Origin: an uncultured virus (IMG/VR IMGVR_UViG_3300021429_004282)
Taxonomy: Duplodnaviria; Heunggongvirae; Uroviricota; Caudoviricetes
Reading direction: 5' to 3' (one strand)
Length of the DNA: 64,000 nucleotides
Virus record (IMG/VR): IMGVR_UViG_3300021429_004282
A program made the translations under genes and the position numbers. Positions 1 through 64,000 of this stretch are shown here, piece after piece. The notes under the pieces are model-generated. The model was not told the DNA's origin. It ran no database searches and was given only the letters and a program-made list of their open reading frames with translations. Numbering within the stretch: the stretch's first letter is position 1; the number at the start of each line of letters is the position of its first letter.

Positions 1-65
1 GGGGAAGGTGAAGGTGAAGGTGAAGGTGAAGGTGAAGGTGAAGGGGCAGGTGAAGGTGAAGGGGG
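1..65 (-). repeat. (CCTTCA)n hexamer repeat encoding (Pro-Ser)n
   Basis: gaaggt tandem array on the + strand. Confidence 0.9.
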
Positions 66-194
66 TATGGGAGTTACACCCGGAGATTGCTGAAAGACCC
101 AATCTGAATAATTTATATCTGGAACCGGGTTTGAAGGCTCTGTCTCTGGTGTTGGTGGTATTTGATTAATATTTTCTTCTGTGTTGTTTTCCAT
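1..194 (-). CDS. 5' part of a Ser-Pro-repeat protein (runs off the window edge); probable virion/adhesin protein
   Basis: Manual translation from ATG at 194: [57 protein letters not shown]...; AAGGT upstream; not in the ORF track because it is truncated. Confidence 0.8.
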   Translation of the reverse strand, partial: MENNTEENINQIPPTPETEPSNPVPDINYSDWVFQQSPGVTPIPPSPSPAPSPSPSPSPSPSPS

Positions 195-231
195 AGAATA
201 CCTTGTTTTTTATAAAGGTATCTATGTATTA

Positions 232-281
232 AAAATACAAATAGGTTTCAATATTTAACTATTGAAACCTATTTGTATTTT
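232..281. terminator. Perfect 22-bp inverted repeat, probable terminator downstream of 287..826
   Basis: aaaatacaaataggtttcaata (232-253) / tattgaaacctatttgtatttt (260-281), 6-nt loop. Confidence 0.7.
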
Positions 282-286
282 ATTTT

Positions 287-826
287 TTATTCAATTGGGT
301 TTGCAGGTTTTTTTTCTATGGTGTTTTCTTCTTTCATTTCATTTTTTTTGGCAAAATCTTCCAAGGATTTTTTAAAATCTTCTTTTGAAGATAAAATGTT
401 GTTGATAGATTTTAGATATTCTTCTCTACCTTTTATTACTCCCTCTCGGTAGCCTTTTTCGAATTGCATTTCACCAACAAAATCGGTTTGTTCCAAACCC
501 CGTTGGTAGCCAGCATGCCAAATAGAAGATATTTCAGATTCTTGCGGAGGTATTTTATGGACTACAGAAATCATTCCTTCTAGTTTGCCAGATTGCTTGG
601 CATTTTCAATAGTGTTATCTCGAATGTTTTGAATATAAAGTCCTAGGACATCATTGAAACCATCTTGACTAATTTTACCAACTTCGGTTTTGATTTGGTT
701 TAGATGACTCAAATTGTTAGATCGATAGTATTGAATCAAATTGGTAGATACCGAAACCAAAACAATTAATCCCAAGGTGGACAAAATAATCTTGCGCACG
801 ACAAACTCCTTTTTGTAAAGATACAA
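287..826 (-). CDS. Hypothetical protein with N-terminal membrane anchor/signal and GYxxG repeats
   Basis: 179 aa ORF; hydrophobic IILSTLGLIVLVSV; HAGYQRG/EKGYREG. Confidence 0.7.
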   Translation of the reverse strand: MYLYKKEFVVRKIILSTLGLIVLVSVSTNLIQYYRSNNLSHLNQIKTEVGKISQDGFNDVLGLYIQNIRDNTIENAKQSGKLEGMISVVHKIPPQESEISSIWHAGYQRGLEQTDFVGEMQFEKGYREGVIKGREEYLKSINNILSSKEDFKKSLEDFAKKNEMKEENTIEKKPANPIE

Positions 827-872
827 CCACGCATGATTATAAATATTTTTGCAAGCAAGTCAACAGAAAATA

Positions 873-1223
873 TTAGTTTGCAAAACAAATTGGCTGAATC
901 AAAAAAGCACAATTTGAAATATCAACAATCCAAACATCTATATTATTATTTTTTTCCAAGCTTTCTTGTATTGCAGACATGTCACCCAAAATCTGATAGT
1001 TTTCATCTGAAAACTTTACGATTACAGGCATATTTTGCAGACTAGATTTTGTTTTGTTTTTTGGAATAGATTTGATTTTTTCAACATTTACGAATTTTTT
1101 TATTTTGCTAAATTTGTTTATTTGACCTTGTTTGGCTAATTCTCTCCAATCCTTTTGTGTACAGGCTTGGAATTCTGGAATAGTAATTGCTTCGTGCCAA
1201 ACAAGGTCGAAATTAGGTTTCAT
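873..1223 (-). CDS. Hypothetical protein
   Basis: 116 aa ORF abutting 1223..1510. Confidence 0.6.
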   Translation of the reverse strand: MKPNFDLVWHEAITIPEFQACTQKDWRELAKQGQINKFSKIKKFVNVEKIKSIPKNKTKSSLQNMPVIVKFSDENYQILGDMSAIQESLEKNNNIDVWIVDISNCAFLIQPICFAN

Positions 1224-1510
1224 TATTTTTTCTCAAATAGATATGCAGTGCTTTGTTCTGGAATTGAAATCCAAACAATTTCTTTTTGGTTTTCATCTAA
1301 AGTTTTACCAGCCAGAACTGTTCCGATGTTTGGGAACTGATTTTTCCACATCTCTGGAATGAGGCTGAAAGCGTATTCTAGTTCTAATGGAGTAGAGTTT
1401 TCTTTTAAATTTGGAATATTTTCTATATCATATGTTCCTATGAATTGAAAATTTTCTTCATTACTTTCAACTGTTTGTCGGAAGCTCATCCATTCATTAA
1501 AGTTTTGCAT
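1223..1510 (-). CDS. Small protein with capsid-targeting-like leader (MQNFNEWMSFRQTVE)
   Basis: Start moved to ATG 1510 with AAGG upstream. Confidence 0.65.
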   Translation of the reverse strand: MQNFNEWMSFRQTVESNEENFQFIGTYDIENIPNLKENSTPLELEYAFSLIPEMWKNQFPNIGTVLAGKTLDENQKEIVWISIPEQSTAYLFEKK

Positions 1511-1555
1511 TTTTATACCTTTATGCTTCAAACTGAAGCTTTGTTATTTACTGCC

Positions 1556-1684
1556 TCAACCTTCTTTAGCCATAGATTTCTTGGGATGCCAAGATTTTTC
1601 TTGTTTCATATCCTTGTCCAAAGATTTTTTCAGTTTGGGATTTTTCTTGGCCTCACGGATTAAAAGCCACTGCGTAAATTGCAT
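1556..1684 (-). CDS. 42-aa basic protein with capsid-targeting-like leader (MQFTQWLLIREAKKNPK...)
   Basis: Manual translation; GGAGG Shine-Dalgarno and ATAGATA box upstream; below the ORF-track cutoff. Confidence 0.7.
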   Translation of the reverse strand: MQFTQWLLIREAKKNPKLKKSLDKDMKQEKSWHPKKSMAKEG

Positions 1685-1801
1685 TGTATGTCCTCCAATT
1701 TAAAATATCTATGTGGATTTGATAAAAATTATTTTTTAGGGTTGCGAGATCTTTATCTGTGTGTAGACTGTGTCAAGGCCAAGTCAGGACGAGGGAATAA
1801 A

Positions 1802-2056
1802 ATGATTTTGCCACAGAAATTGTCCATGTATATACAAGAAGAAATAATTATAGCTTTATCTTGGGAGATAAATCACAAAGTCACCAAGGTTTGGGTTTTA
1901 TCGTCTCATGATTTAAAAGGAAATGTTGATTTGTGTGAGATAACTAATCACAAAGAATCGGGTCTAAAGCCATTTATAAGAGATGTTCTTAAAAATGGCA
2001 ATTATATTAGCAAGAATCCAATGTGCTTTGACACCTATGGATTTGAGAAGGTATAA
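1802..2056 (+). CDS. Hypothetical protein
   Basis: ATG 1802 preceded by GAGGG. Confidence 0.55.
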   Translation: MILPQKLSMYIQEEIIIALSWEINHKVTKVWVLSSHDLKGNVDLCEITNHKESGLKPFIRDVLKNGNYISKNPMCFDTYGFEKV

Positions 2057-2069
2057 CATATATAATTTT

Positions 2070-2378
2070 ATGTCAACACAATACGATTATTGCAAAGCAA
2101 ATATAAACAGTATATCGCAAGGATCTGACACAGACTTGCAGCTTTATTGTTCAAATGTTATTGAGTCATATGAAACAATTAATGAGAATCCGATTGTAAG
2201 CGTTAAAAATTATAATTGCCAATATATTGATAATGGTGGAAATACAGCTTTTCAAAATGTCGGTGTAAAATTATTTGAAAAACAATATGGCAAGGTTATG
2301 TATGTAACCGCATATAACCGCAAGCAGGTAAGCACAGCTTTTCTTCCGGCCATAACTGTTTGCAATCAAAATTTATAG
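2070..2378 (+). CDS. Hypothetical protein
   Basis: ATG 2070 preceded by ATATATA-N5. Confidence 0.6.
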   Translation: MSTQYDYCKANINSISQGSDTDLQLYCSNVIESYETINENPIVSVKNYNCQYIDNGGNTAFQNVGVKLFEKQYGKVMYVTAYNRKQVSTAFLPAITVCNQNL

Positions 2379-2401
2379 TTAACGAGCCAGAAAATCTGGC
2401 A

Positions 2402-3301
2402 CTAAACTGTATAAATGTGATCGACAAAATCCATCTGCATTTGAGCTTTAGGAAAAGCTTTGAATGGTGTATTTTGTGAAATTTTTGCCATTATTTCATT
2501 GCGTTCAAAGAACTGCTCAACTTCTGATGTTATTTTAAATTCATTTTCTATTTTTAAACCTGCACCGGCTGCATTGTCGGTGTAAGTTTTTATTGGGAAA
2601 AATACTTTTTGTGGGAAGCTTATCTTTTCATCTGGGAATAGTTCTTTTAGTTCCTGTTCGTTAAAAATTAGATGTATGAAAGCTTTGTTAAGCTTTTTAT
2701 ATAAATGTGCATGGTGGCGGGACATAAAACTATGATATCTTACAAATATTTTGCCTTGTGGAGCTAATATGGTTCGCATATTATTAAGAGCATCGACTTG
2801 CTGCATGTTTTCTAAATGATCCATAACATCGCAAGCAATTATTATATCATATGGTGCTCTTTCTTGAACATCTCTCCAATTTGTTGTGAGAAGAGTGTTT
2901 TTATCTTGTATGCTTGCAAAATCATTGTGAATATCATAGCCAACAGAAAATTTTGCTTTCCTCATAGCGCAAGCTTTCACAACATGGCCATAACCTGTGC
3001 CAAAATCTAGAACCATTTTTTCATGAACAGGTTCGGAGACTAAAACATCTACTATGCCATTTGCACGGCTCATTTTATGTTCTTCATTATTAGTATCGCA
3101 AATTAATTCATCAGCAACAGCCTTTGGCCATTCTTCAGAGAAAAGGAGTTTTTTCATGCCTTCAAAGTCAGATGCAGTTCCAGTTGCCATGGCTAATGAC
3201 ATAGGTGCAGGAAACAGGCTTTTGTCTTGTAACATATTTTCTATGTCAACTACTGCCGCCCTAATTTGTTTTAGCTTTTTTTCGATGATGTCTTTGGTCA
3301 T
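2402..3301 (-). CDS. Class I SAM-dependent methyltransferase
   Basis: VLDFGTGYG motif I, VGYDI, YDIIIACDVMDHL, LAPQGKIF. Confidence 0.85.
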   Translation of the reverse strand: MTKDIIEKKLKQIRAAVVDIENMLQDKSLFPAPMSLAMATGTASDFEGMKKLLFSEEWPKAVADELICDTNNEEHKMSRANGIVDVLVSEPVHEKMVLDFGTGYGHVVKACAMRKAKFSVGYDIHNDFASIQDKNTLLTTNWRDVQERAPYDIIIACDVMDHLENMQQVDALNNMRTILAPQGKIFVRYHSFMSRHHAHLYKKLNKAFIHLIFNEQELKELFPDEKISFPQKVFFPIKTYTDNAAGAGLKIENEFKITSEVEQFFERNEIMAKISQNTPFKAFPKAQMQMDFVDHIYTV

Positions 3302-3463
3302 GATTAATCCATGATTATAGGTTCAAATACAGAATTATTTAACCAACAAACTTGTTATTTATGATTAAAAGAAAAATAAGGTGAATAAAATTAAACAAAA
3401 ATTGTATAATAAACATAAATAAAACTCTATTTTTAATTATGTTTATTATCAAAGGAAACATTG

Positions 3464-3835
3464 ATGGAAAAAAATCACAAACACCTTATACTTAATGCCA
3501 AAGTTAAAAACCCTATCAATTGTGATAAAGAGTGTGAAGTTTGGCTTGCCAACCTAGTAAAGCTTATTGATATGGAAATTTTAGTTCCTCCCATGGCAAA
3601 ATATTGTGATATTGAAGGCAATGAAGGTGTGACTGGAGTGGTTATCATTACTACTTCTCATATATCAATTCATATATGGCCACAACAACCACAACCATAC
3701 ATTCGCATGGATGTTTATTCTTGCAAAGATTTTGATCCTAAATCTGTTATTAACTATGTGCATGAAACTATGGAAATAGTAGAAGAAGAGCATGTGGTTA
3801 TTGACAGAAACGCAAAGATGCAACTAATTGCCTGA
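3464..3835 (+). CDS. speD: S-adenosylmethionine decarboxylase proenzyme (pyruvoyl, class 1B)
   Basis: KHLILN, GVTGVVIITTSHISIHIWP, MDVYSCKDF motifs; ~123 aa. Confidence 0.85.
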   Translation: MEKNHKHLILNAKVKNPINCDKECEVWLANLVKLIDMEILVPPMAKYCDIEGNEGVTGVVIITTSHISIHIWPQQPQPYIRMDVYSCKDFDPKSVINYVHETMEIVEEEHVVIDRNAKMQLIA

Positions 3836-3840
3836 TATAA

Positions 3841-4128
3841 TTGATTGTGAGAATTAATAGTAAAAGTGCATTTAAAAGGCATGCTGGCAAATGTGCATTT
3901 TGTCTAGAAAACAATTATTCAACATTAGATGCTCACAGAATATTTGAAGGACAGAAAGGAGGCAAGTATTACTGGCAAAACTGTGTATGTGTATGTGCCA
4001 ACTGTCACCGTAAAATACATGATGGACAAATAATTGTAATAAAAAAACATTTAGGTTTTGGAGAGAACTTGTATGTTTTGGAATACATAGAGAATGGGGA
4101 AAACAAACTTCTAGGATTACACTACTAG
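3841..4128 (+). CDS. HNH endonuclease
   Basis: CAFC...LDAHRI...GGKY...NCVCVCANCHRKIH. Confidence 0.85.
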   Translation: MIVRINSKSAFKRHAGKCAFCLENNYSTLDAHRIFEGQKGGKYYWQNCVCVCANCHRKIHDGQIIVIKKHLGFGENLYVLEYIENGENKLLGLHY

Positions 4129-4136
4129 GTGGTTAT

Positions 4137-4694
4137 ATGTCGGAAACAGAAATGGGATTTTACGAATTAAAAGAAGGTGCAAGACCTTTTTTAATTATTA
4201 CAGAAAATGTAATTTTGTCTGAAAATTTAAAGTATCATGTTGAAAACAATATTTCTCTATCTAATTCAGTGTTTAGACTAGGTTCTGATGGATGGATGAA
4301 TTTGGTAAATGAAATCCGTGGACTTTATGAAAAAGGTCAAATTAATTTAAATGAAAATGATGAATTTATTATTTTGACAGAAGCTGGTAGAACCGGTATT
4401 TATCAAGGCAAATCAGTTCCTTTAGATTCTCCTCAAAGGTCAAGTGGGCCAAAAAAGTTTCATGTGTATGTAAATAGTGGAAGAAAAAATGCTGAAGGTC
4501 GAGTTGTTGCTAAAAAAGTTGGTTTCGGAGATCCTAACTTGAAAGTCAAAAACTATGATCGAGCCAGAGCTAAATCTTTTAGAGCCAGACACAAGTGCCA
4601 TCTTAAGACTGACAGAACTACTCCGGGATGGTGGAGTTGTAATGTGGCAAGATATAGAAAACAACTAGGACTAACATCAAGCACATCATGGTGA
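4137..4694 (+). CDS. Conserved phage protein with basic C-terminal KKFxVYV...FGDP...SFRARHKC domain
   Basis: Motif recognised from myovirus hypothetical proteins; function unknown. Confidence 0.7.
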   Translation: MSETEMGFYELKEGARPFLIITENVILSENLKYHVENNISLSNSVFRLGSDGWMNLVNEIRGLYEKGQINLNENDEFIILTEAGRTGIYQGKSVPLDSPQRSSGPKKFHVYVNSGRKNAEGRVVAKKVGFGDPNLKVKNYDRARAKSFRARHKCHLKTDRTTPGWWSCNVARYRKQLGLTSSTSW

Positions 4695-4703
4695 GGGGTT
4701 AAA

Positions 4704-5177
4704 ATGCAGACATTTAATGAGTTTTTTCAAAACAAAATAAACGAACAGGGCTATATGTCAAAGCCTGCTATAAAAATAGCAGTAAATAAAATGAAGTATA
4801 GTTTTGAAGATCCAATGTTAATGCCTAAATTTTCAGATAATGATCCAGATGATGTGAGTCATAAAGAACAACGCACATCATATTATACAGGATTTGTTGA
4901 GGTTCCTGTTATGCAAGAGGCTAAAAATGAAGCTATGAAAAAGGGCATGGATATCAAGAAATTTATTGATTTTGTTTTTGGTCTTGAGCCTATGGATCCT
5001 ATGTTTCAAAAATTTGTAGATGATGCTCCTTATCATCTATATGATTTGGAAAATGCACAGTTTGATGATGAAAAGCTACCCAATTTCGAAACAATTCCAG
5101 ACGGTCTATTGGATGCAGTGGGTCACGAACTGCAAGTAAAATTACAAAATGGAGACTATGAGGTGCTATATGCTTGA
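4704..5177 (+). CDS. Acidic protein with capsid-targeting-like leader (MQTFNEFFQNKINE)
   Basis: 157 aa; GAGGGG SD. Confidence 0.75.
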   Translation: MQTFNEFFQNKINEQGYMSKPAIKIAVNKMKYSFEDPMLMPKFSDNDPDDVSHKEQRTSYYTGFVEVPVMQEAKNEAMKKGMDIKKFIDFVFGLEPMDPMFQKFVDDAPYHLYDLENAQFDDEKLPNFETIPDGLLDAVGHELQVKLQNGDYEVLYA

Positions 5178-5307
5178 TAATCTTGTTTTTTTTATAGTAG
5201 GTTTAGTTATTGGTTGGAATGTTCTTCCCCAGCCAGCTTGGGTCAAAGCACTTTATGATCTTGTAATATCAAAAATAAAAAGCTGGGCTGCTCCAAAAAG
5301 TGAGTAA
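5170..5307 (+). CDS. 45-aa small membrane protein (MLDNLVFFIVGLVIGWNVLPQPAWVK...)
   Basis: Manual translation; GAGG upstream; overlaps both neighbours; single hydrophobic helix. Confidence 0.7.
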   Translation: MLDNLVFFIVGLVIGWNVLPQPAWVKALYDLVISKIKSWAAPKSE

Positions 5308-5575
5308 TTATAAACCATATCAAGAAATTACACATGAAAACTGTGTGATTCGAATTTTTAGTCCGGATGTGGACACAGACGAACTAAAATGGCATCGTGA
5401 TTATGAAGACAGAATTGTGGTGCCATTAAATGATAATGATTGGTTGTATCAGGAAGACAATAGTTTGCCGAAGCCAATTAAAGAAAAGATTTATATCAAA
5501 AAAGGAATATGGCACAGAGTTCACAAAGGAACAACAGATTTAAAAATATTAATAGAAAAATCCCCTGCGGTGTGA
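5300..5575 (+). CDS. Cupin-like conserved phage protein
   Basis: WHRDYEDR and IKKGIWHRV metal-binding-like motifs. Confidence 0.7.
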   Translation: MSNYKPYQEITHENCVIRIFSPDVDTDELKWHRDYEDRIVVPLNDNDWLYQEDNSLPKPIKEKIYIKKGIWHRVHKGTTDLKILIEKSPAV

Positions 5576-5592
5576 ATGCAGGGGATTTTTCT
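5556..5592. terminator. Bidirectional rho-independent terminator
   Basis: aaaaatcccctgc...gcaggggattttt between convergent genes. Confidence 0.85.
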
Positions 5593-5603
5593 ATTTGTAA
5601 ATC

Positions 5604-5939
5604 TTAGTCTTGATGAAAATAATCATCAGGCAAATCATGCGTTACTAGTTTGAAGCCTTTTTCTACATGTTCCCTATCATCTGGGTGTAGATTAGATAGA
5701 ATGCTATCGATATCGCTGCTATCCTGAACATACATATCCGACTCTTCGTTGTCTGTTGTTTTATAATTATCACCAGATTTTACTATGGCTTTATTTCCAG
5801 ACCAAATGTGCAGATGTCCAAATCTATTTTTTTGGATGGTTGCTGGTGGATAGGCATGCATACGGGAATTTTCTCCACCCATTTCCATATCCATGGCTTC
5901 ATTTATTTTTTCTTGAAAGAAATCAGAGAACTTTTTCAT
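5604..5939 (-). CDS. Protein with capsid-targeting-like leader (MKKFSDFFQEKINEA)
   Basis: 111 aa; overlaps stop of upstream gene. Confidence 0.75.
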   Translation of the reverse strand: MKKFSDFFQEKINEAMDMEMGGENSRMHAYPPATIQKNRFGHLHIWSGNKAIVKSGDNYKTTDNEESDMYVQDSSDIDSILSNLHPDDREHVEKGFKLVTHDLPDDYFHQD

Positions 5940-6490
5940 TTTGCACCTTTATTTTTGACAGGGATTCCGTATTGTTCACATCTTAAGAGCTCAAGATCAA
6001 CCCCAAAATATGGGGAGTATTCATGAATTGCACCTTCTGGGGTTCTTATTCTAATAAGGTTCATAATTTTTTTGGCAGACTCTATGACGAACTTTTTCTG
6101 ATTTACACCAGCTACTAGTTCCTTGTTTTCGTTTACTGCACCTGATCCAACAAATATTCTATTTTCATTTGATGTACCGCAACTACCCATAATTTTATTG
6201 AGTCCAAACTCATCATGGGCCTGAGGAACACCTTTAAGAACAGCAACTTTCATAGCACCATGATCTCCATGGTGTTCGTCTTCGTCCCCTTCTTCCTTGT
6301 CATACATATAAGCATCTTTCACATCGCTGACAGCAGCTTTGGCTATAGATATTTTATGTTCCATCCAGCTTTCAACTTCTTCATTTTCATCTATCATATC
6401 CATTAACATGGAAGCATGTTTTACAATGGCATGTAGATTTCTGCGCACCATATAGCTACCATGGTGGTGGTCTTCATTTTTCTTTTTCAT
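5936..6490 (-). CDS. Conserved phage hypothetical protein
   Basis: YMxRxNL...ESWMEHKISIA helical motif; AAGGTG SD. Confidence 0.7.
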   Translation of the reverse strand: MKKKNEDHHHGSYMVRRNLHAIVKHASMLMDMIDENEEVESWMEHKISIAKAAVSDVKDAYMYDKEEGDEDEHHGDHGAMKVAVLKGVPQAHDEFGLNKIMGSCGTSNENRIFVGSGAVNENKELVAGVNQKKFVIESAKKIMNLIRIRTPEGAIHEYSPYFGVDLELLRCEQYGIPVKNKGAK

Positions 6491-6511
6491 AGTTCACCTT
6501 TCGTTTATTTA

Positions 6512-7150
6512 TTATTGAATCTTTAATTCTTTATTGTTGATTAAAAATTTATGACTTACAGAAACTTCTGTAATAAGTTCTGGCACTCCTATATGATTTG
6601 CTATTTTATGACTTTTTGCTTGTTTAGCATCCATGTAAATTTCAGCATGATTGTGTTTGTGTAGCAGATTAAGAAAGTATTTTTCATCAACTCCTATGTG
6701 TTTGGCAGCCATTCCGAAAAGCATATTATTGAGTCTATTTGTTTCTTCGGCGTTTGCTTTTACTTCTTCTACTTTTCCATAGGAACCAGAGCTAACTTCA
6801 TGCAACATAAGAGTTGCTTGTTCTGACATAAATCTATATCCATTTGTACCGAACATGAATAGCATTGCACCACACGACATGGCTTTGCCATTACATATGG
6901 TGGCAACTGGAACGGGAGAACTTTTGATCAAAGATATCATTTCCAATAAGCAATATACTTCTCCGCCGTATGAATCTATCACAATTGGTATTACAGGTGG
7001 GTTTTTATTTAAGGCATTGTTGAAATCACATGAAAATTTTTCAACCATTTCATAATCAAATACTTTACTGACTCTAATGGCAGGGGCCTGCACATCCAGA
7101 TCTGCAGTTTTGCAACGAATCCGACTATCGACACGAATGTAGTTTTTCAT
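6512..7150 (-). CDS. clpP: ClpP-like serine protease (S14)
   Basis: IDSYGGEV, GKAMSCGA (Ser), LMLHEV (His). Confidence 0.85.
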   Translation of the reverse strand: MKNYIRVDSRIRCKTADLDVQAPAIRVSKVFDYEMVEKFSCDFNNALNKNPPVIPIVIDSYGGEVYCLLEMISLIKSSPVPVATICNGKAMSCGAMLFMFGTNGYRFMSEQATLMLHEVSSGSYGKVEEVKANAEETNRLNNMLFGMAAKHIGVDEKYFLNLLHKHNHAEIYMDAKQAKSHKIANHIGVPELITEVSVSHKFLINNKELKIQ

Positions 7151-7171
7151 GTCTATATTTTAAGCTGTGTA

Positions 7172-8620
7172 TTAGTTTGTTGCAAGAAGTTTTTTGACTT
7201 CATGATCAAACAATTTTTGTCTGACTTGTTCGAATTCATCTGTTCTTGGAACTCTACCCAAAAAATGAATTAATCTCGGGTTTACTTCTCTTTTTCCTTC
7301 TTTTTCAACATATTTTTTCATGACATTTGAAAAATCATGTCCGAAAATTTTACTGTACAAATCTTCTTTGCCTAAAAGTGACATAAATTTCTTTATGAGA
7401 TAATTTGGCAAATTAGATGGTTTAGCAAAAAAGTCATAAATCAAATGGGGATTCAAATAATTGTGTTTGCAAAATTGTGCTAACTTGGTAAGTTTAATTA
7501 TATTTTCAATATCGTTTTTAGACCAACCAAAATTTGTTAAAACATTATCAATTTTGGTAGCTATATTGTTCTGAAGAATTAATGCTGTAGGAATTATTTT
7601 ACCATTAGGCATATCGCTAACAGGATCTGTAATGTGCATATCTGGAAATATTATTGTGATTAATTCTGAATCAACAAGATTTTTGAGATATTGATCTACA
7701 GGTACATCTACATCTTCTATTGCAGAAATGTAATATCTTTTGACTACATGTTTTTTGACATCGAGATTTTGTATGTTTTCTTTAATTTTATTCAAAATAT
7801 TTGATGGTATTTTTTTATCACCAGAGTAAACAGAAGCTAATTTGGCAATTTTCAAAGGCAAATAAGGATCTTTGCCAAATGGATTTTCTTCTTGCTTGAT
7901 TAATTCAATAGTCCCATTTTTCAAATCGAACATGCCTCCATGAGGATCTATAAGTTCTCCGTTTTCACCTTCATCATTTTTTAATTTGAGATAAAGCGCA
8001 AGTATTGTAAGTCCTCTTGAAAAAGAATCTTCTTCAACACTGGTTGTAAAATATCTTTTTTTAGGTGTTAACATTCTGTTTTTGGAGTTTTTATTTAAAG
8101 TGGCCAGAAATATTTTTTGGCTATCAATAACAACTGTGAATTCCATCTCTTCATGGTTTACATCCCATCTGCTTGCGTAAAAAACTCGTTTTCTTGCTTC
8201 CATTTCAGGAAGGTTTTTATATTTTGACATGTTTTCTATGTCTAAATTTGGAGGACGAACTTCCTTTAGGTCAGCATCTTTTGTAGACAAAATCATCCTA
8301 ATTTCGTCTGGTGAGGCATCGGTAACAAGGTCGTATTCTTCGACTAGTTTGTTTTTTAGGTGGTCTGCTAAAGAACCTCCAGTAATATAAATATCCTTCT
8401 TTTTCATGGTCGGCTCGACCAAGCCTTTTCCTTTGTCAAGCGTGGTGTATCCTAATTTTATTTGATCTGTATTATTAAATGCTTTTACGATTGTTCTCAA
8501 GGAAGGATGTGATTTATAATCAACCACAAAAGGACGAAACTCTCCATTTTTGTCATTATCTTTCAAACGAAATTTTGCTGACAAATATTCTTCTTTTTCA
8601 ACTGCCTGATTATTTTCCAT
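7172..8620 (-). CDS. CCA-adding/poly(A) polymerase-family nucleotidyltransferase, degenerate motifs
   Basis: YITGGSLADHL..EYDLVTDASPDEI, TSVEEDSFSRGLTILALY, LIDPHGGMFDL, FGKDPYLPLK correspond to class II NTase motifs. Confidence 0.75.
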   Translation of the reverse strand: MENNQAVEKEEYLSAKFRLKDNDKNGEFRPFVVDYKSHPSLRTIVKAFNNTDQIKLGYTTLDKGKGLVEPTMKKKDIYITGGSLADHLKNKLVEEYDLVTDASPDEIRMILSTKDADLKEVRPPNLDIENMSKYKNLPEMEARKRVFYASRWDVNHEEMEFTVVIDSQKIFLATLNKNSKNRMLTPKKRYFTTSVEEDSFSRGLTILALYLKLKNDEGENGELIDPHGGMFDLKNGTIELIKQEENPFGKDPYLPLKIAKLASVYSGDKKIPSNILNKIKENIQNLDVKKHVVKRYYISAIEDVDVPVDQYLKNLVDSELITIIFPDMHITDPVSDMPNGKIIPTALILQNNIATKIDNVLTNFGWSKNDIENIIKLTKLAQFCKHNYLNPHLIYDFFAKPSNLPNYLIKKFMSLLGKEDLYSKIFGHDFSNVMKKYVEKEGKREVNPRLIHFLGRVPRTDEFEQVRQKLFDHEVKKLLATN

Positions 8621-8626
8621 ATGTCC

Positions 8627-9136
8627 TCAATTACCCGGAGATGATATTCCAATTTTATAAGCTATGTACATTAGCACAACATTATAAATTATCTGTAGTC
8701 CTAAACTTGTAAATTTTTTAAATTTATCTTCTGTGCCTTCTTTGAAAATCTTCAAATGTTCATTTTGTCTTTCTAGCTTTGTTACCCTGTCAGAAAAATC
8801 TTTATCAGACCTTTCATTTAAGGATATGGTTTTTTCCATGTCAGATATACTTTTTCTAATTATAGAAACCTTGCCGTTTAAATCATTCAATGTATCATTA
8901 ACATTTTCAACATCTTGTGCTTCAACAGTTATAACTCTTTCTAACAAATTGTTATAATTGTCTAAAAGTTTTTCAAATCTTTGAGCTAATTGTATTTGCT
9001 GATCATGTAAAGCTTTGATTTTTTCTTCTAGCCTATAACTTGCAGCTGTAAGTTCTTTAACAGATACTGATAGCTGGGTGTAAAAAACACTTGAACTAAA
9101 AGATTCATCTGATTTATTGTTCCTAGGCGGAGTCAT
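8627..9136 (-). CDS. Coiled-coil protein with C-terminal transmembrane helix
   Basis: Heptad-rich; LGLQIIYNVVLMYIAY. Confidence 0.75.
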   Translation of the reverse strand: MTPPRNNKSDESFSSSVFYTQLSVSVKELTAASYRLEEKIKALHDQQIQLAQRFEKLLDNYNNLLERVITVEAQDVENVNDTLNDLNGKVSIIRKSISDMEKTISLNERSDKDFSDRVTKLERQNEHLKIFKEGTEDKFKKFTSLGLQIIYNVVLMYIAYKIGISSPGN

Positions 9137-9184
9137 AAATCTATTTAGGTTATTAAAACTAAAAATAACTACTTAGATATATAC

Positions 9185-9634
9185 ATGGAAAATAAAGACC
9201 AAGTTTTACCTGTTCCTCCGATGAGCGTCATAGTAAACGACATGTCCAGTCTGGAAACCAGTATTACAGATGGCGATCTGCATGAAATATATTCTGAAAT
9301 TCTTGGGGATTTAAGAAATGATAGAAAAGAAATAGATTCTTTGCTTAATAATTTTGTCGAAATGGTTATGAACGAAGGAGATAGCAGTTCATCATCTAAA
9401 GAAGCAGTCGTCAACTTAATTAAGGTTAAATCTGATATTGCAGATAAGAAAACAAAAATAGCTGATCTTATGACTACTCTTCGTTTGAAAGATAAATCTG
9501 TTTCTAAAGTTACAGCTAATCAAACAAACCACATACATATAACAGACAAGCGAAACTTGCTGGAGACCCTTAATAACATAAGGAAGGTTAAAGATGAATC
9601 CAAATTGGATAACAGTAAACGACTGGTTGATTAA
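9185..9634 (+). CDS. Hypothetical helical protein
   Basis: 149 aa, first gene of the long + strand late cluster. Confidence 0.75.
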   Translation: MENKDQVLPVPPMSVIVNDMSSLETSITDGDLHEIYSEILGDLRNDRKEIDSLLNNFVEMVMNEGDSSSSSKEAVVNLIKVKSDIADKKTKIADLMTTLRLKDKSVSKVTANQTNHIHITDKRNLLETLNNIRKVKDESKLDNSKRLVD

Positions 9635-10916
9635 AGAAGAAGATGTATTGTCATCCGCTATGGATGCTGCAGCAGGCGGTCCTCCCTCAGATTCCATTCC
9701 TCCCGGCATGCCCGGTGCAGGAGCCGCAGGTCCTCCTGCTGATATGCCAAAAGCTGGAGATCCTCTAGCCCAACCAACACAACCAGCGGCAGGTATGTCT
9801 GTGGCACAACCAGCATCTATGATGGATACTGATGCTCCTGATATGCCAGAAGAAAAAGAAGATTTGAATTTTGAAGATTGGAAAGCCAGTTTTTTCAAAG
9901 AATCTATCAAAGGTGATGTTAATCAGCTAATTGATATGATTCAAAAAGTCAGAAATAACGATTTGGATTCCTATCCTAGAAAGTTTGTTGAAGATAATCT
10001 TCAAGTCTTGTTCCTAAGGCAAAATGCTAATATAGAAAAAGCAAGTCAAACAATAAGAAAAGCTATCAGGGATCAAATTGACAAAAACAACCCTTCTGTT
10101 AGCATCGTACAGCATATGTTTACAAATCTGCAAAGCATGCCAGAGCTTACACAAACATTTATAAAGATAATGGGGTTGTATAGTAACAAAGCAGATGTGC
10201 ATAGAAAATATATCTCAGCACTATTAGGTGCAATTCAGGTTGGAAGTGGTGGTGCCAACGAAGACCTTATATTCAATCAGAAAGAATACTCAATTAAGGC
10301 TTCAACTCGTTGCAATTCCAAGTTTGGCCTGATTGATATTGGCAGGTGGTGCCTCAAGGAAGATGATCAAAAACAATATCTATCCGAGCCTGAGCAAGAG
10401 CGACTTGAAGATGGTAGCCCAGAGGAACGAGAGGTTCTTCGCAAAAGGGTAATCATGGAAAGTATTTCTGAATACTATCGTCGCAGGGCTTTTATAGTAA
10501 ATGTAATTACAACAGAAGGCACTGTGTATTTCCTTGGATTAGATTTTTCCAATAGCCTAAAAGAAGCATACACAAGTGGAAGATTAGTAGTAAAAATACA
10601 AGAATCTGAAACTAGTGAATCCATGTATGACACAGAAGGAGATCTTGTAAACCTTGTTGATATAAAAATTGTTTATGAAAAAGAAACTGGAAAAACTAAC
10701 GAAAATGGCAAACCAGAAAAAGAAGAGCTTGAATTCATTTCAAGAAAAGATGGAGTTCTTTTCCTAACTGCCAGCTTGGAAACACTAAAAGAAGCAGCCT
10801 CCTCTTTCCAAGGATTAGTCGTTAAAGAAATTCCTTACACAGGAAACCCAAGCGATCTTCAGTCTTTGATGAGATGCGTTCCATCAACATCGGAAATTAT
10901 TTTGAGGCAGTGCTAA
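9594..10916 (+). CDS. Hypothetical virion-associated protein with Pro/Ala/Gly-rich N-terminus
   Basis: 440 aa; AAGG upstream; N-terminal NDWLIKE. Confidence 0.8.
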   Translation: MNPNWITVNDWLIKEEDVLSSAMDAAAGGPPSDSIPPGMPGAGAAGPPADMPKAGDPLAQPTQPAAGMSVAQPASMMDTDAPDMPEEKEDLNFEDWKASFFKESIKGDVNQLIDMIQKVRNNDLDSYPRKFVEDNLQVLFLRQNANIEKASQTIRKAIRDQIDKNNPSVSIVQHMFTNLQSMPELTQTFIKIMGLYSNKADVHRKYISALLGAIQVGSGGANEDLIFNQKEYSIKASTRCNSKFGLIDIGRWCLKEDDQKQYLSEPEQERLEDGSPEEREVLRKRVIMESISEYYRRRAFIVNVITTEGTVYFLGLDFSNSLKEAYTSGRLVVKIQESETSESMYDTEGDLVNLVDIKIVYEKETGKTNENGKPEKEELEFISRKDGVLFLTASLETLKEAASSFQGLVVKEIPYTGNPSDLQSLMRCVPSTSEIILRQC

Positions 10917-10928
10917 TAGATAAAAAAG

Positions 10929-11435
10929 ATGAAAACATTTCTTGAATTTAATAATATGCTAGAGCAACATACCAAAGAAGATCTGGAAATGTTGCTCTAC
11001 ATATTCGAAAAAGATGGATTGAGAGTCGAAAGCTTCTTGGATTCTGAAGATATTCCATATATTTTCATATACAATCCTTTGGAAGACACAAGTTTTCAAG
11101 GTGTAAGAGTTTATAAACTCGGAGATATTTTAGCATTCAAAGTTCAAAGATATCCTGAATCTAAATCTTATGGCAAAGCATATCCAATAGAAATTCAAGA
11201 TATGTACGACAACTTTATTGCTGATAAGAAAACAAAAGAAGAGGCAGTAAAAGAGCTTAGAAAAATTTTGTGCAAAAATATGCGTGACTTTTTCAAAAAA
11301 TCAAAAGTGGCTGAAGACAAGATAGTTCGTTCTCAAATTCATGATCCTGATGCTTTGGATGGTGCTGGTCAGATAGTCATAAGAAACACTGGCACTGATT
11401 ATTCCAATACTGTTTACAGTAACAATAAAAACTAA
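10929..11435 (+). CDS. Protein with capsid-targeting-like leader (MKTFLEFNNMLE)
   Basis: 168 aa; ATAGATA box 6 nt upstream. Confidence 0.75.
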   Translation: MKTFLEFNNMLEQHTKEDLEMLLYIFEKDGLRVESFLDSEDIPYIFIYNPLEDTSFQGVRVYKLGDILAFKVQRYPESKSYGKAYPIEIQDMYDNFIADKKTKEEAVKELRKILCKNMRDFFKKSKVAEDKIVRSQIHDPDALDGAGQIVIRNTGTDYSNTVYSNNKN

Positions 11436-11449
11436 TCGGCTTATTTGCC

Positions 11450-11456
11450 ATAAATA
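11450..11456 (+). promoter_or_regulatory. T4-late-type promoter box ATAAATA
   Basis: ATAAATAAGATATG, identical to 26261-26274. Confidence 0.6.
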
Positions 11457-11460
11457 AGAT

Positions 11461-11979
11461 ATGGCTGATGATCTTTCTGGTCTTTTTGCTGCTGTTGACA
11501 AGGCTTCTGGTTTAGGAGTTGCCGCCAACCAATATGGTCCAAGCATCAAAAGACTTGGCAAAGGAGCCTTGGTGCAATTCACATATGGTAATGCCAAACC
11601 CGGACATGATCAAAATCCACTTGTTATTTTAACTGATGTTGGGCTCAAATATTTTAGAGGTGTAAATCTCCATTATTTGACATTTCCAGTAATACGCCAA
11701 ATGCTTCAAAAAACAGGTTTGAACTTTTGTAATAACCCATTTTTGAGCTATCAAACTAATATAAAATCTAATGAATATATAAAGAAAGCATTTAGGGTGT
11801 ACAAACGAGCAAGTTGCAAAAGAGTAAAAATTCTTGATTGTAATTTTATTTTGAACGCAATGGGATCTGTTCGTGCTCTCGATCCGCAAGATTTAGAAGC
11901 AATACGATCTTCTATAAAAGAGCAGTTAGCAAAAACCGTGAATCAAAATATTCCAGACATGCCTCAGGTTGAAACATGA
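11461..11979 (+). CDS. T4 gp2-like DNA end protector protein
   Basis: FTY...HDQNPLVI...FRGVNLHYL...AFRVY resembles gp2 D-x-x-PL...GLNLHYL. Confidence 0.6.
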   Translation: MADDLSGLFAAVDKASGLGVAANQYGPSIKRLGKGALVQFTYGNAKPGHDQNPLVILTDVGLKYFRGVNLHYLTFPVIRQMLQKTGLNFCNNPFLSYQTNIKSNEYIKKAFRVYKRASCKRVKILDCNFILNAMGSVRALDPQDLEAIRSSIKEQLAKTVNQNIPDMPQVET

Positions 11980-14900
11980 TTGAAGATATAAAAGGTAATC
12001 AAATATCTGGTGATCTTGCATCATTGAAGAGCATGTTGTCTTCAATGATGCAACAAAATGTAACCAAGACAGAAATACCCGATGCAAACAAATCAAAAGA
12101 AATAGGTGGAGATCAGATAAAAAAAATATCTGAGATGCTTTTAAAACTTGACAAAAGTTTCAATGTAAAAGAAATAAGCGATTCTATTAAGCATTTAAAC
12201 CAAGTCGTTAGTTCTGCACAAAATTCACAAACAAGTGTTATTAAAGAAAGTCAAGGAAGTTTTAAAAATATTGACAGTTCACTATCAAAAATGTTTGGTG
12301 GACTTGGTGGAATGCAACAAGCGATTGAAAAAGGAACATCAGATCTTTCTAGTAATGTTTTACGAGTCATAGAGAAAAATAGTAATGTAACTGGAACTGG
12401 AGATTTAAAAAATATTTTATCTAGTATTGGCAGTATTGCTAAGGAAATGATCAAAAGCACAAGATCCATGACCAAAAGTCCTTCTGATGGAGGACTAGGT
12501 GACAACATTACCGGGGAACTGGAAACTATTAATGCTACTGAACAAGCAGAAAAAGGATTAAGAACTAAAAACTATACACAACTTACAAAATTAGCAGAAG
12601 CAGGTCTTAAAAAGGGTAGTGTTCATGTTAGAGATGATGAAATGATTATCCAAATTAAAAAATTAAATAAAACAATAGATGGTATTTATACTCATTTGCT
12701 TTCCCTGCCTCCACCCGGTACACCACCTCCACCCGGACCAACACCTTCACCCGGACCAACACCACCGGGCGGTGGCGGCAAATGGGGTATGATTGGAAGT
12801 TTGGCATCGGGCTTGAAATCTTTGACTGTATCAGCATATTCCATGGCTAAAAAATATGCTGGGGATTTAGTAACTGACATTAATACTGCCATGGCCGTTC
12901 CAAATTTCAATGATACTGTGTTGTTGGGAGCAAGGACATTCAAAGAAGGCCTTGTAAAAATAACAGCAGAACAAAGAAAAATAGCAATTCAGGCCAAGCA
13001 AATTGCTTATGAAACAGACGGTATCACAGGAGCAACCAAAGATTTGCAGGCAGAATATTTGGTGACCGCAAATGTAGAAAAAAGAACAGGTGTTGACAGG
13101 CTAACATTTCAAAACAAACTTTTAGAATTTCAAAGGAAAGGCATAAAAGATCAAGGTGCTCTTAAAGATTTGGTGGCAACCCAACTTAACATAGAAAAAC
13201 AGCTAGGTATGGAAGCTGGTGAGCTTGGGGATGACTTCATAAAATTAAAACAACAAGCAGGTTTTACAAATGTGCAAATCGCATCCACTGCAAGAGGCAT
13301 GCTTGAAGTAGCCAGACAAAGCGGTTTAAGTGGCAAAGAATTAAAAGCAGCCATGGAAAGCAGCAAAGGCATAGTCGATGCCATGAAAAACGCTGCGACA
13401 TTAACAGCGGGCGCAATTAAAAATGTAACATCTGTTATGGCTGAAGCACAGAAGCTTGGCGTGACAGAACAGGTTGGCACTCTAATGCAAAGTGCCGCCA
13501 GTAGTTCTAAGTTGTTTTTGAATACATCACAAGAAACCAAAACACTTCTATATCAAGCAGCTGGGTCTGTAGGTAGAATTAGTGATCTTCAAAATGGAAT
13601 ACTAACAAAATCAAAAGCAGGCCTAAAAGACTTAGGACAAGGCATGGATAATGTTCTTGAAAGATTTGGAGTTAATGGTGTAGATGCTATTGAAAACTTA
13701 TCAGATGAGGCTAAAACAAGATTAAATATTCAATTACAATCAGTTTACAAAATGGATCTTGGAGAATTTACAAGAACAGCCAAAGCAATTAAGGATGGTG
13801 CTAAAGGGTATAATGACAGGCTTAAAGAAATAAATGACAAGCTAAAAGAAAATGGAGACACAGCGCTAAGCAACGAAGAAAGAAAAGCTCTGGAAATTAA
13901 AAAAGCTTCTCTACAACAACAAGCAAGCATGGACATACTGACTAAGTTCGACGAATCATTGAAAGGTGCTGGAACAGGCGCTGCTGGCATGAAAAAAGGC
14001 ATGGAAAAATTTAATGCCGAACTGATAAAAAACAAAGATTTACAAGATCAAATAAGTGGTTTAGCATTAGAGAAGGGAATACAAGGACCACTAAGCACAG
14101 AGCAGCAAGTTGGACTAGGGCTTGAAGCTTCAGTTGCAAATTTGAACAAGAAGATGGCCGACTTAAAAATGGATCCAAGCAAACAAATAGATGAAAAAAA
14201 GATTCAACAGGCTTTGGCAGATCCAAAACAATTCAAAGATCTTGTTGCAGACATGCAAAAAATGGAACAGGAAGCCATGACCGCAGAAAAAGCTGCTTCT
14301 GATCCAGTTTTACAAGCACAACAAAAAATGTTAGAAATAAACGGTGAAATGTCAACTCAAGCAGCTTTGACAGCTGAAAGGGCTGCTAATCTTATTGACG
14401 GCCAAGAAGTTTTTGCCGCCTCATTAGCCCAATCACTCATTCAGGAAGCAGAACAAACTGGTTTGCTTTCGAAAATAGAACAGGGAATTAGTTGGATTTG
14501 GGGGATAATAACATCTTTACCCGGAATGTTTACAAGTATGATCGGCAGATTCACGAGTGGTGTTGGAAGTTTGTTTACAAGAGCAGGGCTAGGTGGCGCA
14601 CTCTCGGGACTTGCGAAAAAGATACCATATCTTGGTGCAATAGTTGAAACTGGTACTAGGCTCATGAAAGGAGAAAGTGCCGGACAAGCTGTTACCGGTG
14701 GTGTTGCTGCTGGTGGCGGCGCAGCCGCAGGAGGATTCCTTGGAATGAAGGTTGGAGCTTTGATAGGCAGTGCATTTCCCGGCATAGGAACAGCCATAGG
14801 TGCTGGTGTAGGCGGTCTAATAGGATCAATAGGCGGTATGTTTGCTGGATCTAATCTTGGAGATGTTGCGTATCAGTATTTGGTGGAACCTTTCATAAAC

Positions 14901-15749
14901 AGCTTGCCAAAAATTTGGGAAGGAATTACTGGATTTTTTGGCTCGTTGGGCAGTTCTTTGATGGGAATACTTGAAACAGCAATATGGGGTCCAATAAAAT
15001 GGATATTTGATAGTCTTGGACTAACCGACTTGCTTTACAATAACATCTGGAAGCCTATTTCAGATACATTTGCAAGTATTGGAAATGCGGTTTGGGATTG
15101 GATAAAACCAATATGGAATGCAATAACCAGCATATTTTCAGATCTATCCTCTTGGTTTGGAGGATGGGGCAAGACTATATGGGACTTCCTTTACAAGGGA
15201 GCTAGTGCTGTTGGCCTTGGTTGGCTATTGGGCAAAGGAGATCCTCCCAAGGGTGCTAAGCCTGTTGCTGCCCCTAGTGAGCCTACTAATGCCACTGCAA
15301 TGACAAACCAAGCGCAGTCCAGAGCAACCGCTCTTTCTGCAGCTGCTTACACGGATACTGATTTTCGCCACGGGTCGGAAACTTGGCAGTCCAGAGCAAC
15401 CGCTGTTCCTGCCGGAATGTCAACAAGTATGGCAGTGCCAGCAACTAGTCCATCTGGAATCATGGCTCCACCACAACGACAAGCTGCTATGGCGACTGCA
15501 ACATCTGGCACTGGTGGAGACATGGGGTCTTATCTATCTTCGATTGCTAAGAGTGGAGAAACAGAAGCCTCTGCTTCTCAGCAGATGATACAGTTGATGC
15601 GAAAAATGATTGAGGTTTTGAGTAGTGGTGGAACTAGTGGTGCCAAACCAGCGTATGCTGGAGCTCCCGCACCAAAAAGTGATAATTATTTCAAATTGCC
15701 AACAGGTAATTTCAACGAAAGTAGTATCAGAGAAGTAACTAATCTATAA
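11976..15749 (+). CDS. Tape measure protein
   Basis: 1257 aa helical Ala/Gly/Lys-rich; glycine zipper GAxIGSxxPGIGTAIG; W-periodic C-terminal repeats; directly upstream of the baseplate genes. Confidence 0.8.
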   Translation: MIEDIKGNQISGDLASLKSMLSSMMQQNVTKTEIPDANKSKEIGGDQIKKISEMLLKLDKSFNVKEISDSIKHLNQVVSSAQNSQTSVIKESQGSFKNIDSSLSKMFGGLGGMQQAIEKGTSDLSSNVLRVIEKNSNVTGTGDLKNILSSIGSIAKEMIKSTRSMTKSPSDGGLGDNITGELETINATEQAEKGLRTKNYTQLTKLAEAGLKKGSVHVRDDEMIIQIKKLNKTIDGIYTHLLSLPPPGTPPPPGPTPSPGPTPPGGGGKWGMIGSLASGLKSLTVSAYSMAKKYAGDLVTDINTAMAVPNFNDTVLLGARTFKEGLVKITAEQRKIAIQAKQIAYETDGITGATKDLQAEYLVTANVEKRTGVDRLTFQNKLLEFQRKGIKDQGALKDLVATQLNIEKQLGMEAGELGDDFIKLKQQAGFTNVQIASTARGMLEVARQSGLSGKELKAAMESSKGIVDAMKNAATLTAGAIKNVTSVMAEAQKLGVTEQVGTLMQSAASSSKLFLNTSQETKTLLYQAAGSVGRISDLQNGILTKSKAGLKDLGQGMDNVLERFGVNGVDAIENLSDEAKTRLNIQLQSVYKMDLGEFTRTAKAIKDGAKGYNDRLKEINDKLKENGDTALSNEERKALEIKKASLQQQASMDILTKFDESLKGAGTGAAGMKKGMEKFNAELIKNKDLQDQISGLALEKGIQGPLSTEQQVGLGLEASVANLNKKMADLKMDPSKQIDEKKIQQALADPKQFKDLVADMQKMEQEAMTAEKAASDPVLQAQQKMLEINGEMSTQAALTAERAANLIDGQEVFAASLAQSLIQEAEQTGLLSKIEQGISWIWGIITSLPGMFTSMIGRFTSGVGSLFTRAGLGGALSGLAKKIPYLGAIVETGTRLMKGESAGQAVTGGVAAGGGAAAGGFLGMKVGALIGSAFPGIGTAIGAGVGGLIGSIGGMFAGSNLGDVAYQYLVEPFINSLPKIWEGITGFFGSLGSSLMGILETAIWGPIKWIFDSLGLTDLLYNNIWKPISDTFASIGNAVWDWIKPIWNAITSIFSDLSSWFGGWGKTIWDFLYKGASAVGLGWLLGKGDPPKGAKPVAAPSEPTNATAMTNQAQSRATALSAAAYTDTDFRHGSETWQSRATAVPAGMSTSMAVPATSPSGIMAPPQRQAAMATATSGTGGDMGSYLSSIAKSGETEASASQQMIQLMRKMIEVLSSGGTSGAKPAYAGAPAPKSDNYFKLPTGNFNESSIREVTNL

Positions 15750-15759
15750 TTGGTGAAAA

Positions 15760-16296
15760 ATGGCAAGGGCAACAAGTACAACAGGTAATCTTCTACCAAT
15801 TAGAGACTGCTACATTCGTGTTGGAAGCAGTGTCATTTTTATGTATTCTTTACCTACTATAGGCGACACTCATGGAGCCGATTACAGCACAGAAAATGGC
15901 ATAGGCAGATCTATACCAACTCAAACATTTCAAAATGGCACAACCAGAGCAATAACTTGGAATGTTACTTTTATTTCTGATGGCGAGTCAAAGCTGAATC
16001 AAAATTTGGCAAATTTAAGATTGTTGCAAAGTTGTACTTATCCGGTTGATTCTCCACAGCAGGCAAGCGTTCCTTTTCTTCCTCCAAAGATTTTAAAAAT
16101 AAAATGTGGCAGATTGCTAGGTGATTATGAGCTTTGTGTAATTTTGAAAAGCATATCTGTCAACTGGCCTGTAGATGTTCCATGGTCAAGCTTTGGATAC
16201 ATTCCATATAAATTTGAAGCCGCACTATCTTTTGAAGTTGTTTACAACTCTGCGGACCTTCCCGGACAATCTAGAATTTTAAAATTAGGATTATAG
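15760..16296 (+). CDS. Tail tube initiator/baseplate tube protein (gp48/gp54-like)
   Basis: GRSxP...TRAITW...YP...PPKILKIKCG...ILKSISVNW pattern; position after TMP. Confidence 0.65.
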   Translation: MARATSTTGNLLPIRDCYIRVGSSVIFMYSLPTIGDTHGADYSTENGIGRSIPTQTFQNGTTRAITWNVTFISDGESKLNQNLANLRLLQSCTYPVDSPQQASVPFLPPKILKIKCGRLLGDYELCVILKSISVNWPVDVPWSSFGYIPYKFEAALSFEVVYNSADLPGQSRILKLGL

Positions 16297-16297
16297 C

Positions 16298-16624
16298 ATG
16301 GCAAATACGATTGACAAAAATGTAAGATTGACTGCTGGTTCATATGTAACTTTTACAAGCAGGTACAGATCTTCTAATATCTTTTTTTATGGTAATGATA
16401 GAAAAATAACATTTTCTACATATAAAAAAAGATCTCAAGTAACAAGTGAGACTGATTCGTTTTTGACCATAACAAAAGCTTTTGAATTTAGACCTGATTT
16501 GGTGAGTTATAAAGTCTATAGTACTCCAGATTATTGGTGGAAAATACTTGAGTTTAATGGGATGATGGATATCTTTGATTTTAAAAATGGAAGAAACATA
16601 AGACTTCCAAGTAACTTCGTATGA
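16298..16624 (+). CDS. Baseplate wedge protein gp53-like (LysM-type)
   Basis: RPDLVSYKVYSTPDYWWKILEFN...IRLP. Confidence 0.85.
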   Translation: MANTIDKNVRLTAGSYVTFTSRYRSSNIFFYGNDRKITFSTYKKRSQVTSETDSFLTITKAFEFRPDLVSYKVYSTPDYWWKILEFNGMMDIFDFKNGRNIRLPSNFV

Positions 16625-16631
16625 GGAAATA

Positions 16632-18266
16632 ATGCCAGTATGTAACATACCGTTTGAAGCACAAAAGTACGCATGTGGTCCTATAGCACAGCCCCTGCCA
16701 GCTGCTGTCAAAACTCCTTTTGTAAATTTGATATTTTTTAAAGGGCAAAGACAGATCACCGTTGGCAACAGATCCAGCAATTCATCCAGCATTGCGAATT
16801 TGGCAGACATTTCAAGTGTTGGGGCATCTTTTGTAAAATCTTTTACATATTCATTTAGTAATGGTGCTGGTGTTGAAGCGGTTATTATTGATACATCTGG
16901 TAGTGATTTTGCAAATTTTCTTAATATCATGCCAAGCAAGGAATGCGATCCTCAAAAAGGCTCATATAGTGTTGTCGCAGTTGAATTCGGTTGGATTTTT
17001 CAGGATTGCAACGGAACATATAAAAAATATGGTAGCGTAGAGGCTTCTTATGATGATAGCTTTATAGATGCAACTGGAACAAGAGTCTCCGTTGAAGAAG
17101 GAAACTATCTTTGGTTCATGTTGACACAAATTACCGTTTCTGAGTCAAAAGGTGTTTGGGAATATAAATTAAAATTAGAAGGGAGTATGCAGGCATCTGC
17201 TCCGTACACAAAAAATTCCAAGGCAGTAGGTACAGATGATCAAAAGGTTCCATTAAAGAATGCTGTTGAACAATCCTTGAAAGAATCTTGCAAAAACTAT
17301 TTTAACCAAAATTCACAAGAAAGATTTATAGATGAAGCCGAAGTTAAGTTCGTAAGAATTAATAAAAACTATGGAACGAGTGCCAACGGAGGAAATGGCG
17401 GTCAAAGGGTTTTGGAAACATTTAAATTCAAAGGATCAGATGGTGGAACAAATGGTCCTAAAAATGTCTGGGCACCAGAACAACAAGACCCAATTTCAGC
17501 GACGAGAAAATGGATGAATTCATTTCAAACCGATAGAAATTTAGGAACATATTTTATAAGTGATGTTAGGACAAGAAAGCCTAATCTTTTGATTATGGAA
17601 AACCCTAATGATCCATGTATTATTAGCAATGAATGTGTGGGAAATTCTGATAGGCCAAAAAGAGTTTACATAGTTAATGGTGGCCAGTGCTCTCCAGTAT
17701 TAGATTTTAAACCATCCGTACAACTTACATTTATTGAACCAACAACAAATATTGGTGCTAACGCCACGGGCATGGATACTACCAAGGGCAAGCCAGAAAC
17801 ATCTGTTCCAACAAATGGAAAAGCAACTAAAAATACCAATCAGTGTTATAAAAATGAAATTAATAGGAAGGGCTTGGAAACTGCCATGTCTATTCCCGGA
17901 TCTAATCTTAATTTTAGAACACCTGCCCAAGCAAACCAGAAAGAATTTAAAAGTATTTGGGCAAACTCAGCCGCCAGTAAATTCTATGAAATTACTGCTC
18001 CTGTAGAAGCTGATCTGCAAATAGAGGGAGATCCAAGATATTTAGATGTAGTTTCTTTGCAAGGTCAAACAATTGGTATCATTTATTTGAATCCTTATGG
18101 AATAAGAAACAATCTTGGTGATTGTGACTGGGTCGCATATCCAAATGTCAATGAATTTTTCTCTAGAACAAATTATTTGATTCAAAGTATTAGTCATGTC
18201 ATAGATTCATCCGGGTACAAAACTACATTAAAACTGTCGTCTCCAGTTGCAAATCAAAGAAGGTAA
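16632..18266 (+). CDS. Baseplate hub protein (gp27/gpD-like)
   Basis: VEFGW near N-terminus; ADLQIEGDP and YLIQSISHVIDSSGYKTTLKL at C-terminus; synteny. Confidence 0.7.
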   Translation: MPVCNIPFEAQKYACGPIAQPLPAAVKTPFVNLIFFKGQRQITVGNRSSNSSSIANLADISSVGASFVKSFTYSFSNGAGVEAVIIDTSGSDFANFLNIMPSKECDPQKGSYSVVAVEFGWIFQDCNGTYKKYGSVEASYDDSFIDATGTRVSVEEGNYLWFMLTQITVSESKGVWEYKLKLEGSMQASAPYTKNSKAVGTDDQKVPLKNAVEQSLKESCKNYFNQNSQERFIDEAEVKFVRINKNYGTSANGGNGGQRVLETFKFKGSDGGTNGPKNVWAPEQQDPISATRKWMNSFQTDRNLGTYFISDVRTRKPNLLIMENPNDPCIISNECVGNSDRPKRVYIVNGGQCSPVLDFKPSVQLTFIEPTTNIGANATGMDTTKGKPETSVPTNGKATKNTNQCYKNEINRKGLETAMSIPGSNLNFRTPAQANQKEFKSIWANSAASKFYEITAPVEADLQIEGDPRYLDVVSLQGQTIGIIYLNPYGIRNNLGDCDWVAYPNVNEFFSRTNYLIQSISHVIDSSGYKTTLKLSSPVANQRR

Positions 18267-18268
18267 AA

Positions 18269-20395
18269 ATGAGCATCAAAAATTTGGAAGCTAGAATAGC
18301 CGAGCTTGAAGCAGCATTATCTGGCATGAGCAAAAATATGCTGGATGCATCAAAGACATCTAAAAAGCAACAGGTAAGACTTCTCAAACAAAAACAAAGT
18401 ATTTATGGCATTTATCCAGCCTTGTGTGTTGACACAATAGACATTTACAAGCAAAACAGAATTCGTTATTTTTCACCACAATTACATGACCCTAATAGCT
18501 CTTATAAATCCTTGCCATTTGCTTATCCCATTTCAACCATGGGTGGATTTGATGATAGCGGTTTGAATTGGGTTCCTCCTGCTGGCAGCACAGTCATGTT
18601 AATATTTGAGGCTGGCAACAGGTCTGCTGGTTATTATCTTGGCACTACATGGTCTAGAGACAGGGGTGCAGATGGTAGGCCTAAGTTTCCCATACCTATT
18701 CCAGAGTATGAAAATATTTATAAAGATAAAAGAGATGGATATTTGTGTGGCCCGAACGATGGTTCCCAAGTTTTGCCACCATGGAATACTGAGAGCTATA
18801 ACGGATTCGATATAACTAGCGTACAAGATCTTGAAACATCCCCTGCTGCGGCAAAAAGAATTACATATCCTAATATTTACGGCTTTAAAACTCCTGAAAA
18901 ACACATGGTAAAGATGGTTGATGGAGATGCTAAATGTAATAGAAAATGGAAACGACTTGAAATTATGTCTGGTAATGGTAATTGGATGATATTTAAAGAC
19001 GATCATCTTCACTATGCAGGACAGTGGGCGCATCCAGACTGCGGTTCAAAAAAAGGCGATGTGAGTTGCGTACCCGGAGTTCCAAACCCACAGCCTAGAA
19101 GCGTTGAAGATGTAACTCTTTTGAGAAACAGGGCTAATGTCAACATTGATGAAGAAGCGGTTGATCTTTTCTTGTTTGATACCAATCGAAAAGTAGAGCA
19201 ACCACCCGGATCTACAGTCTGTGGTGGAGTGACTATAGGTGGCAACTCAGACTACCCCGGTAAGAATTCACAGGTTGGTGCAAATCCTTTTTTCAAACAC
19301 ATGAACGAATGCCGTCCTTACAAAGGACCACAAACTCCACAAAACAACAAGTGTGATTTACCACAATCTGGAATTCAATTGTTATCTATATCCGGACATT
19401 CATTTGTCATGGATGATAGTGTAAAAGATCCTCAGGGTGGTATGGAATGGTCAAGAAGTACCAAGCCATTTGATTTTGGTTGCACAGACATGTATTTGGG
19501 TAGAACTTATTGGAAGTCTGCAACTGGCCATACTATTGAAATGAATGATGCTGAAAAAGGTGGCACAACTCAAAAAGTAAGAGGAGTTAAAAATGGAATA
19601 AAGCTAAAGTCTGCTTTGGGTAATGAAATATTTTTATGTGATGATTCCGAAGGCCCAAAGTGTCCATCACCAGCCACACAAAATCAGGGCATTCTTATAA
19701 GAAGCGCCAGCAACAATATAATTCAACTAAGCGATGGTGGAAATAAAAGAGATATACCATGTAGAAGAGAAGGTGGTGTTCCGCAATCTAAAGCAAGCAC
19801 TGCTTATGTCAGCATTAGGACTGGATATGGCATGGGTCTTGATCTTGTTGACATGGGTTCACAAGAGCAAACAAAAAATCAATATGCAAGACTTTTTACA
19901 CCGCAAAAAGATAATAAAACTCGTGGTCCTCATTATCTTTTGTTTTCTGAAGCAGCCACTGGACCGGGCACTGTACAATTAAGAACAGGTGGCAACTATC
20001 TATTGAGTACTTGTGATAACAGTATTGAGTACATAGGATATAAAGTTGAAAATAAGAAGTATGTTGATAACAAAGGTAGCAAGATAACATATGTTTCTGG
20101 TGCAAACTATGAAGTAGTAGGCGACTACAAATATACACAAGCCAAAAGAATATTTTGCAAAGCAGATGAAGACTTGGTATTACTTTCTGGCAAAGATTAT
20201 CAACTGCCTGTTGACAAGGAAGGAAATCCTACAGGCAAGGGCCCGGGGGCTTTTCCTGTAGTTGTTTTCGTGCCGGGTAAAAATGGTGGTGGAGTATTAA
20301 AAATAAGTGACAGAATATATGCAAGTACCTCTCCGAATGCGCCAACTGTGTCTATATATAATTTGAGACCTTATATTAATACAAGGCCTAGGTAA
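18269..20395 (+). CDS. Central spike gp5/VgrG-like protein
   Basis: OB-fold motif WVPPAGSTVMLIFEAGN...YYLG; SGHSFVMDD and TGHTIEMND repeats. Confidence 0.85.
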   Translation: MSIKNLEARIAELEAALSGMSKNMLDASKTSKKQQVRLLKQKQSIYGIYPALCVDTIDIYKQNRIRYFSPQLHDPNSSYKSLPFAYPISTMGGFDDSGLNWVPPAGSTVMLIFEAGNRSAGYYLGTTWSRDRGADGRPKFPIPIPEYENIYKDKRDGYLCGPNDGSQVLPPWNTESYNGFDITSVQDLETSPAAAKRITYPNIYGFKTPEKHMVKMVDGDAKCNRKWKRLEIMSGNGNWMIFKDDHLHYAGQWAHPDCGSKKGDVSCVPGVPNPQPRSVEDVTLLRNRANVNIDEEAVDLFLFDTNRKVEQPPGSTVCGGVTIGGNSDYPGKNSQVGANPFFKHMNECRPYKGPQTPQNNKCDLPQSGIQLLSISGHSFVMDDSVKDPQGGMEWSRSTKPFDFGCTDMYLGRTYWKSATGHTIEMNDAEKGGTTQKVRGVKNGIKLKSALGNEIFLCDDSEGPKCPSPATQNQGILIRSASNNIIQLSDGGNKRDIPCRREGGVPQSKASTAYVSIRTGYGMGLDLVDMGSQEQTKNQYARLFTPQKDNKTRGPHYLLFSEAATGPGTVQLRTGGNYLLSTCDNSIEYIGYKVENKKYVDNKGSKITYVSGANYEVVGDYKYTQAKRIFCKADEDLVLLSGKDYQLPVDKEGNPTGKGPGAFPVVVFVPGKNGGGVLKISDRIYASTSPNAPTVSIYNLRPYINTRPR

Positions 20396-20412
20396 ATCGT
20401 AGAAAGGTATGA

Positions 20413-20832
20413 ATGGATCTTTTAGCTGCTCCTTTTCCCATAGTGAAAAATCCCCGTGGATTGCTAGCATCTGTATCAGGACTAGATGGAATAAAAGGGG
20501 ATCTATTGCAGCTTATTTTGACGAACCCCGGAGACAGGGTGATGTTGCCTACTTATGGCACGCCGTTACGCAGACTTTTGTTTGAACCAAACACAGAAAT
20601 ACTTTCCAACACAGTCAAGCAGGCCATAACGGATTCTATTTCTACATGGGAACCAAGAATTGTTGTAAATTCAATAGAAGTTGAAAACAGTGCTGCAAAT
20701 GCATCTTTGCCATCGGGTGATCCGAGGCAAAATTTGGAAAACTTTCTCTCTATAAAAATACAATTTAGCACATTCAATAATATTGATGTGGTAGAAAACC
20801 TTATATTACAAGTACCAATAGGCGAGGCATAA
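20413..20832 (+). CDS. Baseplate gp25-like (GPW_gp25)
   Basis: LILTNPGDRVMLPTYGTPL..LLFEP...WEPRI. Confidence 0.92.
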   Translation: MDLLAAPFPIVKNPRGLLASVSGLDGIKGDLLQLILTNPGDRVMLPTYGTPLRRLLFEPNTEILSNTVKQAITDSISTWEPRIVVNSIEVENSAANASLPSGDPRQNLENFLSIKIQFSTFNNIDVVENLILQVPIGEA

Positions 20833-20833
20833 T

Positions 20834-22387
20834 ATGGCAGATAGTTGCCCTTTTGACATTCAACCATACAAACAGACGAACATACAAAACCGTCCGACTC
20901 CTGTTAATCTGAATTATACAAATCAAGATTTCTGGTCCATGAAAGCCCGTTTGATTTCTTTTACTAAAGAAAAGTTTGGTGACCAATTCAATGATTTCGT
21001 AGAATCCAGTTTGGCTTTAATGCTTATAGAAAACTGGGCATTTATAGCAGATACATTATCATTTAAGATTGACCAAATAGCCAATGAAGTTTTTATTGAT
21101 ACTGTAACTGAAATAGAAAATGCTTTTCGTTTGGCAAAGCTTGTTGGCTATCAACCACAACCTCCAATAGCTGCCAAAAGCATGTGGACAGCAAGAATAA
21201 GTACTCCTCAAACCATAGATCTTGTTATACCAACACCTTTTGATGTTTCTCTGGTAAACAATGGTGCTGGCATCAACATTGAATTGTTTCCAGCAGATCC
21301 TTTTAATAGACCAATATATGATCAAGATATTTTGATTCCGGCTGGATCAATTTCAAATTCTAATATAGTTGGATTGGAAGGACAAACATTTAATGATACT
21401 TTCATAGGTACTGGGGAAATAAACCAAAGTTTCCTCTTGAATTTTCTTCCAGTACTTTTGGATTCTATCAGAGTTGATGTTGATGGTCAAAGGTGGGAAA
21501 AAGTTGAGTATTTCACTGATTCACAACCAAGAAGAGAATATCGAGTTGAATACAACTCAGACTTTAGTGCTTTCATAATCTTTGGTAATAATCGTGCAGG
21601 ACAAATTCCAACAGCCGGGGCGGTAATTACAGCCACATATAGAGTTGGTGGTGGCACAAATGGAAATATAGTAACAAATTTTGCCAATGTTGAAACGCTT
21701 GTCCCAATCGAGGGACAAGATTTTAGTGTTTTGATAAATCTTTCAAACTACACTAGAGGCGAGTTTGGGTATAATGGTGATACTGTAGAAGATATAAGAA
21801 GAAAGCTTCCTATTTACAACAGATCTCAAAACAGGGCTGTTACTGGTTCTGATTATAAATCAATATGTGATCTTTTTGTAACTCCTTACAATGGTGTTAT
21901 GGGTAAATCTGCTGTTGCTTTAAGACATGCAGGATGTTCTGCAAACATTATTGACATTTATATATTAGCAAAATCCGGTGATGCAGGATTACAGATTGCT
22001 AATTCGCAATTTAAAGCAGAACTGACAGATTACTTGAATACCAAAAAGATGCTTACAGATTTTACATGTCTTAAGGATGGGGTTGTTGTTTTAACATCAG
22101 TATTGATAGATGTTGTTTTAGATAAATATTATCGAACATTTGAGGAGACAATCAAAGCAAGAATTCAAAGTGCTCTTTCTGTGTTTTTTAATCTTGTGAA
22201 TTGGGACTACGGCCAGACACTTCGTGATACTGATGTGATTAAAGCCTTATTCTCTGTGCAAGAACCATACAGGTATGATGTTACCTTGACTACTGCAAAT
22301 CCTGATAATAGCGGCAAACAGGTCACAACTAAATACTTTGAGATTATAAGACCAGATACAATTGAAATAGAGTTCCAGTACGAATGA
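20834..22387 (+). CDS. Baseplate wedge gp6/J-like
   Basis: YTNQDF, LAKLVGY, IIFGN, YRVGGGTNGN, NRAVTGSDY. Confidence 0.92.
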   Translation: MADSCPFDIQPYKQTNIQNRPTPVNLNYTNQDFWSMKARLISFTKEKFGDQFNDFVESSLALMLIENWAFIADTLSFKIDQIANEVFIDTVTEIENAFRLAKLVGYQPQPPIAAKSMWTARISTPQTIDLVIPTPFDVSLVNNGAGINIELFPADPFNRPIYDQDILIPAGSISNSNIVGLEGQTFNDTFIGTGEINQSFLLNFLPVLLDSIRVDVDGQRWEKVEYFTDSQPRREYRVEYNSDFSAFIIFGNNRAGQIPTAGAVITATYRVGGGTNGNIVTNFANVETLVPIEGQDFSVLINLSNYTRGEFGYNGDTVEDIRRKLPIYNRSQNRAVTGSDYKSICDLFVTPYNGVMGKSAVALRHAGCSANIIDIYILAKSGDAGLQIANSQFKAELTDYLNTKKMLTDFTCLKDGVVVLTSVLIDVVLDKYYRTFEETIKARIQSALSVFFNLVNWDYGQTLRDTDVIKALFSVQEPYRYDVTLTTANPDNSGKQVTTKYFEIIRPDTIEIEFQYE

Positions 22388-22393
22388 TGAGGA

Positions 22394-25300
22394 ATGATGT
22401 TAAAAAAGTATTATGAGAACCCCAAAGTCACAGATGACATTGAAATCGACTTCTATACACCGGATGCAGACGGTTGTTTTGATATAGATCCGTATAAAGT
22501 TGATAATATCAAGATTTATTACATTATAAGAGACACTAATGGTGCTTTGAACGAACAGTCTTTTATAGATCAATTTGATGTTGCAAGACAAAAAACTTAT
22601 TTGGAAGCTCAGCAACTAGCCTGTACTGATCCTACTGCTGAAAATATTGCAAATGCAGATCAGCTTAGAAGAGAATTTGAAGCAACCAGTATTTATAATA
22701 CGACATTTTATTCTAGTTCCATGGTAGTTTTGAATAACGGATCTTCCACCAATCCTGTTTGGTTAAGAGGTACAGCAAATACTAATTCCATCATTACAAA
22801 AATTGTTGAGGCAGGTTCAGAAATACAAAATGGATATTTCAAATTTATTTGGTCACCAAATGGAACAATTAGAGAAGGTGATTATTATATATGTTGGACT
22901 TGGACTCCAAATATTGCTGGAGACTCTTTTTCTTCTTATTTACATTTTACTATAAGTAGCGATATAGCAAACGAAGTTAGCAACCCATCACATGTAATAA
23001 ATAGTTCTCAATATAAAAATCTACTAGATTTATATTTGCCAGAAATGTATAAAATGTCATATGCAAAAGATGACATGACAGTTTCAACTTTAAATAATTT
23101 TAACGCATCTGTGGCTGAAGGATATACGGTTTTAGACAATTTAGCCGCTCAAGTAGTCGATATTATTGATAGCAATGCAACTCAAGAACCAATACTTGGA
23201 TATTTGGCTAATTTTTTTGGATTGCTTTTGCGTTCTGATGATCCAACTTTGTGGAGAAGGCAGATCAAAAAAGCAATTCCTAATTTTAAACAGAAAGGAA
23301 CTTATGATGGATTGCGTGGAGCTCTTTCTGATGCTGGAATTACACTAGAAAAATATACACAGTATTGGCAGTGCGGTACTGATAACATTTATACAGAATA
23401 TTTTAAATATGATGGGTCAAATTCTTGGGATTTAACAAAAACATCTTTAGCAGTTAATCCTACCTATTTCGAATTGGAAAAAAGATCGGTAACAGGCACT
23501 TATGCTGCAAGCAGCCTTTCAAACATTTCTATAACAACAGTCGATGGCATAAGCACTATGACTTGGGTAGGAGCACCTCTGGTTGCTGGGGATGTTATAA
23601 AAATACAATATCAGATTAAAGCCTTTACAAGCCCGGAATTAACAATATGGAACATTGTAAAAGATTTACCGCTAGCTGACCTTAGAGATGATAGAGACTT
23701 TGATTATCCTCCAAAAGATTGGAATACAAAGTTGATATCAGAAGATGATGCTAATTTCAGCACCGTGATTTCAACTAAAAACCCTTTTGTTAATTATCTT
23801 TATTTTGGCAAAGTTAGAACCAAATTTCCTTATAGTGAAAATGTTTACAACATGGATGAATACAATGGTTCTTTGAGAGATAGCCAAAATCCTTGTGATA
23901 TTGACAAATCATTTTTAGAACCATGTCGTGGATTTATAAGTTCATATTATAGCCTAGATGTTGGAATAAAAGAATTGTCCAACGAAAGGCTGCAAGAAAT
24001 TCAAGACATTGTTGCCGAATACACACCTTTCCATGCTGTTCTGCACACTTTGAATTTTAGTGGTAATTTTGAAGATTTTATTATTCCTCCAGAAGAATCA
24101 ATAGAAATGTTGGTTCAATACCAGACTACCGAATTCATGATCACAGGCATGGCTCAAACAGTTTTCAACCGTGCCATGTTTTTAGGATTGCAAAACAATG
24201 CGGTATTAAGAATTGATCTTGCCACGAATATGCTTGTGCCTTTTGCTATGCGTTCGAACTCTCTATATGAAACTGATGGGCAAAAACTTGGGTTTTTAGA
24301 CAAAGTAGGTCCAACACCTGAAGTTAAAATGTCTGACTTATATGAAAATCCATTGTCTATGGATGAATGGGTCTTTCAGCAGACACCCGGTTTAACTCCT
24401 ATACCGCCATCACCTAGCCCTGCACCATCGCCCTCACCTAGCCCTGCACCATCGCCCTCACCTAGCCCTGCACCATCGCCCTCACCTAGCCCTGTACCAT
24501 CGCCCTCACCTAGCCCTGCACCTTCACCCAGCCCTATTCCTGTTTTCACAGGCACAGCTACTGGTTATAATGACACAATAAACTTATATTGTGCTCAAGT
24601 TAATTTTCAGTCACTAGGAATATATTCTGACTCTAATAAAACATTGCTTGAAATTCTTGGGCCAAGTTCTAATTCTGGTGAGTATGAGGTTGAAAATCCA
24701 AAAAATTCATATATTGGAGCAATAGGATCTATCACAGAGCCAATCAACACTGCGCCTTTTACTTTCAATTTATCAAATATAAATTTGGCATCTTGGTCAT
24801 TCACAGCGGCACAGGCAAATAAACATTCCATGTCAGATTCTGAATATAATTATGCAGATTATCCTATTACAACTCTTTGGGATGTCGCTCAAGGACATGC
24901 AGTTGCTGCTTGGCAAGTACAAGTAGGCGCTACAGTTTACGATATTGCCGATATAAGAAACAATATTTTATTAATCGAAGATGATGGTTCATTGAGTAAT
25001 TCCAACGCAACAGGAGTTAGCTATTCTTTGTTAAGTCCAACTGGGACAGAATTTAGTTCTACTTCTGGTGATTATACAGTGCAGGTACTTGGCAAAATCA
25101 CAACAGGTGAACCGGGAATAGACTCAGCAAGCCAAATAATAGGAAACAATGGATATTTTTATTATGATTCTAATAACGAGCAATACAAGTTTAATTCCTA
25201 TGATTCAGACGATCAACTATCGTTTTATATTGACGACTGGGATGGAACGAATGGCAGCGTTACAGGGAAGGCTTTGACGAGATTGTTAACAGAACAAGTG

Positions 25301-25771
25301 GGTAATTTTGGCTATGCTGGTATGAAATTACTAAAACCAGTTGGTTTCCCTACATTTGCTGATCCCACAGATCCCGATGCCACAGAAACACAGAACTACA
25401 AAGAAAACTACATCATAGAAATAAATGGTAAAAATTATTGTGTGAACGATTATTATACAGTTGGTCCGAATATTTATTTAGACATAGCTGGAGAATTGAT
25501 AAATATGGGAGTATCATCTGGTTCATCACAGTCAATAAATGTCTACAGATATAGCAAAGATACAATTGAGCTTTTTGGTGAAACACTAACAGATGTAAGC
25601 AGAAATGGTCAAGAACTTGTCAATCAAGTTGTTTCTTATGCTACATCTATGATGTCTATGACTAATAATAAAAACAAAAATGGCATAAACGACAAGATAA
25701 ATCAATATGAAGGTGTTAGTTTCAAAATAGAATACAATGATGGTAGGACCACAACAGGAGAAATACAATGA
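22394..25771 (+). CDS. Baseplate wedge gp7/P2-I-like protein with internal Ser-Pro insertion
   Basis: LGYLANFFG, WRRQIK, KQKGTYDGL, YTPFH; follows gp6. Confidence 0.75.
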   Translation: MMLKKYYENPKVTDDIEIDFYTPDADGCFDIDPYKVDNIKIYYIIRDTNGALNEQSFIDQFDVARQKTYLEAQQLACTDPTAENIANADQLRREFEATSIYNTTFYSSSMVVLNNGSSTNPVWLRGTANTNSIITKIVEAGSEIQNGYFKFIWSPNGTIREGDYYICWTWTPNIAGDSFSSYLHFTISSDIANEVSNPSHVINSSQYKNLLDLYLPEMYKMSYAKDDMTVSTLNNFNASVAEGYTVLDNLAAQVVDIIDSNATQEPILGYLANFFGLLLRSDDPTLWRRQIKKAIPNFKQKGTYDGLRGALSDAGITLEKYTQYWQCGTDNIYTEYFKYDGSNSWDLTKTSLAVNPTYFELEKRSVTGTYAASSLSNISITTVDGISTMTWVGAPLVAGDVIKIQYQIKAFTSPELTIWNIVKDLPLADLRDDRDFDYPPKDWNTKLISEDDANFSTVISTKNPFVNYLYFGKVRTKFPYSENVYNMDEYNGSLRDSQNPCDIDKSFLEPCRGFISSYYSLDVGIKELSNERLQEIQDIVAEYTPFHAVLHTLNFSGNFEDFIIPPEESIEMLVQYQTTEFMITGMAQTVFNRAMFLGLQNNAVLRIDLATNMLVPFAMRSNSLYETDGQKLGFLDKVGPTPEVKMSDLYENPLSMDEWVFQQTPGLTPIPPSPSPAPSPSPSPAPSPSPSPAPSPSPSPVPSPSPSPAPSPSPIPVFTGTATGYNDTINLYCAQVNFQSLGIYSDSNKTLLEILGPSSNSGEYEVENPKNSYIGAIGSITEPINTAPFTFNLSNINLASWSFTAAQANKHSMSDSEYNYADYPITTLWDVAQGHAVAAWQVQVGATVYDIADIRNNILLIEDDGSLSNSNATGVSYSLLSPTGTEFSSTSGDYTVQVLGKITTGEPGIDSASQIIGNNGYFYYDSNNEQYKFNSYDSDDQLSFYIDDWDGTNGSVTGKALTRLLTEQVGNFGYAGMKLLKPVGFPTFADPTDPDATETQNYKENYIIEINGKNYCVNDYYTVGPNIYLDIAGELINMGVSSGSSQSINVYRYSKDTIELFGETLTDVSRNGQELVNQVVSYATSMMSMTNNKNKNGINDKINQYEGVSFKIEYNDGRTTTGEIQ
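24410..24535 (+). repeat. 24-bp tandem repeat x5 encoding SPSPAPSP
   Basis: tcacctagccctgcaccatcgccc units at 24410, 24434, 24458, 24482, 24506. Confidence 0.95.
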
Positions 25772-26244
25772 ATTTTTTGAATGATATTAAGTGTGTTGGA
25801 AGAGTTGAAGCATTTATTGAATATGCATCTGGCAAAAAGATAGATATTTCTTTTGATAATACTGTTCTTACTTTGGGCAAAGTTGCATTGGCCAAAACAC
25901 TTGCAAACGATGTTGGCACATATGGAAACTATTTTGTAAATCGAATGGTTTTTGGTAATGGAGGTACCTACAGTGGGGAACCAAGATTGGTAAACCCTAG
26001 TCGTACAGGCCTTTTTGGAGTGACTGTGGCAAACAAACCGGTTGTCGCTACTGTAAATCCTGATAATCAAACACAAGCTATTTTTACATCTACGCTTGCT
26101 TATTCAGATGCGAATGGGTATTCACTGAATGAAATGGCATTGGTTCTTAATAATGGTGATTTTTATAGCATGGTAACTTTTCCAGATTTGTCTAAAACAA
26201 GCAGCATGCAAATTATTTTCAATTGGAATATAAATTTAGTTTAA
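25768..26244 (+). CDS. Tail-fibre/collar attachment-type structural protein
   Basis: NTVLTLGK, MVFGNGG, ANGYSLNEMAL, KTSSMQIIFNW pattern. Confidence 0.7.
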   Translation: MNFLNDIKCVGRVEAFIEYASGKKIDISFDNTVLTLGKVALAKTLANDVGTYGNYFVNRMVFGNGGTYSGEPRLVNPSRTGLFGVTVANKPVVATVNPDNQTQAIFTSTLAYSDANGYSLNEMALVLNNGDFYSMVTFPDLSKTSSMQIIFNWNINLV

Positions 26245-26259
26245 TTATATTAAAAAGGA

Positions 26260-26267
26260 TATAAATA
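26260..26267 (+). promoter_or_regulatory. T4 late promoter consensus TATAAATA
   Basis: Exact match 4 nt before ATG 26272. Confidence 0.65.
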
Positions 26268-26271
26268 AGAT

Positions 26272-27054
26272 ATGCCTGACTTATCTAATATAACAGTACC
26301 ACAATACTTGCCCAATCAACCTTATCATTATACATATGATAACTTGCCTATTGATGCTTTGGTCCAAAGAGATGATCTCATAAACAGTCAGGTTGATGCA
26401 AATACAAATTACATTTTGCAGTCATTCGGAACAGCAGGCAGCCTAGCAAACAGATTGAATCAATCTTTGGAAAACAACGGTGATTTAAAAACAACAGCCG
26501 TTAATACTGCTTTACACAATATTGGTGCTCACACTGACGGAAGTTATGGTGGTACAGATTATGTAAGAATGACTTTGGATGAAAGAAGCAAACTATCTTT
26601 AATAGCTCCAGAAGCAAAAAATATAGCTATAGAAATTGACACAGCATCTAACATATTATACTTTGATAATGGTACAGTTGTTTTTGAAAATTCGTCAACT
26701 ATTACATGGTCGTCTGCTGGTGGTCAAAATTTGAGAGCAGATGTTGCGGTAAGTTTGTCTAATCCACATCAGCACTACGATGGAATCGTACCAACCAGCG
26801 TTTCTTTAACACCTGATTACCAGAATTACCTTACAGGTCTTCCAACTGCTTTTACTGCTGGAAGTTTGAAGGTTTATATAAATGGTGGAAGAATTTTCGA
26901 AGGTTCTACCGTTTATGCTCCAACATCTGATCCTTTAACAGCATGGCAACAAAATTCATTTACAGAAAATGTTAACGGTCTTGGTTTTTCTCTGTTGAAT
27001 GCAATAACATCTTCGGATATTATTGTGATTGACTTTGAAGTACCACTGGGCTAA
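26272..27054 (+). CDS. Putative tail structural protein
   Basis: 260 aa; C-terminal GSLKVYINGGR...DIIVIDF Ig-like module. Confidence 0.7.
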   Translation: MPDLSNITVPQYLPNQPYHYTYDNLPIDALVQRDDLINSQVDANTNYILQSFGTAGSLANRLNQSLENNGDLKTTAVNTALHNIGAHTDGSYGGTDYVRMTLDERSKLSLIAPEAKNIAIEIDTASNILYFDNGTVVFENSSTITWSSAGGQNLRADVAVSLSNPHQHYDGIVPTSVSLTPDYQNYLTGLPTAFTAGSLKVYINGGRIFEGSTVYAPTSDPLTAWQQNSFTENVNGLGFSLLNAITSSDIIVIDFEVPLG

Positions 27055-27057
27055 AAA

Positions 27058-27576
27058 ATGCTTTATTGTGAAAAAGATCTGGATATAACTGTCGTCATAA
27101 TAAGTGTCGATGGTGACTATTCAAAAATTGAAAAGACTTATAATAGCACAAACTTCTTATCTAAAAATTACAAATCGATTGCCGTAATACCTGACGGCAG
27201 AAGCATCGAACCATGTAGCTGCAAAGTATACATAGGTGGTAATTGTATTACTTCTTTGATTGATTTTGGAATTGAAAAAGCTGATAGTGAATGGGCATAC
27301 TGTGTATTTTCTGGTAGTGTTATAAAAAAATCTATTGATAAAAAATTAGGCAAATATGTTGAGACTGAAAAGGATGTGCTTTTTCCTGTTGTAAACAGGA
27401 TTTGGAATTTTATTGATGGAAGCATGAATGGTATATTAATTAACAAAAATTTTTATCAATCTGTCGGTAAATTTGGTTCTGGAAATACTTTGCAAAATAC
27501 TAAGTTAATGTGGGCTGAAAGAGCTTTGGAAAAAGGAGTTCAATTCAAAGCCATAGTAAACGCATGTAACCTTTGA
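27058..27576 (+). CDS. Degenerate GT-A (family 2-like) glycosyltransferase-fold protein
   Basis: ITVVII, GIEKADSEW, GILINKNFYQSVGKF; no clear DxD. Confidence 0.5.
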   Translation: MLYCEKDLDITVVIISVDGDYSKIEKTYNSTNFLSKNYKSIAVIPDGRSIEPCSCKVYIGGNCITSLIDFGIEKADSEWAYCVFSGSVIKKSIDKKLGKYVETEKDVLFPVVNRIWNFIDGSMNGILINKNFYQSVGKFGSGNTLQNTKLMWAERALEKGVQFKAIVNACNL

Positions 27577-27584
27577 GGATTCTT

Positions 27585-28241
27585 ATGTCCGAACCTGAAT
27601 TAGTAGAAAAAGAATTAAATGAAATACTAGAAAAACACAAAATACTGCCTAAACATACAGATTTTCAAATTGAAAATTTTATGATTGGGAAGGAATTTAA
27701 TCTTGCTGGCAGGGTTTGGCAGTGTGTCAGGGAACTATCGACAAGGCAAGAAGCACTATTAAATATAAATTTGGAAATTGAAGAAACAAATGATAATTTG
27801 CAATTACAAGAAATAAAATACGAAAAACTTAAGTTAAAAAGCACATTTAATAAGAAAAAAGATATTCAAGCTTTAAACCAGAAACAAAAAGAAATATTTT
27901 TAAGAAAAAAAGAACGCCAAATAAGAGTTGTCAAACAAAAACAAGTTAGTTTAGATGAAAGAAAGAAAAGTATTGTTGCTGAATTAAGCAAAATTTTAGA
28001 ATTATTCAAAAAATATAATCCAGAAAACAAAATCATAGATATTGAAGACAAAAAAAACCAATTGGACTATTGGAATGAAAAATTAGATCAAGAGCTTGGT
28101 CTTACCTCTCTTCTGGGACATCCACTGAGCATGGAATTAGTGCGGTCTGTTTTGGCTTTGCCAAATGAGGCTCCTGTTAAAATGCAAATGAATTTGGCCT
28201 TAGAAAATGCAGGTAAAAAACTACTGAATCAAAGTAACTAA
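27585..28241 (+). CDS. Coiled-coil protein, possible fibre chaperone
   Basis: HTDFQIENFMIG...WQCVREL..R motif then long coiled coil; GAGG SD. Confidence 0.65.
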   Translation: MSEPELVEKELNEILEKHKILPKHTDFQIENFMIGKEFNLAGRVWQCVRELSTRQEALLNINLEIEETNDNLQLQEIKYEKLKLKSTFNKKKDIQALNQKQKEIFLRKKERQIRVVKQKQVSLDERKKSIVAELSKILELFKKYNPENKIIDIEDKKNQLDYWNEKLDQELGLTSLLGHPLSMELVRSVLALPNEAPVKMQMNLALENAGKKLLNQSN

Positions 28242-28244
28242 ACT

Positions 28245-29267
28245 ATGGCAAACAGCAAACTAACATCATATGACATTGGATATTTATCAGGTGATTTGTC
28301 TATATTTCCAGAAGCTATAGACAGCTACGATAATTTATACGAAGCAAAAAACCTGTCAATGACTACATTGACACAAACTTTAGGCTTTAATGGTAAAATT
28401 ATTGTTGTGGATGATACTACAAATTTCCCAGATAAAGGAATTTTAAGGATAAGTTTACCGAATTATCAGGGACTTACCACAGAGCTTATTTATTATGAAA
28501 CAAAAACACAAAACACTTTTCAAAATTTAATTAGGGGATTCTGTGCCACCCGGCAGTCACCATGGCCAGTTGGTTGTAAAGTTGAAGCCGGTGTCATGGC
28601 CGAGCATCATAATGCAGTAAAAGATGCTGTTTTGAAAATAGAACAAACTATTGGAACTGTATCAGAAACATCCACTACAACATTAAATGGTTTACTCAAA
28701 CAACAGGAAGCAAGATATCTGGCTCCTAAAGCAATATTCAGAGCCTATCCTCTTAAAGGCCCTGCACCAATGACGGTAAACTTCCATAATTTTTCCAGCA
28801 GCATTGCTACAAGATTTTTTTGGGATTTTGGTGATGGAGGTTCTTCTTTTGAAAAGAGTCCAACGCACACTTATCTCACAGAAGGAAATTTCACTGTTCA
28901 ACTGCGTGTTATTACAGAACTTGGTGGACAAGGATTTTCTACAAAGACAAATTATATTCAAATAAGCAATGAGTATGTTGATCCATTTTTCTATACTACA
29001 CCGGAAATTGGATATTCAAGTGAATATGCGGCCAAATATGGTGGTAGCCCAACAGTCTTTAAATTCATAGACCAAACGAATGCAACAATATCTAATAGGC
29101 TTTGGCAATTTGATGATGGCACAAATTACTTTGCACTTGATCCTAATGAGCATGTGACTACTCACATTTATGCAAAACCCGGCACCTACAAGCCATCTCT
29201 GCTGATTGGGCTTGAGGGCCAACAAGTTCTTCGTGTCTTCTCAACTTCTTCGATTCAGGTGGAATAA
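28245..29267 (+). CDS. PKD-domain virion protein (paralog 1)
   Basis: MAEHHN; GPAPMTVNF..WDFGDG..SPTHTY..GNFTVQL; second PKD WQFDDG. Confidence 0.85.
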   Translation: MANSKLTSYDIGYLSGDLSIFPEAIDSYDNLYEAKNLSMTTLTQTLGFNGKIIVVDDTTNFPDKGILRISLPNYQGLTTELIYYETKTQNTFQNLIRGFCATRQSPWPVGCKVEAGVMAEHHNAVKDAVLKIEQTIGTVSETSTTTLNGLLKQQEARYLAPKAIFRAYPLKGPAPMTVNFHNFSSSIATRFFWDFGDGGSSFEKSPTHTYLTEGNFTVQLRVITELGGQGFSTKTNYIQISNEYVDPFFYTTPEIGYSSEYAAKYGGSPTVFKFIDQTNATISNRLWQFDDGTNYFALDPNEHVTTHIYAKPGTYKPSLLIGLEGQQVLRVFSTSSIQVE

Positions 29268-31519
29268 TGGCTCCTATTGTAAAATTCGATAGTGAATATG
29301 ATGATGACACAAGCCTTTACACAGTTAAAGATTCTGCATATCTTGTCTTGTCAAAAGATTATAATCCCGGTGACACATCGATTACCGTAGACCTTGACAC
29401 AGAAAAAAACTTTTTATTTCCATCCACCGGAATTATCACTCTTGTTGAACAGTGTTCTGATCCAGCTAATCGTGCCGTTTCTTTTTATTATACTTCCAGA
29501 ACAGATACCACATTTGATGGACTGACTGTTTTGGATTTCACCCCAGATACTTACAAACCATCCAGACAGACAACTGTTGTAATGAATGTGATGGCAGAAC
29601 ATCACAATAATTTAAAAGATGCAATTATAGCAATACAAAACTTTGTTGGAATAAAAGATCTACCCGGATCACTATCGACAGTAAACACTGGCAAACTCGA
29701 AGAAAGAACAAACTTTCTGATAAGCAAGGCTTTTGAACCTAAAGCTTGGTTCACAGTAAACAAGCGCATAGGCCTTGCCCCATTCACAGTACAATTTTCC
29801 AACCAGTCTGTCAGACTTGGAGAAGATATTCCAGACAACACCATAAACTTTTATTGGGATTTTGGAGACAATACTGCAAGCAATATCGGGTACTATGAAA
29901 CAACAGAAACTGTACCATCTGGAGTACTTGATGTAATAGTGGAAGATACCGATGCTGGAACCATAACAAAAACCTACACAAGAACTGGTACATTCACTGT
30001 AAAACTTACCGTCACTAATAAGTACGGAAGCGACACGGTTGAGTTTGTTGATCTAGTTAATGCTAAATATGAAGCACCAGATGTTGCCGTTGTAACTTTC
30101 AACGCCACGGGAATTCAACAATGTCTTCCATCTGAAGGCAATTGCCAAGTATTCAAAACCCCAACAGGACAGCAAGTAAGCTTGGAAATTCCAAGTGGAA
30201 TCAATCCAGAAACCAACAGAACATATTCCGGTGAAGAACTTGATGGATCTGGGAATCCTATTGATCCAATAGTCACATATACTTGGTTGCTTTCTGATGA
30301 TACAGGACATGGAAACGATCAAACTACAACAGCACTTTATACCATTGGGGGTTTAAAGGATGTAGTTGTTCGTTGTGATACGGAAAGCCAAGCGTATCGA
30401 ATTACGACCTATAATTCTTTCATAGATGTTGTGGAAAGACAAAATTTGTGGTTGTCAACATTCTTCAGCAATTCTAGCACTGTGATTCAGACATCAGAGT
30501 TTGGACTCATAAGTGAAACTTTCAAAACCAAACAATCACAAACAAGCACACTAACTATTAATACAAGCTTTTTAGCTGCTGCAACAAATGCAACACAGTT
30601 GATAAAAGAATTCAGGAAAAACACAAATTTCACAAACAGAGCAAACATATCATCTGGTTTGGCTGGTGCAGCAGTATTGCACTATGCAACAGGAAGAGGC
30701 AGCGAAGTCATTTCAGACGAAAAAATAAATGCCTTACAATATAATGGTTATTTGGAGTCTTATTCTGCGTTTCAGATTATTACACGACCTTGGAATTGGG
30801 TTTGTTTTAACTTTTTGAACAAATCTTATTTCATGTTTGGAAACCTAACCACTACACAGAATACCGGAGAATCTAAAACCAATTTGACATTGCAAACACA
30901 TGACCTTTTATCTAATACAGTTTTAAGTTCTTCGTTTAGCGCAAGCGACTTTGCCGGTAATGCCACAGAACTGCTTAACAACGCAGCCCAATTTAATTCT
31001 TCTGGACAACCTATTTATGGTAATTTCAGCGCATATAGAACAGCTTGGAGAGACAGAAGCGGATACATACTAAAAAATGATGGTGTTGGAGACTTTTTCA
31101 GATTAAAGTCATTCTTTTCAACATCTAGCACAGCAGCAAATACCATTGCAAGCTTTAACAAACTTCCTGACATTCTTGGTCCTACCAAATACGAAGGAGA
31201 ACTAGTTAATTTGACTAGCGGTTTATTCTTCTTCAACAATACAGGCGCTGTTTCTTCTTATATTCCAACAGAGCAAACATGGAGAACCGGAGGACCGGGA
31301 CTAAACTCTGCTGTGTTTGCTGCTTTGCAAGATCCAACAGTAGTTGGATATGACAACGATACAAATACCCTTCTTGCAACCAGCGATGGGGACAGAAGAG
31401 CATATTTGAGTTTCGACTATACTAATAAATCTTTTCTGAAGTTCAATGATCTTGATCTGACTTTTACAAAACTTCCAGATAGACCTAGTGGAACCCAGTG
31501 GAACATGGGAGTATTCTAA
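29267..31519 (+). CDS. PKD-domain virion protein (paralog 2)
   Basis: MAEHHN; GLAPFTVQF..YWDFGD..GTFTVKLTVTN. Confidence 0.85.
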   Translation: MAPIVKFDSEYDDDTSLYTVKDSAYLVLSKDYNPGDTSITVDLDTEKNFLFPSTGIITLVEQCSDPANRAVSFYYTSRTDTTFDGLTVLDFTPDTYKPSRQTTVVMNVMAEHHNNLKDAIIAIQNFVGIKDLPGSLSTVNTGKLEERTNFLISKAFEPKAWFTVNKRIGLAPFTVQFSNQSVRLGEDIPDNTINFYWDFGDNTASNIGYYETTETVPSGVLDVIVEDTDAGTITKTYTRTGTFTVKLTVTNKYGSDTVEFVDLVNAKYEAPDVAVVTFNATGIQQCLPSEGNCQVFKTPTGQQVSLEIPSGINPETNRTYSGEELDGSGNPIDPIVTYTWLLSDDTGHGNDQTTTALYTIGGLKDVVVRCDTESQAYRITTYNSFIDVVERQNLWLSTFFSNSSTVIQTSEFGLISETFKTKQSQTSTLTINTSFLAAATNATQLIKEFRKNTNFTNRANISSGLAGAAVLHYATGRGSEVISDEKINALQYNGYLESYSAFQIITRPWNWVCFNFLNKSYFMFGNLTTTQNTGESKTNLTLQTHDLLSNTVLSSSFSASDFAGNATELLNNAAQFNSSGQPIYGNFSAYRTAWRDRSGYILKNDGVGDFFRLKSFFSTSSTAANTIASFNKLPDILGPTKYEGELVNLTSGLFFFNNTGAVSSYIPTEQTWRTGGPGLNSAVFAALQDPTVVGYDNDTNTLLATSDGDRRAYLSFDYTNKSFLKFNDLDLTFTKLPDRPSGTQWNMGVF

Positions 31520-31528
31520 AGGAAAAAA

Positions 31529-34500
31529 ATGCCAACATTATTCCCTCCACAAACTATTTATCCTCAGGATTATGATAGCGACAGCACACTTTACCAAGTG
31601 TACAATACTTCTGAAACAATCCTAATATCCGATTTGGAAACTTGGGCAACAACTATATCAATTAGACCAGTCGATATAGACCAACAAGAAATTTGGGGAG
31701 AAAATGGATTTGTTACAATAGAAAACGAACTTATATATTTTGACGCTGTACAAAAGGATGCAAACAATAAGATAAATGTTCTTACAAATTGCATAAGAAA
31801 TTTGGGCGGTTCATCTCCGAAGCACTACACAGCAGGTACTGATGTTCGTGGATTTGTAATTGCCGAGCACCACAATCAAGTTGCAAGATCTGTTGTAAAT
31901 ACTGAAAATTTTATTGGCATCAGTCTTTCTCAAAACAAAACAACATTAGATTGGAGAATTCGTAATCTTGCGGCGCAAGGAGCAATTGTAGATGACTACG
32001 GATGCCCTGAGGTAAATTTCAGTTTTTACATAGCAAGTGAAACCAGTAATGAAGTCGTAATAAATTATGAACTAGAAATAAACGGAACATTTGATAGCTT
32101 TTTACTAGAGTTTGGAGACGGACAAAGTACCACTACTGTCCAGTCTGGCACACACAGCTATTCTCCAAACATTATTATTGATCCTACAGTAACAGTTATA
32201 GCAACAAATTGTGAACAAGTTGTAAGCGGAGTAAGCAGAGAACAAGTAAGTCAGCCACTACAACAGCAAATACCAATAGATCTTAATGTTGTGGTTCCAG
32301 CAGTACCCGTTCTTCCTGAAATACCAATATCATTTCAAAATACTGTAAACAATCAACTTCTTTTGCCTCCTATTGTTTTCCCATGTGTCGAAACTGGATT
32401 TGGCCCAATATCTGTGCCATCTGTAATAACAATTACTCCTCCTTTAATAATACCAAGCAGTATTGATTTTATTAATCCTCCAAATATCCCAAGTACTATT
32501 GTAATCAATCCAGTTGATCTTCTTTTGCCAAGCCAAATTTATGTTGAAGGAATTTGCGGACCAACACCGCCAATACCAGCACCACCACCATCCCCTTCAC
32601 CATCCCCTTCACCTTCACCATCCCCTTCACCTTCACCTTCACCTTCACCATCCCCTTCACCATCACCATCACCATCACCTTCACCATCACCTTCACCTTC
32701 ACCATCACCATCACCATCACCATCACCATCTCCATCTCCATCACCTTCGCCATCCCCTTCGCCATCCCCTTCACCGGCTCCTTCACCTTCACCGGCTCCT
32801 TCACCATCCCCTACACCTACGCCAAGCGGAGATGAACCAACGCCGCCCACTCCTGTTCCCGACATTGTGCCAACTCCACCATCACCTGTTCCTGCTCCTA
32901 CTCCTTCTTTTCCTTTTAGTTGCGGACAATATGGATATTTTGCTGGTGGTTTGACTGGAGGAACTGTAAGCAGTGGTGTAAATTATATTGATAGGCTAAA
33001 TTTTTCTAATGATACTCCAACGCTGCTTGGTTCATCCAATCTTTTTTACGCAAGAACCGGTACAGTAGGAATATCTGGCGCTGTTACCAGAGCCTATTTT
33101 ATGGGCGGTCTAAAAGCAGATCTTAGTGGAATAACAAACTATACAGATGTTTTTGATTACGATAGTGAAACAACATCAATTTCTAATTCGGCAGACTTAA
33201 AAACCAAGAGAGACACGGCAATCGGAGTTTCCGAAGGTCTTACTAAGGGCTATATTGCTGGTGGTGATACCAGCGCTAGCGTGAATGTAAAATCTACTGA
33301 GAAAATAGTTTTTTCAACTGATACAACTGTGGCATCAACTAGCCTTGAACTTGCAAATGCCAAGGTGGATGGTTGTGGACTTGATGGAAGCAGCACAAGA
33401 GGCTATTTGCTTGGAGGATATACTTCGGCAGTATCTGCGACAACCGAATACATCGACTACTCAAACGACACAAAGATAAATGCTGGTCCTGCCGTACTTT
33501 CTGTAGCCAGATCAGGATGTGGTGGAATAGCAGCCACAGAAGCCAAAGGGTATGTTTGCGGCGGTGAAAATGGTGCTACTTCTACACTTTATGCAATTAC
33601 AGATATTATTGATTTTGCCACTGGTAGTAGATCTAACAATGCATCCGCAAATCTAGACAGACAAGTTGCTGGCTCTGCTGGAACAAGCAATAGGCAAAGC
33701 GCTGGATTTATAGGCGGTGGTGTAACAGATTCTGGGTCTGGACTAATAATAACTAACGCCATAGACAAGATGAGTTTCACAACAGATAGTTCCAGCACTA
33801 TTGGTTCAACATTTGCAGTTGGCAGAAACGGTTGGTCGGCTGTTGCCAAATTATGTCGTCCATTGACAGGAGATGGTGGTTATTTTGTTGGTGGAAGTTA
33901 CGACTGGGATGGATTTTTTGCTAGCTATACTGCAACTGCTGATAAAGTGATATTCTCAGCAGACACAAGCATGGCTATGACCACCGCCAACCTTACGCAA
34001 GCCAGAGATTCGTTTGCAAGTATTAATGGCACCCAATACCGTGGTTATTTTGCCGGTGGATATGATGAATCTTTTGTAAACTTGACAGAAAAATTAATTT
34101 ATGCAAATGAATACACATCGGCAGCAACAACTGCGAATTTAACTTCTCCAACTCATGGTGCATGTGGCCTTACAGATGGATATACCAAAGGCTATGTTAT
34201 TGGTGGTTATCAAAAATCAGAATCAGTAATAACAGACAAAATTTATAAAATTACATATTCAACAAACGAGACAATAAGTCAATTGACTACTGCTAGGCTT
34301 GCTACTGGTCTGGCATATTTAGCATCTGTTTCTGACAATAAAACACAGGGATACTTGGCAGGTGGACTGGCAGGCACTGTAAAAATAGACTCTTGCGGAG
34401 TCATGAATTTTTCTCAAGATACATTGACAGAACTAACTAGCAAATACTTGTCTTCTCCAAGAAGTGAACTTGCCGGACTAGATGGTAATTCTACTAAAGG

Positions 34501-37500
34501 TTATTTTGCTGGAGGTGACACAGCTAATTATAAGTCTGTAACGAATATGGACATTTTGACTTATGCAACTGGAAGTTTTGCTCATTCTAATGAAGCCAAA
34601 TACAATCTGCAAACTTTAAAAGCTGGTTTGGCAGGTGTGTCTGAAAGAAAATCTAAAGGTTATTTTGGTGGTGGATCTAGCGGCGTTTTTGTGACAAGTC
34701 CTTTGACAGACAAAGTTTCTTTTGCAACAGGTGTTGTTACAGCAACAGAAACTGCAAATTTGACAAGATCCAGAACCTATTTGGGTGGTGTTTCAAAAAT
34801 AACTGACACAATCAATAATGATGGAGCCTATTTTGTAGGTGGATACACAGCATCTCCCAATACTAAAATCACAGAAAAAATAATTTACGCTGGTGACATT
34901 TCAATTTATCCGTATACTGCTAATTTAGAACAAAATCGTGCCTATTTAGCTGGCATATCGAATCCAGATGTTGCAGGTTACATAGCAGGCGGCACATCCT
35001 CTTTAATTACATCATTTGTCCCGGTCAACACCATGGACAAGATAACTTATGCCACAGATCAAAGATCTGCTGTTGGATCGCTTGTATTGCCAGCAAGCAC
35101 TTATGGATTAGCAGGCTGTAGCGGCTCTAAGGATGAAGGTTACTTTGGTGGAGGCAATACTGGGGCTTTTACAAACAAAATTTATGTATTTGATTATGCC
35201 ACCGAGCAGATAGAATTGATGTCTATCGATACACTGGACTCAAACCGAGCATTTGTTGCTTGTATATCAGATGGGCACTCTAAAGGTTATTGGGCTGGCG
35301 GCAAAGGAGGCTTGGGAAGTGTAAAAACAATTGAAGTACAAGATATTGCTACGGGAACCTTGTCTTCTACTGGAACATTTATTTTATCTGCAGACACATC
35401 GAATGTGACCGGAAGTGATGGGAATGGTATAGAAGGATTTTTTGCAGGTGGTTTATTAAGCACTGGAGCAACGAAAGTCATTAATGTATTAAGTTACACA
35501 ACTGGAACCTTTCTTGCAACTAATCCGCAACTTTCTTTAGCTAAACATAGCATGGGCGGGGCTGCTAACAATGACAATAAAGGTTATTTTTCTGGTGGTT
35601 CTTCCAAATCAGATGCAACAAGCTTTATTAAAAAAACTGAGATTATAGAGCATATTACTTATGCTATGTCTACACCAAAATCTGCCGAACTAGATTATGG
35701 CAGGAGTTGTTTGACAGCTGTATCAAGTAAAAGAAACACATTGCCTCCAGCAAAATGTGGAGAATATACATGTAATTCTAACATAGCAGATGACACACGC
35801 TATTTTAATGTAGATCCACAAGCTTCAATTTTATATTTCACACTTTCAGCATATAGAAATTCAACAAGATTTATTGTATTTGACAACTTTAATAACATAT
35901 ATGTTGATACTGGTTATATAGGAAATATACCAGCTGGATGCGACAGTCCAGAACAAACAACATGGAACAATTATTATAATTTCTATTTTTTTAAAGCACA
36001 AAATGCTACTCGCATAGGTGTTCGAGCAATATCAGCGTGTACCGAAATTAAATGGTGCTATCTTATATATTGTAATTCGACATACACAAATATAGATGGT
36101 TTGCCGGGAAATCAGCTTACATCAGAAACAGGTTTTGATAAAATTTTTGCCTCTGCAAATTACACTATTGTACCTTATCAAGATCAAAATCAAAATACAC
36201 TTTTTCGTGCAACAGAGGTTGGCATCACTGCAAACTCAACCGCTATTGGACTCATTGGTTATTATTCAGGCACGAATAAGGCTAGCTCTTTTTATTATAA
36301 TGGCAAATGGAAATCATTTGAAGTCACCACCAGTACTTATACTGGTGCTGCTGCTGTTGATGTAAACGACAGATTTTACATGATTGGTTTGAACACTTCT
36401 GGACAACTAGGCCTTCCTGAAAATAGTGCAGGACTAACAGAACTCACACCATACACTCAGCTGGGCAAGGTTATTGACTATTCGTTATTTTTAAATTCCA
36501 CTTTCGTTATATTAGAAAATAATGATATGTATGCAACAGGTTATAACCAATATGGACAACTTGGACTTGGAGACAAAACTAATAGATATGGATTTACAAA
36601 AGTTTCTGGAAAATGGAGTTGTGTCATATGCAGCTGGTATTCAACATTGGCTATATCAACAGATGGTTTATTATATCTAGCTGGGGGATATTGGTGGTGG
36701 TGGAATAATATTGATTTAATTAATTTTAATAAAATAACAGATTTTACATGGAGGACAGTATCCAGAATAATTTACAGTTGGAATGGTTCGATTAGTTTTG
36801 GTTATTTTGCTGGAATAAGACAAGACGGGGTTATTTGCGCAATTAAAGTTGGATTTCAAACAAATATAATATATTCAGTTAATGTGGTTCCATTGGGAAC
36901 CAAAAATAATTGGAAAATGTTCAACAATTATATTTATTATTTTAATGATATTTTGTATGCTACAGACTCTTTAGATGATATGTATTCAATTAATTATACA
37001 GCAGATATTCCTAGTTATGTACAATATGATATTACAAGGATGGCAACTGATTGGAGAACACATCCTCCAAAATTTTCTGTATCTAAACACGGTGGATATG
37101 TAGTGATTCCTCCAGACTATGTTTTTGCAAATGCCATGAACATGGATGGATCAAATGCACTACAATTGACAGAAAAAACAAAAGACATAGTGCAGCAAGA
37201 ATCTTCAACAAAATTGAATATATGTCGTTTTGCAGGCAGAACACCTTTGCAGATGGTAAATAGCGTTCATGGAAAAGTTGCTATTCGCAGGTGTGATATT
37301 TTGGGGTTCTGTTGTCATTCATCTTCTTTGCCAAAAAGGCCTGAAGTTGTTTGTTGCCAGACTTGTGACAAATATCAGGAAGATGAAGAAAATCCACAAA
37401 CAGTTTTAGTCACACAAAGAGAAGAAATACTGATTGATAGCGTGCAAATACCCAAGCCTCCAGAACCTCCAGATCCATTTAGCATGGAGTTGCCATACAG

Positions 37501-37672
37501 ACCAATGCCTCCCATGGATCCTAACATGTTTGGCAGGCCGATTCATGTCAGCGAGATTGAGTATAAGGATCTTTCAGACATATATAATTCAGAAATACAA
37601 GACATGAACGGCTTCAAAATTAAGCCAGTAGATGATCTTAGGCCTGATGTGAACGACCTTCTTGGAGAATAA
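31529..37672 (+). CDS. Giant fibre/adhesin (paralog 3): shared N-domain, PKD-like domain, (Pro-Ser)n stalk, many kelch-like GYFAGG repeats, RCC1-like repeats, Cys-rich tail
   Basis: 2047 aa; IAEHHN; LEFGDG; repeated GY(F/I)x[14 protein letters not shown]. Confidence 0.85.
32581..32830 (+). repeat. (Pro-Ser)n low-complexity repeat
   Basis: ccatca/ccttca/ccatcc hexamer array in frame. Confidence 0.95.
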
Positions 37673-40200
37673 TGCCTGTATTACCACCTAATTCTGTATT
37701 CCCAAATAACTACGATACAGACAATACACTTTATATGGTTTATAATACAACCGAAAGTGTTATTACACAGGTGCTTAATATTGCCGATAGCCAAATTTTT
37801 ATCAAACCGGTAGAAGCAAATGAAGATGAAATATGGGCAGAAAATGGATTTGCAAATATTAGTGGAGAACTTATTTATTATGGTTCTGTACTTAAAAACG
37901 GCAATGATAAGGTTTACAAACTTACAAATTGCATAAGAAATCTTGGAGGAAGACCTCCTCAATATAATTCAGCCAATACAGACATAAGAAGTTTTGTGAT
38001 GGCAGAACATCACAATCAACTGGCTAGAGGATTAGTTAATACTGAAAATTTTATTGGAATTACAAACAGCACAGACAAGTCAACTATTGATTGGAGAATA
38101 AGATATTTAATTAATCAACCAAACATCACGGATGATTTCGGTTGTCCAGAAGTAAATTTCATATTTATAATATTATCTGAAGATCCTCTTTTTGGCACTA
38201 CCATAGAATTTGAGCTTGAAATACTTGGAGTTTATGACAATTTTATTTTAGAATTTGGAGATGGAACCAGCACTATTACAGATTTAACTGGCACTCATGT
38301 TTATCCGCCAAACTCCACGATAGATCCAACAGTAACTGTAAATTCATCATCTTGTCAGACTGTCAATAGTGATGTTTCAAGAACATTTGCAAGCGAGACA
38401 TTGGTGCAAGTATTACCACAAGACTTAACGGTAGTTCTAGATAGTATCCCAGAAATTCCTCCTATAGTTATAGATTTTGAACCAAACATAGCGGCTGATA
38501 TTACTTTACCTCCGATTGTTTTCCCATGTTTGGATATTGGTCCATTCGGACCTATCTCAATACCTTCCACCATAGTTATAGACCCTCCGTTTGTAATACC
38601 AAGCGCAATTACATTTAATAATGTTCCTGTAATTCCATCTACAATATCGGTAAGTCCGTTTTCTATAGTTGTAAGTGGAGACAGATATATTGACTTGGTT
38701 TGTATTCCAGTTGCAGGAATAAAAGGATTTTTTGTGGCAGGAGCAAATAGTTTAAATCAAGCAATAGATTTGGCAACCAAAATTACTTATTCGAACGATG
38801 TTGTTGTGGGAGTTCCTTCTGCAAACATCACTGGTTCTCCAAGATTTGGCGCTGCTGCATGTGCAGATGGAACGGCAGGATACATAGCTGGAGGATACAG
38901 TTCGCAGGCAGTAACAAGTTTTTATAAAACAATTTTTGAAACAGAAACAACTGTCACATCAACATCTGTTTTATCTCAGCCAAGATATTATTTGACAGCT
39001 GTTTCTGGGGAAAACAAAAAAGGATACTACGCAGGTGGTTTAGCAGGTTCTAGTGTATCTACAGTAGTAGATGTAATTGAATTTTCTACTGGAAGCATGT
39101 CAGTCTTAACTTTGCCGACTGGCAGAGCTAGGTTTGCGGCGGTTTCTTTGGAAGCACAAAAGGGATATTTCTGTGGTGGTATTACAGGCGCTGCCGCTTC
39201 TAATATTACAGACATACTTGTTTACTCAACTAGCACATGGTCATCAGCAACATCGGCTTATTTGAAAAGCCCAAGAACGGCTATGTGTGGAATTGATGGA
39301 AACACGCTTCAGGGTTATTTCGCAGGAGGTTCTACAAATCTAACTAGCACCATACTTAAGTCGATTGAAAAAATGAATTACAGCTGGGACCAGACAACTG
39401 TGTTGTCACCAGCAGTTTTGGCTACTGGACGCAGTGTGCCCGGTGGTGTGGGAGATAGAAGCTCCCGTGGTTATATAGCTGGAGGATTAACAGGTAGTGC
39501 TTCTGCCACAGTTGTTACATCTATTGAAAAATTAAGTTGTGTTGGAGATACAATCTCTTCCATGCCGGGCGTTTTGGGAAGTGCTCGATGTGCCATGGCA
39601 TGTTTTTCTCAAGTTTTTGTTGATAGCTCAGGTGGTGGCACAACACCTGATGGAGCTCCCGCTCCCGCTCCCGCTCCCGCTCCAACTCCAACTCCCGCTC
39701 CAACTCCAACGCCTACACCGAGCGGAACTGGTCCAGCTTGTGGCACATGCACATGGGCGGCCTATGTAATAGGTCAAACACAGACAGTACCTCCAACCTT
39801 TATCTGGGACTGGACATCTACAAACAATTGTACATCTGGTTGTGCTTGTACCGGTAAGCCTGCGGAAACTTTTTCAAGGACTCAACCCGCTGATGTAATT
39901 ACTAATTGTGCATCTGGTTTTGCCATGACTGGAAATGGTTATATACCTCCACAAGAATCTTATGGTGTTCCAACACCACAAAATTTTGTAGCATCCGATC
40001 AAGGTTATGCTAGCATAGAAGAGAGAAATTCTTACTTTAATGAACAAAAAAACAAAGAAATTTTTACAGAACCTACACCAGAAATAAAAGTTCAAGAAAA
40101 TGATTTTGCAAAAAGTGTTCAGCAAGCTTTTAAAGCTGTTAAGGTTAGAATTAAGGACGAAGATCTTCTTCCTAACATCAAAGATTTATTAGGTGATTGA
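37672..40200 (+). CDS. Fibre/adhesin (paralog 4): shared N-domain, kelch-like propeller, Pro-Ala/Thr linker, Cys-rich module
   Basis: 842 aa; N-terminal ~340 aa colinear with 31529..37672; six GxxxGG repeats. Confidence 0.85.
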   Translation: MPVLPPNSVFPNNYDTDNTLYMVYNTTESVITQVLNIADSQIFIKPVEANEDEIWAENGFANISGELIYYGSVLKNGNDKVYKLTNCIRNLGGRPPQYNSANTDIRSFVMAEHHNQLARGLVNTENFIGITNSTDKSTIDWRIRYLINQPNITDDFGCPEVNFIFIILSEDPLFGTTIEFELEILGVYDNFILEFGDGTSTITDLTGTHVYPPNSTIDPTVTVNSSSCQTVNSDVSRTFASETLVQVLPQDLTVVLDSIPEIPPIVIDFEPNIAADITLPPIVFPCLDIGPFGPISIPSTIVIDPPFVIPSAITFNNVPVIPSTISVSPFSIVVSGDRYIDLVCIPVAGIKGFFVAGANSLNQAIDLATKITYSNDVVVGVPSANITGSPRFGAAACADGTAGYIAGGYSSQAVTSFYKTIFETETTVTSTSVLSQPRYYLTAVSGENKKGYYAGGLAGSSVSTVVDVIEFSTGSMSVLTLPTGRARFAAVSLEAQKGYFCGGITGAAASNITDILVYSTSTWSSATSAYLKSPRTAMCGIDGNTLQGYFAGGSTNLTSTILKSIEKMNYSWDQTTVLSPAVLATGRSVPGGVGDRSSRGYIAGGLTGSASATVVTSIEKLSCVGDTISSMPGVLGSARCAMACFSQVFVDSSGGGTTPDGAPAPAPAPAPTPTPAPTPTPTPSGTGPACGTCTWAAYVIGQTQTVPPTFIWDWTSTNNCTSGCACTGKPAETFSRTQPADVITNCASGFAMTGNGYIPPQESYGVPTPQNFVASDQGYASIEERNSYFNEQKNKEIFTEPTPEIKVQENDFAKSVQQAFKAVKVRIKDEDLLPNIKDLLGD
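39655..39720 (+). repeat. (gctccc/actcca)n repeat encoding APAPAPAPTPTP
   Basis: Visible hexamer array. Confidence 0.9.
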
Positions 40201-41105
40201 TGACCATTAAAAAAATGAATTTAAAATCCTTGAATGCAGTCAATGCGGAAGGAAAAAGAGAAAGTTTTACTTTCAGAATCGATGAATCAAGAAATGAATA
40301 TATTGGCGTAGAAGAATATTGGATAAGAAATTTTGGCAAACCTAGTGTAAGCCCAATTGATATAAATAATTTATATGATGATAAAGAAATACACATTCTC
40401 ATAGATAATGAATTAAAAAATTCAAAAATTAATATGCCAAACTTGTTAGAAGAAAATTTTTCTTTTGATAATGTTTTGATTATTAATGATGGTTTTGGTT
40501 TTGATAAGCATGCTGATTTGTTGTCTGACTTGACAGATGACTGGTGTGTAATTTGTATTAGAAATGCAGCACGATATTGGCAAGCAGTAAAATTTCCTGA
40601 TTTTTTACTTGTTCAAAACCCTTTCGATACCTGCTTGAGCCAAATGCCTGACAGGCAGTTTCCAAAACTTATAGTAAGCCGCAGAACAAACACTAGATTT
40701 GTTGTAGGATACAGAAATGTCAAATATGTATATGATGCGGTTTGTGATCGAAAATACCAAAGTCCCTACGCTAAAGCATCTAAAACTTATATTGATGAAT
40801 ATAGAAATCCAATATGTGCTGCAATAGGGTGTGCTTTTAACTTTAATGCAAAAAATATATTTTTAGCGTATTGTTCTGATACTTATAAAGAAACTAGGCC
40901 GGGTTCTATTGAAATTTCAGAAAACTTATTTTGTTATCCACAACAGGTTCTTGCTAACAAAATTGTAAATGCAAATTTATTTTGGCAAAAATTTACAAAT
41001 ATAAATTGTAATATATTTTATACAGGTGTAAAAAATTCATTTACATTTGCTAAATATTTACAGCATGATGAGTTCAAAAATAGGCTAAGAACAGGATTGG
41101 TTTGA
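40200..41105 (+). CDS. Putative Maf/sialyltransferase-like Rossmann-fold protein (degenerate)
   Basis: VLIINDGFG, VICIRNA, PDFLL, CAAIGCAFNFNAKNIFLAYC pattern resembles Maf/GT-associated domains. Confidence 0.45.
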   Translation: MTIKKMNLKSLNAVNAEGKRESFTFRIDESRNEYIGVEEYWIRNFGKPSVSPIDINNLYDDKEIHILIDNELKNSKINMPNLLEENFSFDNVLIINDGFGFDKHADLLSDLTDDWCVICIRNAARYWQAVKFPDFLLVQNPFDTCLSQMPDRQFPKLIVSRRTNTRFVVGYRNVKYVYDAVCDRKYQSPYAKASKTYIDEYRNPICAAIGCAFNFNAKNIFLAYCSDTYKETRPGSIEISENLFCYPQQVLANKIVNANLFWQKFTNINCNIFYTGVKNSFTFAKYLQHDEFKNRLRTGLV

Positions 41106-41107
41106 AC

Positions 41108-41407
41108 ATGGAAAAGAAACCCAAAATATGGTCTCATTCATTTCTGGACGATTTCAAGAATTGGATGGAGCAGTCTGAAGAAGACAAAAACAAAACCCAA
41201 GTTAAACATTGCAAATCAGCTTCAGATGAAGCAACACTAATTGAATCGATAGATTGTCCTTTTCGCAAATATGCAGAAACACAATTAGCGAAAAGCTTCA
41301 TGAAACATGGTGGAGTAATTAAAGAAGAATGTGATGACTTGTTTTTGGTAAAAACCAAAAAGGGAAAATTCTACATCAAAAAAGAACTAGTCAAGATTGA
41401 AGAATAG
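41108..41407 (+). CDS. Hypothetical protein
   Basis: ~99 aa; FKNWMEQSE near N-terminus. Confidence 0.65.
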   Translation: MEKKPKIWSHSFLDDFKNWMEQSEEDKNKTQVKHCKSASDEATLIESIDCPFRKYAETQLAKSFMKHGGVIKEECDDLFLVKTKKGKFYIKKELVKIEE

Positions 41408-41689
41408 TTATTTTTTAGGTGGCAAGGTTGGTTCTTTAATTCCTTTTGGCGCAACAATATTTCCTGTAGTTGGGCATTGAATATCTTCAGTTGCTTTGTG
41501 ATAGCCATCCTCATAAGCTGTCAAAAGCTCATCATTCTGTTCTGATACAATTATCTTTAATTCCTCTTCTTGTATTTTATATAATTTTTGATTTTCTTGG
41601 GAGAAGAAATTGCTACGGTTTAATTGAAAACCTAAAAAAATATTTAAACCAATTGAAAAACCCAGTGTTGTAGTGAGAAAAAATTTCAT
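41408..41689 (-). CDS. Small protein with N-terminal signal/membrane anchor
   Basis: AGGAGG SD; AYEDGYHKA; similar plan to 287..826. Confidence 0.75.
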   Translation of the reverse strand: MKFFLTTTLGFSIGLNIFLGFQLNRSNFFSQENQKLYKIQEEELKIIVSEQNDELLTAYEDGYHKATEDIQCPTTGNIVAPKGIKEPTLPPKK

Positions 41690-41733
41690 AATGCCTCCTT
41701 GTTTTCTTTAGTTTATTGTTTTAAATTTTTTTG

Positions 41734-42045
41734 TCAAGAAAATTTTTCAATAAAAGGTCTTTTTGGAGTAGGCAATATTTCTCTATAAGAAGTTGGAATA
41801 TGCTTGTATCCTCTTTTTTGTAGAGATTCTCTTAGTTTGTGATAACTTTCAAAATTTTCTACAACTAGCTCCCAGTCAAATCTTTGTGGTTTATAAAAAT
41901 TATCTAAATGAAATTTCTGATCGTTTTCTAACTGTAAGTCTTTAGTCTGTAAATTTCTTTTGAATCCATATTTAAAATCACCTCTAAAAGTGGATATCAC
42001 TTCTATGGTAAATTTATCTCTTCTAGCCATATAAAGAAATTGCAT
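41734..42045 (-). CDS. Hypothetical protein
   Basis: 103 aa; AAGG SD. Confidence 0.7.
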   Translation of the reverse strand: MQFLYMARRDKFTIEVISTFRGDFKYGFKRNLQTKDLQLENDQKFHLDNFYKPQRFDWELVVENFESYHKLRESLQKRGYKHIPTSYREILPTPKRPFIEKFS

Positions 42046-42049
42046 CTAC

Positions 42050-42199
42050 TTACCTTTTTTGCAGTAATAATTTAAATAACTCTTCGAGTAAAATTTCCTT
42101 GTAGATATCATCAGGGCCTAAGGATTTTGTAAAAATATCAAATCCTTCTTCTGACTCTTTTAGTATATCTACATCACCGAGAGGATCTATGTTTCCCAT
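42050..42199 (-). CDS. 49-aa protein (MGNIDPLGDVDILKESEEG...)
   Basis: Manual translation; TATAAATA 4 nt upstream; abuts next gene. Confidence 0.65.
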   Translation of the reverse strand: MGNIDPLGDVDILKESEEGFDIFTKSLGPDDIYKEILLEELFKLLLQKR

Positions 42200-42446
42200 A
42201 GCTTATTTATATGAGATAAGAAACAACTTTGCTATTATTTTTAAAGGATTTGATAAAAATATAGCAGATGAGTTGAAAAAAATAGCAGTTGAAAATATCA
42301 AAATAAGTATTTTTTTGCAACCAGCATTTGCAGATGAAAATGTTTTTTGTATTGAAGACTGGCAAAAAATGGAAAAACAATTTGCTAAATACTATGAAGT
42401 GACAACAAATTCAAAATCAAATTTTTGCATAAACGAATTGATATGA
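42189..42446 (+). CDS. Possible hypothetical protein (start uncertain)
   Basis: 85 aa ORF filling a gap but overlapping the divergent start and promoter. Confidence 0.35.
   Translation: MFPIAYLYEIRNNFAIIFKGFDKNIADELKKIAVENIKISIFLQPAFADENVFCIEDWQKMEKQFAKYYEVTTNSKSNFCINELI
42204..42211 (-). promoter_or_regulatory. T4 late promoter consensus TATAAATA
   Basis: Minus strand reads TATAAATA-AGCT-ATG. Confidence 0.65.
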
Positions 42447-42521
42447 AATTGTTCCAAATATTAGTTTTTAATTCCACAACTTCATAGATAAATATATACT
42501 AGATTTCTATAAGGAGCAAGC

Positions 42522-43100
42522 ATGAGCGTATTCAGAGTAGCACTTAATAATCAGTCTCAAGGACTGATGGATATTAATCCTGCCACAGGATCCCAGATGG
42601 ATCCCTCTATTCAGAGGACAATTTATGTCGCTGGCCCCAATCGTAAGATTCGTGAGCTTATGGACGGCACAACTTTCACAGACTGCAACTACTGGAAGCA
42701 GTTTGCATACCCCCAAGTACCAGAATCAGAGGCTATCGTTGAAGTTGTAAGTGATGATGGTAGCATTTGGTCTAGTATAGAATCTGAAAACACCTTCCCC
42801 AAAGTTTACAGCCTAAGTTGTGCTGGTGGTTCAACTTACACATCAAATGTTGCTGATATTCTTGGAGACACAGGTGGATATGCAACATTCATCCAGATTA
42901 CCAACAATGGTAGCAACGATGTTTCTGTAAAAATCAATGGACTAAGCAGTGCCATTTTCACACTAGGCAACGGTGATACTCAGGTATTCAACAATGGAGA
43001 CTTGACAATTACTCAGCTAGCAATAGACAACTCTGCTTCTGGTGCTTCTACTGCAGTTGTTCAGATTATTTGCGCTGTCAAGAGCATGTGCAATAGCTAA
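42522..43100 (+). CDS. Putative structural (beta-rich) protein
   Basis: AAGGAG SD, ATAGATA/ATAAATA box upstream, own terminator. Confidence 0.8.
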   Translation: MSVFRVALNNQSQGLMDINPATGSQMDPSIQRTIYVAGPNRKIRELMDGTTFTDCNYWKQFAYPQVPESEAIVEVVSDDGSIWSSIESENTFPKVYSLSCAGGSTYTSNVADILGDTGGYATFIQITNNGSNDVSVKINGLSSAIFTLGNGDTQVFNNGDLTITQLAIDNSASGASTAVVQIICAVKSMCNS

Positions 43101-43120
43101 CGCAAATTTAAAATATATTT

Positions 43121-43158
43121 AAAAGAAAGAGGGGGAATTTTCTTCCTCTTTCTTTTTT
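43121..43158 (+). terminator. Rho-independent terminator
   Basis: aaaagaaagagg...cctctttctttt followed by T-run. Confidence 0.75.
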
Positions 43159-43163
43159 AGTGT

Positions 43164-44120
43164 ATGGCATCTTTAATAAAAGTTAAAAAGACAGACAGAC
43201 AAGTATCTCTAAAAAAGTTTTTTGAAATCAAAAAAAAGATTTTAATATTAAGAACATGTGGAGGATATGGGGACATTCTCAACATGAGGATGATATTTGA
43301 AGATTTAAAAAAAACTTATCCTGATTTTGATTTTTACTGGGCTGTTCCTCACGGGTATTTTCAGGCGGCTGGTAATCATCCGTATGTAAAAGGCTTGATT
43401 GATTCTGCTAATTTTAAACACGAAGATTATTTTCAGATTTACAACCTCTCGTATTGTTGTTCAAAATATGAATGGACTAAAGGAAAATATAATGACAAAA
43501 ACAGGGCTGATATTTGGGCATCTTTTGTTGGAATAGATTTGGAAAAACATGATATGCATATGCCCAATTTGCAAAAAAGATTCGCAATATTAGTAGAAAA
43601 ATTAAAAGCATTAGGATGGGATGGGCAGAAAAAACTAGTTTCATTTGCTCCAAGGTCCGCTTTGTCTGTTAAGAACTTGCCTGTTTATATGTGTGAATAT
43701 ATAAAAAAAATGACCAAAGATCATTTTTTATTCATATTGCACAACATACCAATATTAGAATTACTTCATTTACAAATACCAATATTAACAAACTTAAGTC
43801 TAGAAGATTCCATGGCTACAATTCAATTATCTGACTTTGTAATTTCCACAGACACAGGTCATTTGCATTGCTCTGGTGGTTATAAAAAGCCAACATTAGG
43901 AGTATTTTGTTATACAGATGGTTATAATATATCAAAATATTATGACAACACAATTATAGTACAAAAACACTACAAGGATGACGACTCTTACTGTGGACCA
44001 TGCAACAATTATGCAAATTGCACTGTTGCTCCTCAAGCAGAAATAAAGCCGTGTATGTCTTCAATAACACCAGAAATGCTTGAAAATGCTTGGAAAAAAG
44101 TGCTAATTATTGATAAATAA
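43164..44120 (+). CDS. Glycosyltransferase family 9 (heptosyltransferase-like, GT-B)
   Basis: ILILRTCGGYGDIL; VISTDTGHLH; PTLGVF; C-terminal CGPC...C..PCM. Confidence 0.85.
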   Translation: MASLIKVKKTDRQVSLKKFFEIKKKILILRTCGGYGDILNMRMIFEDLKKTYPDFDFYWAVPHGYFQAAGNHPYVKGLIDSANFKHEDYFQIYNLSYCCSKYEWTKGKYNDKNRADIWASFVGIDLEKHDMHMPNLQKRFAILVEKLKALGWDGQKKLVSFAPRSALSVKNLPVYMCEYIKKMTKDHFLFILHNIPILELLHLQIPILTNLSLEDSMATIQLSDFVISTDTGHLHCSGGYKKPTLGVFCYTDGYNISKYYDNTIIVQKHYKDDDSYCGPCNNYANCTVAPQAEIKPCMSSITPEMLENAWKKVLIIDK

Positions 44121-44148
44121 GTAGAATAGGAACTATAATATTTTACAG

Positions 44149-44379
44149 ATGGCACAGCTTTTAAAACCACAAAATGTCAAGATTGTAACCAAAGATGGAG
44201 AGATAGTAATATCTTTACAGCTTGACATCAATATAAATTTAAATCAGCTGGGTGTGCCAACTGTTTCATCTGGTGTTTCACTTCCAGAACAAAAAACCAC
44301 AACAAGCAGTAAGCAAGATGATGTTGCATGGGAAATTCCAGATTTTGGTCCGACAGAAAAGATCAAATTTGGTAAATAG
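44149..44379 (+). CDS. Small conserved protein preceding the actin-like gene
   Basis: 76 aa; C-terminal WEIPDF...IKFGK. Confidence 0.7.
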   Translation: MAQLLKPQNVKIVTKDGEIVISLQLDININLNQLGVPTVSSGVSLPEQKTTTSSKQDDVAWEIPDFGPTEKIKFGK

Positions 44380-44392
44380 AACAGGAGAAAAC

Positions 44393-45400
44393 ATGGGTAA
44401 AATTGGTTTCGATTTTGGGACTTACAATTTAATTTGCTGCAAAAGAGACGATAACAATAATTTCGTTTTCAAAAAAGAAATTAATGCATTTATAGAACTA
44501 CCTCTAGAGAACAGGTTTGTATTCAATATGATGAAACAAGCCGGTGTTCCATTGGTCGAGAGAGGTGATAAGGCATATGCCCTAGGTGAAGCTGCAATTA
44601 ATATGGCTTATACTCTACCAACCATTGAGCTTAAGCGACCAATGAAAGATGGTTGCGTCAATCCCAAAGAAAGAGATGCATTTCAAATATTAAGCATTAT
44701 GGCACATAGCTTGGTTGATCCAATTAAAAAAGATGGAAGTGGTCTTTATTTTTGCGTGCCAGCAAATGCTATCAATGCTGAAACAGATGCAGATTATCAT
44801 GGCAAAGTATGTGAATCAATATTCAAAAGTTATGAATCGGATGAAGGTTATAAAGTATCTCCAAAGCCTATCAATGAAGCCTTGGCTCTTGTTTATGCAG
44901 AACTTGCAAGCAAAGCTTTTACAGGAGTTGGCATAAGCTTTGGAGCGGGAATGGTTAATGTTTGTTATGCTATGTATGGCAATCCTATTTTCCAATTTGC
45001 TCTAGTTAATTCTGGTGACTGGATAGACAATCAGGCAGCAAAAGCAACTGGTGAAAGCCCAACATTCATCAATAAGCAAAAAACGAAGGTTGATCTACTG
45101 GCTCCACCTACCGATCTAATCGACAGGGCAATCATAACTCAATACAGACTTATGATAGAAAAGACTGTCGCTGGCATAAAAGAAGGTCTTGCAACTGCTA
45201 AAAAGTCTGTTAAGTCAGAAAATCCTGTTGATTTCGTGGTGGCAGGGGGAACATCCATGGCCAAAGGTTTCACAGAAATATTCTCTGAGACTTTAAAACA
45301 AGCAAATCTTAGCATTCCTGTTGGAGAAGTAATTAGACCTGCAGAGCCATTGTATAGTGTGGCCAAGGGATGTTTGTTGGCCGCTGAAGCGGCTGGTTGA
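44393..45400 (+). CDS. Actin-like ATPase (MreB/MamK/ParM superfamily)
   Basis: AGGAG SD; phosphate-1 GFDFGTYN, connect-1 INEALA, phosphate-2 ISFGAGMVNV, adenosine VAGGTS, connect-2 VAKG. Confidence 0.9.
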   Translation: MGKIGFDFGTYNLICCKRDDNNNFVFKKEINAFIELPLENRFVFNMMKQAGVPLVERGDKAYALGEAAINMAYTLPTIELKRPMKDGCVNPKERDAFQILSIMAHSLVDPIKKDGSGLYFCVPANAINAETDADYHGKVCESIFKSYESDEGYKVSPKPINEALALVYAELASKAFTGVGISFGAGMVNVCYAMYGNPIFQFALVNSGDWIDNQAAKATGESPTFINKQKTKVDLLAPPTDLIDRAIITQYRLMIEKTVAGIKEGLATAKKSVKSENPVDFVVAGGTSMAKGFTEIFSETLKQANLSIPVGEVIRPAEPLYSVAKGCLLAAEAAG

Positions 45401-45431
45401 AAGTTTTGAAAGATTGAAAGGCTAGTTAAAA

Positions 45432-45887
45432 ATGAAAAAAGAAACTGTTTCAAGAGCAGTACAAGATCTTGGTGTGGCTGCATATGTTCTTATGCATGGG
45501 CATGCTTTGTCTGGTAGAAAAGAAAGAACTTTTATTTTTGGTGTTGATAAAAATCAACTTAAAGAATTTGAAGATCTTAAAACTGCATATTTGTTTAGTG
45601 AGTTCCATTACTTTGATCATTGTCTTATGGGACTTAAAAAACTGGAAGAATACCCTTATACAATAAATTCAAACAAGTTTTTAACAGACTTGGGTGCAGC
45701 TGCATTTCTTTTAATGCATAAATTCAAGCTTCTCGGCAAAAAGGGCCGATCTTTCTATTTTGATATACATACCGAAGATGAAGAAAGACAATTTGATGAA
45801 ACTAATCTTCAATATACAGCATCAGAGTTTCACGACTTTGATTCTAAACTTATGTCATTAAAGAAGATTGGTGAATTTACACGCTGA
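45432..45887 (+). CDS. Protein of two tandem DLGxAA(F/Y) domains (DUF5659-like)
   Basis: DLGVAAYVLMH...SEFHYFD..LMGLKK repeated as DLGAAAFLLMH...SEFHDFD..LMSLKK. Confidence 0.8.
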   Translation: MKKETVSRAVQDLGVAAYVLMHGHALSGRKERTFIFGVDKNQLKEFEDLKTAYLFSEFHYFDHCLMGLKKLEEYPYTINSNKFLTDLGAAAFLLMHKFKLLGKKGRSFYFDIHTEDEERQFDETNLQYTASEFHDFDSKLMSLKKIGEFTR

Positions 45888-45888
45888 T

Positions 45889-46212
45889 TCAATCAAACAG
45901 TTGCTTTAATTCAGAAACATTTTGGGGTGCTGGTATATCCAGCACCTCTTTATTTTCTACGACAGAATTGTCCTCTGCTGGTACAAATTTTTCTTCTGAA
46001 ATAGAAATTATCTTATCGTAAAATATAAAATTCATACATTTGCTTTTTACATGTTCAAACCAAATTCCTTGATCATCCATTTCTGTAACTCGTCCCAAAA
46101 AATAATCAAGTATTTGTTCTTCGTCAAAATTACGATTTATTGGACTGACAAAAAAAGTCACTATCTTGTTTTTGAAATACTCAAGGCTTTTTTTTTGTTG
46201 ATTCGTAACCAT
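45889..46212 (-). CDS. Hypothetical protein, possible Sm/SH3-like barrel
   Basis: GRVTEMDDQGI...FIFYDKIISI. Confidence 0.65.
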   Translation of the reverse strand: MVTNQQKKSLEYFKNKIVTFFVSPINRNFDEEQILDYFLGRVTEMDDQGIWFEHVKSKCMNFIFYDKIISISEEKFVPAEDNSVVENKEVLDIPAPQNVSELKQLFD

Positions 46213-47209
46213 ATGGCTGCTCACTTTCTAAATTTTCTTCTATTTTTTCAATATAACTCTTTAATATTTTAGCGTCAAAATTACATAAAAAACTATTCCA
46301 GTCTTTACATTGGCTAGGTGGGCAGGCTTTTGTAATTCTATTTGTTGGATTAATTAGGCAAAATAATGTTAGCTTTTGTTGCATTTTTAAAACGGCAGAT
46401 TGTCCTGCTTCATCCATATCTAAAGCCAAACATACTCTATAGTTTGAAAGCATAGCTGCCTGTTTATCGCTTAGATTTTTGCCGCCACATGCAACTGCAT
46501 TAAAACCTGCGTAAAACAGAGAAAGAGCATCAAATTCTCCTTCACACAAATATAGTTTTGAACCTTTTTCAGGATAATTAGTGAAAAAAAGGACATCTTC
46601 CTTTCCTATTCCACAATCTTTATCAGGACCTTTGTATCTTAAATCATCTCCTATAATTGTTCTGCCATTAAAATAAATTAAATCGTTATTTTGAGAGTAG
46701 TATGGTATTATAATTCTACCATGAAAGCGACCTCCGATACAGATAAATAAATTATCGAGTTGTATTTTTCTATCTAATAAATAATTTCTGGCACGCTGAT
46801 ACCAGTTTTCTGGGGCTTGCGTCAGCTTGTGAGTATATGGGGGCAGAGATAAGGTTTTTGTTTCCAAAATGACATCCCATGTGGGCACTTCATCTGTCTC
46901 TATTTCTTCAAATTCTTCTATTGGCCTACCTCGTTGACGGCTTATTCCTAAAATGCCAAGAGCAGATTTAAAATCACATTTTTCTATTTCCATTACTAAA
47001 GAAACTAAACTTCCTTTTCTATCAGTTTTCCAACAATGATAAACACCGTATGGCCTTTGATTTTTTCCACCAGCCGGATTACACCACAGATGTTGTTTGC
47101 TATCGCTTTCTGCAAATATTGAATTGATTCTCACCTCATCCCCACGAACATCAACTTTATCAAAATATTTTTCTGCCCATTGAACAAAAATTTCTTTTTC
47201 TATAGCCAT
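46181..47209 (-). CDS. DNA primase (DnaG/gp61-like TOPRIM)
   Basis: RIIIPY, YFNGR, LCEGEFDAL, ALDMDEAG, KDWN. Confidence 0.92.
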   Translation of the reverse strand: MAIEKEIFVQWAEKYFDKVDVRGDEVRINSIFAESDSKQHLWCNPAGGKNQRPYGVYHCWKTDRKGSLVSLVMEIEKCDFKSALGILGISRQRGRPIEEFEEIETDEVPTWDVILETKTLSLPPYTHKLTQAPENWYQRARNYLLDRKIQLDNLFICIGGRFHGRIIIPYYSQNNDLIYFNGRTIIGDDLRYKGPDKDCGIGKEDVLFFTNYPEKGSKLYLCEGEFDALSLFYAGFNAVACGGKNLSDKQAAMLSNYRVCLALDMDEAGQSAVLKMQQKLTLFCLINPTNRITKACPPSQCKDWNSFLCNFDAKILKSYIEKIEENLESEQPYGYESTKKKP

Positions 47210-47239
47210 GTTGGAAATCCTTGTAGACTATAATAAATT

Positions 47240-48010
47240 ATGCTAATCAACCATTTAAGTGTAAGCAGAAGTCAATGCTTTGAGCTCTGCCAACAACAAT
47301 ACAAATACCGATACCACCTAAAAATTGTACCAGACAAGCCAGAACAAGTCTATTTTGTTTATGGTAAATTGATTCATAAGGCTGCTGAAATTTATGTTGA
47401 GACAAAAGGCGCACAACCTATTGTTGAAATAGGTAAAAAATTAATTAGTGGAATTGAAAAATTTGATGGTTCAAACAACTTGCACTTATTGACTAATGAA
47501 TATAGAAGTAAATTTTGGAAACATTTGAAAGTTGTTGAAAAAATAACAGAAAAAGTAGGTTTTGATGGTCTTATCGAATATAAAGTAGAATACGATCTTG
47601 ATGCTCCGAACAACAAAATATTACTTGGATTTATTGATAGATTAATATTAAAGAATGATAGAGCTATTATTCTAGATTACAAAACATCTAAAGATAATTC
47701 GTGGAGAAAAACCCAAGAAACTATAAAAACTGATTTGCAGCTGAATGCTTATGCAATGGTTATAAATGATAAATTTGGTATTGAACCTGAAAAAATTCAA
47801 GCTGCTTTAATTTATCTTGAAGGAGCAAAAACAGTAAGTACTAATTTCAAAAAAGAAAATCTTCTTAAAGTAAAAGAAAATCTTAAAAACTTATATTGTA
47901 AAATTGAAAACACAGACGAAAATAAAGCCGAAGCAAATGTCGGATCACATTGTTGGAGATGTGATTATTCTAATATGTGTCCATATTTTAGAAGTAAAAA
48001 CGCATGTTAA
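47240..48010 (+). CDS. Cas4/AddB-like PD-(D/E)xK exonuclease
   Basis: LSVSR..C; G..IH; GFIDRL; ILDYKT; QLNAY; C-terminal CWRCDY..C. Confidence 0.9.
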   Translation: MLINHLSVSRSQCFELCQQQYKYRYHLKIVPDKPEQVYFVYGKLIHKAAEIYVETKGAQPIVEIGKKLISGIEKFDGSNNLHLLTNEYRSKFWKHLKVVEKITEKVGFDGLIEYKVEYDLDAPNNKILLGFIDRLILKNDRAIILDYKTSKDNSWRKTQETIKTDLQLNAYAMVINDKFGIEPEKIQAALIYLEGAKTVSTNFKKENLLKVKENLKNLYCKIENTDENKAEANVGSHCWRCDYSNMCPYFRSKNAC

Positions 48011-48471
48011 ACAAAAACAAAATAAATGTTTATCCTCTTTTCATAAGTCATCATATATTTTTGACTAAAGAACAAAGATATGATATTTATGAAGGTTCAA
48101 AAGTGCATACTTTTGGTTCAATTATAGAAACAACTAATTTGAATAATAAAAAAGAATTTTTCCCACATGAAATATTTGTGGATTATGTTCTGGATACTGA
48201 ACCCTCATCGAATGTTGTTGAAATTAGAAAAGATAAATATCATGTGCATTTGCCAATTAAATTTATACATGGAGATATGGATTTAGAAAATTTAAATACA
48301 GATGACTATTTCTATTCAGAGGACTTGTTAGACATAGATGATGGTGGCAGGCAAGAAATTTATTTTAAATGGAAAAGGATTTATACGGATGAAAATAAAA
48401 AAATAGTCACTCTGCACAATTTTAATTTGCGAGATATTGAATTGTTTAAAACTAGTTACAGTTTCATTTAA
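48004..48471 (+). CDS. Hypothetical protein
   Basis: 155 aa overlapping nuclease stop. Confidence 0.65.
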   Translation: MLNKNKINVYPLFISHHIFLTKEQRYDIYEGSKVHTFGSIIETTNLNNKKEFFPHEIFVDYVLDTEPSSNVVEIRKDKYHVHLPIKFIHGDMDLENLNTDDYFYSEDLLDIDDGGRQEIYFKWKRIYTDENKKIVTLHNFNLRDIELFKTSYSFI

Positions 48472-48993
48472 TTAGCAGTTTCTTAAGGCCATAGAGAACC
48501 TAAGCGTGATGCTATTGCCTGCAGAAACAGTTGCAGGGCTACTTAGTGCTACGCTAGAATACAAGACACCAGATGTGCCAGAGCTTGCATTTGTAAGAAA
48601 AACATTTTTTACAGGACCCCAAGACGATCCTGTGGCAGAAAATGTAAGAATAGCTGTTTTAGCTTTTACTGTAGTTCCTGATGTTTCTATGGTAAATCCA
48701 GTTGTTGCGCTGACACCATATCTAACATAACCATTTCCAGTAGGCTCTCCAACCAAAGAAGATAATACATCTGTTTCTGACAAGGTTGTTCTATTATCTA
48801 GACCTATATAATAATCAGTAGGTATATAAGTATTTGTAGTGTTGCCGCCTACAAAAAGAGCTTGTAGTATTTGTGTTTCTCCACCAACATGCAAAATATT
48901 TGGTTTATTATATTCTTCATATAAAATTTTGGTTCCATTCCTAAGTTGAAATGATTCCAAAATCATTATTCCCGGCCATTTTTTATTTTGCAT
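48472..48993 (-). CDS. Putative tail structural protein
   Basis: YYIGL, EPTGNGYVR, TFSATGSSWGPV pattern. Confidence 0.7.
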   Translation of the reverse strand: MQNKKWPGIMILESFQLRNGTKILYEEYNKPNILHVGGETQILQALFVGGNTTNTYIPTDYYIGLDNRTTLSETDVLSSLVGEPTGNGYVRYGVSATTGFTIETSGTTVKAKTAILTFSATGSSWGPVKNVFLTNASSGTSGVLYSSVALSSPATVSAGNSITLRFSMALRNC

Positions 48994-49021
48994 ATAAACC
49001 CCAAAAATTTTTTAATATTAA

Positions 49022-49035
49022 ATAAATATATCTAT
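49022..49035. promoter_or_regulatory. Overlapping divergent late-type boxes (ATAAATA on +, ATAGATA on -)
   Basis: aataaatatatctatg between divergent genes 48993 and 49034. Confidence 0.5.
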
Positions 49036-49222
49036 GAAAACATTTAGAGAATATCTGACTTTAAAGGAAATAGCTGACAACTTTGGTTTGGAACCACCCA
49101 AACAAAATCCTATTCAAAAAAAACCAGCTTTGCACGGGGTGTGGTCTGACGATGAAAAACCACCTACCGCCAAATCTCGCAAAAAGCCAACTAGAGACGA
49201 AATACTAAGATCTAAGTACTAA
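49034..49222 (+). CDS. Small basic protein with capsid-targeting-like leader (MKTFREYLTLKE)
   Basis: 62 aa. Confidence 0.75.
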   Translation: MKTFREYLTLKEIADNFGLEPPKQNPIQKKPALHGVWSDDEKPPTAKSRKKPTRDEILRSKY

Positions 49223-49226
49223 ACAA

Positions 49227-49553
49227 TCAATAATTGTCTTCGTCTTCGTCATCATCCCAGTCATCGTCATCATCATCGTCTTCATCACCCCAGTCGTCAT
49301 CGTCGTCATCTTCATCTTCGTCGTCGTCTTCATCCCATTCGTCGTCTTCATCTTCGTCGTCGTCATCCCAATCGTCTTCATCTTCGTCTTCTTCTTCTTC
49401 ATCTTCGTCTTCATCTTCATCCCAATCGTCTTCGTCCTCGTCATCATCATCATGACTAGATGAAAACGCATAAACATCAGACTCTTGGTTGGCCCGAAAA
49501 TTTTCATAGTATTCTTCGAATACAGAATCTAAAATTTCATAATAAAAGAACAT
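49227..49553 (-). CDS. Extremely acidic Asp/Glu protein with periodic Trp
   Basis: AAGGAG SD before MFFYYE; C-terminal ~70 residues almost all D/E. Confidence 0.75.
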   Translation of the reverse strand: MFFYYEILDSVFEEYYENFRANQESDVYAFSSSHDDDDEDEDDWDEDEDEDEEEEDEDEDDWDDDDEDEDDEWDEDDDEDEDDDDDDWGDEDDDDDDDWDDDEDEDNY

Positions 49554-49563
49554 AACCATCTCC

Positions 49564-51195
49564 TTAACATTTACCACGGTAAACAGTAGATCTGCAAGAA
49601 TTAGAGTAGCGTATATTACAATTTTTTTCAACAGTTATGCTTGGTTTTGGTGTATTATTTGTACAACTACCATAAGTGCAACATCCAGTATTATTTTTAG
49701 GTTTGTACGGTTTATTATACTCTGGATTTCCGGGGAACAAATAATTTGGCATATAGCAGTCACATTGAAACATTCTGCGCTGCAAAGTATTGTTTTCATC
49801 TTTATACCACATCGAAACTTCATCTTTTCCAAATAACTTTTGATTAAAGATGTATTCTAAAAGCAATTTTGCAGCTTTTTTTGCTTCTGATAATGGTTCA
49901 GAAATGCTTTGCATAGAAAATGAATCTTTTATATACATGTCATCGACTGCCAAGACAATTTTCATTCCTGCAAGTTCATGATCAAATGACATAGCTGTGG
50001 CTTCGTCAGAAAACAACTCCTCACAAGTTGCCACAGCATGAAATTTTTCAACTATGGTGTTAAAGTCTATTATAGTTTCAGTTTTTTCCTTATTTTCAGG
50101 AATTTCTTCACTGTTCAACATCATTTTGACAGAATTGATATTTCTTTCTGCAAATATTTTTTCCAAGACATCCTTATGTTTAGAGCCTAATTTTAGATCT
50201 TCTTGTAACCATGCCATGCAAAATGAGTAATAAAAATTAGAAGTACATGGAGCTATTACACATGCTTTGTAAAATGTTTGTTTGCAATAATCTCTAGCTT
50301 CAATTAGAGCTTCTTTGTTTCTGCCCAATTTTTCATAGATGCTGCAAAGCACATCATAAAAAATACCAGTCATAATTTTAGAAAAACTATGTGGTTCACG
50401 ACATATGACATTGTCATCATTACTTTCTGCTGGAAGTTCAGATGGATTAACATATTTGTAATTATTTACAGCTTCACGCAGGGAGAAAGCTCTGCCCAAA
50501 GCTACACCAAATTCTTCGGCAACTCTGCTTACTATGTTTGATTTTCTCAAATCTCCATCTGTTTGCTGTAGCAGGTAATCAACAAGTTGATTGTGATGCA
50601 AAGCGCAAAGAATTGAATTTATATCTCCAAATGATTCATGAAAAGCCCAAGCCTCCATTGCTGCTGCACTAAACAAGTCTGGTCTTATAGCATCCAAGAG
50701 AGCATGGCCAAGCTCATGAGAAACTACATCAGCGGATAATGCTGTGAATATTTTTTTGCCATCTTTGGTAAAATAAAAGAACTTGAGATTCCTGCGATCA
50801 TAGTAAGCATTTGCTTCATATCCGGCCATAGGATTTACTTTAAGAATATCAACTATAGCCCATTTTTTAAGACCAAACATAGAATTAAACATATTAATTC
50901 CATGACAAAGCACAGCATAAGTATTATTGGCCAATCCTTGAGGAGAAGTAAAATCATAATTACCATCCTGCAAGTTACTGACATTTATTTGGAGTCCAAA
51001 TGGAATTGAATCGACGACTTCAGCAATAAGATTAGGGTGTGTAGGGTCGTTTAGATAGTATTTCATTTTCTTACCTTTATTTGCTGGAGGAATTGGTCTT
51101 GGTGGATATTTGCCAGTTGGAACTCTAGGCTTCCTGTAAAAAATCATGCCTAAAAAATTTTTGGCATATTCTGTAACTTTATTGCAAAAAAACAT
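49564..51195 (-). CDS. Zinc metallopeptidase (M4/M36 gluzincin-like)
   Basis: NAYY, DVVSHELGH, AFHESFGD, EPH; AAGGAGGT SD. Confidence 0.88.
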   Translation of the reverse strand: MFFCNKVTEYAKNFLGMIFYRKPRVPTGKYPPRPIPPANKGKKMKYYLNDPTHPNLIAEVVDSIPFGLQINVSNLQDGNYDFTSPQGLANNTYAVLCHGINMFNSMFGLKKWAIVDILKVNPMAGYEANAYYDRRNLKFFYFTKDGKKIFTALSADVVSHELGHALLDAIRPDLFSAAAMEAWAFHESFGDINSILCALHHNQLVDYLLQQTDGDLRKSNIVSRVAEEFGVALGRAFSLREAVNNYKYVNPSELPAESNDDNVICREPHSFSKIMTGIFYDVLCSIYEKLGRNKEALIEARDYCKQTFYKACVIAPCTSNFYYSFCMAWLQEDLKLGSKHKDVLEKIFAERNINSVKMMLNSEEIPENKEKTETIIDFNTIVEKFHAVATCEELFSDEATAMSFDHELAGMKIVLAVDDMYIKDSFSMQSISEPLSEAKKAAKLLLEYIFNQKLFGKDEVSMWYKDENNTLQRRMFQCDCYMPNYLFPGNPEYNKPYKPKNNTGCCTYGSCTNNTPKPSITVEKNCNIRYSNSCRSTVYRGKC

Positions 51196-51218
51196 AAACC
51201 ACCTCCTTATCTTATAAT

Positions 51219-51737
51219 ATGGAATTTGAAGAAAGAATTCGTGAACAAAGAACTACAGAAGCTATAAAAAAAAACCTAATGGGTCAAGAAGGTAAAATTT
51301 ATCTTATATCTAAGCTCTTGGGTCATGAAATAGTTAAAGAAAATACATTACCTGAATATTTAGACTTTGATGAAATTTATAATGACAATCCAGAAGAAAT
51401 GCCTACCTACGCTGATGATGTAACATCAACAAGAATAGGACACTTTTTCGACGGCCTTAATTTGGGTTATCACATGGAAATTAAATTTTCTGAATACGAA
51501 TCATCAATTAAACTATATTACAAAGGATATCTTAAGTACCATGAAGAACAATCTATTCTAATGTCATACCATCCCGAAGAGGAGTGGGAAAAAGTTGTTG
51601 ATTTATTATCTGAAAGAGCAAGTCAAAAGCTCGAATCATTACGAGAAAAAAGAAAAGTTGATGAGCAAAAATCCTTTGCAACTATTAAGAATCAAGAGTT
51701 GCAAAGGATTCGAGACAAGTGGGGAAATATTATTTAA
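51219..51737 (+). CDS. Hypothetical protein
   Basis: 172 aa. Confidence 0.75.
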   Translation: MEFEERIREQRTTEAIKKNLMGQEGKIYLISKLLGHEIVKENTLPEYLDFDEIYNDNPEEMPTYADDVTSTRIGHFFDGLNLGYHMEIKFSEYESSIKLYYKGYLKYHEEQSILMSYHPEEEWEKVVDLLSERASQKLESLREKRKVDEQKSFATIKNQELQRIRDKWGNII

Positions 51738-51739
51738 AA

Positions 51740-52564
51740 TCATGGAGGAGTAATTAAATCCCCGGAAGCTAGAACATAAGGTATTTCTGTAACAGAAATC
51801 AAATCGCTTCCAGAATATTGATAATTTGTTTTCTTTGCTAAATCACCCGTAACTGCTCCAGCAGGATACTTTATTTCGGCTGTAATAACACCGCTTGTAT
51901 AAGTTCTCTTGTAGAACCAATAAGCATCATTCAGACCCTGTAGTAATTGCCAATCTTCTTTTGGATTGCTTGAATCAAATCCAGCAGCATCAATAAGACT
52001 TGCTTCGTAAGTATCTCCCGGATTCAGTTCCAAAACTCTGTCTGGTCCTAGACTTGGATAGGCAAAAAGATTGCTGATAGTATAACGATTAAAATAGCTT
52101 GGCAATTCACGGATAGGAGCATGTTTGTTGAATTGGATAATTTGCTCTGCACTAGTGTTTGAAACATAAGACCTAAAATCTCCTTTGCTACGCAAACCTT
52201 TTATTAATATCTTGTTGGGGCTGGCTGGCAGTCTAGTACTAGGATAAAGTATTGCAGTAAAAAGACTAGCAAAGTTAGCATTTCCATTTAGTATAGCTAC
52301 TACTTCGGCAGCTGTGGTTGCACTTGCTGTCGAACCAGCAACATTTATTGCAAGACTACTATAATTTTTGAATGCAGGATCATATGCATAGTTGATTGTT
52401 AAATTGGGCAAAGTGCTTAAATCAAAAGGTTCTGCATTGCCACTCAACATGTAGTCGCTGCGATTTGCATTCGCAGGCATTTTCCAAGTCATCTGATATT
52501 GTCTGTCTGCGCCAAAAAGAGTTGGCCTGAATTCAAAGTCAAAAACATTTTGAAAAAATGACAT
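51740..52564 (-). CDS. Hypothetical (likely structural) protein
   Basis: 274 aa; ATAAEVVAILN motif. Confidence 0.75.
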   Translation of the reverse strand: MSFFQNVFDFEFRPTLFGADRQYQMTWKMPANANRSDYMLSGNAEPFDLSTLPNLTINYAYDPAFKNYSSLAINVAGSTASATTAAEVVAILNGNANFASLFTAILYPSTRLPASPNKILIKGLRSKGDFRSYVSNTSAEQIIQFNKHAPIRELPSYFNRYTISNLFAYPSLGPDRVLELNPGDTYEASLIDAAGFDSSNPKEDWQLLQGLNDAYWFYKRTYTSGVITAEIKYPAGAVTGDLAKKTNYQYSGSDLISVTEIPYVLASGDLITPP

Positions 52565-52588
52565 AATATTACCTGCTTAAAATATAAA

Positions 52589-53071
52589 TTATGTATGCAC
52601 TTGCCAAGAGTTGTTGATACTTCGAAGAATCATTTTTAAGTTATCAACATCTTCTCTGCTCTTACCTAGTTGATCTTCATAAAAAATTTCCATCCATTCC
52701 TTGTCAGGACTTTGCAATAAATTTACATCTACACTTATCCTGTGTGCATAATTTGCAACAACTTCTTTTTCCATATTTAGTGCAAATTCCAGCAATTCCT
52801 TCAAATCATAACTTGCCAAAAAATCAGGCACAAATTCTAGATCGGTAGCCGCAACTAGATCTACATCTAATCCAAGTAAAGCGTCATGAAATTCCGACAC
52901 ATGCTGCATTTCATTTGCTGCTTCTTTCTTAAAATATTCACGATGCTCTTCTCTATACAGTCCTGAAACAGTTGCAGAAGCGGTCAAATAAAACATCATA
53001 TGTTTTTTTTCATTCTTTAAGTCTTGCAACATAAGGTTGACAAATTGGGCATAATCTTGATTCTTTAGCAT
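52589..53071 (-). CDS. Ferritin-like (bacterioferritin-type) protein
   Basis: DLKNE, EAANEMQH, MEKEVVANY, EDQL...D di-iron helical pattern. Confidence 0.8.
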   Translation of the reverse strand: MLKNQDYAQFVNLMLQDLKNEKKHMMFYLTASATVSGLYREEHREYFKKEAANEMQHVSEFHDALLGLDVDLVAATDLEFVPDFLASYDLKELLEFALNMEKEVVANYAHRISVDVNLLQSPDKEWMEIFYEDQLGKSREDVDNLKMILRSINNSWQVHT

Positions 53072-53118
53072 TTTGACCGCTCCTTATAACTATATAAATT
53101 ATAGTAAGGGGAGAATAG

Positions 53119-54912
53119 ATGACAAAAAAAAGCAAATGGAAATCCAAGTACAAAAGCCCTGCCGATTACTATAAGGCAAACTATGATACAGAATTTTATT
53201 TTTTTGATAAATATCAACTTGAGATTGATCCAGATGAAGCCATAGAAGATATCGAAAATTATGACATTTCAACACAACAAAAAGAAATAGTAAAATGTGT
53301 TGAAAGCTTTCCGTACTTTTGCCAAAAATATATAAAAATATTACATCCTACAAAAGGTCTAATACCATTCGTGCTTTTTAAATACCAAGCAAGATGCATA
53401 GTAGAATATGAAGAACATAGATTTAATATTATATCCAAGTTTAGACAAGGGGGTCTTACAACTGTTACATTGTTGTACGGCTTGTGGAAATGCATGTTTG
53501 AGTTAGATCGACAAATTATGACTTTATCTAAAACCGACCGTGAAGCAGTCGGCACCGGTATGATGGTTGATCGTGCTGTGGATTACATGCCTTTATGGTT
53601 AAAACCTAAAAAAGATGGAAAATGGAACGACCATCTTAAACAGTTTCCTGACACGGGCGGTGCTTTGCAGTTTTATTCCCCAGAAGCAGCCCGTGGTAAG
53701 TCTGTAACATTTCTTATTATTGACGAAGCAGCGTTTATTCCAGATATGGAATCGCATTGGAAAGCTATGTGGCCTGTTTTGTCAACCGGTGGTAGTTGCG
53801 TTCTTGTTTCAACGGTTAATGGCCTTGGTAACTGGTACGAAGAGACATATACAAATGCCAAAGAAGGAAAAAACAAGTTTCATGTAATTGACTTGGATTA
53901 TTGGGAACACCCAGACTATAACCAAAAAAACAATCCCAAATGGGCAGACGAACAAAGGGCACAGCTTGGAGGAAGAGGTTTTCTTCAGGAAGTTCTAAGG
54001 TCTTTTTTAGGCTCTGGTGAAACATTTGTCCCAGCCAAAATTATTGCAGAATTAGACCAAGAATTGAAGAATGTACAGCCACATAAAAAACTTTTTGTAA
54101 AATACGCCAACAAAGATAATTCTTCAGAAGAAGATGTTAATGACCATAACAAGGGAGCTTTATGGATATGGAAGGAACCCAAAGAAGGAAATGAATATAT
54201 TATTTCTGTTGATAGCGCTGAAGGAGTTGGTTCTGATGGAGACAATTCCTGCGTTCAAATAATAAATACAATAACTTTAGAACAATGCGCAGAGCTTTAC
54301 AGCAATACGGTTTCCCCGCACGATTTATCAAAAATAGTGCACGAGCTAGGACTTTTATATAATAACGCAACTATAGTAGTCGAAGATATGGCAACGGGTG
54401 GTATAATATTAAACACTTTGCAACACGATCTTTACTACGACAATGTATATTTTTCATCAAAAAATGGCAGAAGTCCTAAGCCCGGAATAAAAATTACTAC
54501 CGCAAACAGACCTATCATATTACAAGAATTCCAATCAAGGCTTTTAAACAAAAGTTTGAAAGTAAGAAGCAGAAGGCTTCTTCGTGAAATGAAAACATTT
54601 GAATACAATCCTGCAACTAAAAAAGCTGAAGCCGCTAAGGGAAAACACGATGATGCAATTATGTCTCTGGCTATTGCCCTCCATGTTAGAAATGAAATAA
54701 TGCGAGACAACCCCTTGGGCGCTCCAAGCAACGGTTCAGGAACCAAAGTTGATGGTTTAGAAGATATTAGAAATGAATTGAAAAATGGACTAGATAATTA
54801 CATTAAGGATTTTATCGTTGAACAAGAAAAAAGTCCCGAAGACTACGAACAAGAGCTTTTATTGAGCATGTATAGAAAAAACGATAAAATATTAAAAGAA
54901 TTTGGTTGGTAA
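53119..54912 (+). CDS. terL: Terminase large subunit (T4 gp17-like)
   Basis: FxLFKYQ, KFRQGGLTT, LIIDEAAF, VSTVNG, ISVDSAEG, HDDAIMS. Confidence 0.95.
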   Translation: MTKKSKWKSKYKSPADYYKANYDTEFYFFDKYQLEIDPDEAIEDIENYDISTQQKEIVKCVESFPYFCQKYIKILHPTKGLIPFVLFKYQARCIVEYEEHRFNIISKFRQGGLTTVTLLYGLWKCMFELDRQIMTLSKTDREAVGTGMMVDRAVDYMPLWLKPKKDGKWNDHLKQFPDTGGALQFYSPEAARGKSVTFLIIDEAAFIPDMESHWKAMWPVLSTGGSCVLVSTVNGLGNWYEETYTNAKEGKNKFHVIDLDYWEHPDYNQKNNPKWADEQRAQLGGRGFLQEVLRSFLGSGETFVPAKIIAELDQELKNVQPHKKLFVKYANKDNSSEEDVNDHNKGALWIWKEPKEGNEYIISVDSAEGVGSDGDNSCVQIINTITLEQCAELYSNTVSPHDLSKIVHELGLLYNNATIVVEDMATGGIILNTLQHDLYYDNVYFSSKNGRSPKPGIKITTANRPIILQEFQSRLLNKSLKVRSRRLLREMKTFEYNPATKKAEAAKGKHDDAIMSLAIALHVRNEIMRDNPLGAPSNGSGTKVDGLEDIRNELKNGLDNYIKDFIVEQEKSPEDYEQELLLSMYRKNDKILKEFGW

Positions 54913-54929
54913 TTTTTAAAAGGTCAAAA

Positions 54930-55724
54930 ATGTATCAGACAATCAAAAAAATCAAAAAAAGCGACATAAGCATTAAAATGGTTGAATATAAAAATGCTTT
55001 GGAAAAGTCTTTATACGATTGTGATTGGATAAAAAATTTATATAAAGACAAAACAAATTTATTGCAATTTCTAGAACAATATGGCATAGTGAATATAAAG
55101 GCTGCTGTAAAATTTCTTGAAACTGGTAGTTTACAATATATTTTTGAAGCACAAGGTAAAAATATACTGAACGAAGAAGTTGTTAAAATTTTTTTTGAAG
55201 CTGGTAAATCCGAACAGAACTGCATGCTTGTAGATTTTGTCTACCAACGCACTTTGTATAATGCCAAAATAACGGCTTGTCTAATAAACGAATATGCGGA
55301 ATATAAAAGAAAATTTCAAAAAACAGAAATTTCTCCTTTTCCAAAAACCATTGATGAAACTTGGTCTGGAATTAATACATTCAAAATAAATCAAGATGTT
55401 GCCACATTAACAAAAAACACATTGTATTTTGAATCAACATGTGAATTCAAAGAATTTTTTGATGAAAGGAAAAAGAAAAAACATCTTAAAAAATTGTTTG
55501 TTCCAGAAAACCTAATAACTACCCAGCAATTCCAAACAATAAAAAGAAGTCTTTTGCAATTCAAAGAATTTGAAATTCCATCAAACTATGTTAAAATAAA
55601 TAAAGATATATCAGATTATCAAATAACATACTATGGAAATCAAACAGTCAGAAATGACAACTATGAATTTACACTTAATGGTGATAATATCAAGGTATTA
55701 CATATAAACAAGGTGACATTATGA
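54930..55724 (+). CDS. Hypothetical protein
   Basis: ATG 54930 after AAGG. Confidence 0.6.
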   Translation: MYQTIKKIKKSDISIKMVEYKNALEKSLYDCDWIKNLYKDKTNLLQFLEQYGIVNIKAAVKFLETGSLQYIFEAQGKNILNEEVVKIFFEAGKSEQNCMLVDFVYQRTLYNAKITACLINEYAEYKRKFQKTEISPFPKTIDETWSGINTFKINQDVATLTKNTLYFESTCEFKEFFDERKKKKHLKKLFVPENLITTQQFQTIKRSLLQFKEFEIPSNYVKINKDISDYQITYYGNQTVRNDNYEFTLNGDNIKVLHINKVTL

Positions 55725-56032
55725 ATCACAGCGAGAAAAAACTTGTAGAAATTAAAGAAAAATTACAACATATTTACAATACTTTGCCAAATCAAATGAT
55801 TCTAGATGGAACTAGAATGCACATTAAAAATGCTATAAATTCTATTTCTTTAGTTGAAAACAAAAGAAATAAAAGACAAGAAAACTTCACGCAAAATCAA
55901 AACATGCTGATGTTTACATCATATGACAATGCCAAAACAGCCTTAAATATTTTGGATAAAATGCTCGACCAAGAAAAACAAAACTTGGAACAAGCATCTA
56001 AATCTACAACTACAGAATTATTAAATGGCTAA
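55721..56032 (+). CDS. Hypothetical helical protein
   Basis: 103 aa; AAGGTG SD. Confidence 0.7.
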   Translation: MNHSEKKLVEIKEKLQHIYNTLPNQMILDGTRMHIKNAINSISLVENKRNKRQENFTQNQNMLMFTSYDNAKTALNILDKMLDQEKQNLEQASKSTTTELLNG

Positions 56033-56093
56033 AATTATGAGTTGCTCATAAATAACTACTTTATTGAATATCTGAAAGCTTGAAGAGGAACAC

Positions 56094-59000
56094 ATGCCAA
56101 CGCCACTATGGGCCGACTTTTTTAAAACTTATAGCTTTGCTTTTACTGGTGATCCACTAGACAAAACCCTAAATACCAAAAATGTTGTAGGTGCTGGTAT
56201 TTCGTCTCCAGATTCTATTCCTTCAATGTCACCAGATGGTAGTTTTTATGGTGGCGCTGATTCCAGAATGGTCAGGCTGCGGGAAACGAACGACTTTATA
56301 GATCTTTCCACAGTTAGTAATAGACAGTCTAGGTACAAAGAATACGAAAGACTCAGAAGTGTTCCTGAAATAGAACTTGCCCTAAATGTTTTTGCAGACG
56401 AAGCATGCGTTGCCGGACCTACAAAAGTAGCCACTCCTTTTGGCATGATCTCTATCTCTGATTTGGCCAGAACGCATAAAGATGAAAAATTCTTGGTTTA
56501 TTGTTATGATTTTGAAAAGAAAGACTACACTCTTGGCTGGGCACACTCACCAAGAAGGACTAAAAGCGACTGGACGCAAGTACTGATTTTTGATGATGGA
56601 TCAAAACTTGAGAGCACAAGAGACCACCGTGTTTTGATGCGAAATGGAGAATGGAAACAAGCAAAAGATGTAAATATCGATGATGAATGCATGCCTTTCT
56701 ACAGAAGACCTGCAGTATCCAGACTAACTAAAAATACAACAAAACAATATCCTAGAGTATGGACATTTCAAAAAGGATGGATACACGAAAGACAATTTGT
56801 TGATGAATGGAGAACCAACAAGGTATCTCCAAAATTGGAAAAGATCAATTATTATTGCAGGCTAATTTCTTCTGGCCTGAGTATGAAACAAATTATTGCC
56901 CAAATTGGCTCTCATTGGAGAGTTATGAAGTATAGGCTAAACACAGAAGGATTTTCTTTCAAAGAAATCAAATATCATTCCAGAAATCATAGTGACAAAA
57001 GAATTGTTGTTGGCAAACTGGATGGCCGATATCGTGATGTGTATGACCTAACTGTTGAAAAACACCACAATTTTTGCACTGATTCAACAATCGTTCATAA
57101 CTGTCAAAAAGATGATAATGGAAACACATTCAAAATTGATTGCAAAAACGACGAAGTAAGAGAAGAACTAAACTTTTTGTTTTTCCACCGATCCATGCTA
57201 AACATGAATCGAAGATCTTGGGCCGATTTCAAAAGTTTATTACTCTATGGAGATCTTTTTTACGAATTAGTTCTCAACCTTGATAACCCTGATGATGGTA
57301 TTTTGAAATGTGTTAGACTGCCTGCAGACTCCATGTACAGAATAGAAACAACTAAGGGCAAAGTTGTTGAATTCCAGCAGTCCAAGGAAGGCCCAGACTA
57401 CCAGAGCTTAACCAGAGCACCAGTGGTTCAATCTACAGATCAGGAAATTATGATGGCTACAGCCATCAGGTTTGCTCCAGAACAAATAATTCACATGAGA
57501 ATTGGTGATGATCGCAAAACATTCTATCCATATGGCGTTTCTATGGTCGAAGCAGCTAGAGGACCAGCACATCAACTGAGACTGATGGAAGATGCTATGT
57601 TGGTTTATCGTCTTTGCCTAGACGGCTCAACAAGAATCAGGACAAATGACGGCTACAAATACATATCTGACATTAAAACTGGAGATAGAGTTTTCAGTTA
57701 CAGTCATGGAAATGTTTTTGAAAATATTGTAACCGATACGATGCATCATCAACCCAAAGAAATCTGGGAAGCTAAATCAAGACATTTTTCAATAAAAGGT
57801 ACTCCCGATCATAGAATCTTGGTTCTACGAGATGGAATTGAACAGTATGTTGAAATTAAAGATTTAAAAATCAAATCTGATAAGTTTATCTCCACTTCGC
57901 ATGAGTCAAGTATTCTGAAGAAAATAGAAAATATATTTGGACAGCCTTGGGCAAAATTGTCTCTGCAACAACGAGTTTTATTCAGACAAACAAAATACAC
58001 AAACATTAGTGAGAAACTAAGAAAATTCAATGATCCAGAGCGTGTAAAACAATTCCTTTACACTGAAGGAAAAGCACTTCCTATTGAAATTGCAAAAGAA
58101 ATTATTGTTGAATTCAACCTTAATTCTGAACCCTTGGTAATCCTAAACAAGGGTGAAAACAATTCTGAGAGACTTAATCTGCCTGAATATGTTACCCCAG
58201 AATTCGCAAGATTGTTTGGATTTATATACGGTGACGGAAATGTCCATAAGCACGGTATTAACTTTACAGCCGGTACCGATAAGTCAGTAAATGAATTTTA
58301 TAACAATTTACTGATTAAGTTCTTTGGGAAAAGTCGATTTTCTCCAGATAAAATATCTAAAGCCGGTGTTGGCAAATATGAAGTAAGTTCAATCACTGTT
58401 TCAAAGATATTTAAGTCTTTGGGATACGATGGAAAACATAGCAATATCAGAATTCCATCTTGGATATTTAATGCTAGCCAAGAAATAAGAAAAGAATTTA
58501 TTCTTGGTCTATGTGACGCAGATGGAACCATTAGACACACCAACAAAGGAACATGGTTTTGCACTTTGGAACTTTGTAATAAAAACTTAATAGAGGATAT
58601 TAAGGAACTTTGGCAATCTGTTGGTTTATCCTCTGGCAAATTGACGCAAAGAACAAAAAAATCTCACAAAATGGGCTGTGGTCGTCAGATTAAGGAAACT
58701 ACTGGCTACCTTGTAACTTTAACACAATTGCCACTTGAAAAATACGAAAATGTTCTTTCAGTTGCTAAAGTTGGAGAAGACTTTGTATACGATATTAGCG
58801 TCGATGGAAATGTTCAAAACTTTATAGCCAATGGCATGCCCGTCCATAATAGCCGTGCACCTGAAAGAAGAGTTTTCTACATCGATGTTGGACAACTGCC
58901 TTCTTTCAAAGCTGAAGCTTTTATTGAAAAAATGAAAGATCAATTCAGGAAAAAGAAAGTAGCAACCAACAGATCGGGCATGCAAGGTCCAAATTCTGTT

Positions 59001-59846
59001 GAAGAACGATACCACGCCCCGGCTGTTGATGAAGATTATTGGATTCCAACAAGACCAAATAGTACCACTAAAATTGAAACACTTCCCGGAGCACAAAACC
59101 TTGGGGAAATTGATGATGCTGTCTATTTCAGAAACCGCTTGTTCACAGCGATGCAGTTTCCAAAAAACTACTTCAATGTTGAAGATGCATCCGTAACAAA
59201 AATCACTCTTTCTGCGCAGGATGTTAGAGTTGCAAGGCTTGTCGAAAGGCTTCAAGCACCTTTTGAAGACGGTATGTGGGAAATAGCTGATAGACACCTT
59301 AAATTGCGTGGATTCCCACCTGAAACTTATAATGATATGAAAATAAAAATGACTCCACCATCTGAATGGAGAGAATTAAGCAGGGCAGAAATAGTAAATG
59401 CCAGAATACAGGCTGCAAGCAGCCTGAAAACAGGAAAACTTCTGTCTGATTATGACATTCTTAATAAGTGGATGGGTTATTCTGAAAACGAAACTAAGGT
59501 CCTAATTGCTCGACTAAAAATGCAGTCTATCGAAGAAGCAAAACTACTAGTTATTGCACAAAATCCAGCACTTCTAGGTGTTGGCATTCCAGCAGATGAC
59601 TCTGAAAAAGACAAGCCAGAAATCGGTACTACTCCAGAAGGACCATCTACAGAATTGGCTCCTGAAGGAGAAGGCCAAACACAACCAGCCGCATTACCAG
59701 CAACAGCACCAGAGCAACCAGCAGCATCTAATGCTCCTCCTTTGGCACAACCCGAAGAAGAAGATATTGAAAAATATGATATGAGAATACAAACATATTC
59801 TAATGATCAAGATGTTGAACCACTTGATAATTATGAATACGAATAA
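56094..59846 (+). CDS. Portal protein (T4 gp20-like) with two inteins; spliced product 606 aa
   Basis: PEIELAL..FADEA, LRLMEDAMLVYRL|SRAPERRVFYIDVGQLP, EDYWIP, IETLPGAQNLGEIDD. Confidence 0.95.
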   Translation: MPTPLWADFFKTYSFAFTGDPLDKTLNTKNVVGAGISSPDSIPSMSPDGSFYGGADSRMVRLRETNDFIDLSTVSNRQSRYKEYERLRSVPEIELALNVFADEACVAGPTKVATPFGMISISDLARTHKDEKFLVYCYDFEKKDYTLGWAHSPRRTKSDWTQVLIFDDGSKLESTRDHRVLMRNGEWKQAKDVNIDDECMPFYRRPAVSRLTKNTTKQYPRVWTFQKGWIHERQFVDEWRTNKVSPKLEKINYYCRLISSGLSMKQIIAQIGSHWRVMKYRLNTEGFSFKEIKYHSRNHSDKRIVVGKLDGRYRDVYDLTVEKHHNFCTDSTIVHNCQKDDNGNTFKIDCKNDEVREELNFLFFHRSMLNMNRRSWADFKSLLLYGDLFYELVLNLDNPDDGILKCVRLPADSMYRIETTKGKVVEFQQSKEGPDYQSLTRAPVVQSTDQEIMMATAIRFAPEQIIHMRIGDDRKTFYPYGVSMVEAARGPAHQLRLMEDAMLVYRLCLDGSTRIRTNDGYKYISDIKTGDRVFSYSHGNVFENIVTDTMHHQPKEIWEAKSRHFSIKGTPDHRILVLRDGIEQYVEIKDLKIKSDKFISTSHESSILKKIENIFGQPWAKLSLQQRVLFRQTKYTNISEKLRKFNDPERVKQFLYTEGKALPIEIAKEIIVEFNLNSEPLVILNKGENNSERLNLPEYVTPEFARLFGFIYGDGNVHKHGINFTAGTDKSVNEFYNNLLIKFFGKSRFSPDKISKAGVGKYEVSSITVSKIFKSLGYDGKHSNIRIPSWIFNASQEIRKEFILGLCDADGTIRHTNKGTWFCTLELCNKNLIEDIKELWQSVGLSSGKLTQRTKKSHKMGCGRQIKETTGYLVTLTQLPLEKYENVLSVAKVGEDFVYDISVDGNVQNFIANGMPVHNSRAPERRVFYIDVGQLPSFKAEAFIEKMKDQFRKKKVATNRSGMQGPNSVEERYHAPAVDEDYWIPTRPNSTTKIETLPGAQNLGEIDDAVYFRNRLFTAMQFPKNYFNVEDASVTKITLSAQDVRVARLVERLQAPFEDGMWEIADRHLKLRGFPPETYNDMKIKMTPPSEWRELSRAEIVNARIQAASSLKTGKLLSDYDILNKWMGYSENETKVLIARLKMQSIEEAKLLVIAQNPALLGVGIPADDSEKDKPEIGTTPEGPSTELAPEGEGQTQPAALPATAPEQPAASNAPPLAQPEEEDIEKYDMRIQTYSNDQDVEPLDNYEYE
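56406..57101 (+). mobile_element. Intein 1 (232 aa, no intact endonuclease recognised)
   Basis: A|CVAGPT...TRDHR...VYDLTV..HHNF...IVHN|C. Confidence 0.92.
57615..58850 (+). mobile_element. Intein 2 (412 aa) with LAGLIDADG homing endonuclease
   Basis: L|CLDGST...TPDHR...LFGFIYGDG...FILGLCDADG...VYDISV...PVHN|S. Confidence 0.95.
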
Positions 59847-60266
59847 CTAATTGCTTTCGGAAGCAACCTTTTCAATCATGACCTTTGGAGGGCCAAAGGT
59901 CATATTAACAAGTCTTCCCTTGCTATTACGATAAAATGTCAGTCTGCGTATGTTTTTTGTTAAAACTAAAACCCCTTTTTCAAAATTCAAGTTCATAGTA
60001 CATACTACATCATACATTTCAGTTTTGTCTTCATTTATTTCCCGACTGATTTCTAAGCCATTTTCAGTATTAAACAAGTCGCACCCGGACAGAATAAATC
60101 CAACTGTGTCTTTTTTTATCTCTAGTTTACCATCTTCAGAATAAAAAAGCGTTTTAGATCCCTGTAAACCTAGGTTTTCAGACAACTCTTTGTAATTTGG
60201 AGCTATAAATATATAAAATTTTCTTAATATTTTTTTAATTGTTTGGTATAGCATAACCGAGCCCAT
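59847..60266 (-). CDS. Hypothetical protein
   Basis: 139 aa; start may be 60254. Confidence 0.6.
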   Translation of the reverse strand: MGSVMLYQTIKKILRKFYIFIAPNYKELSENLGLQGSKTLFYSEDGKLEIKKDTVGFILSGCDLFNTENGLEISREINEDKTEMYDVVCTMNLNFEKGVLVLTKNIRRLTFYRNSKGRLVNMTFGPPKVMIEKVASESN

Positions 60267-60519
60267 CTTGTTTGGGGTTTTTATTTGTAAGATCCATTTG
60301 ATACTTTAAATTATCTAACACTACAGAATTTTCTCCTTCAGAATATTCTTTCAAGAAATCTAAACTTTCTTCAGGATATTTTGTAAATACTTGTCTAAAT
60401 ATCTCTAGAGCCACATCACTAAAGTTTTTTATCTTGTTAGGTGGCATTTCTGAATACTTGGCCATCTCTTTGGCTCCTTCTTCATCCATTTCCTGTAGAT
60501 AGTTGACAAAACTTTTCAT
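60235..60519 (-). CDS. Protein with capsid-targeting-like leader (MKSFVNYLQE)
   Basis: GGAG SD before ATG 60519. Confidence 0.7.
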   Translation of the reverse strand: MKSFVNYLQEMDEEGAKEMAKYSEMPPNKIKNFSDVALEIFRQVFTKYPEESLDFLKEYSEGENSVVLDNLKYQMDLTNKNPKQDGLGYAIPNN

Positions 60520-60654
60520 ATTACTCCAATAAATTAGACCTTGTTGCATAGATAAATCTGTTATCGATACTTTAGGGTTATCTAGTACGAAAACAAGAAA
60601 CTCTATTGCTATATAAACTTGCAAGTTAAATATAGTTCTATTTGGGAGACTAGT

Positions 60655-62418
60655 ATGAAGAAAAAACTTATCAGTTTCGATGCTTTTAAGCAGATCGAAA
60701 ATAATTCTGTGACCATGGCCGAAAAAGAATTTCTTGAAGCTGCTGAAATGCTAGCCAAAACACTTGGCAAGGAGAGGCTAGATCTCCACTGCATCAATGA
60801 GTCAAGTGTAACATTTATTAATCAGGACGGCAACCTAGTACAAGCCGCCTATTCAATCGAAGGAGATATCATTCTCCTAGAAAATATCACCGAACTAGTG
60901 CTAGACGAATCAACCGTCAAGAACAATGCCAAAAGCGTTCTCGAAGCCATGGTTGACAATATTCTAGACGACAAAAACGAAGAAGCCGCAGTAAATTTCT
61001 CCGAGTATTTCTCAATCCCCATGCTTCGTGCAGGACTCCGTGAAGGAGTTGTTAACGAAGGCAAAAAGCCAAAGAAGGGTGTTATTCCTCCACAATTGGC
61101 CAAATTCATCAAGAAGAAGAAAGGCCATGAGGCAGAAGAAGAATCAGGCGAGAAGGATGATAAATTCGCAAAACTAAGCAAGAAAAATGGCAAGGGCAAG
61201 AAAGTTGCTGAGTGCATGTCCAAGCCAAAAGTAGAGTCTCTTAATATCCTTGCAAACAATATTTTAGAATTTATTGATTTCAAGGAAAATGGAAATCTAT
61301 ACCAGAACATTCGCACACAAAAAGACAAGGCTGGAGATGTTGTTTCGATTGCTCTTCCAACCTCCAAGCTACGCAACGAAGGCAAAGTAATGAAGATGCA
61401 CCACAAGAAAGGCCACGGCAAAGTTGCCGAAGGTCGTGGTTGCGCCAAGGAAATGAAGAGCGAAGCCAACTGGGTTCGTGCAGTCAATGACCTCAAGCGT
61501 TTCAACGCCATGAGCGATCATGCAAGCCTTCAGACCGCCTTTGAAAATGTTGCAAGCGCTTGGCCAAATCTTCTCTATCTAACACCAGATGAACTAGCTG
61601 CAACCATCAACGAAACCCTAGAAAACTCCGGGGCTTCAAACTATGACAGCAATACTTGCGTCTTCCTAGCCGAAGGCATCCTTCGCACTGCCCACAAGGC
61701 ATTTGCAGAGCATGTCGGTCGTGTTTTCGAAATGGCCGGACAGACCCCCTCCGATGATTTCAACGAATTCGTTCAGATCAGCGAGAAGGTTCTTCCTATG
61801 GTTGATGCCGAGGAAAACAACACCACACAAGTATTCGCAGATCTCTATCGTGGACTATACGAAGTTTATAAGTCCGCTGAAAAGATTGGTGACGCTGCTG
61901 TCAAGGCCGAAACAGGCGCTCTGATCTACAGCATTGCTGATGTTCTAAACAAAAAGCAACCAACCGATCTTGATCTAGCAACAGAAGCTGCAAACTACCT
62001 GAAGATGATTGCAGAAACTGTCAGCATGACTGGCTCAGACTGGAAGGTTCCTGCTCCACATGAGTCCCTAAATGGTGATAATCCCGCCATTCACGGCTAC
62101 GCTTCCGTTGACGGATCTCCTAGCGCTAACGCTGGCAGGTTCAAATCTAGCCCAGTAAGCGATGGTAAAACTGTCAAGGTTGATATCCAAGACGACTATA
62201 CCAAAATGAAAGGCAAGGACCTCTATCCAGACATGAACAATCCATATGCCCCAAAACCCGGCGACTTCAAAATCCACGGGGAGAAAAGCGTTGAATCTGA
62301 TAAGGATTTCGGCTCATATCAGGATTCCGACACACTACCAAACATAAAGAATCCCTATCTGCCAGATCACGGAATGACAATGCAAGACACCTTGCAGCAC
62401 CTAATGGGAAGCAAGTAA
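60655..62418 (+). CDS. Putative prohead core/internal head protein
   Basis: GGGAG SD; between portal and protease; many (I/L/V)-x-E sites; strong codon bias. Confidence 0.7.
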   Translation: MKKKLISFDAFKQIENNSVTMAEKEFLEAAEMLAKTLGKERLDLHCINESSVTFINQDGNLVQAAYSIEGDIILLENITELVLDESTVKNNAKSVLEAMVDNILDDKNEEAAVNFSEYFSIPMLRAGLREGVVNEGKKPKKGVIPPQLAKFIKKKKGHEAEEESGEKDDKFAKLSKKNGKGKKVAECMSKPKVESLNILANNILEFIDFKENGNLYQNIRTQKDKAGDVVSIALPTSKLRNEGKVMKMHHKKGHGKVAEGRGCAKEMKSEANWVRAVNDLKRFNAMSDHASLQTAFENVASAWPNLLYLTPDELAATINETLENSGASNYDSNTCVFLAEGILRTAHKAFAEHVGRVFEMAGQTPSDDFNEFVQISEKVLPMVDAEENNTTQVFADLYRGLYEVYKSAEKIGDAAVKAETGALIYSIADVLNKKQPTDLDLATEAANYLKMIAETVSMTGSDWKVPAPHESLNGDNPAIHGYASVDGSPSANAGRFKSSPVSDGKTVKVDIQDDYTKMKGKDLYPDMNNPYAPKPGDFKIHGEKSVESDKDFGSYQDSDTLPNIKNPYLPDHGMTMQDTLQHLMGSK

Positions 62419-62441
62419 CACACTCAAGCAAAGGATAAAAC

Positions 62442-63113
62442 ATGTCCAACATGCTCTTAATAGACTGCTGTCTAAACAGTGAACTACACCTGAACTTGAA
62501 TGAATCCTCCGAAAAAGGAACCACAAAGTTCAGGGGTAAGTTCCAAGAGGCCAATAAAGAAAATAAAAACCACAGAAGCTACAGTTTTGAAGCTTTGAAC
62601 TCGAATGTGCAGAAATTGGATGAATGTATCAAAGCTAGAGGTCTCGTCGGTGAACTCGACCACCCAGAAGACTCCATCGTTCACTTTGAGAAGGCAAGCC
62701 ATGTCATCACCAAACTCTGGTGGGAAGGCAATGTCCTAATGGGAGAAGGAGAAATTCTTAATACCCCACACGGAAAAATTCTCAAAGCCCTAATCAATGA
62801 TGGTGTCCGGGTTGGCGTTTCATCAAGAGGCGTTGGCAATGGTAAAGTGAATGAAAACGGCGTTCTAGTAATTGACGAATCTTATAAGTTAATTACCTTC
62901 GATGTCGTTGCCGACCCTTCCACACACGCTGCTTTTCAGCGTAAAGTTGTCGGCACTAGGGAAAGTCAGGAGCACTTTTCCAAAGAAATTTACAAATCCC
63001 AGACAAAAAATGAGCCCTCCTGCATACATAAAATATCAAAAGAGGCAGTAATTGCTTGCTTGGGTACTATTGTAAAAGAACAAACTGGCAACATTATTAC
63101 GAGGTTAGGCTAA
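62442..63113 (+). CDS. Prohead protease (T4 gp21-like)
   Basis: NKNHRSY, GELDHP, SHVI, TPHG, VGVSSRG, TFDVVADPS. Confidence 0.95.
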   Translation: MSNMLLIDCCLNSELHLNLNESSEKGTTKFRGKFQEANKENKNHRSYSFEALNSNVQKLDECIKARGLVGELDHPEDSIVHFEKASHVITKLWWEGNVLMGEGEILNTPHGKILKALINDGVRVGVSSRGVGNGKVNENGVLVIDESYKLITFDVVADPSTHAAFQRKVVGTRESQEHFSKEIYKSQTKNEPSCIHKISKEAVIACLGTIVKEQTGNIITRLG

Positions 63114-64000
63114 TGGAAAATAAAATTGCTTCCGCTCTGAAAAAGATTCTTCCTGAAGATCAAATCAACGAAGTGACTTCAGCTGTAAACGAAATGCTCG
63201 TTACCGCTAAGGAAGAAATGGAAAAAGAATACAACAAGAACCTAGAAGAGGCTTACAGCCAACTATCCGGTGAACTAGCCACAGCTGAAAAAACCGCTTA
63301 CGAAGGCTATCAGGAAGCTTTTGAGATCATCGCTGATCTAAGGGGCCGCCTAGATGTCCAGAAGAACGAGTTCGAATCTCAGCTAGAAGAAGGATACGAA
63401 GAAGCCTACCAGATGCTACTTGCCGAAAGAAACAGCAAGTCTCAGGTAGAAGTAGACCTCTACGAAGAGTATGACCAAAAACTAGCCGAAATGAAGGCTT
63501 ATATCGTTGAAAAGGTTGACCAGTTCCTACAAGCTAAAGGCGCTGAAATCTACGAACAAGCCAAGCGTGATCTAGTTAACGATCCCCGCATCCTAGAACA
63601 CAAGGTTGCACTAGACAAAATCGTAAACATCACATCCGACTATCTCTCCGATGAAGAGAAAACCTTCGCTACTTCAACTAAACTAGAAATGGTTACCAAA
63701 TCCATTGAGGAGCTCCGTGGACAGCTTCGCATTATGGAAGCTCGCAACATCCGACTCAGCACCGACAATACCCGTCTAACCGAGTCCGTTCGCAAAACCG
63801 CCGTAATAAACGAAGCTAGACTGCCACAAGCAGCCAACAAGGTCAAAACCACCAAGGTTTTTTCCGAACAGAATGAAAGAACCCTGAAAGTAAAGAACGC
63901 AAGCGGGAGAGGACATGTAGACACCGAAAATGTCAAAGTTATCGCTGAATTCAACGATAATTCCAACGGTGCAGTAAACGATTTGCTCGTTCTTTCAGGT
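63113..64000 (+). CDS. Prohead scaffold/core protein (gp22-like), 3'-truncated
   Basis: MENKIASALKKILPEDQINE...; Glu-rich coiled coil, VEKVDQFL; follows gp21; runs off the window. Confidence 0.8.
   Translation, partial: MENKIASALKKILPEDQINEVTSAVNEMLVTAKEEMEKEYNKNLEEAYSQLSGELATAEKTAYEGYQEAFEIIADLRGRLDVQKNEFESQLEEGYEEAYQMLLAERNSKSQVEVDLYEEYDQKLAEMKAYIVEKVDQFLQAKGAEIYEQAKRDLVNDPRILEHKVALDKIVNITSDYLSDEEKTFATSTKLEMVTKSIEELRGQLRIMEARNIRLSTDNTRLTESVRKTAVINEARLPQAANKVKTTKVFSEQNERTLKVKNASGRGHVDTENVKVIAEFNDNSNGAVNDLLVLSG

What the first reader, a model, noticed from the sequence alone, without database searches (positions are those of the whole stretch)
1..24535. Same WVFQQxPGxTPIPP(SP)n module in two unrelated genes 24 kb apart on opposite strands
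Seen: the edge ORF (101 down to 1, minus strand) encodes [24 protein letters not shown] and the gp7-like baseplate gene (24368-24535) encodes [24 protein letters not shown]. The peptides are near-identical but codons differ at many synonymous sites (Ser TCA versus AGC), so the match is conserved at protein level rather than being a fresh copy. In gp7 it lies in a ~100-aa block that looks inserted. Inference: a portable recognition tag plus stalk, such as a docking, glycosylation or processing signal shared among virion proteins.
Basis: partly seen in the sequence, partly recalled or inferred. Interest (0 to 1): 0.75.

Follow-up and report, generated by a model that had tools for sequence, protein, structure and literature searches.

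The report
Shared peptide handle in phage proteins
Two unrelated proteins of an uncultured giant phage, a baseplate part and a propeller-repeat protein, carry the same short peptide followed by a floppy serine-proline spacer; it is probably a shared docking handle, but its partner is unknown and it is confined to this small phage lineage.

Summary
WVFQQSPGVTPIPP(SP)n lies at 101..1(-) and WVFQQTPGLTPIPP(SP)n at 24368.. in ORF 22394-25771; chance expects 0 matches. The shared stretch is longer than reported, about 39 aa beginning at a common PTPE (BLASTP E 3e-6). Synonymous sites in the 14-codon core are saturated (dS 1.08, dN 0.07). The (SP)n parts are independent tandem arrays of 24-nt and 6-nt units.

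The edge ORF is the N-terminus of a roughly 900-aa RCC1-repeat protein. Its orthologue P0003 keeps 42 of 45 N-terminal residues against 42% identity in the propeller body. In the gp7/P2-gpI-like wedge protein the module sits in a ~101-aa insert predicted to be disordered. That junction is 12-13 aa in 110 of 113 homologue clusters.

No third carrier was found in the window, IMG/VR, one metagenome collection, GTDB genomes or 1.84 billion protein representatives. A 97%-identical gp7 variant reads WVFQQDGEETPIPA.

Best reading (0.38): a short linear docking motif on a flexible stalk, moved between two genes. "Portable among virion proteins" is not shown. Interest is moderate to low.

The parts
1..194 (-). 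5' end (64 codons) of an RCC1-repeat protein gene. The start ATG is at 194-192 and the gene runs off the window.
   Evidence: Translation. Metagenome contig L008 overlaps window 1-113 exactly and continues the frame for 877 aa. Pfam RCC1 E 2.3e-94 and RCC1-like domain E 1.6e-142. Orthologue P0003 starts with the same MENNTEEN.
60..170 (-). Shared peptide module, copy 1 (residues 9-45: INQIPPTPE...SDWVFQQSPGVTPIPP). The invariant core WVFQQ....TPIP lies at 101-63.
   Evidence: BLASTP against the gp7-like protein gives E 3e-6. phmmer E 4.9e-7 among 265 window ORFs. 42 of 45 N-terminal residues are identical in P0003.
1..59 (-). Start of the (SP)n spacer of the RCC1 protein, a 6-nt tandem array that continues outside the window.
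   Evidence: TRF on L008: period 6, 20.5 copies, 76% matches. Six-frame regex.
22394..25771 (+). gp7 / P2 gpI-like baseplate wedge protein, 1125 aa (P0002).
   Evidence: Pfam Tail_P2_I scores 22.2 bits against a cut-off of 20.6. It follows a gp25-like gene (PF04965) and a gp6/J-like gene (phrog_219 E 8.7e-32). 345 homologues were found, many on contigs of 200-650 kb.
24236..24541 (+). Lineage-specific insert of about 101 aa (residues ~615-716) at the junction between the N- and C-terminal halves of the gp7-like protein.
   Evidence: The junction is 12-13 aa in 110 of 113 clusters, 35 aa in P0006, 44 aa in P0005 and 114 aa here. AF2 pLDDT is 30-36 with no secondary structure over 615-712, while both flanks are confident.
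24296..24409 (+). Shared peptide module, copy 2 (residues 635-672: LDKVGPTPE...DEWVFQQTPGLTPIPP). The core lies at 24368-24409.
24405..24529 (+). (SPSPAPSP)n spacer of the gp7-like protein, a 24-nt tandem array.
   Evidence: TRF: period 24, 5.2 copies, 95% matches. Copy number differs between near-identical strains, giving ORFs of 1101 to 1130 aa.
232..281 (.). Hairpin with 25-nt arms between the upstream gene (287-826, minus strand) and the RCC1 gene start. It is terminator-like, so the RCC1 gene probably has its own transcription unit.
   Evidence: Arms are 96% complementary with 0 nt between them.

Best explanation
What it is (well supported). A peptide module of about 39 aa (PTPE, then 14-15 residues, an acidic pair, then WVFQQ-xxxx-TPIP) is followed by a Ser-Pro tandem-repeat spacer. 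Two otherwise unrelated proteins of one huge-phage lineage carry it. One copy forms the N-terminus of a roughly 900-aa protein built as RCC1 propellers plus a small C-terminal domain. The other sits in a disordered ~101-aa loop inserted at a domain junction of the gp7/P2-gpI-like baseplate wedge protein. One gene acquired it from the other, or both from a third source, long enough ago to saturate synonymous sites. The SP spacers then grew independently by slippage.

How it most likely works (inferred). WVFQQ....TPIP is a short linear docking motif held away from the protein body by flexible proline-rich arms. In the RCC1 protein it would act as the N-terminal anchor that tethers the propeller 'head' to a phage structure through a stalk of roughly 50 residues. 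In the wedge protein the same peptide, displayed on a long loop, would engage the same socket. The partner is not identified.
For: Two copies against 0 expected by chance. Similarity extends over 39 aa at E 3e-6, while the rest of the two proteins is unrelated. Core dS is 1.08 against dN 0.07, and codon identity is at chance level (6 of 11 against 4.7 expected), so the peptide rather than the DNA is what is kept. In the RCC1 protein the N-terminal 45 aa are 42 of 45 identical to orthologue P0003, against 312 of 736 (42%) in the propeller body; all 4 members of that cluster keep WVFQQAPGVTPIPP. This pattern of a conserved N-terminus and a divergent body is the one known for virion-attachment ends of phage fibres (established knowledge, recalled). 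Both copies sit in sequence predicted or expected to be disordered and are followed by length-polymorphic tandem XP arrays, which is the usual setting of a short linear motif. The same phage uses XP spacers plus Kelch/RCC1 propellers in giant proteins of its tail-fibre cluster. Other phages fuse RCC1 blades to baseplate-like N-termini (L040, L041, judged by eye). RCC1 propellers on stalks are therefore plausible tail appendages.
Against: No partner is known, and nothing here shows binding. The RCC1 gene lies about 12 kb from the tail module, on the other strand, among metabolic and RNA-modification genes, so its presence in the virion is an assumption. In the gp7 context the constraint looks weaker. 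None of the other 119 listed homologue clusters has the motif. The two nearest clusters keep only FAM[RK], D-W (P0005 only) and PTPIPI. Two of the 6 own-cluster members that cover the site read WVFQQDGEETPIPA. The high N-terminal identity to P0003 could reflect recent recombination rather than selection, and no DNA of P0003 was available to test this. AF2 gave no sign that the loop docks back on the wedge protein, although with no alignment depth in the insert that result is uninformative. The statistics rest on 14 codons.
Confidence: 0.38

Rival explanations
1. Recombination scar or tolerated filler. A piece of one gene (peptide plus spacer) was copied into a permissive junction of the other. 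The conserved residues serve only a local role, for example a hydrophobic cap where the proline-rich spacer leaves a folded part, and there is no shared partner.
For: The carriers number only two genes in everything searched. The gp7 junction tolerates 12 to 114 aa. Spacer copy number drifts between strains. The xPGx part was replaced by DGEE in a 97%-identical strain. Relatives of the giant fibre protein carry 0, 26 or 86 aa of XP spacer at one site, so such tracts come and go freely in this clade.
Against: A neutral scar should not keep 12 of 14 residues while synonymous sites saturate (dN 0.07 against dS 1.08). WVFQQ and TPIP are invariant in all four sequence variants seen. At the RCC1 N-terminus there is no upstream folded domain to cap.
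Confidence: 0.25
2. Recognition signal for an enzyme that modifies the adjacent Ser-Pro array, by O-glycosylation of Ser or hydroxylation of Pro. The motif would recruit the enzyme to the stalk.
For: The motif always lies directly N-terminal to an SP array. A GT9 (heptosyltransferase-like) gene lies at 43164-44120, three ORFs after the fibre cluster (Pfam E 1e-6). Virion glycosylation in phages is reported; I saw a passage saying so in PMC12619734.
Against: The longest SP array of the window (86 aa, 32567-32824) and the AP/TP array at 39655-39720 have no such motif. The GT9-like protein matches only LPS heptosyltransferases among solved structures, weakly (E 3e-5). No prolyl hydroxylase was seen among the 48 window ORFs scanned against Pfam; not all ORFs were scanned.
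Confidence: 0.12
3. Proteolytic maturation site. A phage protease would cut at or near the module, removing a ~30-45-aa propeptide from the RCC1 protein and splitting the wedge protein into two chains.
For: The window encodes three protease-like genes: ClpP-like at 6512-7150, prohead-protease-like at 62442-63113 and M36-like at 49564-51195. Both copies share a PTPE 14-15 residues upstream of the Trp.
Against: No known cleavage consensus was tested or matched. 110 of 113 homologue clusters of the wedge protein have an uninterrupted 12-13-aa junction, so cleavage is not part of the family's assembly. Prohead proteases act inside heads, not on baseplates (established knowledge, recalled).
Confidence: 0.06
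4. Relic of half an Ig/PKD-like domain. The D-I-x-Y-x-x-W-x-F-Q-Q-x-P-G stretch would correspond to the PKD signature strand.
For: The metagenome scan turned up YYWQFQQPPGVTP in the C-terminal domain of a 532-aa protein (L006, L014, L021). That domain has sub-threshold PKD hits (PKD_4 E 0.0014), and four flanking positions also agree with the module (by eye).
Against: Neither module copy matches any Pfam family even at E up to 10. There is no room for a domain between the N-terminus and the spacer. The flanks are proline-rich and the gp7 copy is predicted to be disordered.
Confidence: 0.04

Closest known systems
T4 gp7 / P2 gpI baseplate wedge proteins (Pfam PF09684 Tail_P2_I)
   Same: The carrier of copy 2 matches the family profile above its cut-off. 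It sits in the W(gp25)-J(gp6)-I(gp7) gene order. At about 1030-1050 aa in most relatives, it has a length close to the ~1004-1031-residue baseplate chains it matched weakly in Foldseek.
   Different: It carries a ~101-aa disordered insert with the peptide module and an SP array at a junction that is 12-13 aa in 110 of 113 homologue clusters. I know of no such loop in the described family members (recalled).
Conserved N-terminal virion-attachment ends of phage tail fibres and tailspikes, with exchangeable distal domains (general principle, recalled)
   Same: The N-terminus is far better conserved than the body between orthologues, at 93% against 42%, and a distal beta-rich head sits on a stalk.
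   Different: Here the 'anchor' is a proline-rich peptide of about 45 aa rather than a folded domain. The C-terminal 82 aa are conserved as well, at 85%. The gene lies outside the tail module. The same peptide also occurs inside a baseplate protein.
Pro-rich (PT, SP, EP/KP) interdomain linkers of secreted glycoside hydrolases, cellulosomal proteins and TonB (recalled)
   Same: These are tandem XP dipeptide arrays encoded by DNA repeats. They are variable in length and sit between domains. One database source even named variant P0129 'TonB'.
   Different: Those linkers are not preceded by a conserved non-repetitive motif shared between unrelated proteins. These proteins have no signal peptide on inspection, and that was not tested with a tool.
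RCC1-like repeat proteins of large phages (for example eleven in coliphage phAPEC6, function unknown; passages read in PMC7247149)
   Same: The carrier of copy 1 is a multi-blade RCC1 protein of a large phage. RCC1 proteins occur in 30 GenBank phage records and 21 IMG/VR loci.
   Different: None of those, and none of the 119 closest database relatives, has the N-terminal module or a long XP spacer.
Short linear motifs in disordered regions (eukaryotic and viral SLiM concept, recalled)
   Same: A core of 5+4 invariant residues lies in disordered, fast-evolving flanks, has been gained in a new protein context, and has partly degenerate positions.
   Different: No cognate binding domain is known, and the setting is a bacteriophage structural protein.

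Membership tests
gp7 / P2 gpI baseplate wedge family (PF09684) | Match to the family profile above the curated cut-off | tested here: met
   22.2 bits against a cut-off of 20.6, residues 241-327; 23.4 bits for the N-terminal half alone.
gp7 / P2 gpI baseplate wedge family (PF09684) | Gene order gp25/W-like, then gp6/J-like, then gp7/I-like, within a tail module | tested here: met
   20413-20832 is GPW_gp25, E 5.6e-18. 20834-22387 is phrog_219 baseplate wedge, E 8.7e-32. The tape-measure-like and hub/spike-like genes lie upstream.
gp7 / P2 gpI baseplate wedge family (PF09684) | Fold similarity to solved wedge proteins | tested here: inconclusive
   Foldseek on the full model gave 8kea_c (cyanophage A-1(L) baseplate) at prob 0.99 over 135 columns, 9f4a_A0 at 0.72 and 5iv5_BJ (T4 baseplate) at 0.47, all with low TM scores.
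RCC1-like repeat propeller proteins (PF00415, PF25390) | Multiple RCC1 repeats matching the profiles | tested here: met
   RCC1 in 9 stretches, E 2.3e-94; RCC1-like domain E 1.6e-142 on L008:1819-4449.
Tandem-repeat proline-rich flexible linker | XP dipeptides encoded by DNA tandem repeats, with copy number varying between close strains | tested here: met
   24-nt unit x5.2, 6-nt x20.5, and 12/18/30-nt units. gp7 orthologues of 97% identity or more range from 1101 to 1130 aa through the array.
Short linear motif in a disordered region | A short conserved core within poorly conserved, disordered flanks | tested here: met
   12 of 14 core residues are identical against 46% over 39 aa. dN 0.07 against dS 1.08. 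pLDDT 30-36 across the insert, with the caveat that there is no alignment depth there.
Short linear motif in a disordered region | Conservation of the motif across orthologues of each carrier | tested here: inconclusive
   RCC1 lineage: kept in 4 of 4 members of the P0003 cluster. gp7 lineage: absent from the other 119 listed clusters and altered to DGEE in 2 of the 6 own-cluster members that cover the site.
Short linear motif in a disordered region | A defined binding partner or domain | not testable with these tools
   No candidate socket was identified. This needs binding assays or a systematic controlled co-folding screen.
N-terminal virion anchor of a tail fibre or receptor-binding protein | N-terminus more conserved than the distal body between orthologues | tested here: met
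   42 of 45 against 312 of 736. The C-terminal 82 aa are also conserved, at 70 of 82.
N-terminal virion anchor of a tail fibre or receptor-binding protein | Gene located in the tail or baseplate module | tested here: not met
   The gene ends at window 194 on the minus strand. The tail module starts near 11976 on the plus strand. In between lie methyltransferase, AdoMet decarboxylase, ClpP-like and nucleotidyltransferase genes.
N-terminal virion anchor of a tail fibre or receptor-binding protein | Protein present in the particle | not testable with these tools
   The phage is uncultured and no proteome is available.
PKD / Ig-like domain | Match to a PKD-type profile | tested here: not met
   No Pfam family at E up to 10 for either module copy.
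Signal for protein glycosylation | A cognate protein glycosyltransferase and a modified stalk | tested here: inconclusive
   A GT9-like gene lies at 43164-44120 but resembles LPS heptosyltransferases only weakly. The modification itself cannot be tested here.

The most novel reading that the evidence does not exclude
A peptide-in-socket attachment code in huge phages. A baseplate wedge protein displays, on a long disordered loop, the same short peptide that an accessory RCC1-propeller protein carries at its N-terminus. Both would plug into one socket, either competing for it or filling equivalent sockets. Accessory host-binding heads could then be hung on the baseplate, or swapped, by moving a ~40-aa handle rather than a folded adaptor domain.
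Probability: 0.17. Interest if true: 0.6.

Novelty: new variant of a known kind. Interest (0 to 1): 0.35.

Why it matters
If the peptide is a docking handle, it would show that large phages can attach or re-target accessory tail proteins through a transferable linear motif on a flexible stalk. That is a simpler unit of modular exchange than the folded adaptor domains known from cultured phages, and it would make a compact tag for engineering. It would also give a first functional hint for the many RCC1-repeat proteins of large phages, whose role is unknown (PMC7247149, passages read). If it is only a tolerated scar, it still documents how proline-rich spacers and adjoining peptides spread and grow at domain junctions of baseplate proteins.

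Tried and rejected
1. Co-folding of the RCC1 body (residues 66-877 of the L008 ORF, alignment A4) with the module (A3) as partner. The tool gave no verdict, and this counts neither for nor against binding.

2. Word-based search with the N-terminal 45 aa against longer proteins. It found only P0003 and missed the window's own gp7 cluster, so it is too insensitive to count as a census.

3. Profile of the two module copies against 1.84 billion representatives. Three hits reached E <= 0.001. P0003 is real. P0124 and P0125 are long repetitive proteins that scored through 15 and 10 weak stretches and lack the motif, so I rejected them.

4. Host mimicry. The GTDB genome scan for WVFQQ....TPIP gave 1 hit (L048), inside a 502-aa ORF of a Saprospiraceae MAG with no proline spacer. 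I treat it as chance.

5. Of the 20 metagenome hits to W.FQQ.PG.TP, 15 lie in short or high-GC frames without any linker (chance). Three are the PKD-like protein. Two are this phage.

6. PKD-relic idea: no profile support.

7. The only paper containing the string WVFQQ is on antibody design (search listing only). From memory the motif resembles an antibody light-chain framework, and I regard that as coincidence.

8. Fold of the C-terminal half of the wedge protein (pLDDT 86.9). The best matches are small beta-barrels, at Z 7.5 over 73 residues to a tailspike C-terminal domain and Z about 6 to lambda and T1 tail-tip proteins. These are too weak to name a function.

9. Attempt to learn whether relatives with a motif-less gp7 carry the RCC1 orthologue. 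The five IMG/VR fragments searched (14-35 kb) hold only the RCC1 part of the giant fibre protein, which is uninformative. The exact P0005 contig held is only 6 kb.

10. Earlier notes of this scan: none.

11. Literature searches for RCC1 with tail fibre, huge phages with proline-rich, and virion O-glycosylation linkers found nothing describing this module.

Full report
OBSERVATION

The minus-strand ORF at the left edge starts at ATG 194 and reads [55 protein letters not shown]..., running off the window. ORF 22394-25771 (1125 aa, P0002) reads ...[26 protein letters not shown]... from 24368. A back-translated pattern allowing two mismatches hits only these two places, against 0.00 expected in 100 shuffles. 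A six-frame regular-expression scan finds WVFQQ nowhere else in the window.

The similarity is longer than reported. BLASTP aligns residues 9-46 of the edge ORF with 635-673 of P0002 (46% identity, one gap, E 3e-6), starting at a shared PTPE. phmmer with the module against all 265 stop-to-stop ORFs of the window finds only the two copies (E 4.9e-7; the next best is 0.31). Outside the module the two proteins show no similarity.

PROTEIN-LEVEL CONSERVATION

- In the 14-codon core there are 6.0 synonymous differences on 10.5 synonymous sites and 2.0 non-synonymous on 31.5, giving dS 1.08 and dN 0.07.
- At the 11 identical non-Trp residues the same codon is used 6 times, against 4.7 expected from this phage's codon usage (P=0.31).
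- The copy is therefore old and the peptide is kept by selection. The sample is only 14 codons.

THE SPACERS ARE NOT COPIES OF ONE ANOTHER

The gp7 array is a 24-nt unit x5.2 with 95% matches. The edge-ORF array is a 6-nt unit x20.5. A third SP array, in the 2047-aa protein, has 12/18/30-nt units. Near-identical gp7 orthologues range from 1101 to 1130 aa through array copy number.

WHAT THE CARRIERS ARE

The window is part of a huge phage.
- The only held near-identical record (24 kb) is rated 5% complete.
- Homologues of P0002 sit on contigs of up to 652 kb.
- The only GenBank phage hit is a 595-kb uncultured phage.

P0002 is the gp7/P2-gpI-type wedge protein.
- Tail_P2_I scores above its cut-off.
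- It is preceded by gp25-like and gp6/J-like genes, a hub/spike-like gene and a tape-measure-like gene.
- Fold matches to solved baseplates are weak.

The edge ORF continues in metagenome contig L008, whose last 113 nt equal window 1-113. It is an 877-aa continuation consisting of about 55 aa of SP/TP spacer, RCC1 repeats (Pfam E 2.3e-94; RCC1-like domain E 1.6e-142) and a small C-terminal domain without a family match. An independent orthologue, P0003 (877 aa), has the same architecture from the same start.

THE INSERT

I aligned 113 sequences: P0002 plus 112 of the 120 listed homologue clusters. I left out P0004, which is its own cluster, and seven clusters of atypical length (P0025, P0033, P0042, P0068, P0070, P0080, P0091). 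All eight omitted clusters were still checked by regular expression.

- The junction spanning P0002 residues 609-722 is 12-13 aa in 110 sequences, 35 aa in P0006, 44 aa in P0005 and 114 aa in P0002 (also seen in the 30-sequence alignment).
- The two intermediate inserts share FAM[RK] at the start and PTPIPI[FD] at the end. P0005 also has D-W, and neither has FQQ or an SP array.
- Of the 120 listed clusters, only the window's own has the motif.

AlphaFold2 with this alignment gives confident N-terminal (1-557) and C-terminal (713-1068) parts. Residues 615-712 have pLDDT 30-36 and no secondary structure. There is no alignment depth in that stretch, so 'disordered' is expected but not proven. The C-terminal half folded alone is confident (pLDDT 86.9, pTM 0.74) and beta-rich, without a convincing structural relative.

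DISTRIBUTION

- Strict pattern in IMG/VR: 3 contigs, all gp7 orthologues of this species. The second pattern, WVFQQ....TPIP, found the same 3.
- Looser pattern in the metagenome collection: 20 loci. Two are this phage (L008 RCC1, L018 gp7), three are an unrelated PKD-like protein and 15 are chance.
- GTDB genomes: 1 chance hit.
- Profile against 1.84 billion representatives: only P0003 is real.
- None of the 119 closest RCC1 relatives of P0003 has the motif or a long XP tract. Nor do RCC1 proteins of 21 IMG/VR loci. The tblastn matches listed for GenBank phages (30 records matched, 15 listed) begin at residue 86 or later of P0003, so none covers its N-terminal module.
- These collections are partial. 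The JGI member of the P0003 cluster was not in the scanned metagenome set, and most of this genome was not available to me.

CONSERVATION WITHIN EACH LINEAGE

Between the edge ORF and P0003 the identities are:
- N-terminal 45 aa: 42 of 45.
- Propeller body: 312 of 736 (42%).
- C-terminal 82 aa: 70 of 82.

All 4 members of the P0003 cluster read WVFQQAPGVTPIPP. In the gp7 cluster, 6 of 11 members cover the site. Four read WVFQQTPGLTPIPP, and two (97% identical overall) read WVFQQDGEETPIPA. The residues invariant across all four variants are WVFQQ and TPIP.

CONTEXT

The fibre cluster downstream of the wedge gene holds a 2047-aa protein (Kelch- and RCC1-like regions and an 86-aa SP array) and an 842-aa Kelch-like protein with an AP/TP array. 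Neither has the motif. In two relatives the giant protein has 0 or 26 aa of XP tract at the corresponding place. XP spacers at domain junctions are therefore a labile feature of this clade, and the WVFQQ module is an extra, specific element.

The RCC1 gene itself lies outside the tail module. A hairpin with 25-nt arms separates it from the upstream gene.

INTERPRETATION

Shown:
- A ~39-aa module is shared by two unrelated proteins.
- It is ancient at the DNA level and constrained at the protein level.
- It is placed in flexible sequence ahead of independently grown spacers.
- It is strongly kept at the N-terminus of the RCC1 protein and less strictly kept in the wedge-protein loop.

Inferred: it acts as a short linear docking motif. 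In the RCC1 protein it would be the N-terminal anchor of a stalked propeller head. In the wedge protein it would be a loop-displayed copy that addresses the same socket. I put this at 0.38.

Rivals:
- A tolerated recombination scar with only a local role (0.25).
- A recruitment signal for modification of the SP stalk (0.12). A GT9-like gene is nearby, but the longest SP array lacks the motif.
- A maturation cleavage site (0.06).
- A PKD-domain relic (0.04), with no profile support.

The direction of transfer is open. The graded inserts in P0006, P0005 and P0002 allow either decay of an ancestral module in the relatives or a later overwrite from the RCC1 gene.

COMPARISON AND NOVELTY

Module exchange among phage tail genes, conserved N-terminal attachment ends, and proline-rich linkers are all known (recalled). 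A short non-repetitive peptide that travels with its spacer between a baseplate wedge protein and an RCC1-repeat protein was not described in the literature I could search. It matches no Pfam family. I file it as a new variant of a known kind, of moderate to low interest because it is confined to one lineage and its function is untested.

Noticed in passing
window 44252-45400 (+): A 382-aa protein matches the Pfam Volactin family (actin-like) over its full length, E 2.2e-64. This is an actin-fold protein encoded by a huge phage.
   Followed up: no
window 43164-44120 (+): A GT9 heptosyltransferase-like protein (Pfam E 1e-6). Among solved structures it matches only LPS heptosyltransferase I, weakly (E 3e-5). 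It lies just after the tail-fibre cluster.
   Followed up: partly
window 31529-37672 (+), array at 32567-32824: A 2047-aa tail-cluster protein has Kelch-like and RCC1-like regions and an 86-aa (SP)n array encoded by 12/18/30-nt repeats. Orthologues in two relatives have 0 or 26 aa of XP tract at that site.
   Followed up: partly
window 37672-40200 (+), array at 39655-39720: An 842-aa Kelch-like protein has an AP/TP linker flanked by Cys-rich sequence.
   Followed up: no
window 56094-59846 (+): A 1250-aa ORF carries the portal match only in residues 920-1135. It also has endonuclease-like and terminase-like PHROG hits further upstream. This could be a fusion or an inserted element in the portal gene.
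   Followed up: no
window 2402-8620: A cluster of non-structural genes lies between the RCC1 gene and the tail module: a class I methyltransferase, AdoMet decarboxylase, a ClpP-like protease and a poly(A) polymerase/CCA-adding-type nucleotidyltransferase.
   Followed up: no
window 49564-51195 (-) and 52589-53071 (-): An M36 (fungalysin)-like metallopeptidase, weak at E 2.9e-5, and a ferritin-like protein.
   Followed up: no
window 232-281: A hairpin with 25-nt arms, 96% complementary, no loop spacer, and T runs on both sides. It is a terminator-like element between two minus-strand genes.
   Followed up: partly
L006, L014, L021 (metagenome loci), ORF 4579-6174 of L006: A 532-aa protein from GC-rich contigs carries YYWQFQQPPGVTP inside a sub-threshold PKD-like C-terminal domain. 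It resembles the module at a few flanking positions, probably by chance.
   Followed up: partly
L040, L041 (IMG/VR loci): Two adjacent ORFs of about 925-975 aa join a long N-terminal part, which looks like a baseplate/fibre protein by eye, to RCC1 repeats starting after residue 530. RCC1 blades therefore appear as distal modules of tail proteins in other phages.
   Followed up: no
P0138 (gp7 cluster member, 674 aa): This member diverges from the others just before the motif (...YENPLGTVDNALPAG...) and ends soon after. It could be a frameshifted or truncated assembly at the repeat.
   Followed up: no
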